Assembly: GCA_964016885.1 (NCBI GenBank)
Contig: OZ024757.1
Coordinates: forward strand, 42,966,001 to 43,030,000
Reading direction: 5' to 3'
Origin: Eledone cirrhosa
Taxonomy: Eukaryota
Length of the DNA stretch: 64,000 nt
This document shows, piece after piece, positions 1 to 64,000 of this stretch (its first letter is position 1; each line of letters begins with the position of its first letter). Made by a program: the position numbers and the translations under genes. The notes beneath the pieces were generated by a model. It was not told where the DNA came from. It ran no database searches and was given only the letters and a program-made list of their open reading frames with translations.

Positions 1-2
1 AG

Positions 3-14
3 TGCGCATGCGCC
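3..14. promoter_or_regulatory. NRF1-type motif TGCGCATGCGCC (first example; present in most monomers)
   Basis: 11/12 match to the NRF1 consensus YGCGCAYGCGCR, including the full palindromic core GCGCATGCGC. There is no functional evidence of binding. Confidence 0.45.
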
Positions 15-3000
15 AGAGCCGCCGAACCGTAGTGCGCATGCGCCAAGGCCGCCGGACCGTAGTGCGCATGGGCCAAAGCCGCCCGACCGTACTGCGCATG
101 CGCTAAGTCCGTAGTACCGTACTGCGCATGCTACAAGGCCGCAGTACCGTACTGCGCATGCGACAAGGCCGCAGTACCGTAGTGCGCATGCGCCAAGGCC
201 ACCGGACCGTAGTGCGCATGAGCCAAGGCCGCCGGACCGTACTGCGCATGCGCCAAGCCCGCCGGACCGTAGTGCGCATGCGCCAGAGCCGCCGAACCGT
301 GTTGCACATGCGCCAAGCCCGCCGGACCGTAGTGCGCATGCGCCAAGGCCGCCGGACCATACACCGCATGCGCCAAGGCCGCCGGACCATACTCCGCATG
401 CGCCAAGGCCGCCGGACCGTTGTGCGCATGCGCCAAGGCCGCCTGACGACTGCGCATGCGTCAAGGTCGCAATACCGAACTGCGCATGCGCTAAGGCCGG
501 CGGACCGTAGTGCGCATTCGCCAAGGCCGCCGGACCGTAGTGCGCATTCGCCAAGGCCGCCGGACCGTAGTGCGCATGCGCCAAGGCCGCCGGACCGTAG
601 TGCGCATGCGCCAAGGCCGCCTAACTGTACTGCGCATGCGTCAAGGTCGCAGTACCGAACTGCGCATGCGCTAAGGCCGCCGGACCGTACTGCGCATGCG
701 CCAAGGCCGCCGGACCGTAGTGCGCATGCGCCAAAGCCGCCGAACCGTAGTGCGCATGCGCCAAGGTCGCCGGACCTGACTGCGCATGCGCCGCGGCCGC
801 CGGACCGTACTGCGCATGCCCCAAGGCCGTCTGGTTGTACTGCGCATGCCCCAAGGCTGCCTGGTTGTACTGCTAATGCCCCAAGGCCGCCCGACCGTAG
901 TGCGCATGCGACAAGGCCGCCTGACCGTAGTGCGCATGCGCCAAGGCCGCCGGACCGTAGTGCGCATGCGTCAAGGTCGCAGTACCGAACTGCGCATGCG
1001 CTAAGGCCGCCGGACCGAACTGCGTATGGGCTAAGGCCGCCGGACCGTACTGCGCATGCGCCAAAGCCGCCGGACCGTAGTGCGCATGCGTCAAGGTCGC
1101 AGTACCGAACTGCGCATGCGCTAAGGCCGCCGGACCGTACTGCGCATGCGCCAAGGCCGCCGGACCGTACTGCGCATACCCCAAGGCCGCCTGGTTGTAC
1201 TGCGCATGCCCCAAGGCCGCCCGACCGTAGTGCGCATGCGCCAAAGCCGCCGAACCGTAGTGCGCATGCGCCAAGGCCGCCTAACTGTACTGCGCATGCG
1301 TCAAGGTCGCAGTACCGAACTGCGCATGCGCCAAGGCCGCCGGACCGTACTGCGAATGCGCCAAGGCCGCCGGACCGTAGTGCGCATGCGCCAAAGCCGC
1401 CGAACCGTAGTGCGCATGCGCCAAGGCCGCCGGACCATACTGCGCACGCATGCGCCGCGGCCGCAGGACCGTAGTGCGCATGCGCCAAGGCCGCCTGGTT
1501 GTACTGCGCATGCGCCAAGGCCGCCGGACCGTAGTGCGCATGCGCCAAGGCCGCCTGACTGTACTGCGCATGCGTCAAGGCCGCAGTACCGAACTGCGTA
1601 TGGGCTAAGGCCGCCGGACCGTACTGCGCATGCGCCAAGGCCGCCGGACCGTAGTGCGCATGCGCCAAGGCCGCCGGACCATACTGCGCATGCGCCAAGG
1701 CCGCCGGACCGTAGTGCGCATGCGCCAAGGCCGCCTAACTGTACTGCGCATGCGTCAAGGTCGCAGTACCGTACTGCGCATGCGCCAAGGCCGCCGAACC
1801 GTACTGCGCATGCGCCAAGGCCGCCGAACCGTACTGCGCATGCGCCAAGGCCGCCGAACCGTACTGCGCATGCGCCAAAGCCGCCGAACCGTAGTGCGCA
1901 TGCGCCAAAGCCGCTGGACCGTAGTGCGCATGCGCCAAGGCCACTGGACCGTACTGCGCATGTACCAAGGCCGCCGTCGTAGTGCGCATGCGCCAAGGCC
2001 GCCGGAACTTTGTGCGCATGCGCCAAGGCCGCCGGACCGTAGTGCGCATGCGCCAAGGCCGCCGGACCATAGTGCGCATGCGCCAAGGCCGCCGGAGCAT
2101 ACTGCGCATGCGCCAAGGCCACCGGACCGTAGTGCGCATGAGCCAAGGCCGCCGGACCGTAGTGCGCATGCGCCAAGGCCACCGGACCGTAGTGCGCATG
2201 AGCCAAGGCCGCCGGACCGTAGTGCGCATGCGCCAGAGCCGCCGAACCGTGGTGCACATGCGCCAAGCCCGTCGGACCGTAGTGCGCATGCGCCAAGCCC
2301 GCCGGACCGTAGTGCGCATGCGCCAAGGCCGCCTGACTGTACTGCGCATGCGTCAAGGTCCCAGTACCGAACTGCGCATGCGCTAAGGCCACCGGACCGT
2401 ACTGCGCATGCGCCAAGGCCGCCGGACCGTTGTGCGCATGCGCCAGAGCCGCCGAACCGTGGTGTGCATGCGCCAAGGCCGCCGGACCATACTGCGCATG
2501 CGCCAAAGCCGCCTGACTGTACTGCGCATGCGCCAAGGCCGCCTGACTGTACTGCGCATGCGACAAGGCCGCCGGACCGTAGTGCGCATGCGCCCAAGCC
2601 GCCGGACCATACTGCGCATGCGCCAAGGCCGCCGGACCGTAGTGCGCATGCGTCAAGGCCGCAGTACCGAACTGCGCATGCGCTAAGGCCGCAGTACCGA
2701 ACTGCGCATGCGCCAAGGCCGCCGGACCGTACTGCGCATGCGCCAAGGACGCCGGACCGTAGTGCGCATGCGCCAAAGACGCCGGACCGTAGTGCGCATG
2801 CGCCAAAGACGCCGAACAGTCGTGCCCATGCGCCAAGACCGCCGGACCGTACTGCGCATGCGCCAAGGCCGCTGAACCGTACTGCGCATGCCCCAAAGCC
2901 GCCGACCCGTAGTGCGCATGCACCAAGGCCACCGGACCGTACTGCGCATGCTCTAAGACCGTCGGACCGTAGTGCGCATGCCCCAAGGCCGTCGGACCGT

Positions 3001-4305
3001 AGTGCGCATGCGCCAAGGCCGCCAGACCGTAGTGCGCATACGCCAAGGCCGCCGAACCGTACTGCGCATGCGCCAAGGCCGCCGAACCGTACTGCGCATG
3101 CGCCAAGGCCGCCGAACCGTACTGCGCATGCGCCAAGGCCGCCGAACCGTACTGCGCATGCGCCAAGGCCGCCGAACCGTACTGCGCATGCGCCAAGGCC
3201 GCCGAACCGTACTGCGCATGCGCCAAGGCCACTGGACCGTACTGCGCATGTACCAAGGCCGCCGTCGTAGTGCGCATGCGCCAATGCCGCCGGACCTTTG
3301 TGCGCATGCGGTACGGTGGCCTTGGCGCATGCGCACTAAGGTCTAACGGCATTGGCGCATGCGCACTACGGTTCGGCGGCTTTGACGCACACGGACTACG
3401 TTCCGTCAGATTTGGCGCACGCACACTACGGTCCGGCGGTCTTGGCGCATGCGCACTACGGTCCGGCGACCATGCCGCATGCGCACTACGTTCCGGTGGC
3501 CTTGGCACATGCGCAGTACGGTCCGGCGGCTTTTGCGCATGCGCACTACGGTCTGGCAGCCTTGGCGCATGCGCACTACGGTCCAGCGGCCTTGGCGCAT
3601 GCGCACTACGTTCCGGTGGCCTTGGCGCATGCGCAGTACGGTCCAGTGGCCTTGGCGCATGCGTAGTAAGGTCCGGCGCCCTTAGCGCATGCGCAGTACG
3701 GTCCGGCAGCCTTGGCGCATGCGCACTAAGGGCCAGCGGTCTTTGCGCATGCGCACAACGGTCCGGTGGCCTTGGCGCATGCGCACTACGGTCCGGTGGC
3801 CTTGGCGCATGCGCACTACGGTCCGGCGGCCTTGGCGCATGCGCACTAAGGTCCGGCGGCTTTGGTGCATGCGCACTACGGTCTGGCATCATTGGCGCAT
3901 GCGCACTACGGTCCGGCGGCCTTGGCGCATGCGCAGTACGGCTGGCAACCTTGGCGTATGCGCACTACGGTCTGTCGGCCTTGGCGCATGCGCACTACTG
4001 TCCGGCGGCCTTGGCGTATGCGCAGTACGGTCCAGCGGCCTTGGCGCATGCGCAGTACGGTCCAGCGGCCTTGGCGCATGCGCACTACGGTTCGGCGGCC
4101 TTGGCGCATGCGCACTACGGTTCGGCGGCCTTGGCGCATGCGTACAACGGTCCGGCGGCCTTGGCGCATGCGCACTACGGTCTGGCAGCATTGGCGCAGG
4201 CGCACTAAGGTCCGGCGGCCTTGGCGCATGCGCACTACGGTCCGACGTCCTTGGCGCATGCGCACTACGGTCCGACGTCCTTGGCGCATGTGCAGTACGG
4301 TCCGG

Positions 4306-4904
4306 ATGACTTTTTGGCCATTTTAAGCCTTTATGTTGCCATATTTAGCCATTTTTGAGTCATTTTAGTAATTTATGATGCAGTTTTTACCATTTTAGAG
4401 CCATTTATAGTCATTTTAGACGTTTCAGTCGTGTTAGAGTCATTCTAGTCAATTATGATACGGTTTTAGCATTTTAGTCGTTGATGATGACGTTTTAGTC
4501 ATTTATGATGCAGTTTCAGCCATTCTGTTGTAATATGGCAACATAAATGATTAAATGGCCCTAAAATGGCTAAAACAGCATCATATTTGACAAAAATGAC
4601 TCGTAAATGAGTAAAACGGTATCGTAAATGACTAAAATAACTCTAGAAAGGCTACTACAGCATCATAAATGATTAAAATGACTCTAAAACGACTAAAACG
4701 TCTATGACAAAAATGGCTTTAATATAGCTTAAACTGCATCTTAAATGACTAAAACTACTAAAATGACTCCGAAATGGCTAAAAAAAAACATCATAAATGG
4801 CTAAAATGACACTAAAGTGGCTAAAACGGACTGTTAAATTGCTAAATTGTCTCTAAAATGGCTAAAACGTCTTCATAAATAAATAAAATGGCTAAAACGT
4901 GGGT
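4306..4904. repeat. Long AT-rich spacer, type A (inverted 41-bp minisatellite: T-rich half then A-rich half)
   Basis: GTCATTTTAG/GCCATTTTAG motifs run to ~4531, then CTAAAATGAC/CTAAAATGGC motifs follow. Contains the poly-A segment CTAAAAAAAAACATCATAAATGG. Confidence 0.95.
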
Positions 4905-7900
4905 GCCGGACCGTAGTGCGCATGCGCCAAGGCCGCCGGACCGTAATGCGCATGCGCCAAGGCCGCCGGACCGTAGTGCGCATGCGCCAAGACCGACTGA
5001 CTGTACTGCGCATGTGTCATCGTCGCAGTACCGCACTGCGCATGCGGTAAGGCCGCCGGACCGTACTGCGCATGCGCCAAGGCCGCCGGACCGTAGTGCG
5101 CAGGCGCCAAGGCCGCCGGACCGTAGTGCGCATGCACCAAGGCCGCCTGAGTGTACTGCGCATGCATCAAGGTCCCAGTACCGTACTGCGCATGCGCAAA
5201 GGCCGCCGGACAGTAGTGCGCATGCACCAGAGCCGCCGAACCGTAGTGCGCATGCGCCAAGGCCGTCGGACCGTAGTGCGCATGGGCCAAAGCCGCCCGA
5301 CCGTACTGCGCATGCGCTAAGTCCGTAGTACCGTACTGCGCATGCTACAAGGCCGCAGTACCGTACTGCGCATGCGACAAGGCCGCAGTACCGTAGTGCG
5401 CATGCGCCAAGGCCACCGGACCGTAGTGCGCATGAGCCAAGGCCGCCGGACCGTACTGCGCATGCGCCAAGCCCGCCGGACCGTAGTGCGCATGCGCCAA
5501 GGCCGCCTGACTGTACTGCGCATGCGCCAAGGCCGCCTGACTGTACTGCGCATGCGTCAAGGTCCCAGTACCGAACTGCGCATGCGCTAAGGCCACCGGA
5601 CCGTACTGCGCATGCGCCAAGGCCGCCGGACCGTAGTGCGCATGCGCCAGAGCCGCCGAACCCTGGTGTGCATGCGCCAAGGCCGCCGGACCATACTGCA
5701 CATGCGCCAAAGCCACCTGACTGTACTGCGCATGTGCCAAGGCCGCCTGACTGTACTGCGCATGCGACAAGGCCGCCAGACCGTAGTGCGCATGCGCCAA
5801 GGCCACCTAACTGTACTGCGCATGCGTCAAGGTCGCAGTACCGAACTGCGCATGCGCCAAGGCCGCCGGACCGTACTGCGCATGCGCCAAGGCCGCCGGA
5901 CCGTAGTGCGCATGCGCCAAAGCCGCCGAACCGTAGTGCGCATGCGCCAAGGCCGCCGGACCATACTGCGCACGCATGCGCGCGGCCGCAGGACCGTAGT
6001 GCGCATGCGCCAAGGCCGCCTGGTTGTACTGCGCATGCGCCAAGGCCGCCGGACCGTAGTGCGCATGCGCCAAGGCCGCCTGACTGTATTGCGCATGCGT
6101 CAAGGCCGCAGTACCGAACTGCGTATGGGCTAAGGCCGCCGGACCGTACTGCGCATGCGCCAAGGCCGCCGGACCGTAGTGCGCATGCGCCAAGGCCGCC
6201 GGACCGTAGTGCGCCTGCGCCAAGGCCGCCTAACTGTACTGCGCATGCGTTAAATCGCAGTACCGAACTGCGCATGCGCTAAGGCCGCCGGACCGTACTG
6301 CGCATGCGCCAAAGCCGCCGGACCGTAGTGCGCATGCGCCAAGTCCGCCTGGTTGTACTGCGCATGCGCCAAGGCCGCCGGACCGTAGTGCGCATGCGCC
6401 AAGGCCGCCTGACTGTACTGCGCATGCGTCAAGGCCGCAGTACCGAACTGCGTATGGGCTAAGGCCGCCGGACCGTACTGCGCATGCGCCAAGGCCGCCG
6501 GACCGTAGTGCGCATGCGCCAAGGCCGCCGGACCATACTGCGCATGCGCCAAGGCCGCCGGACCGTAGTGCGCATGCGCCAAGGCCGCCTAACTGTACTG
6601 CGCATGCGTCAAGGTCGCAGTACCGAACTGCACATGCGCTAAGGCCGCCGGACCGTACTGCGCATGCGCCAAGGCCGCCGTACCGTAGTGCGCATGCGCC
6701 AAAGCCGCCGAACCGTAGTGCGCATGCGCCAAGGCCGCCGGACCAGACTGCGCATGCGCCATGGCCGCCGGACCGTAGTGCGCATGCGCCAAGGCCGCCT
6801 GACCGTAGTGCGCATGCGCCAAGGCCGCCTGACTGTACTGCGCATGCGCCAAGGCCGCCGGACCGTAGTGCGCATGCGCCAAGGCCGCCTGACTGTACTG
6901 CGCATGCGGCAAGACCACAGTACCGAACTGCGCATGCGCTAAGGCCGCCGGACCGTAGTGCGCATGCGCCAAGGCCGCCGGACCGTAGTGTGCATGCGCC
7001 AAGACCGCCTAACTGTACTGCGCATGCGCCAAGGCCACCTAACTGTACTGCGCATGCGTCAAGGTCGCAGTACCGAACTGCGCATGCGCCAAGGCCGCCG
7101 GACCGTACTGCGAATGCGCCAAGGCCGCCGAACCGTAGTGCGCATGCGCCAAGGCCGCCTGACTGTACTGCGCATGCGTCAAGGCCGCAGTACCGAACTG
7201 CGCATGCGCTAAGGCCGCCGGACCGAACTGCGTATGGGCTAAGGCCGCCGGACCGTACTGCGCATGCGCCAAGGCCGCCGGACCGTAGTGCGCATGCGCC
7301 AAAGCCGCCGAACCGTAGTGCGCATGCGCCAAGGCCGCCTAACTGTACTGCGCATGCGTCAAGGTCGCAGTACCGAACTGCGCATGCGCCAAGGCCGCCG
7401 GACCGTACTGCGAATGCGCCAAGGCCGCCGGACCGTAGTGCGCATGCGCCAAAGCCGCCGAACCGTAGTGCGCATGCGCCAAGGCCGCCGGACCATACTG
7501 CGCACGCATGCGCCGCGGCCGCAGGGCCGTAGTGCGCATGCGCCAAGGCCGCCGGACCGTACTGCGCATGCGCCAAGGCCGCCGGACCGTAGTGCGCATG
7601 CGCCAAGGCCGCCGGACCATACTGCGCATGCGCCAAGGCCGCCAGACCGTAGTGCGCATGCGCCAAGGCCGCCTAACTGTACTGCGCATGCGCACTACGG
7701 TCCGGCGGCCTTGGCGCATGCGCTAAGGCCGCCGGACCGTACTGCACATGCGCCAATGCCGCCGGACCGTAGTGCGCATGCGCCAAAGCCGCCGGACCGT
7801 AGTGCGCATGCGCCAAGGCCGCCTGGTTGTACTGCGCATGCGCCAAGGCCGCCGGATCGTAGTGCGCATGCGCCAAGGCCGCCTGACTGCACTGCGCATG

Positions 7901-9556
7901 CGTCAAGGCCGCAGTACCGAACTGCGTATGGGCTAAGGCCGCCGGACCGTACTGCGCATGCGCCAAGGCCGCCGGACCGTAGTGCGCATGCGTCAAGGTC
8001 GCAGTACCGAACTGCGCATGCGCTAAGGCCGCCGGACCGTACTGCGCATGCGCCAAGGCCGCCGGACCGTAGTGCGCATGTGCCAAAGCCGCCGAACCGT
8101 AGTGCGCATGCGCCAAGGCCGCCTAACTGTACTGCGCATGCGTCAAGGTCGCAGTACCGAACTGCGCATGCGCCAAGGCCGCCGGACCGTACTGCGAATG
8201 CGCCAAAGCCGCCGAACCGTAGTGCGCATGCGCCAAGGCCGCCGGACCATACTGCGCACGCATGCCGCGGTCGCAGGACCGTAGTGCGCATGCGCCAAGG
8301 CCGCCTGGTTGTACTGCGCATGCGCCAAGGCCGCCGGACCGTAGTGCGCATGCGCCAAGGCCGCCTGACTGTACTGCGCATGCGTCAAGGCCGCAGTACC
8401 GAACTGCGTATGGGCTAAGGCCGCCGGACCGTACTGCGCATGCGCCAAGGCCGCCGGACCATACTGCGCATGCGCCAAGGCCGCCGGACCGTAGTGCGCA
8501 TGCGCCAAGGCCGCCTAACTGTACTGCGCATGCGTCAAGGTCGCAGTACCGAACTGCGCATGCGCTAAGGCCGCCGGACCGTACTGCGCATGCGCCAAGG
8601 CCGCGGGACCGTAGTGCGCATGCGCCAAAGCCGCCGGACCGTAGTGCGCATGCGCCAAGGCCGCCGGATCGTAGTGCGCATGCGCCAAGGCCGCCTGACT
8701 GTACTGCGCATGCGTCAAGGCCGCAGTACCGAACTGCGTATGGGCTAAGGCCGCCGGACCGTACTGCGCATGCGCCAAGACCGCCGGACCGTAGTGCGCA
8801 TGCGTCAAGGTCGCAGTACCGAACTGCGCTTGCGCTAAGGCCGCCGGACCGTACTGCGCATGCGCCAAGGCCGCCGGACCGTAGTGCTCATGCGCCAAAG
8901 CCGCCGAACCGTAGTGCGCATGCGCCTAGGCCGCCGGACCAGACTGCGCATGCGCCAAGGCCGCCGGACCGTAGTGCGCATGCGCCAAGGCCGCCGGACC
9001 GTAGTGCGCATGCGCCAAGGCCGCCTGACCGTAGTGCGCATGCGTCAAGGCCGCAGTACCGAACTGCGTATGGGCTAAGGCCGCCGGACCGTACTGCGCA
9101 TGCGCCAAGGCCGCCGGACCGTACTGCGCATGCGCCAAGGCCGCCGGACCATACTGCGCATGCGCCAAGGCCGCCGTACAGCGCACTACGGTCTGGCATC
9201 ATTGGCGCATGCGCACTACGGCCCGGCGGCCTTGGCGCATGCGCAGTACGGCCCGGCAACCTTGGCGTATGCGCACTACGGTCTGTCGGCCTTGGCGCAT
9301 GCGCACTACTGTCCGGCGGCCTTGGCGCATGCGCAGTACGGTCCAGCGGCCTTGACGCATGCGCACTACGGTTCGGCGGCCTTGGCGCATGCGTACAACG
9401 GTCCGGCGGCCTTGGCGCATGCGCACTACGGTCTGGCAGCATTGGCGCATGCGCACTACGGTCCGCCGTCCTTGGCGCATGCGCACTACGGTCCGCCGTC
9501 CTTGGCGCATGCGCACTACGGTCCGACGTCCTTGGCGCATGTGCAGTACGGTCCGG

Positions 9557-10135
9557 ATGACTTTTTAGCCATTTTAAGCCTTTATGTTGCCATATTTAGC
9601 CATTTTTGAGTAATTTTAGTAATTTATGATGCAGTTTTTACCATTTTAGAGCCATTTATAGTCATTTTAGACGTTTCAGTCGTGTTAGAGTCATTCTAGT
9701 CAATTATGATACGGTTTTAGCATTTTAGTCGTTGATGATGACGTTTTAGTCATTTATGATGCAGATTCAGCCATTCTGTTGTAATATGGCAACATAAATG
9801 ATTAAATGGCCCTAAAATGGCTTAAACAGCATCATATTTGACAAAAGTGACTCGTAAATGAGTAAAACGGTATCATAAATGACTAAAATAACTCTAGAAA
9901 GGCTACTACAGCATCATAAATGATTAAAATGACTCTAAAACGACTAAAACGTCTAAAATGACAAAACTGGCTTTAATATAGCTTAAACTGCATCTTAAAT
10001 GACTAAAACTACTAAAATGACTCCGAAATGGCTAAAATGACACTAAAGTGGCTAAAACGGACTGTTAAATTGCTAAATTGTCTCTAAAATGGCTAAAACG
10101 TCTTCATAAATAAATAAAATGGCTAAAACGTGGGT
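9557..10135. repeat. Long AT-rich spacer, type B
   Basis: Near-identical to 4306-4904 but lacks the ~22-bp poly-A segment and begins TTTTTAGCC rather than TTTTTGGCC. Confidence 0.95.
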
Positions 10136-13100
10136 GCCGGACCGTAGTGCGCATGCGCCAAGGCCGCCGGACCGTAATGCGCATGCGCCAAGGCCGCCGG
10201 ATCGTAGTGCGCATGCGCCAAGGCCGACTGACTGTACTGCGCATGTGTCATCGTCGCAGTACCGAACTGCGCATGCGGTAAGGCCGCCGGACCGTACTGC
10301 GCATGCGCCAAGGCCGCCGGACCGTAGTGCGCAGGCGCCAAGGCCGCCGGACCGTAGTGCGCATGCACCAAGGCCGCCTGAGTGTACTGCGCATGCATCA
10401 AAGTCCCAGTACCGTACTGCGCAAAGGCCGCCGGACAGTAGTGCGCATGCGCCAGAGCCGCCGAACCGTAGTGCGCATGCGCCAAGGCCGCCCGACCGTA
10501 GTGCGCATGGGCCAAAGCCGCCCGACCGTACTGCGCATGCGCTAAGTCCGTAGTACCGTACTGCGCATGCTACAAGGCCGCAGTACCGTACTGCGCATGC
10601 GACAAGGCCGCAGTACCGTAGTGCGCATGCGCCAAGGCCACCGGACCGTAGTGCGCATGAGCCAAGGCCGCCGGACCGTACTGCGCATGCGCCAAGCCCG
10701 CCGGACCGTAGTGCGCATGCGCCAGAGCCGCCGAACCGTGGTGCACATGCGCCAAGCCCGCCGGACCGTAGTGCGCATGCGCCAAGCCCGCCGGACCGTA
10801 GTGCGCATGCGCCAAGGCCGCCTGACTGTACTGCGCATGCGTCAAGGTCCCAGTACCGAACTGCTCATGCGCTAAGGCCACCGGACCGTACTGCGCATGC
10901 GCCAAGGCCGCCGGACCTTAGTGCGCATGCGCCAGAGCCGCCGAACCGTGGTGTGCATGCGCCAAGGCCGCCGGACCATACTGCGCATGCGCCAAAGCCG
11001 CCTGACTGTACTGCGCATGCGCCAAGGCCGCCTGACTGTACTGCGCATGCGACAAGGCCGCCGGACCGTTGTGCGCATGCGCCAAGGCCACCTAAATGTA
11101 CTGCGCATGGTCGCAGTACCGAACTGCGCATGCGCCAAGGCCGCCGGACCGTACTGCGAATGCGCCAAGGCCGCCGGACCGTAGTGCGCATGCGCCAAAG
11201 CCGCCGAACCGTAGTGCGCATGCGCCAAGGCCGCCGGACCATACTGCGCACGCATGCGCCGCGGCCGCAGGACCGTAGTGCGCATGCGCCAAGGCCGCCT
11301 GACTGTACTGCGCATGCGGCAAGACCACAGTACCGAACTGCGCATGCACTAAGGCCGCAGGACCGTAGTGCGCATGCGCCAAGGCCGCCTAACTGTACTG
11401 CGCATGCGTCAAGGTCGCAGTGCCGAACTGCGCATGCGCTAAGGCCGCCGGACCGTACTGCGCATGCGCCAAGGCCGCCGGACCGTAGTGCGCATGCGCC
11501 AAAGCCGCCGAACCGTAGTGCGCATGCGCCAAGGTCGCCGGACCTGACTGCGCATGCGCCGCGGCCGCCGGACCGTACTGCGCATGCCCCAAGGCCGCCT
11601 GGTTGTACTGCGCATGCCCCAAGGCCGCCTGGTTGTACTGCTCATGCCCCAAGGCCGCCCGACCGTAGTGCGCATGCGCCAAGGCCGCCCGACCGTAGTG
11701 CGCATGCGTCAAGGTCGCAGTACCGAATTGCGCATGCACTAAGGCCGCCGGACCGAACTGCGTATGGGCTAAGGCCGCCGGACCGTACTGCGCATGCGCC
11801 AAAGCCGCCGGACCGTAGTGCGCATGCGTCAAGGTCGCAGTACCGAACTGCGCATGCGCTAAGGCCGCCGGATCGTACTGCGCATGCGCCAAGGCCGCCG
11901 GACCGTACTGCGCATGCCCCAAGGCCGCCAGGTTGTACTGCGCATGCCCAAGGCCTTCCGACCGTAGTGCGCATGCGCCAAAGCCGCCGAACCGTAGTGC
12001 GCATGCGCCAAGGCCGCCTAACTGTACTGCGCATGCGTCAAGGTCGCAGTACCGAACTGCGCATGCGCCAAGGCCGCCGGACCGTACTGCGAATGCGCCA
12101 AGGCCGCCGGACCGTAGTGCGCATGCGCCGAACCGTAGTGCGCATGCGCCAAGGCCGCCGGACCATACTGCGCACGCATGCGCCGCGGCCGCAGGACCGT
12201 AGTGCGCATGCGCCAAGGCCGCCGGACCGTAGTGCGCATGCGCCAAGGCCGCCGGACCGTAGTGCGCATGCGCCAAGGCCGCCTGACTGTACTGCGCATG
12301 CGTCAAGGCCGCAGTACCGAACTGTGTATGGGCTAAGGCCGCCGGACCGTACTGCGCATGCGCCAAGGCCGCCGGACCGTAGTGCGCATGCGCCAAGGCC
12401 GCCGGACCATACTGCGCATGCGCCAAGGCCGCCGGACCGTAGTGCGCATGCACCAAGGCCGCCTGAGTGTACTGCGCATGCATCAAGGTCCCAGTACCGC
12501 ACTGCGCATGCGCAAAGGCCGCCGGACAGTAGTGCGCATGCGCCAGAGCCGCCGAACCGTAGTGCGCATGCGCCAAGGCCGCCGGACCGTAGTGCGCATG
12601 GGCCAAAGCCGCCCGACCGTACTGCGCATGCGCTAAGTCCGTAGTACCGTACTGCGCATGCTACAAGGCCGCAGTACCGTACTGCGCATGCGACAAGGCC
12701 GCAGTACCGTAGTGCGCATGCGCCAAGGCCACCGGACCGTAGTGCGCATGAGCCAAGGCCGCCGGACCGTACTGCGCATGCGCCAAGCCCGCCGGACCGT
12801 AGTGCGCATGCGCCAGAGCCGCCGAACCGTGGTGCACATGCGCCAAGCCCGCCGGACCGTAGTGCGCATGCGCCAAGGCCGCCGGACCATACACCGCATG
12901 CGCCAAGGCCGCCGGACCATACTCCGCATGCGCCAAGGCCGCCGGACCGTTGTGCGCATGCGCCAAGGCCGCCTGACGACTGCGCATGCGTCAAGGTCGC
13001 AATACCGAACTGCGCATGCGCTAAGGCCGGCGGACCGTAGTGCGCATTCGCCAAGGCCGCCGGACCGTAGTGCGCATTCGCCAAGGCCGCCGGACCGTAG

Positions 13101-16100
13101 TGCGCATGCGCCAAGGCCGCCGGACCGTAGTGCGCATGCGCCAAGGCCGCCTAACTGTACTGCGCATGCGTCAAGGTCGCAGTACCGAACTGCGCATGCG
13201 CTAAGGCCGCCGGACCGTACTGCGCATGCGCCAAGGCCGCCGGACCGTAGTGCGCATGCGCCAAAGCCGCCGAACCGTAGTGCGCATGCGCCAAGGTCGC
13301 CGGACCTGACTGCGCATGCGCCGCGGCCGCCGGACCGTACTGCGCATGCCCCAAGGCCGCCTGGTTGTACTGCGCATGCCCCAAGGCTGCCTGGTTGTAC
13401 TGCTAATGCCCCAACGCCGCCCGACCGTAGTGCGCATGCGCCAAGGCCGCCTGACCGTAGTGCGCATGCGCCAAGGCCGCCGGACCGTAGTGCGCATGCG
13501 TCAAGGTCGCAGTACCGAACTGCGCATGCGCTAAGGCCGCCGGACCGTACTGCGCATGCGCCAAGGCCGCCGGACCGTACTGCGCATACCCCAAGGCCGC
13601 CTGGTTGTACTGCGCATGCCCCAAGGCCGCCCGACCGTAGTGCGCATGCGCCAAAGCCGCCGAACCGTAGTGCGCATGCGCCAAGGCCGCCGGACCATAC
13701 TGCGCACGCATGCGCCGCGGCCGCAGGACCGTAGTGCGCATGCGCCAAGGCCGCCTGGTTGTACTGCGCATGCGCCAAGGCCGCCGGACCGTAGTGCGCA
13801 TGCGCCAAGGCCGCCTGACTGTACTGCGCATGCGTCAAGGCCGCAGTACCGAACTGCGTATGGGCTAAGGCCGCCGGACCGTACTGCGCATGCGCCAAGG
13901 CCGCCGGACCGTAGTGCGCATGCGCCAAGGCCGCCGGACCATACTGCGCATGCGCCAAGGCCGCCGGACCGTAGTGCGCATGCGCCAAGGCCGCCTAACT
14001 GTACTGCGCATGCGTCAAGGTCGCAGTACCGTACTGCGCATGCGCCAAGGCCGCCGAACCGTACTGCGCATGCGCCAAGGCCGCCGAACCGTACTGCGCA
14101 TGCGCCAAGGCCGCCGAACCGTACTGCGCATGCGCCAAAGCCGCCGAACCGTAGTGCGCATGCGCCAAAGCCGCTGGACCGTAGTGCGCATGCGCCAAGG
14201 CCACTGGACCGTACTGCGCGTGCTCTAAGACCGTCGGACCGCAGTGCGCATGCGCCAAGGCCGCCGAACCGTACTGCGCATGCGCCAAGGCCGCCGAACC
14301 GTACTGCGCATGCGCCAAAGCCGCCGAACCGTAGTGCGCATGCGCCAAAGCCGCTGGACCGTAGTGCGCATGCGCCAAGGCCACTGGACCGTACTGCGCA
14401 TGTACCAAGGCCGCCGTCGTAGTGCGCATGCGCCAAGGCCGCCGGAACTTTGTGCGCATGCGCCAAGGCCGCCGGACCGTAGTGCGCATGCGCCAAGGCC
14501 GCCGGACCATAGTGCGCATGCGCCAAGGCCGCCGGAGCATACTGCGCATGCGCCAAGGCCACCGGACCGTAGTGCGCATGAGCCAAGGCCGCCGGACCGT
14601 AGTGCGCATGCGCCAAGGCCACCGGACCGTAGTGCGCATGAGCCAAGGCCGCCGGACCGTAGTGCGCATGCGCCAGAGCCGCCGAACCGTGGTGCACATG
14701 CGCCAAGCCCGTCGGACCGTAGTGCGCATGCGCCAAGCCCGCCGGACCGTAGTGCGCATGCGCCAAGGCCGCCTGACTGTACTGCGCATGCGTCAAGGTC
14801 CCAGTACCGAACTGCGCATGCGCTAAGGCCACCGGACCGTACTGCGCATGCGCCAAGGCCGCCGGACCGTTGTGCGCATGCGCCAGAGCCGCCGAACCGT
14901 GGTGTGCATGCGCCAAGGCCGCCGGACCATACTGCGCATGCGCCAAAGCCGCCTGACCATACTGCGCATGCGCCAAGGCCGCCGGACCGTAGTGCGCATG
15001 CGTCAAGGCCGCAGTACCGAACTGCGCATGCGCTAAGGCCGCAGTACCGAACTGCGCATGCGCCAAGGCCGCCGGACCGTACTGCGCATGCGCCAAGGAC
15101 GCCGGACCGTAGTGCGCATGCGCCAAAGACGCCGGACCGTAGTGCGCATGCGCCAAAGACGCCGAACAGTCGTGCCCATGCGCCAAGACCGCCGGACCGT
15201 ACTGCGCATGCGCCAAGGCCGCTGAACCGTACTGCGCATGCCCCAAAGCCGCCGACCCGTAGTGCGCATGCACCAAGGCCACCGGACCGTACTGCGCATG
15301 CTCTAAGACCGTCGGACCGTAGTGCGCATGCCCCAAGGCCGTCGGACCGTAGTGCGCATGCGCCAAGGCCGCCAGACCGTAGTGCGCATACGCCAAGGCC
15401 GCCGAACCGTACTGCGCATGCGCCAAGGCCGCCGAACCGTACTGCGCATGCGCCAAGGCCGCCGAACCGTACTGCGCATGCGCCAAGGCCGCCGAACCGT
15501 ACTGCGCATGCGCCAAAGCCGCTGGACCGTAGTGCGCATGCGCCAAGGCCACTGGACCGTACTGCGCATGTACCAAGGCCGCCGTCGTAGTGCGCATGCG
15601 CCAATGCCGCCGGACCTTTGTGCGCATGCGGTACGGTGGCCTTGGCGCATGCGCACTAAGGTCTAACGGCATTGGCGCATGCGCACTACGGTTCGGCGGC
15701 TTTGACGCACACGGACTACGTTCCGTCAGATTTGGCGCACGCACACTACGGTCCGGCGGTCTTGGCGCATGCGCACTACGGTCCGGCGACCATGCCGCAT
15801 GCGCACTACGTTCCGGTGGCCTTGGCACATGCGCAGTACGGTCCGGCGGCTTTTGCGCATGCGCACTACGGTCTGGCAGCCTTGGCGCATGCGCACTACG
15901 GTCCAGCGGCCTTGGCGCATGCGCACTACGTTCCGGTGGCCTTGGCGCATGCGCAGTACGGTCCAGTGGCCTTGGCGCATGCGTAGTAAGGTCCGGCGCC
16001 CTTAGCGCATGCGCAGTACGGTCCGGCAGCCTTGGCGCATGCGCACTAAGGGCCAGCGGTCTTTGCGCATGCGCACAACGGTCCGGTGGTCTTGGCGCAT

Positions 16101-16565
16101 GCGCACTACGGTCCGGCGGCCTTGGCGCATGCGCACTAAGGTCCGGCGGCTTTGGTGCATGCGCACTACGGTCTGGCATCATTGGCGCATGCGCACTACG
16201 GTCCGGCGGCCTTGGCGCATGCGCAGTACGGCTGGCAACCTTGGCGTATGCGCACTACGGTCTGTCGGCCTTGGCGCATGCGCACTACTGTCCGGCGGCC
16301 TTGGCGTATGCGCAGTACGGTCCAGCGGCCTTGGCGCATGCGCACTACGGTTCGGCGGCCTTGGCGCATGCGCACTACGGTTCGGCGGCCTTGGCACATG
16401 CGTACAACGGTCCGGCGGCCTTGGCGCATGCGCACTACGGTCTGGCAGCATTGGCGCAGGCGCACTAAGGTCTGGCGGCCTTGGCGCATGCGCACTACGG
16501 TCCGACGTCCTTGGCGCATGCGCACTACGGTCCGACGTCCTTGGCGCATGTGCAGTACGGTCCGG

Positions 16566-17167
16566 ATGACTTTTTGGCCATTTTAAGCCTTTATGTTGCC
16601 ATATTTAGCCATTTTTGAGTCATTTTAGTAATTTATGATGCAGTTTTTACCATTTTAGAGCCATTTATAGTCATTTTAGACGTTTCAGTCGTGTTAGAGT
16701 CATTCTAGTCAATTATGATACGGTTTTAGCATTTTAGTCGTTGATGATGACGTTTTAGTCATTTATGATGCAGTTTCAGCCATTCTGTTGTAATATGGCA
16801 ACATAAATGATTAAATGGCCCTAAAATGGCTAAAACAGCATCATATTTGACAAAAATGACTCGTAAATGAGTAAAACGGTATCGTAAATGACTAAAATAA
16901 CTCTAGAAAGGCTACTACAGCATCATAAATGATTAAAATGACTCTAAAACGACTAAAACGTCTAAAATGACAAAAATGGCTTTAATATAGCTTAAACTGC
17001 ATCTTAAATGACTAAAACTACTAAAATGACTCCGAAATGGCTAAAAAAAAACATCATAAATGGCTAAAATGACACTAAAGTGGCTAAAACGGACTGTTAA
17101 ATTGCTAAATTGTCTCAAAAATGGCTAAAACGTCTTCATAAATAAATAAAATGGCTAAAACGTGGGT
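16566..17167. repeat. Long AT-rich spacer, type A
   Basis: Copy of 4306-4904 at offset 12260. Confidence 0.95.
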
Positions 17168-20100
17168 GCCGGACCGTAGTGCGCATGCGCCAAGGCCGCC
17201 GGACCGTAGTGCGCATGCGCCAAGACCGACTGACTGTACTGCGCATGTGTCATCGTCGCAGTACCGCACTGCGCATGCGGTAAGGCCGCCGGACCGTACT
17301 GCGCATGCGCCAAGGCCGCCGGACCGTAGTGCGCAGGCGCCAAGGCCGCCGGACCGTAGTGCGCATGCACCAAGGCCGCCTGAGTGTACTGCGCATGCAT
17401 CAAGGTCCCAGTACCGTACTGCGCATGCGCAAAGGCCGCCGGACAGTAGTGCGCATGCGCCAGAGCCGCCGAACCGTAGTGCGCATGCGCCAAGGCCGTC
17501 GGACCGTAGTGCGCATGGGCCAAAGCCGCCCGACCGTACTGCGCATGCGCTAAGTCCGTAGTACCGTACTGCGCATGCTACAAGGCCGCAGTACCGTACT
17601 GCGCATGCGACAAGGCCGCAGTACCGTAGTGCGCATGCGCCAAGGCCACCGGACCGTAGTGCGCATGAGCCAAGGCCGCCGGACCGTACTGCGCATGCGC
17701 CAAGCCCGCCGGACCGTAGTGCGCATGCGCCAAGGCCGCCTGACTGTACTGAGCATGCGCCAAGGCCGCCTGACTGTACTGCGCATGCGTCAAGGTCCCA
17801 GTACCGAACTGCGCATGCGCTAAGGCCACCGGACCGTACTGCGCATGCGCCAAGGCCGCCGGACCGTAGTGCGCATGCGCCAGAGCCGCCGAACCCTGGT
17901 GTGCATGCGCCAAGGCCGCCGGACCATACTGCACATGCGCCAAAGCCACCTGACTGTACTGCGCATGTGCCAAGGCCGCCTGACTGTACTGCGCATGCGA
18001 CAAGGCCGCCAGACCGTAGTGCGCATGCGCCAAGGCCACCTAACTGTACTGCGCATGCGTCAAGGTCGCAGTACCGAACTGCGCATGCGCCAAGGCCGCC
18101 GGACCGTACTGCGCATGCGCCAAGGCCTCCGGACCGTAGTGCGCATGCGCCAAAGCCGCCGAACCGTAGTGCGCATGCGCCAAGGCCGCCGGACCATACT
18201 GCGCACGCATGCGCGCGGCCGCAGGACCGTAGTGCGCATGCGCCAAGGCCGCCTGGTTGTACTGCGCATGCGCCAAGGCCGCCGGACCGTAGTGCGCATG
18301 CGCCAAGGCCGCCTGACTGTACTGCGCATGCGTCAAGGCCGCAGTACCGAACTGCGTATGGGCTAAGGCCGCCGGACCGTACTGCGCATGCGCCAAGGCC
18401 GCCGGACCGTAGTGCGCATGCGCCAAGGCCGCCGGACCGTAGTGCGCCTGCGCCAAGGCCGCCTAACTGTACTGCGCATGCGTTAAATCGCAGTACCGAA
18501 CTGCGCATGCGCTAAGGCCGCCGGACCGTACTGCGCATGCGCCAAAGCCGCCGGACCGTAGTGCGCATGCGCCAAGTCCGCCTGGTTGTACTGCGCATGC
18601 GCCAAGGCCGCCGGACCGTAGTGCGCATGCGCCAAGGCCGCCTGACTGTACTGCGCATGCGTCAAGGCCGCAGTACCGAACTGCGTATGGGCTAAGGCCG
18701 CCGGACCGTACTGCGCATGCGCCAAGGCCGCCGGACCGTAGTGCGCATGCGCCAAGGCCGCCGGACCATACTGCGCATGCGCCAAGGCCGCCGGACCGTA
18801 GTGCGCATGCGCCAAGGCCGCCTAACTGTACTGCGCATGCGTCAAGGTCGCAGTACCGAACTGCGCATGCGCTAAGGCCGCCGGACCGTACTGCGCATGC
18901 GCCAAGGCCGCCGTACCGTAGTGCGCATGCGCCAAAGCCGCCGAACCGTAGTGCGCATGCGCCAAGGCCGCCGGACCAGACTGCGCATGCGCCATGGCCG
19001 CCGGACCGTAGTGCGCATGCGCCAAGGCCGCCTGACTGTACTGCGCATGCGCCAAGGCCGCCGGACCGTAGTGCGCATGCGCCAAGGCCGCCTGACTGTA
19101 CTGCGCATGCGGCAAGACCACAGTACCGAACTGCGCATGCGCTAAGGCCGCCGGACCGTAGTGCGCATGCGCCAAGGCCGCCGGACCGTAGTGTGCATGC
19201 GCCAAGACCGCCTAACTGTACTGCGCATGCGCCAAGGCCGCCTAACTGTACTGCGCATGCGTCAAGGTCGCAGTACCGAACTGCGCATGCGCCAAGGCCG
19301 CCGGACCGTACTGCGAATGCGCCAAGGCCGCCGAACCGTAGTGCGCATGCGCCAAGGCCGCCTGACTGTACTGCGCATGCGTCAAGGCCGCAGTACCGAA
19401 CTGCGCATGCGCTAAGGCCGCCGGACCGAACTGCGTATGGGCTAAGGCCGCCGGACCGTACTGCGCATGCGCCAAGGCCGCCGGACCGTAGTGCGCATGC
19501 GCCAAAGCCGCCGAACCGTAGTGCGCATGCGCCAAGGCCGCCTAACTGTACTGCGCATGCGTCAAGGTCGCAGTACCGAACTGCGCATGCGCCAAGGCCG
19601 CCGGACCGTACAGCGAATGCGCCAAGGCCGCCGGACCGTAGTGCGCATGCGCCAAAGCCGCCGAACCGTAGTGCGCATGCGCCAAGGCCGCCGGACCATA
19701 CTGCGCACGCATGCGCCGCGGCCGCAGGACCGTAGTGCGCATGCGCCAAGGCCGCCTGGTTGTACTGCGCATGCGCCAAGGCCGCCGGACCGTAGTGCGC
19801 ATGCGCCAAGGCCGCCTGACTGTACTGCGCATGCGTCAAGGCCGCAGTACCGAACTGCGTATGGGCTAAGGCCGCCGGACCGTACTGCGCATGCGCCAAG
19901 GCCGCCGGACCGTAGTGCGCATGCGCCAAGGCCGCCGGACCATACTGCGCATGCGCCAAGGCCGCCAGACCGTAGTGCGCATGCGCCAAGGCCGCCTAAC
20001 TGTACTGCGCATGCGCACTACGGTCCGGCGGCCTTGGCGCATGCGCTAAGGCCGCCGGACCGTACTGCGCATGCGCCAATGCCGCCGGACCGTAGTGCGC

Positions 20101-21817
20101 ATGCGCCAAAGACGCCGGACCGTAGTGCGCATGCGCCAAGGCCGCCTGGTTGTACTGCGCATGCGCCAAGGCCGCCGGATCGTAGTGCGCATGCGCCAAG
20201 GCCGCCTGACTGCACTGCGCATGCGTCAAGGCCGCAGTACCGAACTGCGTATGGGCTAAGGCCGCCGGGCCGTACTGCGCATGCGCCAAGGCCGCCGGAC
20301 CGTAGTGCGCATGCGTCAAGGTCGCAGTACCGAACTGCGCATGCGCTAAGGCCGCCGGACCGTACTGCGCATGCGCCAAGGCCGCCGGACCGTAGTGCGC
20401 ATGTGCCAAAGCCGCCGAACCGTAGTGCGCATGCGCCAAGGCCGCCTAACTGTACTGCGCATGCGTCAAGGTCGCAGTACCGAACTGCGCATGCGCCAAG
20501 GCCGCCGGACCGTACTGCGAATGCGCCAAAGCCGCCGAACCGTAGTGCGCATGCGCCAAGGCCGCCGGACCATACTGCGCACGCATGCCGCGGTCGCAGG
20601 ACCGTAGTGCGCATGCGCCAAGGCCGCCTGGTTGTACTGCGCATGCGCCAAGGCCGCCGGACCGTAGTGCGCATGCGCCAAGGCCGCCTGACTGTACTGC
20701 GCATGCGTCAAGGCCGCAGTACCGAACTGCGTATGGGCTAAGGCCGCCGGACCGTACTGCGCATGCGCCAAGGCCCCCGGACCATACTGCGCATGCGCCA
20801 AGGCCGCCGGACCGTAGTGCGCATGCGCCAAGGCCGCCTAACTGTACTGCGCATGCGTCAAGGTCGCAGTACCGAACTGCGCATGCGCTAAGGCCGCCGG
20901 ACCGTACTGCGCATGCGCCAAGGCCGCGGGACCGTAGTGCTCATGCGCCAAAGCCGCCGGACCGTAGTGCGCATGCGCCAAGGCCGCCGGATCGTAGTGC
21001 GCATGCGCCAAGGCCGCCTGACTACTGCGCATGCGTCAAGGCCGCAGTACCGAACTGCGTATGGGCTAAGGCCGCCGGACCGTACTGCGCATGCGCCAAG
21101 ACCGCCGGACCGTAGTGCGCATGCGTCAAGGTCGCAGTACCGAACTGCGCTTGCGCTAAGGCCGCCGGACCGTACTGCGCATGCGCCAAGGCCGCCGGAC
21201 CGTAGTGCTCATGCGCCAAAGCCGCCGAACCGTAGTGCGCATGCGCCAAGGCCGCCGGACCAGACTGCGCATGCGCCAAGGCCGCCGGACCGTAGTGCGC
21301 ATGCGCCAAGGCCGCCTGACCGTAGTGCGCATGCGTCAAGGCCGCAGTACCGAACTGCGTATGGGCTAAGGCCGCCGGACCGTACTGCGCATGCGCCAAG
21401 GCCGCCGGACCATACTGCGCATGCGCCAAGGCCGCCGTACAGCGCACTACGGTCTGGCATCATTGGCGCATGCGCACTACGGCCCGGCGGCCTTGGCGCA
21501 TGCGCAGTACGGCCCGGCAACCTTGGCGTATGCGCACTACGGTCTGTCGGCCTTGGCGCATGCGCACTACTGTCCGGCGGCCTTGGCGCATGCGCAGTAC
21601 GGTCCAGCGGCCTTGACGCATGCGCACTACGGTTCGGCGGCCTTGGCGCATGCGTACAACGGTCCGGCGGCCTTGGCGCATGCGCACTACGGTCTGGCAG
21701 CATTGGCGCATGCGCACTACGGTCCGCCGTCCTTGGCGCATGCGCACTACGGTCCGCCGTCCTTGGCGCATGCGCACTACGGTCCGACGTCCTTGGCGCA
21801 TGTGCAGTACGGTCCGG

Positions 21818-22396
21818 ATGACTTTTTAGCCATTTTAAGCCTTTATGTTGCCATATTTAGCCATTTTTGAGTCATTTTAGTAATTTATGATGCAGTTTTT
21901 ACCATTTTAGAGCCATTTATAGTCATTTTAGACGTTTCAGTCGTGTTAGAGTCATTCTAGTCAATTATGATACGGTTTTAGCATTTTAGTCGTTGATGAT
22001 GACGTTTTAGTCATTTATGATGCAGATTCAGCCATTCTGTTGTAATATGGCAACATAAATGATTAAATGGCCCTAAAATGGCTAAAACAGCATCATATTT
22101 GACAAAAGTGACTCGTAAATGAGTAAAACGGTATCATAAATGACTAAAATAACTCTAGAAAGGCTACTACAGCATCATAAATGATTAAAATGACTCTAAA
22201 ACGACTAAAACGTCTAAAATGACAAAAATGGCTTTAATATAGCTTAAACTGCATCTTAAATGACTAAAACTACTAAAATGACTCCGAAATGGCTAAAATG
22301 ACACTAAAGTGGCTAAAACGGACTGTTAAATTGCTAAATTGTCTCTAAAATGGCTAAAACGTCTTCATAAATAAATAAAATGGCTAAAACGTGGGT
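21818..22396. repeat. Long AT-rich spacer, type B
   Basis: Copy of 9557-10135 at offset 12261. Confidence 0.95.
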
Positions 22397-25300
22397 GCCG
22401 GACCGTAGTGCGCATGCGCCAAGGCCGCCGGACCGTAATGCGCATGCGCCAAGGCCGCCGGATCGTAGTGCGCATGCGCCAAGGCCGACTGACTGTACTG
22501 CGCATGTGTCATCGTCGCAGTACCGAACTGCGCATGCGGTAAGGCCGCCGGACCGTACTGCGCATGCGCCAAGGCCGCCGGACCGTAGTGCGCAGGCGCC
22601 AAGGCCGCCGGACCGTAGTGCGCATGCACCAAGGCCGCCTGAGTGTACTGCGCATGCATCAAGGTCCCAGTACCGTACTGCGCAAAGGCCGCCGGACAGT
22701 AGTGCGCATGCGCCAGAGCCGCCGAACCGTAGTGCGCATGCGCCAAGGCCGCCCGACCGTAGTGCGCATGGGCCAAAGCCGCCCGACCGTACTGCGCATG
22801 CGCTAAGTCCGTAGTACCGTACTGCGCATGCTACAAGGCCGCAGTACCGTACTGCGCATGCGACAAGGCCGCAGTACCGTAGTGCGCATGCGCCAAGGCC
22901 ACCGGACCGTAGTGCGCATGAGCCAAGGCCGCCGGACCGTACTGCGCATGCGCCAAGCCCGCCGGACCGTAGTGCGCATGCGCCAGAGCCGCCGAACCGT
23001 GGTGCACATGCGCCAAGCCCGCCGGACCGTAGTGCGCATGCGCCAAGCCCGCCGGACCGTAGTGCGCATGCGCCAAGGCCGCCTGACTGTACTGCGCATG
23101 CGTCAAGGTCCCAGTACCGAACTGCTCATGCGCTAAGGCCACCGGACCGTACTGCGCATGCGCCAAGGCCGCCGGACCTTAGTGCGCATGCGCCAGAGCC
23201 GCCGAACCGTGGTGTGCATGCGCCAAGGCCGCCGGACCATACTGCGCATGCGCCAAAGCCGCCTGACTGTACTGCGCATGCGCCAAGGCCGCCTGACTGT
23301 ACTGCGCATGCGACAAGGCCGCCGGACCGTTGTGCGCATGCGCCAAGGCCACCTAAATGTACTGCGCATGGTCGCAGTACCGAACTGCGCATGCGCCAAG
23401 GCCGCCGGACCGTACTGCGAATGCGCCAAGGCCGCCGGACCGTAGTGCGCATGCGCCAAAGCCGCCGAACCGTAGTGCGCATGCGCCAAGGCCGCCGGAC
23501 CATACTGCGCACGCATGCGCCGCGGCCGCAGGACCGTAGTGCGCATGCGCCAAGGCCGCCTGACTGTACTGCGCATGCGGCAAGACCACAGTACCGAACT
23601 GCGCATGCACTAAGGCCGCAGGACCGTAGTGCGCATGCGCCAAGGCCGCCTAACTGTACTGCGCATGCGTCAAGGTCGCAGTGCCGAACTGCGCATGCGC
23701 TAAGGCCGCCGGACCGTACTGCGCATGCGCCAAGGCCGCCGGACCGTAGTGCGCATGCGCCAAAGCCGCCGAACCGTAGTGCGCATGCGCCAAGGTCGCC
23801 GGACCTGACTGCGCATGCGCCGCGGCCGCCGGACCGTACTGCGCATGCCCCAAGGCCGCCTGGTTGTACTGCGCATGCCCCAAGGCCGCCTGGTTGTACT
23901 GCTCATGCCCCAAGGCCGCCCGACCGTAGTGCGCATGCGCCAAGGCCGCCCGACCGTAGTGCGCATGCGTCAAGGTCGCAGTACCGAATTGCGCATGCAC
24001 TAAGGCCGCCGGACCGAACTGCGTATGGGCTAAGGCCGCCGGACCGTACTGCGCATGCGCCAAAGCCGCCGGACCGTAGTGCGCATGCGTCAAGGTCGCA
24101 GTACCGAACTGCGCATGCGCTAAGGCCGCCGGACCGTACTGCGCATGCGCCAAGGCCGCCGGACCGTACTGCGCATGCCCCAAGGCCGCCAGGTTGTACT
24201 GCGCATGCCCAAGGCCTTCCGACCGTAGTGCGCATGCGCCAAAGCCGCCGAACCGTAGTGCGCATGCGCCAAGGCCGCCTAACTGTACTGCGCATGCGTC
24301 AAGGTCGCAGTACCGAACTGCGCATGCGCCAAGGCCGCCGGACCGTACTGCGAATGCGCCAAGGCCGCCGGACCGTAGTGCGCATGCGCCGAACCGTAGT
24401 GCGCATGCGCCAAGGCCGCCGGACCATACTGCGCACGCATGCGCCGCGGCCGCAGGACCGTAGTGCGCATGCGCCAAGGCCGCCGGACCGTAGTGCGCAT
24501 GCGCCAAGGCCGCCGGACCGTAGTGCGCATGCGCCAAGGCCGCCTGACTGTACTGCGCATGCGTCAAGGCCGCAGTACCGAACTGTGTATGGCTAAGGCC
24601 GCCGGACCGTACTGCGCATGCGCCAAGGCCGCCGGACCGTAGTGCGCATGCGCCAAGGCCGCCGGACCATACTGCGCATGCGCCAAGGCCGCCGGACCGT
24701 AGTGCGCATGCGCCAAGGCCGCCTAACTGTACTGCGCATGCGTCAAGGTCGCAGTACCGAACTGCGCATGCGCCAAGGCCGCCGGACCGTAGTGCGCATG
24801 CGCCAAGGCCGCCGGACCGTAGTGCGCATGCTCCAAGGCCGCCTGGTTGTACTGCGCATGCGCCAAGGCCGCCGGATCGTAGTGCGCATGCGCCAAGGCC
24901 GCCTGACTGTACTGCGCATGCGTCAAGGCCGCAGTACCGAACTGCGTATGGGCTAAGGCCGCCGGACCGTAATGCGCATGCGCCAAGGCCGCCGGACCGT
25001 AGTGCGCATGCGTCAAGGTCGCAGTACCGAACTGCGCATGCGCCAAGGCCGCCGGACCTGACTGCGCATGCGCCGCGGCCGCCGAACCGTACTGCGCATG
25101 CCCCAAGGCCGCCTGGTTGTACTGCGCATGCCCCAAGGCCGCCTGGTTGTACTGCGCATGCCCCAAGGCCGCCCGACCGTAGTGCGCATGCGCCAAGGCC
25201 GCCCGACCGAGGTGCGCATGAGTCGAGGTCGCAGTACCGAACTGCGCATGCGCTAAGGCCGCCGGACCGTACTGCGCATGCGCCAAGGCAGCCGGACCGT

Positions 25301-28253
25301 AGTGCGCATGCGCCCAAGCCGCCGGACCATACTGCGCATGCGCCAAGGCCGCCGAACCGTCGTGCCCATGCGCTAAGACCGCCGGACCGTACTGCGCATG
25401 CGCCAAGGCCGCTGAACCGTACTGCGCATGCCCCAAAGCCGCCGACCCGTAGTGCGCATGCACCAAGGCCACTGGACCGTACTGGGCATGCTCTAAGACC
25501 GTCGGACCGCAGTGCGCATGCCCCAAGGCCGTCGGACCGTAGTGCGCATGTGCCAAGGCCGCCGAACCGTACTGCGCATGCGCCAAGGCCGCCGAACCGT
25601 ACTGCGCATGCGCCAAGGCCGCCGGACCGTAGTGCGCATGCGCCAAAGACGCCGAACCGTCGTGCCCATGCGCCAAGACCGCCGGACCGTACTGCGCATG
25701 CCCCAAAGCCGCCGACCCGTAGTGCGCATGTACCAAGGCCACCGGACCGTACTGCGCGTGCTCTAAGACCGTCGGACCGCAGTGCGCATGCCCCAAGGCC
25801 GCCAGACCGTAGTGCGCATGCGCCAAGGCCGCCAGACCGTAGTGCGCATGCGCCAAGGCCGCCGAACCGTACTGCTCATGCGCCAAGGCCGCCGAACCGT
25901 ACTGCGCATGCGCCAAGGCCGCCGAACCGTACTGCGCATGCGCCAAGGCCGCCGAACCGTACTGCGCATGCGCCAAAGCCGCCGAACCGTAGTGCGCATG
26001 CGCCAAAGCCGCTGGACCGTAGTGCGCATGCGCCAAGGCCACTGGACCGTACTGCGCATGTACCAAGGCCGCCGTCGTAGTGCGCATGCGCCAAGGCCGC
26101 CGGAACTTTGTGCGCATGCGCCAAGGCCGCCGGAACTTTGTGCGCATGCGCCAAGGCCGCCGGACCGTAGTGCGCATGCGCCAAGGCCGCCGGACCATAG
26201 TGCGCATGCGCCAAGGCCGCCGGAGCATACTGCACATGCGCCAAGGCCGCCGGACCGTAGTGCGCATGCGCCAAGGCCACCGGACCGTAGTGCGCATGAG
26301 CCAAGGCCGCCGGACCGTAGTGCGCATGCGCCAGAGCCGCCGAACCGTGGTGCACATGCGCCAAGCCCGTCGGACCGTAGTGCGCATGCGCCAAGCCCGC
26401 CGGACCGTAGTGCGCATGCGCCAAGGCCGCCTGACTGTACTGCGCATGCGTCAAGGTCCCAGTACCGAACTGCGCATGCGCTAAGGCCACCGGACCGTAC
26501 TGCGCGTGCGCCAAGGCCGCCGAACCGTGGTGTGCATGCGCCAAGGCCACCGGACCATACTGCGCATGCGCCAAAGCCGCCTGACTGTACTGCGCATGCG
26601 CCAAGGCCGCCTGACTGTACTGCGCATGCGACAAGGCCGCCGGACCGTAGTGCGCATGCGCCCAAGCCGCCGGACCATACTGCGCATGCGCCAAGGCTGC
26701 CGGACCGTAGTGCGCATGCGTCAAGGCCGCAGTACCGAACTGCGCATGCGCTAAGGCCGCAGTACCGAACTGCGCATGCGCTAAGGCCGCAGTACCGAAC
26801 TGCGCATGCGCCAAGGCCGCCGTACCGTACTGCGCATGCGCCAAGGACGCCGGACCGTAGTGCGCATGCGCCAAAGACGCCGAACAGTCGTGCCCATGCG
26901 CCAAGACCGCCGGACCGTACTGCGCATGCCCCAAAGCCGCCGACCCGTAGTGCGCATGCACCAAGGCCACCGGACCGTACTGCGCATGCTCTAAGACCGT
27001 CGGACCGTAGTGCGCATGCCCCAAGTCCGTCGGACCGTAGTGCGCATGCGCCAATGCCGCCAGACCGTAGTGCGCATACGCCAAGGCCGCCGAACCCTAC
27101 TGCGCATGCGCCAAGGCCGCCGAACCGTACTGCGCATGCGCCAAGGCCGCCGAACCGTACTGCGCATGCGCCAAGGCCGCCGAACCGTACTCCGCATGCG
27201 CCAAAGCCGCTGGACCGTAGTGCGCATGCGCCAAGGCCACTGGACCGTACTGCGCATGTACCAAGGCCGCCGTCGTAGTGCGCATGCGCCAATGCCGCCG
27301 GACCTTTGTGCGCATGCGGTACGGTGGCCTTGGCGCATGCGCACTAAGGTCTAACGGCCTTGGCGCATGCGCACTACGGTTCGGCGGCTTTGACGCACAC
27401 GGACTACGTTCCGTCAGATTTGGCGCACGCACACTACGGTCCGGCGGTCTTGGCGCATGCGCACTACGGTCCGGCGACCATGCCGCATGCGCACTACGTT
27501 CCGGTGGCCTTGGCACATGCGCAGTACCGTCCGGCGGCTTTTGCGCATGCGCACTACGGTCTGGCAGCCTTGGCGCATGCGCACTACGGTCCAGCGGCCT
27601 TGGCGCATGCGCACTACGTTCCGGTGGCCTTGGCGCATGCGCAGTACGGTCCAGTGGCCTTGGCGCATGCGTAGTAAGGTCCGGCGCCCTTAGCGCATGC
27701 GCAGTACGGTCCGGCAGCCTTGGCGCATGCGCACTAAGGGCCAGCGGTCTTTGCGCATGCGCACAACGGTCCGGTGGCCTTGGTGCATGCGCACTACGGT
27801 CCGGCGGCCTTGGCGCATGCGCACTAAGGTCCGGCGGCTTTGGTGCATGCGCACTACGGTCTGGCATCATTGGCGCATGCGCACTACGGTCCGGCGGCCT
27901 TGGCGCATGCGCAGTACGGCTGGCAACCTTGGCGTATGCGCACTACGGTCTGTCGGCCTTGGCGCATGCGCACTACTGTCCGGCGGCCTTGGCGTATGCG
28001 CAGTACGGTCCAGCGGCCTTGGCGCATGCGCACTACGGTTCGGCGGCCTTGGCGCATGCGCACTACGGTTCGGCGGCCTTGGCGCATGCGTACAACGGTC
28101 CGGCGGCCTTGGCGCATGCGCACTACGGTCTGGCAGCATTTGCGCATGCGCACTAAGGTCCGGCGGCCTTGGCGCATGCGCACTACGGTCCGACGTCCTT
28201 GGCGCATGCGCACTACGGTCCGACGTCCTTGGCGCATGTGCAGTACGGTCCGG

Positions 28254-28854
28254 ATGACTTTTTGGCCATTTTAAGCCTTTATGTTGCCATATTTAGCCAT
28301 TTTTGAGTCATTTTAGTAATTTATGATGCAGTTTTTACCATTTTAGAGCCATTTATAGTCATTTTAGACGTTTCAGTCGTGTTAGAGTCATTCTAGTCAA
28401 TTATGATACGGTTTTAGCATTTTAGTCGTTGATGATGACGTTTTAGTCATTTCTGATGCAGTTTCAGCCATTCTGTTGTAATATGGCAACATAAATGATT
28501 AAACGGCCCTAAAATGGCTAAAACAGCATCATATTTGACAAAAATGACTCGTAAATGAGTAAAATGGTATCGTAAATGACTAAAATAACTCTAGAAAGGC
28601 TACTACAGCATCATAAATGATTAAAATGACTCTAAAACGACTAAAACGTCTAAAATGACAAAAATGGCTTTAATATAGCTTAAACTGCATCTTAAATGAC
28701 TAAAACTACTAAAATGACTCCGAAATGGCTAAAAAAAACATCATAAATGGCTAAAATGACACTAAAGTGGCTAAAACGGACTGTTAAATTGCTAAATTGT
28801 CTCTAAAATGGCTAAAACGTCTTCATAAATAAATAAAATGGCTAAAACGTGGGT
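28254..28854. repeat. Long AT-rich spacer, type A
   Basis: Has the TTTTTGGCC start and the poly-A segment. Confidence 0.95.
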
Positions 28855-30356
28855 GCCGGACCGTAGTGCGCATGCGCCAAGGCCGCCGGACCGTAATGCG
28901 CATGCGCCAAGGCCGCCGGACCGTAGTGCGCATGCGCCAAGACCGACTGACTGTACTGCGCATGTGTCATCGTCGCAGTACCGCACTGCGCATGCGGTAA
29001 GGCCGCCGGACCGTACTGCGCATGCGCCAAGGCCGCCGGACCGTAGTGCGCAGGCGCCAAGGCCGCCGGACCGTAGTGCGCATGCACCAAGGCCGCCTGA
29101 GTGTACTGCGCATGCATCAAGGTCCCAGTACCGTACTGCGCATGCGCAAAGGCCGCCGGACAGTAGTGCGCATGCGCCAGAGCCGCCCGACCGTACTGCG
29201 CATGCGCTAAGTCCGTAGTACCGTACTGCGCATGCTACAAGGCCGCAGTACCGTACTGCGCATGCGACAAGGCCGCAGTACCGTAGTGCGCATGCGCCAA
29301 GGCCACCGGACCGTAGTGCGCATGAGCCAAGGCCGCCGGACCGTACTGCGCATGCGCCAAGCCCGCCGGACCGTAGTGCGCATGCGCCAGAGCCGCCGAA
29401 CCGTGGTGCACATGCGCCAAGCCCGCCGGACCGTAGTGCGCATGCGCCAAGGCCGCCTGACTGTACTGCGCATGCGTCAAGGTCCCAGTACCGAACTGCG
29501 CATGCGCTAAGGCCACCGGACCGTACTGCGCATGCGCCAAGGCCGCCGGACCGTAGTGCGCATGCGCCAGAGCCGCCGAACCGTGGTGTGCATGCGCCAA
29601 GGCCGCCGGACCATACTGCACATGCGCCAAAGCCACCTGACTGTACTGCGCATGTGCCAAGGCCGCCTGACTGTACTGCGCATGCGACAAGGCCGCCAGA
29701 CCGTAGTGCGCATGCGCCAAGACCACCTAACTGTACTGCGCATGCGTCAAGGTCGCAGTACCGAACTGCGCATGCGCCAAGGCCGCCGGACCGTACTGCG
29801 CATGCGCCAAGGCCGCCGGACCGTAGTGCGCATGCGCCAAAGCCGCCGAACCGTAGTGCGCATGCGCCAAGGCCGCCGGACCATACTGCGCACGCATGCG
29901 CCGCGGCCGCAGGACCGTAGTGCGCATGCGCCAAGGCCGCCTGGTTGTACTGCGCATGCGCCAAGGCCGCCGGACCGCATGCGCACTAAGGTCCGGCGGC
30001 TTTGGTGCATGCGCACTACGGTCTGGCATCATTGGCGCATGCGCACTACGGTCCGGCGGCCTTGGCGCATGCGCAGTACGGCCCGGCAACCTTGGCGTAT
30101 GCGCACTACGGTCTGTCGGCCTTGGCGCATGCGCACTACTGTCCGACGGCCTTGGCGCATGCGCAGTACGGTCCAGCGGCCTTGACGCATGCGCACTTCG
30201 GTTCGGCGGCCTTGGCGCATGCGTACAACGGTCCGGCGGCCTTGGCGCATGCGCACTACGGTCTGGCAGCATTGGCGCATGCGCACTACGGTCCGACGTC
30301 CTTGGCGCATGCGCACTACGGTCCGACGTCCTTGGCGCATGTGCAGTACGGTCCGG

Positions 30357-30924
30357 ATGACTTTTTAGCCATTTTAAGCCTTTATGTTGCCATATTTAGC
30401 CATTTTTGAGTAATTTTAGTAATTTATGATGCAGTTTTTACCATTTTAGAGCCATTTATAGTCATTTTAGACGTTTCAGTCGTGTTAGAGTCATTCTAGT
30501 CAATTATGATACGGTTTTAGCATTCTAGTCATTGATGATGACGTTTTAGTCATTTATGATGCAGTTTCAGCCATTTTGTTGTAATATGGCAACATAAATG
30601 ATTAAATGGCCCTAAAATGGCTAAAACAGCATCATATTTGACAAAAATGACTCGTAAATGAGTAAAACGGTATCATAAATGACTAAAATAACACTAGAAA
30701 GGCTACTACAGCATCATAAATGATTAAAATGACTCTAAAACGTCTAAAATGACAAAAATGGCTTTAATATAGCTTAAACTGCATCTTAAATGACTAAAAC
30801 TACTAAAATGACTCCGAAATGGCTAAAATGACACTAAAGTGGCTAAAACGGACTGTTAAATTGCTAAATTGTCTCTAAAATGGCTAAAACGTCTTCATAA
30901 ATAAATAAAATGGCTAAATAAAAT
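30357..30924. repeat. Long AT-rich spacer, type B with rearranged right end
   Basis: Lacks the poly-A segment. The right junction reads GGCTAAATAAAATG|TCCGTAG instead of GGCTAAAACGTGGGT|GCCGG. Confidence 0.93.
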
Positions 30925-31124
30925 GTCCGTAGTACCGTACTGCGCATGCTACAAGGCCGCAGTACCGTACTGCGCATGCGACAAGGCCGCAGTACCGTAG
31001 TGCGCATGCGCCAAGGCCACCGGACCGTAGTGCGCATGAGCCAAGGCCGCCGGACCGTACTGCGCATGCGCCAAGCCCGCCGGACCGTAGTGCGCATGCG
31101 CCAGAGCCGCCGAACCGTGGTGCA

Positions 31125-34100
31125 CATGCGCCAAGCCCGCCGTCCCGTAGTGCGCATGCGCCAAGCCCGCCGGACCGTAGTGCGCATGCGCCAAGGCCGC
31201 CTGACTGTACTGCGCATGCGTCAAGGTCCCAGTACCGAACTGCGCATGCGCTAAGGCCACCGGACCGTACTGCGCATGCGCCAAGGCCGCCGGACCTTAG
31301 TGCGCATGCGCCAGAGCCGCCGAACCGTGGTGTACATGCGCCAAGGCCGCCGGACCATACTGCGCATGCGCCAAAGCCGCCTGACTGTACTGCGCATGCG
31401 CCAAGGCCGCCTGACTGTACTGCGCATGCGACAAGGCCGCCGGACCGTTGTGCGCATGCGCCAAGGCCACCTAAATGTACTGCGCATGGTCGCAGTACCG
31501 AACTGCGCATGCGCCAAGGCCGCCGGACCGTACTGCGAATGCGCCAAGGCCGCCGGACCGTAGTGCGCAAGCGCCAAAGCCGCCGAACCGTAGTGCGCAT
31601 GCGCCAAGGCCGCCGGACCATACTGCGCACGCATGCGCCGCGGCCGCAGGACCGTAGTGCGCATGCGCCAAGGCCGCCTGGTTGTACTGCGCATGCGCCA
31701 AGGCCGCCGGACCGTAGTGCGCATGCGCCAAGGCCGCAGTACCGAACTGCGTATGGGCTAAGGCCGCCGGACCGTACTGCGCATGCGCCAAGGCCGCCGG
31801 ACCGTAGTGCGCATGCGCCAAGGCCGCCGGACCGTAGTGCGCCTGCGCCAAGGCCGCCTAACTGTACTGCGCATGCGTCAAATCGCAGTACCAACTGCGC
31901 ATGCGCTAAGGCCGCCGGACCGTAGTGCGCATGCGCCAAGTCCGCCTGGTTGTACTGCGCATGCGCCAAGGCCGCCGGACCGTAGTGCGCATGCGCCAAG
32001 GCCGCCTGACTGTACTGCGCATGCGTCAAGGCCGCAGTACCGAACTGCGTATGGGCTAAGGCCGCCGGACCGTACTGCGCATGCGCCAAGGCCGCCAGAC
32101 CGTAGTGCGCATGCGCCAAGGCCGCCGGACCATACTGCGCATGCGCCAAGGCCGCCGGACCGTAGTGCGAATGCGCCAAGGCCGCCTAACTGTACTGCGC
32201 ATGCGTCAAGGTCGCAGTACCGAACTGCGCATGCGCTAAGGCCGCCGGACCGTACTGCGCATGCGCCAAGGCCGCCGGACCGTAGTGCGCATGCGCCAAA
32301 GCCGCCGAACCGTAGTGCGCATGCGCCAAGGCCGCCGGACCAGACTGCGCATGCGCCAAGGCCGCCGGACCGTAGTGCGCATGCGCCAAGGCCGCTCTGA
32401 CTGTACTGCGCATGCGCCAAGGCCGCTCTGACTGTACTGCGCATGCGCCAAGGCCGCCGGACCGTAGTGCGCATGCGCCAAGGCCGCCTGACTGTACTGC
32501 GCATGCGGCAAGACCACAGTACCGAACTGCGCATGCACTAAGGCCGCAGGACCGTAGTGCGCATGCGCCAAGGCCGCCGGACCGTAGTGCGCATGCGCCA
32601 AGGCCGCCTAACTGTACTGCGCATGCGTCAAGGTCGCAGTACCGAACTGCGCATGCGCTAAGGCCGCCGGACCGTACTGCGCATGCGCCAAGGCCGCCGG
32701 ACCGTAGTGCGCATGCGCCAAAGCCGCCGAACCGTAGTGCGCATGCGCCAAGGTCGCCGGACCTGACTGCGCATGCGCCGCGGCCGCCGGACCGTACTGC
32801 GCATGCCCCAAGGCCGCCTGGTTGTACTGCGCATGCCCCAAGGCCGCCTGGTTGTACTGCTCATACCCCAAGGCCGCCCGACCGTAGTGCGCATGCGCCA
32901 AGCCCGCCGGACCGTAGTGCGCATGCGCCAAGCCCGCCGGACCGTAGTGCGCATGCGCCAAGGCCGCCTGACTGTACTGCGCATGCGTCAAGGTCCCAGT
33001 ACCGAACTGCGCATGCGCTAAGGCCACCGGACCGTACTGCGCATGCGCCAAGGCCGCCGGACCTTAGTGCGCATGCGCCAGAGCCGCCGAACCGTGGTGT
33101 GCATGCGCCAAGGCCGCCGGACCATACTGCGCATGCGCCAAAGCCGCCTGACTGTACTGCGCATGCGCCAAGGCCGCCTGACTGTACTGCGCATGCGACA
33201 AGGCCGCCGGACCGTTGTGCGCATGCGCCAAGGCCACCTAAATGTACTGCGCATGGTCGCAGTACCGAACTGCGCATGCGCCAAGGCCGCCGGACCGTAC
33301 TGCGAATGCGCCAAGGCCGCCGGACCGTAGTGCGCAAGCGCCAAAGCCGCCGAACCGTAGTGCGCATGCGCCAAGGCCGCCGGACCATACTGCGCACGCA
33401 TGCGCCGCGGCCGCAGGACCGTAGTGCGCATGCGCCAAGGCCGCCTGGTTGTACTGCGCATGCGCCAAGGCCGCCGGACCGTAGTGCGCATGCGCCAAGG
33501 CCGCAGTACCGAACTGCGTATGGGCTAAGGCCGCCGGACCGTACTGCGCATGCGCCAAGGCCGCCGGACCGTAGTGCGCATGCGCCAAGGCCGCCGGACC
33601 GTAGTGCGCCTGCGCCAAGGCCGCCTAACTGTACTGCGCATGCGTCAAATCGCAGTACCAACTGCGCATGCGCTAAGGCCGCCGGACCGTAGTGCGCATG
33701 CGCCAAGTCCGCCTGGTTGTACTGCGCATGCGCCAAGGCCGCCGGACCGTAGTGCGCATGCGCCAAGGCCGCCTGACTGTACTGCGCATGCGTCAAGGCC
33801 GCAGTACCGAACTGCGTATGGGCTAAGGCCGCCGGACCGTACTGCGCATGCGCCAAGGCCGCCAGACCGTAGTGCGCATGCGCCAAGGCCGCCGGACCAT
33901 ACTGCGCATGCGCCAAGGCCGCCGGACCGTAGTGCGAATGCGCCAAGGCCGCCTAACTGTACTGCGCATGCGTCAAGGTCGCAGTACCGAACTGCGCATG
34001 CGCTAAGGCCGCCGGACCGTACTGCGCATGCGCCAAGGCCGCCGGACCGTAGTGCGCATGCGCCAAAGCCGCCGAACCGTAGTGCGCATGCGCCAAGGCC

Positions 34101-34667
34101 GCCGGACCAGACTGCGCATGCGCCAAGGCCGCCGGACCGTAGTGCGCATGCGCCAAGGCCGCTCTGACTGTACTGCGCATGCGCCAAGGCCGCTCTGACT
34201 GTACTGCGCATGCGCCAAGGCCGCCGGACCGTAGTGCGCATGCGCCAAGGCCGCCTGACTGTACTGCGCATGCGGCAAGACCACAGTACCGAACTGCGCA
34301 TGCACTAAGGCCGCCGGACCGTAGTGCGCATGCGCCAAGGCCGCCGGACCGTAGTGCGCATGCGCCAAGGCCGCCTAACTGTACTGCGCATGCGTCAAGG
34401 TCGCAGTACCGAACTGCGCATGCGCTAAGGCCGCCGGACCGTACTGCGCATGCGCCAAGGCCGCCGGACCGTAGTGCGCATGCGCCAAAGCCGCCGAACC
34501 GTAGTGCGCATGCGCCAAGGTCGCCGGACCTGACTGCGCATGCGCCGCGGCCGCCGGACCGTACTGCGCATGCCCCAAGGCCGCCTGGTTGTACTGCGCA
34601 TGCCCCAAAGCCGCCTGGTTGTACTGCTCATACCCCAAGGCCGCCCGACCGTAGTGCGCATGCGCCA
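31125..34667 (+). repeat. 1767-bp tandem duplication
   Basis: Private variants (GCGCAAGCGCC, AAATCGCAGTACCAACT, GCCGCTCTGACT twice) recur at +1767. ORF twins 31471/33238 and 31783/33550 agree. Confidence 0.93.
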
Positions 34668-37600
34668 AGGCCGCCCGACCGTAGTGCGCATGCGTCAAGG
34701 TCGCAGTACCGAACTGCGCATGCACTAAGGCCGCCGGACCGAACTGCGTATGGGCTAAGGCCGCCGGACCGTACTGCGCATGCGCCAAAGCCGCCGGACC
34801 GTAGTGCGCATGCGTCAAGGTCGCAGAACCGAACTGCGCATGCGCTAAGGCCGCCGGACCGTACTGCGCATGCGCCAAGGCCGCCGGACCGTACTGCGCA
34901 TGCCCCAAGGCCGCCTGGTTGTACTGCGCATGCCCCAAGGCCTTCCGACCGTAGTGCGCATGCGCCAAAGCCGCCGAACCGTAGTGCGTATGCGCCAAGG
35001 CCGCCTAACTGTACTGCGCATGCGTCAAGGTCGCAGTACCGAACTGCGCATGCGCCAAGGCCGCCGGACCGTACTGCGAATGCGCCAAGGCCGCCGGACC
35101 GTAGTGCGCATGCGCCAAGGCCGCCGGACCGTAGTGCGCATGCGCCAAGGCCGCCTGGTTGTACTGCGCATGCGCCAAGGCGGCCGGATCGTAGTGCGCA
35201 TGCGCCAAGGCCGCCTGACTGTACTGCGCATGCGTCAAGGCCGCCGGACCGTAATGCGCATGCGCCAAGGCCGCCGGACCGTAATGCGCATGCGCCAAGG
35301 CCGCCGGACCGTAGTGCGCATGCGTCAAGGTCGCAGTACCGAACTGCGCATACGCCAAGGCCGCCGGACCTGACTGCGCATGCGCCGCGGCCGCCGAACC
35401 GTACTGCGCATGCCCCAAGGCCGCCTGGTTGTACTGCGCATGCCCCAAGGCCGCCTGGTTGTACTGCGCATGCCCCAAGGCCGCCCGACCGTAGTGCGCA
35501 TGCGCCAAGGCCGCCCGACCGAGGTGCGCATGAGTCGAGGTCGCAGTACCGAACTGCACATGCGCTAAGGCCGCCGGACCGTACTGCGCATGCGCCAAGG
35601 CAGCCGGACCGTAGTGCGCATGCGCCCAAGCCGCCGGACCATACTGCCAAGGCCGCCGAACCGTCGTGCCCATGCGCCAAGACCGCCGGACCGTAGTGCG
35701 CATGCGCCAAGGCTTCCAGACCGTAGTGCGCATGCGCCAAAGCCGCCGGACCGTACTGCGCATGTGCCAAGGCCACCGGAACGTAGTGCGCATGCGGGAA
35801 GGTCGCCGGACCGTAGTGCGCATGCGCCAAGGCCGCCGAACCGCATGCGCACAAAGGTCCGGCGGCCTTGGCGCATGCGCAGTACGGTTCGGCGGTCTTG
35901 GCGCATGCGCACTACGGTCTGGCGGCCTTGTCACATGCGCACTACGGTCCGACGGCCTTGGGGCATGCGCAGTAAGATCCGGCGGTCTTGGAGCATGCGC
36001 ACTACGGTCTGGCGGCCTTGGCACATGCGCACTACTGTCCGACGGCCTTGGGGCATGCGCAGTACGATCCGGCGGTCTTGGAGCATGCGCAGTACCGTCC
36101 CGTGGCATTGGCGCATGCGCACTACGGTCCAGCTGCTTTGGCGCATGCGCAGTACGGTTCGGCGGCCTTAGCGCATGCGCACTACGGTCCGGCGGGCTTG
36201 GCGCATGCGCAGTATGGTTCGGCGACCTTGACGCAGGCGCACTACGGTTCGGCGGCTCTGGCGCATGCGCACTGCGGTCCGGCGGCCTTGGCGCATGCGC
36301 AGTACGGTCCGGCGGCCTTAGCGCATGCGCAGTTCGGTACTGGGACCTTGACGCATGCGCAGTACAGTCAGTCGGTCTTGGCGCATGCGCACTACGGTCC
36401 GGCGGCCTTGGCGCATGCGCAGTACGGTTCGGCGGCTTTGGCGCATGCGCACTACGGTCCGGCGGCCTTGGCACATGCGCAGTACGGTCCGGCGGCCTTA
36501 ACGCATGCGCAGTTCGGTACTGCGACCTTGACGCATGCGCAGTACAGTCAGGCGGCCTTGGCGCATTCGCAGTACGGTCCGGCGGCCTTAGCGCATGCAC
36601 AGTTCGGTACTGCGACCTTGACGCATGCGCAGTACAGTCAGGTGGCCTTGGCGCATGCGCACTACGGTCCGGCGTCTTTGGCGGATGCGCACTACGGTCC
36701 GGCGGGCCTGGCGCATGCGCAGTATGGTCCGGCGGCCTTGGCGCATGCGCACTACGGTTCGGCGGTTCTGGCGCATGCGCACTACGGTCCGGCGGTCTTG
36801 GTGCATGCGCCGTACGGTACTGGGACCTTGATGCATGCGCAGTACAGTCAGGCGGCCTTGGCGCATGCGCACTACGGTCCGGCGGCCTTGGCGCATGCGC
36901 AGTACGGTTCGGAGGCTTTGGCGCATGCGCACTACGATCCGGCGGCCTTGGCGCATGCGCACTACGGTCCGGCAGCCTTGGCGCATGCGCACTACGGTCA
37001 TGTGGCCTTGGCGCATGCGCACTACAGTACTGCGGCCTTGTCGCATGCGCACTACGGTACGGTGGCTTTGGCGCATGCGCACTACGGTCCGGCGTCCTTG
37101 GCGCATGTGCAATACGGTCCGGTGGCTTTGGCGCATGCGCACTACGGTCCAGCTGCTTTGGCGCATGCGCAGTACGGTTCGGCGGCCTTAGCGCATGCGC
37201 ACTACGGTCCGGCGGGCTTGGCGCATGCGCAGTATGGTCCGGCGACCTTGACGCATGCGCACTACGGTTCGGCGGCTCTGGCGCATGCGCACTGCGGTCC
37301 GGCGGCCTTGGCGCATGCGCAGTACGGTCCGGCGGCCTTAGCGCATGCGCAGTTCGGTACTGGGAACTTGACGCATGCGCAGTACAGTCAGGCGGCCTTG
37401 GCGCATGCGCACTACGGTCCGGCGGCCTTGGCGCATGCGCACTACGGTCCGGCGGCCTTGGCACATGCGCAGTACGGTCCGGCGTCCTTAACGCATGCGC
37501 AGTTCGGTACTGCGACCTTGACGCATGCGCAGTACAGTCAGGCGGCCTTGGCGCATGCGCAGTACGGTCCAGCGGCCTTAGCGCATGCGCAGTTCGGTAC

Positions 37601-38671
37601 TGCGACCTTGACGCATGCGCAGTACAGTGAGGTGGCCTTGGCGCATGCGCACTACGGTCCGGCGTCTTTGGCGCATGCGCAGTATGGTCCGGCGGCCTTA
37701 GCGCATGCGCACTACGGTTCGGCGGCTCTGGCGCATGCGCACTACGGTCCGGCGGTCTTGGTGCATGCGCAGTACGGTACTGGGACCTTGATGCATGCGC
37801 AGTACAGTCAGGCGGCCTTGGCGCATGCGCACTACGGTCCGGCGGCCTTGGCACATGCGCAGTACAGTCCGGCGGCCTTAACGCCTGCGCAGTTCGGTAC
37901 TGCGACCTTGACGCATGCTCAGTACAGTCAGGCGGCCTTGGCGCATGCGCAGTACGGTCCGGTGGCCTTAGCGCATGCGCAGTTCGGTACTGCGACCTTG
38001 ACGCATGCGCAGTACAGTCAGGTGGCCTTGGCGCATGCGCACTACGGCCCGGCGTCTTTGGCGCATGCGCACTACGGCCCGGCGGCCTTGGCGCATGCGC
38101 AGTATGGTCCGGCGGACTTGGCGAATGCGCACTACGGTTCGGCGGCTCTGGCGCATGCGCACTACGGTCCGGCGGTCTTGGTGCATGCGCAGTACGGTAC
38201 TGGGAACTTGATGCATGCGCAGTACAGTCAGGCGGCCTTGGCGCATGCGCAGTACGGTCCGGCGGCCTTGGCGCATGCGCAGTACGGTCCGGCGGCCTTG
38301 GCGCATGCGCAGTACGGTCCGGCGGCCTTGGCGCATGCGCAGTTCGGTACTGCGACCTTGACGCATGCGCAGTACAGTCAGTTGGCCTTGGCGCATGCGC
38401 AGTACGGTCCGGCGGCCTTAGCGCATGCGCAGTTCGGTACTGCGGCCTTGACGCATGCGCAGTACAGTCAGGCGGCCTTGGCGCATGCGCACAACGGTCC
38501 GGCGCCCTTGGCGCATGCGCAGTATGGTCCGACGTCCTTGGCGCATGTGCACTATGTATCGGCGGCCTTGGCGCATGCGCACTACGGTTAGGCGGCTTTG
38601 GCGCATGCGCACTACGATCAGGCCGTCTCGGCGCGTGCGCAGTACGGTCTGGCGGTCTTGGCGCATGGGCA

Positions 38672-38904
38672 CGTCATCAAAAAGGACTAACATGGCCGAA
38701 ATGTCATCATGTATGACTGAAATTACAACAAAATGGCTAAGACGGCATAATAAATGACTAAAGTGACAATAAAATGCTAAAACCGTATCATAATTGACTA
38801 GAATGACTCTAACACGACTGAAACGTCTAAAATAACTATAAATGGCTCTAAAATGGTTAAACTGCATCATAAATTACTAAAATAACTCAAAATGGCTAAA
38901 TATG
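38672..38904 (-). repeat. AT-rich spacer, type C truncated (233 bp)
   Basis: Reverse complement of the left half of the long spacer (e.g. AAACCGTATCATAATTGACTAGAATGACTCTAACACGACTGAAACGTC). The right end is deleted relative to 50419-50685. Confidence 0.92.
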
Positions 38905-41900
38905 GACTGTACTGCGCATGCGCCAAGGCCACCAGGACGTAGTGCGCATGCGCCAAGGCCATCGGACCGTAGTGCGCATGCGCCAAGTCTGCCAGACCGT
39001 AGTGCGCATGCGCCAAAGCCACCGGACCGTACTGCGCATGTGCCAAGGCCAACGGAACGTAGTGCGCATGCGCCAAGACCGCCGGACCGTAGTGCGCATG
39101 CGCCAAGACCGCCGGACCGTAGTGCGCGTGCGCCAAGGCCGCCAGACCGTAGTGCGCATGCGCCAAGGTCGCCGGGCCGTACTGCGCATGCGCCAAGGCC
39201 GCCGGGCTGTAGTGCGCATGCCCCAATGCTGCTAGACCGTAGTGCGCATGCACCAAAGCCGCCGGACCGTAGTGCGCATGCGCCAAGGCTGCCGGACCGT
39301 AGTGCGCATGCACCAAGGCCGCCGGACCGTTGTGCGCATGCGCAAAGAACGATGGCCCTTAGTGCGCATGCGCCAAGGCCGCCGGAACGTACTGCGCATG
39401 CGCTAAGGCCGCCGGACCTTACTACTCATGCGCCAAGGCCACTGGACAGTACTGCGCATGCGTCAAGGCCACCGGAACGTAGTGCGCATGCGCCAAGGCC
39501 GCCGTACCGTTGTGCGCATGCGCAAAGACCGCTGGCCCTTAGTGCGCATGCGCCATGGCCGCCGGACCTTACTGCGCATGCGCTAAGGCCGCCGGGCCTT
39601 ACTGCGCATGCGCCAAGGCCACTGGACTGTACTGTGCAGGCGCCAAGGCCAGCAGGACGTAGTGCGCATGCGCCAAGGCCATCGGACCGTAGTGCGCATG
39701 CGCCAAGTCTGCCAGACCGTAGTGCGCATGCGCCAAAGCCACCGGACCGTACTGCGCATGTGCCAAGGCCACCGGAACGTAGTGCGCATGCGGCAAGGTC
39801 GCCGGACCGTAGTGCGCATGCGCCAAGACCGCCGGACCGTAGTGCGCGTGCGCCAAGGCCGCCAGACCGTAGTGCGCATGCGCCAAGGTCGCCGGGCCGT
39901 ACTGCGCATGCGCCAAGGCCGCCGGGCTGTAGTGCGCATGCCCCAATGCTGCTAGACCGTAGTGCGCATGCACCAAAGCCGCCGGACCGTAGTGCGCATG
40001 CGCCAAGGCCGCCGGACCGTAGTGCGCATGCACCAAGGCCGCCGGACCGTTGTGCGCATGCGCAAAGAACGATGGCCCTTCGTGCGCATGCGCCAAGGCC
40101 GCTGGAACGTACTGCGCATGCGCTAAGGTTGCCGGACCTTACTGCGCATGCGCCAAGGCCACTGGACAGTACTGCTCATGCGCCAAGGCCACCGGAACGT
40201 AGTGCGCATGCACCAAAGCCGCCGGACCGTAGTGCGCAGGCGCGAAGGCCGCCGGACCGTTGTGCGCATGCGCAAAGACCGCTGGCCCTTAGTGCGCATG
40301 CGCCATGGCCGCCGGACCTTACTGCGCATGCGATAAGGCCACTGGACCGTAGTGCGCATGCGCTAAGGCTGCCGGACCTTACTGCGCATGCGCCAAGGCC
40401 ACTGGACAGTACCGCGCATGCGCCAAGGCCACCGGAACGTAGTGCGCATGCGCCAAGGCCGCCGGAACGTAGTGCGCATGCGGGAAGGTCGCCGGACAGT
40501 AGTGCGCATGCGCCAAGGCCACCGAACCGCATGCGCACAAAGATCCGGCGGCCTTGGCGCATGCGCAGTACGGTTCGGCGCCCTTGGCGCATGCGCACTA
40601 CGGTCTGGCGGCCTTGGCACATGCGCACTACCATCCGACGGCCTTGGGGCATGCGCAGTAAGATCCGGCGGCCTTGGAGCATGCGCACTACGGTCTGGCG
40701 GCCTTGGCACATGCGCACTACGGTCCGACGGCCTTGGGGCATGCGCAGTACGATCCGGCGGTCTTGGTGCATGCGCAGTACCGTCCGGTGGCCTTGGCGC
40801 ATGCGCACTACGGTGCAGCTGCTTTGGCGCATGCGCAGTACGGTTCGGCGGCCTTAGCGCATGCGCACTACGGTCCGGCGGGCTTGGCACATGCGCAGTA
40901 TGGTCCGGCGACCTTGACGCAGGCGCACTACGGTTCGGCGGCTCTGGCGCATGCGCACTGCGGTCCGGCGGCCTTGGCGCATACGCAGTACGGTCCGGCG
41001 GCCTTAGCGCATGCGCAGTTCGGTACTGGGACCTTGACGCATGCGCAGTACAGTCAGGCGGCCTTGGCGCATGCGCACTACGGTCCGGCGGCCTTGGCGC
41101 ATGCGCAGTATGGTCCGACGGCCTTGGCGCATGTGCACTATGTATCGGCGGCCTTGGCGCATGCGCACTACGGTTCGGCGGCTTTGGCGCATGCGCACTA
41201 CGATCCGGCGGCCTTGGCGCATGCGCACTACGGTCCGGCAGCCTTGGCGCATGCGCACTACGGTCATGTGGCCTTGGCGCATGCGCACTACGGTACTGCG
41301 GCCTTGTCGCATTCGCACTACGGTCCGGTGGCTTTGGCGCATGCGCACTACGATCCGGCGTCCTTGGCGCATGTGCAGTACGGTCCGGTGGCCTTGGCGC
41401 ATGCGCACTACGGTCCAGCTGCTTTGGCGCATGCGCAGTACGGTTCAGCGGCCTTAGCGCATGCGCACTACGGTCCGGCGGGCTTGGCGCATGCGCAGTA
41501 TGGTCCGGCGACCTTGACGCATGCGCACTACGGTTCGGCGGCTCTGGCGCATGCGCACTACGGTTCGGCGGCTCTGGCGCATGCACACTGCGGTCCGGCG
41601 TCCTTAACGCATGCGCAGTTCGGTACTGCGACCTTGACGCATGCGCAGTATAGTCAGGCGGCCTTGGCGCATGCGCAGTACGGTCCAGCGGCCTTAGCGC
41701 ATGCGCAGTTCGGTACTGCGACCTTGACGCATGCGCAGTACAGTGAGGTGGCCTTGGCGCATGCGCACTACGGTCCGGCGTCTTTGGCGCATGCGCAGTA
41801 TGGTCCGGCGGCCTTAGCGCATGCGCACTACGGTTCAGCGGCTCTGGCGCATGCGCACTACGGTCCGGCGGTCTTGGTGCATGCGCAGTACGGTACTGGG

Positions 41901-44900
41901 ACCTTGATGCATGCGCAGTACAGTCAGGCGGCCTTGGCGCATGCGCACTACGGTCCGGCGGCCTTGGCGCATGCGCACTACGGACCGGCGGCCTTGGCGC
42001 ATGCGCAGTACGGTCCGGCGGCCTTAGCGCATGCGCAGTTCGGTACTACGACCTTGACGCATGCGCAGTACAGTCAGGTGGCCTTGGCGCATGCGCAGTA
42101 CGGTCCGGCGGCCTTGAAAATGGTTAAACTGCATCATAAATTACTAAAATAACTCAAAATGGCTAAATATGGACTGTACTGCGCATGCGCCAAGGCCACC
42201 AGGACGTAGTGCGCATGCGCCAAGGCCATCGGACCGTAGTGCGCATGCGCCAAGTCTGCCAGACCGTAGTGCGCATGCGCCAAAGCCACCGGACCGTACT
42301 GCGCATGTGCCAAGGCCACCGGAACGTAGTGCGCATGCGGCAAGGTCGCCGGACCGTAGTGCGCATGCGCCAAGACCGCCGGACCGTAGTGCGCATGCGC
42401 CAGAGCTGCCGAACCGTAGTGCGCCTGCGTCAAGGTCGCCGGACCATACTGCGCATGTGCCAAGCCCGCCGGACTGTAGTGCGCATGCGCTAAGGCCGCC
42501 GAACCGTACTGCGCATGCGCCAAAGCAGCTGCACCGTAGTGCGCATGCGCCAAGGCCACCGGACGGTACTGCGCATGCACCAAGACCGCCGGATCGTACT
42601 GCGCATGCCCCAAGGCCGTCGGACCGTAGTGCGCATGTGCCAAAGCCGCCAGACCGTAATGCGCATGCTCCAAGGCCGCCGGATCTTACTGCGCATGCCC
42701 CAAGGCCGTCGGACAGTAGTGCGCATGCGCCAAGGCCGCCGAACCGTACTGCGCATGCGCCAAGGCCGCCGGATCTTTGTGCGCATGCGGTTCGGTGGCC
42801 TTGGCGCATGCGCACTACTGTCCGGCGACCTTCCCGCATGCGCACTACGTTCCGGCGGCATTGGCGCATGCGCACTACGTTCCGGTGGCCTTGGCGCATG
42901 CGCAGTACTGTCCAGTGGCCTTGGCGCATGCGCAGTAAGGTCCGGCAGCCTTAGCGCATGCGCACTACGGTCCAGTGGCTTTATCGCATGCGCAGTAAGG
43001 TCCGGCGGCCATGGCGCATGCGCACTAAGGGCCAGCGGTCTTTGCGCATGCGCACAACGGTCCGGCGGCCTTGGCGCCTGCGCACTACGGTCCGGCGGCT
43101 TTGGTGCATGCGCACTACGTTCCGGTGGCCTTGGCGCATGCGCAGTACTGTCCAGTGGCCTTGGCGCATGCGCAGTAAGGTCCGGCAGCCTTAGCGCATG
43201 CGCAGTACGTTCCGGCGGCCTTGGCGCATGCGCACTAAGGGCCATCGTTCTTTGCGCATGCGCACAACGGTCTGGCGGCCTTGGTGCATGCGCACTACGG
43301 TCCGGCGGCCTTGGCGCATGCGCACTACGGTCCGGCGGCTTTGGTGCATGCGCACTACGGTCTAGCAGCATTGGGGCATGCGCACTACAGCCCGGCGGCC
43401 TTGGCGCATGCGCAGTACGGCCCAGCGACCTTGGCGCATACGCACTACGGTCTGGCGGCCTTGGCGCACGCGCACTACGGTCCGGCGGTCTTGGCGCATG
43501 CGCACTACGGTCCGGCGACCTTGCCGCATGCGCACTACTTTCCGGTGGCCTTGGCACATGCGCAGTACGGTCCGGTGGCTTTGGCGCATGCGCACTACGG
43601 TCTGGCAGACTTGGCGCATGCGCACTACGGTCCGATGGCCTTGGCGCATGCGCAGTAAGGCCCGGCGGCCTTAGCGCATGCGCAGTAAGGTCCGGCGGCC
43701 ATGGCGCATGCGCACTAAGGGCCAGCGGTCTTTGCGCATGCGCACAATGGTACGGCGTCCTTGGCGCATGCGCACTACGTTCCGGTGGCCTTGACGCATG
43801 CGCAGTACTGTCCAGTGGCCTTGGCGCATGCGCAGTAAGGTCCGGCGGCCTTAGCGCATGCGCAGTACGTTCCGGCGGCCTTGGCGCATGCGCACTAAGG
43901 GCCATCGTTCTTTGCGCACCGTACTGCGCATGCGCCAAGGCCGCCGGAACGTAGTGCGCATGCGCCAAGGTCGCCTGACTGTACTGCGCATGCATCAAAG
44001 TCCCAGTACCGTACTGCGCATGCACCAAGACCGCCGGACCGTATTGCGCATGCGCCAAGGCCGCCGGGCCGTAGTGAGCATGCGCCAAAGACGCGGGCCC
44101 GTAGTGCGCATGCGCCAAGGCCACCTGACTGTACTGCGAATGCGTCAAGGTCGCAGTACTGAACTGCGCATGCGCTAAGGCCGCCGGATCGTAATGCGCA
44201 TGCGCCAAGGCCGCCTGACTGTACTGCGCATGCGTCAAGGTCGCAGTACCGAACTGCGCATGCGTTAAGGCCGCCGGACCGTACTGCGCATGCGCCAAGG
44301 CCGTCGGACCGTAGTGCGCATGTGCCAAGGCCGCCTGACTGTACTGCGCATGCGTCAAGGTCCCAGTACCGAACTGCGCATGCGCTAAGGCCGCCGGACC
44401 GTACTGCGCATGCGCCAAGGCCGCCGGACCGCAGTGCGCATGCGCCAGAGTCGCCGAACCGTAGTGCGCATGCGTCAAGGTCGCCGGACCATACTGCGCA
44501 TGCGCCAAGCCCGCCGGACCGTAGTGCGCATGGGCCAAAGCCGCCTGACCGTACTGCGCATGCGCCAAGTCCGCAGTACCGTACTGCGCATGCGACAAGG
44601 CCGCAGTACCGTAGTGCGCATGCGCCAAGGCCATATGACCGTAGTGCGCATGCGCCAAGGCCGCCGGACCGTAGTGCGCATGCGCCAAGTCCGCCGGATC
44701 GTAGTGCGCATGCGCCAAAGCCGCCGAACCGTAGTGCGCATGCGCCAAGGCCGCCGATACATAGTGCACATGCGCCAAGGCCGTCGGACCATACTGCGCA
44801 TGCGCCAAGGCCGCCGGACCGTAGTGCGCATGTGCCAAGGCCGCCTGACTGTACTGCGCATGCGTCAAGGTCGCAGTACCGAACTGCGCATGCGCTAAGG

Positions 44901-47900
44901 CCGCCGGACCGTACTGCGCATGCGCCAAGGCCGCCGGACCGTAGTGCGCATGCGCCAAGGCCGCCTGACTGTACTGCGCATGCATCAAGGTCCCAGTACC
45001 GTACTGCGCATGCACCAAGACCGCCGGACCGTAGTGCGCATGCGCCAGAGCCGCCGAACCGTAGTTCGCATGCGCCAAGGCCGCCGGAACGTACTGCGCA
45101 TGCGCTAAGGCCGCCGGACCTTACTGCGCATGCGCCAAGGCCACTGGACAGTACTGCGCATGCGTCAAGGCCACCAGAACGTAGTGCGCATGCGCCAAGG
45201 CCGCCGTACCGTTGTGCGCATGCGCAAAGACCGCTGGCCCTTAGTGCGCATGCGCCATGGCCGCCGGACCTTACTGCGCATGCGCCAAGGCCACTGGACT
45301 GTAGTGCGCATGCCCCAAGGCCACTGGACAGTACTGCGCATGCGTCAAGGCCACCGGAACGTAGTGCGCATGCGCCAAGGCCGCCGTACCGTTGTGCGCA
45401 TGCGCCAAGGCCGCTGGACCGTACTGCGCATGCGCAAAGGCCACCGGAACGTAGTGCGCATGCGCCAAGGCCGCCGGAACGTAGTGCGCATGCGCCAAGG
45501 CCGCCGGACCGTAGTGCGCATGCGCCAAGACTGACAGACCATAGTGCGCATGCGTCAAAGCCGCCGGACCTTACTGCGCATGCGCCAAGGCCACTGGAGC
45601 GTACTGCGCATGCGCCAAGGCCACCGGAATGTAGTGCGCATGCGCCAAGGCCGCCGGACCGTAGTGCGCATGCGCCAAGGCTGCCAGACCGTAGTGCGCA
45701 TGCGCCAAAGCCGCCGGACCGTACTGCGCATGTGCCAAGGCCACCGGAACGTAGTGCGCATGCGGGAAGGTCGCCGGTCCGTAGTGCGCATGCGCCAAGG
45801 CCGCCGAACCGCATGCGCACAAAGGTCCGGCGGCCCTGGCGCATGCGCAGTACGGTTCGGCGGCCTTGGCGCATGCGCACTACGGTCTGGCGGCCTTGGC
45901 ACATGCGCACTACGGTCCGACGGCCTTGGGGCATGCGCAGTAAGATCCGGCGGTCTTGGAGCATGCGCACTACGGTCTGGCGGCCTTGGCGCATGCGCAC
46001 TACGGTCTGGCAGCCTTGGCGCATGCGCACTACGGTCCGGCGGCCTTGGCGCATGCGCACTACTTTCCGGTGGCCTTGGCGCATGCGCAGTACGCTCCAG
46101 TGGCCTTGGCGCATGCGCACTACGGTCTGGCGGCCTTGGCACATGCGCACTACGGTCCGACGGCCTTGGGGCATGCGCAGTAAGGTCCGGCGGCTTTGGC
46201 GCATGCGCACTATGGTCTGTGAGTCTTGGCGCATGCGCACTACGGTCCGGCGGCCTTGGCGCATGCGCACTACGTTCCGGCGGCCTTGGCGCATGCGCAC
46301 TACGTTCCGGTGGCCTTTGCGCATGCGCAGTACGGTCCAGCGGCCTTGGCGCATGCGCACAACGGTACGGCGGCCTTGGCGCATGCGCACTACGGCCCGG
46401 TGGCCTTGACGCATGCGCAATACTGTCCAGTGGCCTTGGGGCATGCGCACTACAGTCCAGTGGCCTTGGCGCATGCGTAGTAAGGTCCGGCGGCCATGGC
46501 GCATGCGCACTAAGGGCCAGCGGTCTTTGCGCATGCGCACAACGGTACGGCGGCCTTGGCGCATGCGCACTACGTTCTGGTGGCCTTGACGCATGCGCAG
46601 TACTGTCCAGTGGCCTTGGCGCATGCGCAGTAAGGTCCGGCGGCCTTAGCGCATGCGCAGTACGTTCCGGCGGCCTTGGCGCATGCTCACTAAGATGGCC
46701 ATCGTTCTTTGCGCATGCGCACAACGGTCCGGCGGCCTTGGTGCATGCGCACTACGGTCCGGCAGCCTTGGCGCATGCGCACTACGGTCCGCTGGCTTTG
46801 GTGCATGAGCACTACGGTCTAGCAGCATTGGGGCATGCGCACTACAGCCCGGCGGCCTTGGCGCATGCGCAGTACGGCCCGGCGACCTTGGCGCATGCGC
46901 ACTACGGTCTGGCGGCCTTGGCGCACGCGCACTACGGTCCGGCGGTCTTGGCGCATGCGCACTACGGTCCGGCGACCTTGCCGCATGCGCACTACGTTCC
47001 GGTGGCCTTGGCACATGCGCAGATGGACCGTAGTGCGCATGCGCCAAGGCCACCGGACCGTACTGCACATGCGCCAAGGACGCCGGACCGTAGTGCGCAT
47101 GCGCCAAAGCCACCGGACCGTAGTGCGCATGCGACAATGCCGCAGTACCGTAGTGCGCATGCGCCAAGGCCACATGACCGTAGTGCGCATGCGCCAAGGC
47201 TGCCGGACCGTAGTGCGCATGCGCCAAGGCCGCCGGATCGTAGTGCGCATGCGCCAAAGCCGCCGAACCGTAGTGCGCATGCGCCAAGGCCGCCGGACCG
47301 TAGTGCGCATGCGCCAAGGCCGCCTGACTGTACTGCGCATGCGTCAAGGTCCCAGTACCGAACTGCGCATGCGCTAAGGCCGCCGGACCGTACTGCGTAT
47401 GCGCCAAGGCCGCCGGACCGCAGTGCGCATGCGCCAGAGCCGCCGAACCGTAGTGCGCCTGCGTCAAGGTCGCCGGACCATACTGCGCATGTGCCAAGCC
47501 CGCCGGACCGTAGTGCGCATGCGCTAAGGCCGCCGAACCGTACTGCGCATGCGCCAAAGCAGCTGCACCGTAGTGCGCATGCGCCAAGGCCACCGGACGG
47601 TACTGCGCATGCACCAAGACCGCCGGATCGTACTGCGCATGCCCCAAGGCCGTCGGACCGTAGTGCGCATGTGCCAAGGCCGCCAGACCGTAGTGCGCAT
47701 GCTCCAAGGCCGCCGGATCTTACTGCGCATGCCCCAAGGCCGTCGGATGGTAGTGCGCATGTGCCAAGGCCGCCAGACCGTAGTGCGCATGCGCCAAGGC
47801 CGCCGAACCGTACTGCGCATGCGCCAAGGCCGCCGGATCTTTGTGCGCATGCGGTTCGGTGGCCTTGGCGCATGCGCACTACTGTCCGGCGACCTTCCCG

Positions 47901-49478
47901 CATGCGCACTACGTTCCGGCGGCCTTGGCGCATGCGCACTACGTTCCGGTGGCCTTGGCGCATGCGCAGTACTGTCCAGTGGCCTTGGCGCATGCGCAGT
48001 AAGGTCCGGCAGCCTTAGCGCATGCGCACTACGGTCCAGTGGCCTTATCGCATGCGCAGTAAGGTCCGGCGGCCATGGCGCATGCGCACTAAGGGCCAGC
48101 GGTCTTTGCGCATGCGCACAACGGTCCGGCGGCCTTCGCGCCTGCGCACTACGGTCCGGCGGCTTTGGTGCATGCGCACTACGTTCCGGTGGCCTTGGCG
48201 CATGCGCAGTACTGTCCAGTGGCCTTGGCGCATGCGCAGTAAGGTCCGGCAGCCTTAGCGCATGCGCAGTACGTTCCGGCGGCCTTGGCGCATGCGCACG
48301 AAGGGCCATCGTTCTTTGCGCATGCGCACAACGGTCCGGCGGCCTTGGTGCATGCGCACTACGGTCCGGCGGCCTTGGCGCATGCGCACTACGGTCCGGC
48401 GGCTTTGGTGCATGCGCACTACGGTCTAGCAGCATTGGGGCATGCGCACTACAGCCCGGCGGCCTTGGCGCATGCGCAGTACGGCCCGGCGACCTTGGCG
48501 CATGCGCCCTACGGTCTGGCGGCCTTGGCGCACGCGCACTACGGTCCGACGGTCTTGGCGCATGCGCACTACGGTCCGGCGACCTTGCCGCATGCGCACT
48601 ACGTTCCGGTGGCCTTGGCACATGCGCAGTACGGTCCGGTGGCTTTGGCGCATGCGCACTACGGTCTGGCAGACTTGGCGCATGCGCACTACGGTCCGAT
48701 GGCCTTGGCGCATGCGCACTACGTCCTGCTGGCCTTGGCGCCTGCACAGTACAGTCCAGTGGCCTTGGCGCATGCGCAGTAAGGCCCGGCGGCCTTAGCG
48801 CATGCGCAGTAAGGTCCGGCGGCCATGGCGCATGCGCACTAAGGGCCAGCGGTCTTTGCGCATGCGCACAATGGTACGGCGGCCTTGGCGCATGCGCACT
48901 ACGTTCCGGTGGCCTTGACGCATGCGCAGTACTGTCCAGTGGCCTTGGCGCATGCGCAGTAAGGTCCGGCGGCCTTAGCGCATGCGCAGTACGTTCCGGC
49001 GGCCTTGGCGCATGTGCACTAAGGGCCATCGTTCTTTGCGCATGCGCACAACGGTCCGGCGGCCTTGGTGCATGCGCACTACGGTCCGGCGGCCTTGGCG
49101 CATGCGCACTACGGTCCGGCGGCTTTGGTGCATGCGCACTACGGTCTAGCAGCATTGGAGCATGCACACTACAGCCCGGCGGCCTTGGCGCATGCGCAGT
49201 ACGGCCCGGCGACCTTGGCGCATGCGCACTACGGTCTGGCGGCCTTGGCGCACGCGCACTACGGTCCGGCGGTCTTGGCGCATGCGCACTACGGTCCGGC
49301 GGCCTTGCCGCATGCGCACTACGTTCCGGTGGCCTTGGCACATGCGCAGTACGGTCCGGTGGCTTTGGCGCATGCGCACTACGGTCTGGCAGACTTGAAG
49401 CATGCGCACTACGGTCCGATGGCCTTGGCGCATGCGCACTACGTCCTGGTGGCCTTGGCGCATGCGCAGTACAGTCCA
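38903..49478. repeat. Inverted duplication, arms ~38903-41417 and ~47024-49478
   Basis: Mirror coordinates sum to 88381 (e.g. ORFs 39583..39939 and 48442..48798). The sum shifts to 88441 after a two-monomer indel. Confidence 0.88.
42117..42171 (-). repeat. Mini AT spacer (55 bp)
   Basis: AAAATGGTTAAACTGCATCATAAATTACTAAAATAACTCAAAATGGCTAAATATG, which equals the last 55 bp of the 38672-38904 spacer. Confidence 0.92.
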
Positions 49479-50418
49479 GTGGCCTTGGCGCATGCGCAGT
49501 GAGGTCCGGCGGCCTTAGCGCATGCGCAGTAAGGTCCGGCGGCCATGGCGCATGCGCACTAAGGGTCAGCGGTCTTTGCGCATGCGCACAACGGTACGGC
49601 GGCCTTGGCGCATGCACACTACGGCCCGGCGGCCTTGGCGCCTGCACACTACGGTCCGGCGGCTTTGGTGCATGCGCACTACGGTCCGGCGGCGCGCACT
49701 ACGTTCCGGTGGCCTTGGCGCATGCGCAGTACGCTCCAGTGGCCTTGGCGCATGCGCAGTAAGGTCCGACGGCTTTGGCGCATGCGCACTATGGTCTTTC
49801 AGTTTTGGCGCATGCGCACTACGGTCCGGCGGCCTTCGCGCATGCGCACTACGTTCCGGCGGCCTTGGCGCATGCGCACTACGTTCCGGTGGCCTTTGCG
49901 CATGCGCAGTACGGTCCAGCGGCCTTGGCGCATGCGCACAACGGTACGGCGGCCTTGGCGCATGCGCACTACGTTCCGGTGGCCTTGGCGCATGCGCAGT
50001 ACTGTCCAGTGGCCTTGGCGCATGTGCAGTAAGGTCCGGCGGCCTTAGCGCATGCGCAGTACGTTCCGACGGCCTTGGCGCATGCGCACTAAGGGCCATC
50101 GTTCTTTGCGCATGCGCACAACGGTCCGGCGGCCTTGGTGCATGCGCACTACGGTCCGGCGGCCTTAGCGCATGCGCAGTTCGGTACTGCGACCTTGACG
50201 CATGCGCAGTACAGTCAGGTGGCCTTGGCGCATGCGCACAACGGTCCGGCGCCCTTGGCGCATGCTCAGTATGGTCCGACGGCCTTGGCGCATGTGCACT
50301 ATGTATCGGCGGCCTTGGCGCATGCGCACTACGGTTAGGCGGCTTTGGCGCATGCGCACTACGATCAGGCCGTCTCGGCGCGTGCGCAGTACGGTCTGGC
50401 GGTCTTGGCGCATGGGCA

Positions 50419-50685
50419 CGTCATCAAAAAGGACTAACATGGCCGAAATGTCATCATGTATGTCTGAAATTACAACAAAATGGCTAAGACGGCATAATAA
50501 ATGACTAAAGTGACAATAAAATGCTAAAACCGTATCATAATTGACTAGAATGACTCTAACACGACTGAAACGTCTAAAATGACTATAAATGGCTCTAAAA
50601 TGGTTAAACTGCATCATAAATTTCTAAAATAACTCAAAATGGCTAAATATGGCAACATAAAGGCTTAAAATGGCTAAAAAGTCAT
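50419..50685 (-). repeat. AT-rich spacer, type C (267 bp)
   Basis: Ends AAGGCTTAAAATGGCTAAAAAGTCAT|CCGGA, the reverse complement of the long-spacer left junction. Confidence 0.92.
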
Positions 50686-53600
50686 CCGGACCGTACTGCA
50701 CATGCTTCAAGGACTTCGGACCGTCGTGCGCATGCGCCAAGGCCTCCGAACCGTAGTGCGCATGCGCCAACGCCGCCGGACCGTAGTGCGCATGCGCCAA
50801 GGCCGCCGGACCGTAGTGCGCATGCGCCAAGGCCGCCAGACCGTAGTGCACATGCGCCAAGGCCGCCGGGCCGTACTGCGCATGCGCCAAGGCCGCCGGA
50901 CCGTAGTGCGCATGCGCCAATGCTGCCAGACCGTAGTGCGCATGCACCAAAGCTGCCGGACCGTAGTGCGCATGCGCCAAGGCCGCCGGACCGTTGTGCG
51001 CATGCGCCAAGGCCACTGGACCGTAGTGCGCACGCGCCAATGCCATCGGACCGTAGTGCGCATGCGCCAAGTCTGCCAGACCGTAGTGCGAATGCGCTAA
51101 AGCCACCGGACCGTACTGCGCATGTGCCAAGGCCACCGGAACGTAGTGCGCATGCGGCAAGGTCGCCGGACCGTAGTGCGCATGCGCCAAGACCGCCGGA
51201 CCGTAGTGCGCATGCGCCAATGCTGCCAGACCGTAGTGCGCATGCGCCAAGGCCGCCGTGCCGTAGTGTGCATGCGCCAAGGCCGCCGGACCGTTGTGCG
51301 CATGCGCAAAGACCGCTGGCCCTTAGTGCGCATGCACCAAGGCCGCCGGACCGTTGTGCGCATGCGCAAAGAACAATGGCCCTTAGTGCGCATGCGCCAA
51401 GGCCGCCGTAACGTACTGCGCATGCGCTCAGGCCGCCGGACCTTACTGCGCATGCGCCAAGGCCACTGGACAGTACTGCGCATGCGTCAAGGCCACCGGA
51501 AAGTAGTGCGCATGCGCCAAGGCCGCCGTACCGTTGTGCGCATGCGCAAAGACCGCTGGCCCTTAGTGCGCATGCGCCATGGCCGCCGGACCTTACTGCG
51601 CATGCGCCAAGGCCACTGGACTGTACTGCGCATGCGCCAAGGCCACCAGGACGTAGTGCGCATGCGCCAAGGCCATCGGACCGTAGTGCGCATGCGCCAA
51701 GTCTGCCAGACCGTAGTGCGCATGCGCCAAAGCCACCGGACCGTACTGCGCATGTGCCAAGGCCACCGGAACGTAGTGCGCATGCGGCAAGGTCGCCGGA
51801 CCGTAGTGCGCATGCGCCAAGACCGCCGGACTGTAGTGCGCGTGCGCCAAGGCCGCCAGACCGTAGTGCGCATGCGCCAAGGTCGCCGGGCCGTACTGCG
51901 CATGCGCCAAGGCCGCCGGGCTTTAGTGCGTATGCCCCAATGCTGCTAGACCGTAGTGCGTATGCACCAAAGCCGCCGGACCGTAGTGCGCATGCGCCAA
52001 GGCCGCCGGACCGTAGTGCGCATGCACCAAGGCCGCCGGACCGTTGTGCGCATGCGCAAAGAACGATGGCCCTTAGTGCGCATGCGCCAAGGCCGCCGGA
52101 ACGTACTGCGCATGCGCTAAGGCTGTCGGACCTTACTGCGCATGCGCCAAGGCCACTGGACAGTACTGCGCATGCGCCAAGGCCACCGGAACGTAGTGCG
52201 CATGCGCCAAGGCCGCCGTACCGTTGTGCGCATGCGCCAAGGCCGCTGGACCGTACTGCGCATGCGCAAAGGCCACCGGAACGTAGTGTGCATGCGCCAA
52301 GGCCGCCGGAACGTAGTCCGCATGCGCGAAGGCCGCCGGACCGTAGTGCGCATGCGCCAAGACTGACAGACCATAGTGCGCATGCACCAAAGCCGCCGGA
52401 CCTTACTGCGCATGCGCCAAGGCCACTGGAGCGTACTGCGCATGCGCCAAGGCCACCGGAACGTAGTGCGCATGCGCCAAGGCCGCCGCACCGTAGTGCG
52501 CATGCGCCAAGGCTGCCAGACCGTAGTGCGCATGCGCCAAAGCCGCCGGACCGTACTGCGCATGTGCCAAGGCCACCGGAACGTAGTGCGCATGCGGGAA
52601 GGTCGCCGGACCGTAGTGCGCATGCGCCAAGGCCGCCGAACCGCATGCGCACAAAGGTCCGGCAGCCTTGGCGCATGCGCAGTACGGTTCGGCGGCCTTG
52701 GCGCATGCGCACTACGGTCTGGCGGCCTTGGCACATGCGCACTACGGTCCGACGGCCTTGGGGCATGCGCAGTAAGATCCGGCGGTCTTGGAGCATGCGC
52801 ACTACGGTCTGGCGGCCTTGGCACATGCGCACTACTGTCCGACGGCCTTGGGGCATGCGCAGTACGATCCGGCGGTCTTGGATCATGCGCAGTACCGTCC
52901 CGTGGCCTTGGCGCATGCGCACTACGGTCCAGCTGCTTTGGCGCATGCGCAGTACGGTTCGGCGGCCTTAGCGCATGCGCACTACGGTCCGGAGGGCTTG
53001 GCGCATGCGCAGTATGGTCCGGCGACCTTGACGCAGGCGCACTACGGTTCGGCGGCTCTGGCGCATGCGCACTGCGGTCCGGCGGCCTTGGCGCATGCGC
53101 AGTACGGTCCGGCGGCCTTAGCGCATGCGCAGTTCGGTACTGGGACCTTGACGCATGCGCAGTACAGTCAGTCGGTCTTGGCGCATGCGCACTACGGTCC
53201 GGCGGCCTTGGCGCATGCGCAGTACGGTTCGGCGGCTTTGGCGCATGCGCACTACGGTCCGGCGGCCTTGGCACATGCGCAGTACGGTCCGGCGGCCTTA
53301 ACGCATGCGCAGTTCGGTACTGCGACCTTGACGCATGCGCAGTACAGTCAGGCGGCCTTGGCGCATGCGCAGTACGGTCCGGCGGCCTTAGCGCATGCGC
53401 AGTTCGGTACTGCGACCTTGACGCATGCGCAGTACAGTCAGGTGGCCTTGGCGCATGCGCACTACGGTCCGGCGTCTTTGGCGCATGCGCACTACGGTCC
53501 GGCGGCCCCGGCGCATGCGCAGTATGGTCCGGCGGCCTTGGCGCATGCGCACTACGGTTCGGCGGCTCTGGCGCATGCGCACTACGGTCCGGCGGTCTTG

Positions 53601-53810
53601 GTGCATGCGCAGTACGGTACTGGGACCTTGATGCATGCGCAGTACAGTCAGGCGGCCTTGGCGCATGCGCATTACGGACCGGCGGCCTTGGCGCATGCGC
53701 AGTACGGTCCGGCGGCCTTAGCGCATGCGCAGTTCGGTACTGCGACCTTGACGCATGCGCAGTACAGTCAGGTGGCCTTGGCGCATGCGCAGTACGGTCC
53801 GGCGGCCTTG

Positions 53811-53865
53811 AAAATGGTTAAACTGCATCATAAATTACTAAAATAACTCAAAATGGCTAAATATG
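53811..53865 (-). repeat. Mini AT spacer (55 bp)
   Basis: Identical to 42117-42171. Confidence 0.92.
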
Positions 53866-56800
53866 GACTGTACTGCGCATGCGCCAAGGCCACCAGGACG
53901 TAGTGCGCATGCGCCAAGGCCATCGGACCGTAGTGCGCATGCGCCAAGTCTGCCAGACCGTAGTGCGCATGCGCCAAAGCCACCGGACCGTACTGCGCAT
54001 GTGCCAAGGCCACCGGAACGTAGTGCGCATGCGGCAAGGTCGCCGGACCGTAGTGCGCATGCGCCAAGACCGCCGGACCGTAGTGCGCGTGCGCCAAGGC
54101 CGCCAGACCGTAGTGCGCATGCGCCAAGGTCGCCGGGCCGTACTGCGCATGCGCCAAGGCCGCCGGGCTGTAGTGCGCATGCCCCAATGCTGCTAGACCG
54201 TAGTGCGCATGCACCAAAGCCACCGGACCGTAGTGCGCATGCGCCAAGGCTGCCGGACCGTAGTGCGCATGCACCAAGGCCGCCGGACCGTTGTGCGCAT
54301 GCGCAAAGAACGATGGCCATCTTAGTGAGCATGCGCCAAAGCCGCCGGAACGTACTGCGCATGCGCTAAGGCCGCCCGACCTTACTGCGCATGCGCCAAG
54401 GCCACTGGACAGTACTGCGCATGCGTCAAGGCCACCAGAACGTAGTGCGCATGCGCCAAGGCCGCCGTACCGTTGTGCGCATGCGCAAAGACAGCTGGCC
54501 CTTAGTGCGCATGCGCCATGGCCGCCGGACCGTAGTGCGCATGCGCCAAGGCTGCCAGACCGTAGTGCGCATGCGCCAAAGCCGCCGGACCGTACTGCGC
54601 ATGTGCCAAGGCCACCGGAACGTAGTGCGCATGCGGGAAGGTCGCCGGACCGTAGTGCGCATGCTCCAAGGCCGCCGAACCGCATGCGCACAAAGGTCCG
54701 GCGGCCTTGGCGCATGCGCAGTACGGTTCGGCGGCCTTGGCGCATGCGCACTACGGTCTGGCGGCCTTGGCACATGCGCACTACGGTCCGACGGCCTTGG
54801 GGCATGCGCAGTAAGATCCGGCGGTCTTGGAGCATGCGCACTACGGTCTGGCAGCCTTGGCGCATGCGCACTACGGTCCGGCGGCCTTGGCGCATGCGCA
54901 CTACGTTCCGGCGGCCTTGGCGCATGCGCACTACGTTCCGGTGGCCTTTGCGCATGCGCAGTACGGTCCAGCGGCCTTGGCGCATGCGCACAACGGTACG
55001 GCGGCCTTGGCGCATGCGCACTACGTTCCGGTGGCCGTGACGCATGCGCAGTACTGTCCAGTGGCCTTGGGGCATGCGCACTACAGTCCAGTGGCCTTGG
55101 CGCATGCGCAGTAAGGTCCGGCGGCCATGGCGCATGCGCACTAAGGGCCAGCTGTCTTTGCGCATGCGCACAACGGTACGGCGGCCTTGGCGCATGCGCA
55201 CTACGTTCTGGTGGCCTTGACGCATGCGCAGTACTGTCCAGTGGCCTTGGCGCATGCGCAGTAAGGTCGGGCGGCCTTAGCGCATGCGCAGTACGGTCTG
55301 GCGGCCTTGGCACATGCGCACTACGGTCCGACGGCTTTGGGGCATGCGCAGTACGATCCGGCGGTCTTGGTGCATGCGCAGTACCGTCCGGTGGCCTTGG
55401 CGCATGCGCACTACGGTGCAGCTGCTTTGGGGCATGCGCAGTACGGTTCGGCGGCCTTAGCGCATGCGCACTACGGTCCGGCGGGCTTGGCACATGCGCA
55501 GTATGGTCCGGCGACCTTGACGCAGGCGCACTACGGTTCGGCGGCTCTGGCGCATGCGCACTGCGGTCCGGCGGTCTTGGCGCATACGCAGTACGGTCCG
55601 GCGGCCTTAGCGCATGCGCAGTTCGGTACTGGGACCTTGACGCATGCGCAGTACAGTCAGGCGGCCTTGGCGCATGCGCACTACGGTCCGGCGGCCTTGG
55701 CGCATGCGCAGTATGGGCCGACGGCCTTGGCGCATGTGCACTATGTATCGGCGGCCTTGGCGCATGCGCACTACGGTTCGGCGGCTTTGGCGCATGCGCA
55801 CTACGATCCGGCGGCCTTGGCGCATGCGCACTACGGTCCGGCAGCCTTGGCGCATGCGCACTACGGTCATGTGGCCTTGGCGCATGCGCACTGCGGCCTT
55901 GTCGCATGCGCACTACGGTCCGGTGGCTTTGGCGCATGCGCACTACGGTCCGGCGTCCTTGGCGCATGTGCAGTACGGTCCGGTGGCCTTGGCGCATGCG
56001 CACTACGGTCCAGCTGCTTTGGCGCATGCGCAGTACGGTTCAGCGGCCTTAGCGCATGCGCACTACGGTCCGGCGGGCTTGGCGCATGCGCAGTATGGTC
56101 CGGCGACCTTGACGCATGCGCACTACGGTTCGGCGGCTCTGGCGCATGCGCACTGCGGTCCGGCGGCCTTGGCGCATGCGCACTACGTTCCGGTGGCCTT
56201 GGCGCATGCGCAGTACGCTCCAGTGGCCTTGGCGCATGCGCAGTAAGGTCCGGCGGCTTTGGCGCATGCGCACTATGGTCTGTCAGTTTTGGCGCATGCG
56301 CACTACGGTCCGGCTGCCTTCGTGGATGCGCACTACGTTCCGGCGGCCTTGCCGCATGCGCACTACGGTCCGGTGGCTTTGGCGCATGCGCACTACGGTC
56401 TGGCAGACTTGGCGCATGCGCACTACGGTCCGATGGCCTTGGCGCATGCGCACTACGTCCTGGTGGCCTTGGCGTATGCGCAGTACAGTCCAGTGGCCTT
56501 GGCGCATGCGCAGTGAGGTCCGGCGGCCTTAGCGCATGCGCAGTAAGGTCCGGCGGCCATGGCGTATGCGCACTAAGGGTCAGCGGTCTTTGCGCATGCG
56601 CACAACGGTCCGGCGGCCTTGGCGCATGCACACTACGGCCCGGCGGCCTTGGCGCCTGCGCACTACGGTCCGGCGGCTTTGGTGCATGCGCACTACGGTC
56701 TGGCAGCATTGGCGCATGCGCACTACGGTCTGGCAGACTTGGCGCATGCGCACTACGGTGCGATGGCCTTGGCGCGTGCGCACTACGTTCTGGTGGCCTT

Positions 56801-57317
56801 GGCGCATGCACAGTACGGTCCAGTGGAACGTAGTGCGCATGCGCCAAGGCCGCCGGAACGTAGTGCGCATGCGGGAAGGTCGCCGGACAGTAGTGCGCAT
56901 GCGCCAAGGCCACCGAACCGCATGCGCACAAAGATCCGGCGGCCTTGGCGCATGCGCAGTACGGTTCGGCGGCCTTGGCGCATGCGCAGTTCGGTACTGC
57001 GACATTGACGCATGCGCAGTACAGTCAGGTGGCCTTGGCGCATGCGCAGTACGGTCCGGAGGCCTTAGCGCATGCGCAGTTCGGTACTGCGACCTTGACG
57101 CATGCGCAGTAAGTCAGGCGGCCTTGGTGCATGCGCACAACTGTCCGGCGCCCTTGGCGCATGCGCAGTATGGTCCGACGGCCTTGGCGCATGTGCACTA
57201 TGTATCGGCGGCCTTGGCGCATGCGCACTACGGTTAGGCGGCTTTGGCGCATGCGCACTACGATCAGGCCGTATCGACGCGTGCGCAGTACGGTCTGGCG
57301 GTCTTGGCGCATGGGCA

Positions 57318-57584
57318 CGTCATCAAAAAGGACTAACATGGCCGAAATGTCATCATGTATGTCTGAAATTACAACAAAGTGGCTAAGACGGCATAATAAA
57401 TGACTAAAGTGACAATAAAATGCTAAAACCGTATCATAATTGACTAGAATGACTCTAACACGACTGAAACGTCTAAAATGACTATAAATGGCTCTAAAAT
57501 GGTTAAACTGCATCATAAATTACTAAAATAACTCAAAATGGCTAAATATGGCAACACAAAGGCTTAAAATGGCTAAAAAGTCAT
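57318..57584 (-). repeat. AT-rich spacer, type C (267 bp)
   Basis: Near-identical to 50419-50685. Confidence 0.92.
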
Positions 57585-60045
57585 CCGGACCGTACTGCAC
57601 ATGCGTCAAGAACGTTGGACCGTAGTGCGCATGCGCCAAGGCCTCCGAACCGTAGTGCGCATGCGCCAACGCCGCCGGACCGTAGTGCGCATGCGCCAAG
57701 GCCGCCGGACCGTAGTGCGCATGCGCCAAAGCCACCGGACCGTACTGCGCATGTGCCAAGGCCACCGGAACGTAGTGCGCATGCGGCAAGGTCGCCGGAC
57801 CGTAGTGCGCATGCGCCAAGACCGCCGGACCGTAGTGCGCGTGCGCCAAGGCCGCCAGACCGTAGTGCGCATGCGCCAAGGTCGCCGGGCCGTACTGCGC
57901 ATGCGCCAAGGCCGCCGGGCTGTAGTGCGCATGCTCCAATGCTGCTAGACCGTAGTGCGCATGCACCAAAGCCGCCGGACCGTAGTGCGCATGCGCCAAG
58001 GCCGCCGGACCGTAGTGCGCATGCACCAAGGCCGCCGGACCGTTGTGCGCATGCGCAAAGAACGATGGCCCTTAGAGCGCATGCGCCAAGGCCGCCGGAA
58101 CGTACTGCGCATGCGCTAAGGCCGCCGGACCTTACTGCGCATGCGTCAAGGCCACCGGAACGTAGTGCGCATGCGCCAAGGCCGCCGTACCATTGTGCGC
58201 ATGCGCAAAGACCACTGGCCCTTAGTGCGCATGCGCCATGGCCGCCGGACCTTACTGCGCATGCGCCAAGGCCGCCGGACCGTAGTGCGCATGCGCCAAT
58301 GCTGCCAGACCGTAGTGCGCATGCACCAAAGCTGCCGGACCGTAGTGCGCATGCGCCAAGGCCGCCGGACCGTTGTGCGCATGCGCCAAGGCCACTGGAC
58401 CGTAGTGCGCACGCGCCAAGGCCATCGGACCGTAGTGCGCATGCGCCAAGTCTGCCAGACCGTAGTGCGCATGCGCTAAAGCCACCGGACCGTACTGCGC
58501 ATGTGCCAAGGCCACCGGAACGTAGTGCGCATGCGGCAAGGTCGCCGGACCGTAGTGCGCATGCGCCAAGACCGCCGGACCGTAGTGCGCATGCGCCAAG
58601 TCTGCCAGACCGTAGTGCGCATGCGCCAAAGCCACCGGACCGTAGTGCGCATGCGGCAAGGCCGCCGGAACGTAGTGCGCATCCACGAAGGCAGCCGGAC
58701 CGTAGTGCGCATGCGCCAAGACTGACAGACCATAGTGCGCATGCGCCAAAGCCGCCGGACCTTACTGCGCATGCGCCAAGGCCACTGGAGCGTACTGCGC
58801 ATGCGCCAAGGCCACCGGAGCGTAGTGCGCACGCGCCAAGGCCGCCGGACCGCAGTGCGCATGCGCCAGAGCCGCCGAACCGTAGTGCGCATGCGTCAAG
58901 GTCGCCGGACCATACTGCGCATGCGCCAAGCCCGCCGGACCGTAGTGCGCATGCGCTAAGGCCGCTGAACCGTACTGCGCATGCGCCAAAGCAGCTGGAC
59001 CGTAGTGCGCATGCGCCAAGGCCACCGGACCGTACTGCACATGCGCCAAGGACGCCGGACCGTAGTGCGCATGCGCCAAAGCCACCGGACCGTAGTGCGC
59101 ATGCGACAAGGCCGCAGTACCGTAGTGCGCATGCGCCAAGGCCACATGACCGTAGTGCGCATGCGCCAAGGCTGCCGGACCGTAGTGCGCATGCGCCAAG
59201 GCCGCCGGACCGTAGTGCGCATGCGCCAAAGCCGCCGAACCGTAGTGCGCATGCGCCAAGGCCGCCGATACATAGTGCACATGCGCCAAGGCCGTCGGAC
59301 CATACTGCGCATGCGCCAAGGCCGCCGGACCGTAGTGCGCATGCGCCAAGGCCGCCTGACTGTACTGCGCATGCGTCAAGGTCCCAGTACCGAACTGCGC
59401 ATGCGCTAAGGCCGCCGGACCGTACTGCGCATGCGCCAAGGCCGCCGGACCGCAGTGCGCATGCGCCAGAGCTGCCGAACCGTAGTGCGCCTGCGTCAAG
59501 GTCGCCGGACCATACTGCGCATGTGCCAAGCCCGCCGGACTGTAGTGCGCATGCGCTAAGGCCGCCGAACCGTACTGCGCATGCGCCAAAGCAGCTGCAC
59601 CGTAGTGCGCATGCGCCAAGGCCACCGGACGGTACTGCGCATGCACCAAGACCGCCGGATCGTACTGCGCATGCCCCAAGGCCGTCGGACCGTAGTGCGC
59701 ACGTGCCAAAGCCGCCAGACCGTAGTGCGCATGCTCCAAGGCCGCCGGATCTTACTGCGCATGCCCCAAGGCCGTCGGACAGTAGTGCTTATGCGCACTA
59801 CGGTCTGGCGGCCTTGGCGCACGCGCACTACGGTCCGGCGGTCTTGGCGCATGCGCACTACGGTCCGGCGACCTTGCCGCATGCGCACTACGTTCCGGTG
59901 GCCTTGGCACATGCGCAGTACGGTTCGGTGGCTTTGGCGCATGCGCACTACGGTCTGGCAGACTTGGCGCATGCGCACTACGGTCCGATGGCCTTGGCGC
60001 ATGCGCACTACGTCCTGGTGGACTTGGCGCATGCGCAGTACAGTC

Positions 60046-60100
60046 CATATTTAGCCATTTTGAGTTATTTTAGTAATTTATGATGCAGTTTAACCATTTT
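60046..60100 (+). repeat. Mini AT spacer (55 bp), opposite orientation
   Basis: Reverse complement of 42117-42171. Confidence 0.92.
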
Positions 60101-61853
60101 CAAGGCCGCCGGACCGTACTGCGCATGCGCCAAGGCCACCTGACTGTACTGCGCATGCGTCAAGGTCGCAGTACCGAACTGCGCATGCGCTAAGGCCGCC
60201 GGACCGTACTGCGCATGCGCCAAGGCCGCCTGACTGTACTGCGCATGCGTCAAGGTCGCAGTACCGAACTACGCATGCGTTAAGGCCGCCGGACCGTACT
60301 GCGCATGTGCCAAGGCCGCCGGACCGTAGTGCGCATGCGCCAAAGCCGCCGAACCGTACTGCGCATGCGCCAAGGCCGCCGGACCGTAGTGCGCATGCGC
60401 CAAGACCGACTGACTGTACTGCGCATGCGTCAAGGTCCCAGTACCGAACTGCGCATGCGCTAAGGCCGCCGGACCGTACTGCGCATGCGCCAAGGCCGCC
60501 GGACCGCAGTGCGCATGCGCCAGAGCCGCCGAACCGTAGTGCGCCTGCGTCAAGGTCGCCGGACCATACTGCGCATGCGCCAAGCCCTCCGGACCGTAGT
60601 GCGCATGCGCTAAGGCCGCCGAACCGTACTGCGCATGCGCCAAAGCAGCTGGACCGTAGTGCGCATGCGCCAAGGCCACGGGACGGTACTGCGCATGATC
60701 CAAGACCGCCGGATCGTACTGCGCATGCCCCAAGGCCGTCGGACAGTAGTGCGCATGTGCCAAGGCCGCCAGACCGTAGTGCGCATGCTCCAAGACCGCC
60801 GGATCTTACTGCGCATGCCCCAAGGCCGTCGGACCGTAGTGCGCATGTGCCAAGGCCGCCAGACCGTAGTGCGCATGCGCCAAGGCCGCCGAACCGTACT
60901 GCGCATGCGCCAAGGCTGTCGGACCTTTGTGCGCATGCGGTTCGGCGGCCTTGGCGCATGCGCAATACGGTCCGGCGACCTTCCCGCATGCGCACTACGT
61001 TCCGGTGGCCTTGGCACATGCGCAGTACGGTCCGGCGGCTTTGGCGCATGCGCACTACGGTCTGGCAGCCTTGGCGCATGCGCACTACGGTCCGGCGGCC
61101 TTGGCGCATGCGCACTACGTTCCGGCGGCCTTGGCGCATGCGCAGTACGGTCAAGCGGCCTTGGCGCATGCGCACAAAGGTACGGCGGCCTTGGCGCATG
61201 CGCACTACGTTCCGGTGGCCTTGACGCATGCGCAGTACTGTCCAGTGGCCGTGGGGCATGCGCACTACAGTCCAGTGGCCTTGGCGCATGCGCAGTAAGG
61301 TCCGGCGGCCTTAGCGCATGCGCAGTAAGGTCCGGCGGCCATGGCGCATGCGCACTAAGGGCCAGCGGTCTTTGCGCATGCGCACAACGGTACGGCGGCC
61401 TTGGCGCATGCGCACTACGTTCCGGTGGCCTTGACGCATGCGCAGTACTGTCCAGTGGCCTTGGCGCATGCGCAGTAAGGTCCGGCGGCCTTAGCGCATG
61501 CGCAGTACGTTCCGGCGGCCTTGGCGCATGCGCACTAAGGGCCATCGTTCTTTGCGCATGCGCACAACGGTCCGGCGGCCTTGGTGCATGCGCACTACGG
61601 TCCGGCAGCCTTGGCGCATGCGCACTACGGTCCGGCGGCTTTGGTGCATGCGCACTACGGTCTAGCAGCATTGGGGCATGCGCACTACAGCCCGGCGGCC
61701 TTGGCGCATGCGCAGTACGGCCCGGCGACCTTGGCGCATGCGCACTACGGTCTGGCGGCCTTGGCGCACGCGCACCACGGTCTGGCGGTCTTGGCGCATG
61801 CGCACCACGGTCCGGTGGCCTTGGCGCATGCGCAGTACGGTCCGGCGGCCTTG

Positions 61854-61908
61854 AAAATGGTTAAACTGCATCATAAATTACTAAAATAACTCAAAATGGC
61901 TAAATATG
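61854..61908 (-). repeat. Mini AT spacer (55 bp)
   Basis: Identical to 42117-42171. Confidence 0.92.
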
Positions 61909-64000
61909 GACTGTACTGCGCATGCGCCAAGTCCACCAGGACGTAGTGCGCATGCGCCAAGGCCATCGGACCGTAGTGCGCATGCGCCAAGTCTGCCAGA
62001 CCGTAGTGCGCATGCGCCAAAGCCACCGAACCGTACTGCGCATGTGCCAAGGCCACCGGAACGTAGTGCGCATGCGGCAAGGTCGCCGGACCGTAGTGCG
62101 CATGCGCCAAGACCGCCGGACCGTAGTGCGCGTGCGCCAAGGCCGCCAGACCGTAGTGCGCATAAGCACTACTGTCCGACGGCCTTGGGGCATGCGCAGT
62201 AAGATCCGGCGGCCTTGGAGCATGCGCACTACGGTCTGGCGGCTTTGGCACGTGCGCACTACGGTCCGACGGCCTTGGGGCATGCGCAGTACGATCCGGC
62301 GGTCTTGGTGCATGCGCAGTACCGTCCGGTGGCCTTGGCGCATGCGCACTACGGTGCAGCTGCTTTGGCGCATGCGCAGTACGGTTCGGCGGCCTTAGCG
62401 CATGCGCACTACAGTCCGGCGGGCTTGGCACATGCGCAGTATGGTCCGGCGACCTTGACGCAGGCGCACTACGGTTCGGCAGCTCTGGCGCATGCGCACT
62501 GCGGTCCGGCGGCCTTGGCGCATGCGCAGTACGGTCCGGCGGCCTTAGCGCATGCGCAGTTCGGTACTGGGACCTTGACGCATGCGCAGTACAGTCAGGC
62601 GGCCTTGGCGCATGCGCACTACGGTCCGGCGGCCTTGGCGCATGCGCAGTATGGTCCGACGGCCTTGGCGCATGTGCACTATGTATCGGCGGCCTTGGCG
62701 CATGCGCACTACGGTTCGGCGGCTTTGGCGCATGCGCACTACGGTCCGGCGGCCTTGGCGCATGCGCACTACGGTCCGGCAGCCTTGGCGCATGCGCACT
62801 ACGGTCATGTGGCCTTGGCGCATGCGCACTACGGTACTGCGGCCTTGTCGCATGCGCACTACGGTCCGGTGGCTTTGGCGCATGCGCACTACGGTCCGGC
62901 GTCCTTGGCGCATGTGCAGTACGGTCCGGTGGCCTTGGCGCATGCGCACTACGGTCCAGCTGCTTTGGCGCATGCGCAGTACGGTTCAGCGGCCTTAGCG
63001 CATGCGCACTACGGTCCGGCGGGCTTGGCGCATGCGCAGTATGGTCCGGCGACCTTGACGCATGCGCACTACGGTTCGGCGGCTCTGGCGCATGCGCACT
63101 GCGGTCCGGCGGCCTTGGCGCGTGCGCACTACGCTCCGGTGGCCTTGGCGCATGCGCAGTACGCTCCAGTGGCCTTGGCGCATGCGCAGTAAGGTCCGGC
63201 GGCTTTGGCGCATGCGCACTATGGTCTGTCAGTCTTGGCGCATGCGCACTACGGTCCGGCTGCCTTCGTGGATGCGCACTACGTTCCGGCGGCCTTGCCG
63301 CATGCGCACTACGGTCCGGTGGCTTTGGCGCATGCGCACTACGGTCTGGCAGACTTGGCGCATGCGCACTACGGTCCGGCGGTCTTGGCGCATGCGCACT
63401 ACGGTCCGGCGACCTTGCCGCATGCGCACTACGTTCCGGTGGCCTTGGCACATGCGCAGTACGGTCCGGTGGCTTTAGCGCATGCGCACTACGGTCTGGC
63501 AGACTTGGCGCATGCGCACTACGGTCCGATGGCCTTGGCGCGTGCGCACTACGGTCCGGTGGCCTTGGCACATGCGCAGTACGGTCCGGTGGCTTTGGCG
63601 CATGCGCACTACGGTCTGGCAGACTTGGCGCATGCGCACTACGGTCCGATGGCCTTGGCGCATGCGCACTACGTCCTGCTGGCCTTGGCGCCTGCACAAT
63701 ACAGTCCAGTGGCCTTGGCGCATGCGCAGTAAGGCCCGGCGGCCTTAGCGCATGCGCAGTAAGGTCCGGCGGCCATGGCGCATGCGCACTAAGGGCCAGC
63801 GGTCTTTGCGCATGCGCACAATGGTACGGCAACCTTGGCGCATGCGCACTACGTTCCGGTGGCCTTGACGCATGCGCAGTACTGTCCAGTGGCCTTGGCG
63901 CATGCGCAGTAAGGTACGGCGGCCTTAGCGCATGCGCAGTACGTTCCGGCGGCCTTGGCGCATGCGCACTAAGGGCCATCGTTCTTTACGCACCGTACTG

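Follow-up and report, generated by a model that had tools for sequence, protein, structure and literature searches.

The 64-kb window (the whole stretch of DNA analysed, 64,000 nucleotides) is a satellite array in which AT-rich 41-mer DNA lies only where a GC-rich 30-mer turns from reverse to forward orientation, and this junction rule is probably inherited from one old insert and a few flips rather than imposed by a polarity-reading mechanism. Most likely the array acts as filler in heterochromatin, possibly pericentromeric, and the rule itself serves no function.

The entire window consists of 30-mer or 41-mer DNA and is non-coding, probably eukaryotic, satellite. Monomer calling yielded 1,945 30-mers (1,285 forward and 660 reverse) with an average identity of 89.9% to the consensus, arranged in 17 forward and 17 reverse kilobase-scale blocks of alternating orientation, with lengths from 90 bp to 5.5 kb. 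A coding repeat was considered and rejected: the 168 stop-free frames of at least 150 amino acids on both strands arise because the 30-bp unit is stop-poor, and no codon-position rhythm in the variation was apparent by inspection. An Rfam search of the first 12,000 of the 64,000 bases gave no matches; among collections other than eukaryotic assemblies, the exact 30-mer pattern was absent from metagenome and viral contigs and the exact 41-mer pattern from metagenome contigs. The literature searched contained no match to four exact motifs of the array and, by title, no comparable satellite with the core palindrome. Both repeats appear to be undescribed in that literature, while the layout itself is already known.

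The 30-mer changes orientation 38 times. The 34 flips listed in an earlier note on this DNA are all present, but two single-monomer inversions had been overlooked, which add two forward-to-reverse and two spacer-free reverse-to-forward junctions. Forward-to-reverse junctions number 17 between kilobase-scale blocks, or 19 with the single-monomer flips, and no foreign DNA is found at the 17, in agreement with the earlier note and within about 5 bases of its coordinates. AT-rich DNA occupies 13 of the 17 reverse-to-forward junctions between kilobase-scale blocks (13 of 19 with the single-monomer flips); 16 of the 17 lie within the window, and the last falls in its final ~15 bases, with the same sequence as the junction at 43,909. 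A low-GC scan of the window detected exactly 13 AT-rich 41-mer regions, every one at a reverse-to-forward junction and none inside a uniformly oriented block, as had been claimed. The features are collected in Table 1.

Table 1. Domains, junctions and inserts of the window
Feature	Position	Strand	Description
Left domain	1..35843		Forward 30-mer blocks 1.1-5.5 kb, reverse 0.36-1 kb; six long AT cassettes
Right domain	35844..64000		Blocks 0.09-2.8 kb in both orientations; AT inserts one-armed
Forward-to-reverse lineage J1 (main)	35835..35860		12 copies, both orientations; register 7 bp short of perfect palindrome, CG overlap
J1 copies	about 3305, 15625, 27313, 35846, 40532, 42785, 45814, 47848, 52646, 54685, 56923, 60935
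Forward-to-reverse junction in J1 register	29970..29990		Flanks differ on both sides
Forward-to-reverse lineage J2	9172..9192		Copy near 21442; register 11 bp short of perfect palindrome
Forward-to-reverse lineage J3	59783..59800		Inverted copy near 62162; switch exactly at monomer palindrome centre
Single-monomer 30-bp inversion	7689..7718	-	Between two palindromic cores; copy 20012-20041
Long AT cassette, copy 1 of 6	4297..4914		T-rich 41-mer arm, centre near 4535, A-rich 41-mer arm
Long AT cassette, other copies	9548-10145, 16557-17177, 21809-22406, 28245-28864, 30348-30938
274-bp one-armed AT insert	50421..50694	+	Also 57320-57593
237-bp insert	38674..38910	+	274 type with right-boundary deletion; 522-bp flank match to 274 type
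78-bp insert (about 56 bp AT)	42100..42177	+	From 237 type; copies 53794-53871, 61837-61914; inverted 60040-60117
Spacer-free reverse-to-forward junction	43897..43922		Copy at 63983
Further spacer-free reverse-to-forward junctions	about 47025, about 56826
1,744-bp segment	58397..60140		100% identical to reverse complement of 61814-63557

That the junctions are copies of a few ancestral events, as previously proposed, is supported by shared cores, shared breakpoints and a rare variant. The 19 forward-to-reverse junctions represent five lineages in three registers; one register is common to 13 of the 17 between kilobase-scale blocks, and one breakpoint and one rare monomer variant to 12, this variant having 12 of its 17 occurrences at J1 junctions. 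The same forward-to-reverse junction is found in both orientations, with substitutions private to individual copies, and the flanks of junctions diverge like the rest of the array. On the AT side, all 13 inserts (six two-armed dyads with the same centre and seven one-armed) have a single core in common, with a nested deletion series from 274 through 237 to 78 bp, and the six spacer-free reverse-to-forward junctions fall into four lineages.

Copying is pervasive: of the 64 kb, 98.2% is matched by a second stretch of at least 150 bp elsewhere in the window, at 1.1% mismatch, and segments of varied length have been copied directly and inverted at ~99% identity. The left domain holds direct copies with a ~12.3-kb higher-order period (9107-12331 and 21368-24592 are 99.84% identical) and only 179 bp of inverted copy. 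In the right domain, 13,250 of 26,553 copied bp, about half, are inverted, and 1,062 bp is traced to the left domain; J1 and the 78-bp insert are each present in both orientations. These observations do not bear out a composite kilobase-scale hairpin as the amplified unit: the arms are not mirror copies, and therefore no fixed hairpin unit was amplified, while block lengths and copied lengths vary widely and copies run in both orientations. Mirrored monomers at the 17 forward-to-reverse junctions differ at 4.4-6.7 of 30 positions, compared with 5.16 for random pairs, and the best of 31 mirror offsets still leaves 3.0 of 30 differences, at one junction. Fold-back palindromic duplication of the breakage-fusion-bridge type at each junction was rejected, the arms being at background mirror distance.

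Chimeric (fold-back) reads would likewise yield mirror arms, and this same background distance, together with the private substitutions of junctions found in both orientations, makes it highly improbable that the flips are artefacts of such reads or of misassembly. Contigs of short-read runs X2 and X3, which come from one sample and possibly from the assembly's own source, span 4261-4933 in pieces that each show 0-2 differences, cassette centre included, and about 800 raw reads of X5, which belongs to another study, run across the GC/AT boundary near 4310. The AT cassette is thus confirmed as real by short reads, in a check that covers the cassette at 4261-4933 and its left boundary. The one inverted pair of 1,744 bp with complete identity would favour an artefact; it may have arisen by inverted duplication very recently, or the assembly may have duplicated this stretch locally. 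Contig depth, a rough guide only, is about 100-230 for cassette-specific contigs against 150,000-210,000 summed for the 30-mer, which suggests few cassette copies, and from the short-read data the 41-mer seems plentiful in other parts of the genome. Run X1, which carries another organism label (share 0.05), contains 30-mer-like, 41-mer-like and boundary contigs at a depth of only 2-5.

Duplicating or reverse-complementing a reverse-to-forward junction leaves it reverse-to-forward, and geometry requires that the two kinds of junction alternate. When the junctions are counted naively, Fisher's test gives p = 5.1e-6; counted by lineage, p becomes 1.0, 0.24 or 0.085, according to how generously lineages are split, and significance is lost because polarity is unchanged by duplication or inversion. 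In a neutral simulation starting from one cassette and one flip, with 500 runs each at 0, 2 and 5% illegitimate deletion, every cassette lay at a reverse-to-forward junction in 283 of 283, 238 of 245 and 196 of 211 qualifying runs, respectively, and with deletions allowed there were about 2-3 spacer-free reverse-to-forward exceptions. Within this model, which has polarity built into its start, descent is sufficient, which is not to say that selection is absent. A polarity rule beyond descent, as the earlier note envisaged, is not supported: polarity is invariant under copying and inversion, and the neutral model produces the same table. Counting against the descent account, the flip density of 38 per 64 kb is high and may stem from retention. 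The junction at 29,983 is likely, from its differing flanks, to be a second, independent join; it seemingly repeats the J1 register independently and therefore suggests a preferred breakpoint rather than pure chance.

Under descent, a 41-mer array and a 30-mer array would have been joined once, and their boundary would then, long ago, have been duplicated in inverted orientation to give a two-armed cassette with 30-mer blocks running outward. Template switching or break repair, in the 10-bp palindrome of the 30-mer or next to it, would then have produced rare new flips, often with a small central deletion. In-register recombination would have duplicated and deleted segments between blocks of the same orientation and inverted them between blocks of opposite orientation, and occasional out-of-register deletions would have trimmed or bypassed the cassette. 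Both arms of the long cassette, about 68-74% alike, align end-anchored at one common 41-mer/30-mer boundary, so that the modular inverted arms claimed earlier hold for this cassette, but not for the one-armed inserts, which make up 7 of the 13. About 230 bp of the 274-bp insert, when reverse-complemented, matches the left arm of the long cassette almost exactly.

Each 30-mer monomer contains the 10-bp palindrome in conserved form. J3, in which the palindrome centre is broken by two substitutions, and the single-monomer flip switch exactly at this centre (rough p = 0.027 for at least two of eight events), and new flips are likely to arise at the monomer's own palindrome. Central deletions stabilise palindromes. 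Short inverted repeats are described as seeds of palindromic rearrangements (PMC7999016). Variability in the palindromic core is roughly a third of that at other G/C sites (4.7% versus 15.8%), a difference that neutral copying does not explain, and the core equals the NRF1 site as printed in one report (PMC8096230).

The descent account leaves unexplained the origin of the ancestral 41-mer/30-mer boundary, for which a transposon arm is one possible source. A foldback (Mutator-like) or MITE element, with inverted arms composed of 41-mer and 30-mer domains, of which the 30-mer expanded and the ends were lost, would address that origin and would be compatible with later neutral copying. It is an unlikely source, although the old inverted arms of the long cassette share one boundary, as modular arms would, 41-mer-like DNA is apparently abundant elsewhere in the genome, and Tetris (PMC4079207) and Rehavkus (PMC12581902) are known foldback sources of satellites. 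The likeness to these elements and to FB and TU lies in inverted modular tandem-repeat arms and satellite seeding; foldbacks, however, are described as having flanking or middle domains and 8-10-bp target-site duplications (PMC4079207, PMC12581902), none of which was found in this window. The 64 kb contains no non-repetitive terminal or middle domain, and the flanking direct repeats are of 5-7 bp and repeat-derived (4 of 13 inserts tested, with low power inside repeats, as the window offers no unique flanks). The cassette centre is not a terminus but a mid-unit join with 3 bases of overlap, beyond which the left arm runs on as further 41-mer in the 274 type. The window revealed neither ends of an element nor a transposase, and the four inserts tested showed no convincing target-site duplications; the foldback or MITE origin proposed earlier is therefore unsupported. 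The analogy with FB and TU is more distant than that with the macro-dyad satellites of Tribolium.

By analogy, and with no sequence link expected, the layout closely parallels the TfSat01/TfSat03 macro-dyads of T. freemani (PMC12581902). There, as here, inverted subarrays adjoin with no extraneous sequence between them, with few conserved inversion types and asymmetric arms, and a second, degenerate satellite occupies intercalary cassettes with their own dyad and conserved centre; the present window has kilobase-scale inverted subarrays, spacer-free inversion sites of few types and dyad cassettes (6 of 13). The T. freemani monomer is of 166 bp, whereas that described here is of 30 bp and GC-rich; its arrays have a median of 11.8 kb with cassettes of about 4 kb, against blocks of 0.1-5.5 kb and cassettes of 0.06-0.6 kb, over half of them one-armed; and it occurs in thousands of copies across most chromosomes, as FISH supports, against one window. 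The same layout has been published for TmSat1/TmSat2 of T. madens (PMC13081366), both derived from one ~110-bp unit, while the present repeats differ in length and composition, with no evident kinship. Chio1/Chio2 of Chionographis japonica (PMC10264360) also combine very short monomers (23/28 bp), internal dyads and mixtures of forward and reverse arrays, but are CENH3-bound and megabase-sized, and the available text does not mention a second satellite at the junctions. Human HSat3B5 and beta-satellite arrays have many inversion breakpoints, with more than 200 reported, and no polarity-linked second repeat is mentioned in the portion available (10.1101/2021.07.12.452052).

Selection on macro-dyads as (peri)centromeric elements has been proposed, not shown, for Tribolium. 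That macro-dyads and junction sequences are kept here by selection as (peri)centromeric structural elements, whether hairpin or loop formers or protein sites, would be consistent with the architecture shared with the putative centromeric satellites of T. freemani and T. madens, the dyad-bearing, mixed-orientation centromeres of Chionographis, the conserved palindromic core and the lack of transposon insertions in the 64 kb, but it seems distinctly unlikely. The predicted single-strand fold of J1 (-63.1 kcal/mol, z -11.7; plain block -34.3, z -2.7) is trivial for any inverted repeat and not evidence of in vivo structure. Nested deletions have worn the cassette down to about 56 bp, and it is missing at 6 of 19 reverse-to-forward junctions; junction flanks diverge as the rest does, and contig depth, again a rough guide, suggests few cassettes compared with >1,500 in T. 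freemani. A bolder and quite improbable reading is that of a self-inverting satellite, in which a selected, protein-bound palindrome in every 30-mer would seed flips and, by convergence in another lineage, build Tribolium-like (peri)centromeric macro-dyad chromatin whose stems are GC-rich and whose alternate turns carry AT-rich cassettes.

The window is a small, fully traceable case in which copying by itself can produce a striking junction rule and 'conserved inversion sites', and copying alone is the null model that structural claims for the Tribolium macro-dyads must beat. The young flips caught at the monomer palindrome point to a source of satellite strand switches that can be tested. Should the array prove centromeric, macro-dyad centromeres would reach into a lineage beyond flour beetles.

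A 30-bp GC-rich tandem repeat (the 30-mer) makes up nearly all of the window, with 1,945 monomers called, of which 1,285 read forward and 660 in reverse; they lie in 17 blocks of each orientation, and 1,853 neighbouring pairs on the same strand have exact 30-bp spacing. All 17 forward-to-reverse (F>R) junctions between kilobase-scale blocks lie where the earlier note placed them and contain no foreign DNA, while 16 internal reverse-to-forward (R>F) junctions are joined by a 17th at the window's last bases. There are exactly 13 low-GC regions, each at an R>F junction, which bears out the reported confinement of AT-rich DNA, built of a 41-bp repeat (the 41-mer), to this class. The count of 34 flips given previously holds at the kilobase scale and overlooked two 30-bp inversions; the total is 38, with AT DNA at 13/19 R>F and 0/19 F>R junctions.

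An R>F junction stays R>F under duplication or reverse-complementing, and the two classes necessarily alternate. Junctions tabulated as in the earlier note give a Fisher p of 5.1e-6; by lineage, p becomes 1.0 if the AT inserts are one lineage, 0.24 if three and 0.085 with the most generous split. In a neutral model seeded with one AT insert (cassette) and one spacer-free flip (500 runs per setting, scored only if five or more cassettes were retained, the others being dropped), every cassette lay at R>F in 283/283, 238/245 and 196/211 qualifying runs under three settings, which demonstrates sufficiency alone, the seed already containing the polarity. With illegitimate deletions, the model yields about 2–3 spacer-free R>F exceptions. 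Counted by lineage, a polarity rule beyond descent loses its significance, and the neutral model reproduces the table of junctions; inheritance is the best reading of the rule.

One core is common to all 13 AT inserts. The 237-bp type is the 274-bp type minus a deletion, the 78-bp type derives from the 237-bp type, and across about 230 bp the 274-bp type is almost the same sequence as the long cassette's left arm when reversed. The long cassette is a dyad of degenerate 41-mers with an arm similarity of about 68–74%. The first 16 bases of its right arm recur, inverted and without mismatch, 200 bp away in the left arm, the arms being otherwise about 70% alike. Both arms align end-anchored at one same 41-mer/30-mer boundary, from which we infer that the ancestral boundary was probably single. 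The cassette centre is a mid-unit join with a 3-base overlap, and in the 274-bp type the left arm continues into further 41-mer; the centre was therefore rejected as an element end, and may have been made by a local template switch. Contig depth, which is not copy number, is about 100–230 for cassette-specific sequence (4237–4974 region), 10,000–30,000 at positions like the general 41-mer, mostly with other letters, and 150,000–210,000 for the 30-mer, a contrast suggesting that 41-mers form a larger family elsewhere and that cassettes are comparatively few.

Coordinates and sizes of the features discussed
Feature	Copies	Position	Size or remark
Long cassettes	6	copy 1, 4297-4914	591-621 bp
AT insert, 274 type	2		274 bp
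AT insert, 237 type	1		237 bp
AT insert, 78 type	4		78 bp
16-base inverted copy in cassette		about 4333-4348 (left arm); about 4532-4547 (right arm)	16 bp
Single-monomer inversion	2	7689-7718; copy 20012-20041	30 bp, bounded by monomer's internal palindrome
F>R lineage J1	12	e.g. near 35846	
F>R lineage J2	2	9172-9192	
F>R junction 29,983	1	29970-29990	
F>R lineage J3	2	59783-59800; inverted copy near 62162	
Inverted pair		58397-60140; 61814-63557	1,744 bp, 100% identity

The F>R junctions form five lineages, namely J1, J2, J3, the 29,983 junction and the single-monomer flip, and the spacer-free R>F junctions sort into four. One register is common to 13 of the 17 F>R junctions, and a rare monomer variant is present at 12 of these 13, which account for 12/17 of its occurrences. 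The 13th, at 29,983, has unrelated flanks and appears to have been joined independently at the CG overlap used by the others, a possible breakpoint hotspot. The switch lies exactly at the palindrome centre in J3 and at both ends of the single-monomer flip, and 7 bp (J1) or 11 bp (J2) short of that register; for at least two of eight events in this register, a rough binomial gives p = 0.027, a modest, post hoc value. J3 is the only kilobase-scale flip exactly at the palindrome centre, the symmetry of which is spoiled by two substitutions.

Chimeric origin of the F>R junctions is unlikely, because mirrored monomers differ at 4.4–6.7 of 30 positions, matching random pairs (5.16), and because copies of one junction, in both orientations, have private changes. 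Among the sequencing runs compared, 0.42–0.51 of sampled words from 3000–5600 were present in three runs under one organism label. RAD-seq libraries bearing this label suggest that the source is a eukaryote. Contigs of X2 and X3, a single sample from which the assembly may have been made, tile 4261–4933 of the 4237–4974 comparison region; the cassette centre is crossed by one X3 contig with zero differences (4487–4617), and the left GC/AT boundary by one contig in each run (4261–4355). About 800 raw reads of X5, from a different study, lie over the same boundary, and no single contig or read in these runs spans all of 4237–4974. Read starts in X5 pile up at 4257 (572) and 4954 (304), within the 30-mer flanks, and are likely to mark restriction sites of a reduced-representation library. 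In run X1, under another organism label, contigs of low depth contain the GC/AT boundary and match the cassette left arm exactly over 88 bp.

For 98.2% of the window a copy of at least 150 bp exists elsewhere within it, with 1.1% mismatch. In the left 35.8 kb the copies are direct and repeat about every 12.3 kb, half of the copies in the right 28 kb are inverted, and the two domains, which meet near 35,700–35,850, have little recent copying in common. A fixed composite unit was rejected, and the composite kilobase-scale hairpin once proposed as the amplified unit is not supported. The identical inverted pair is either the youngest event or an assembly duplicate.

The palindromic core of the 30-mer (positions 3–11) is roughly threefold less variable window-wide than other G/C sites (4.7% versus 15.8% in 441 distinct indel-free monomers, the core having been picked after data inspection and the monomers being non-independent), an observation against purely neutral copying. 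It is identical to the NRF1 site given in PMC8096230, and its conservation could stem from protein binding or from intrastrand palindrome correction. CpG transitions are not elevated (0.076 versus 0.075) and CpG observed/expected is 1.21 for the whole window, which suggests little methylation decay and an array little methylated in the germ line. That this is a palindrome-seeded, protein-bound centromeric array seems improbable.

Foldback elements such as Tetris have flanking and middle domains and 8–10-bp duplications (PMC4079207). No such domain was found in the window, four inserts examined for duplications showed just 5–7-bp matches of repeat-derived sequence, and the cassette centre is no element end, so the foldback/MITE origin suggested in the earlier note is not supported; Xstir is described in a review as coming from a MITE. 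Main-text literature searches gave no description of the 30-mer or 41-mer, which satellite catalogues in supplements could contain. TfSat01 arrays of T. freemani carry spacer-free inversions of six conserved types, with TfSat03 cassettes between them that have their own dyad and a conserved centre (PMC12581902), and T. madens shows a comparable arrangement, the conservation of which may stem from how segments spread (PMC13081366). Mixed-orientation arrays are likewise described in Chionographis (PMC10264360) and in human HSat3B5 and beta satellite (10.1101/2021.07.12.452052). By analogy, the window behaves as a scaled-down macro-dyad array of two satellites of the Tribolium type, built from other repeats.
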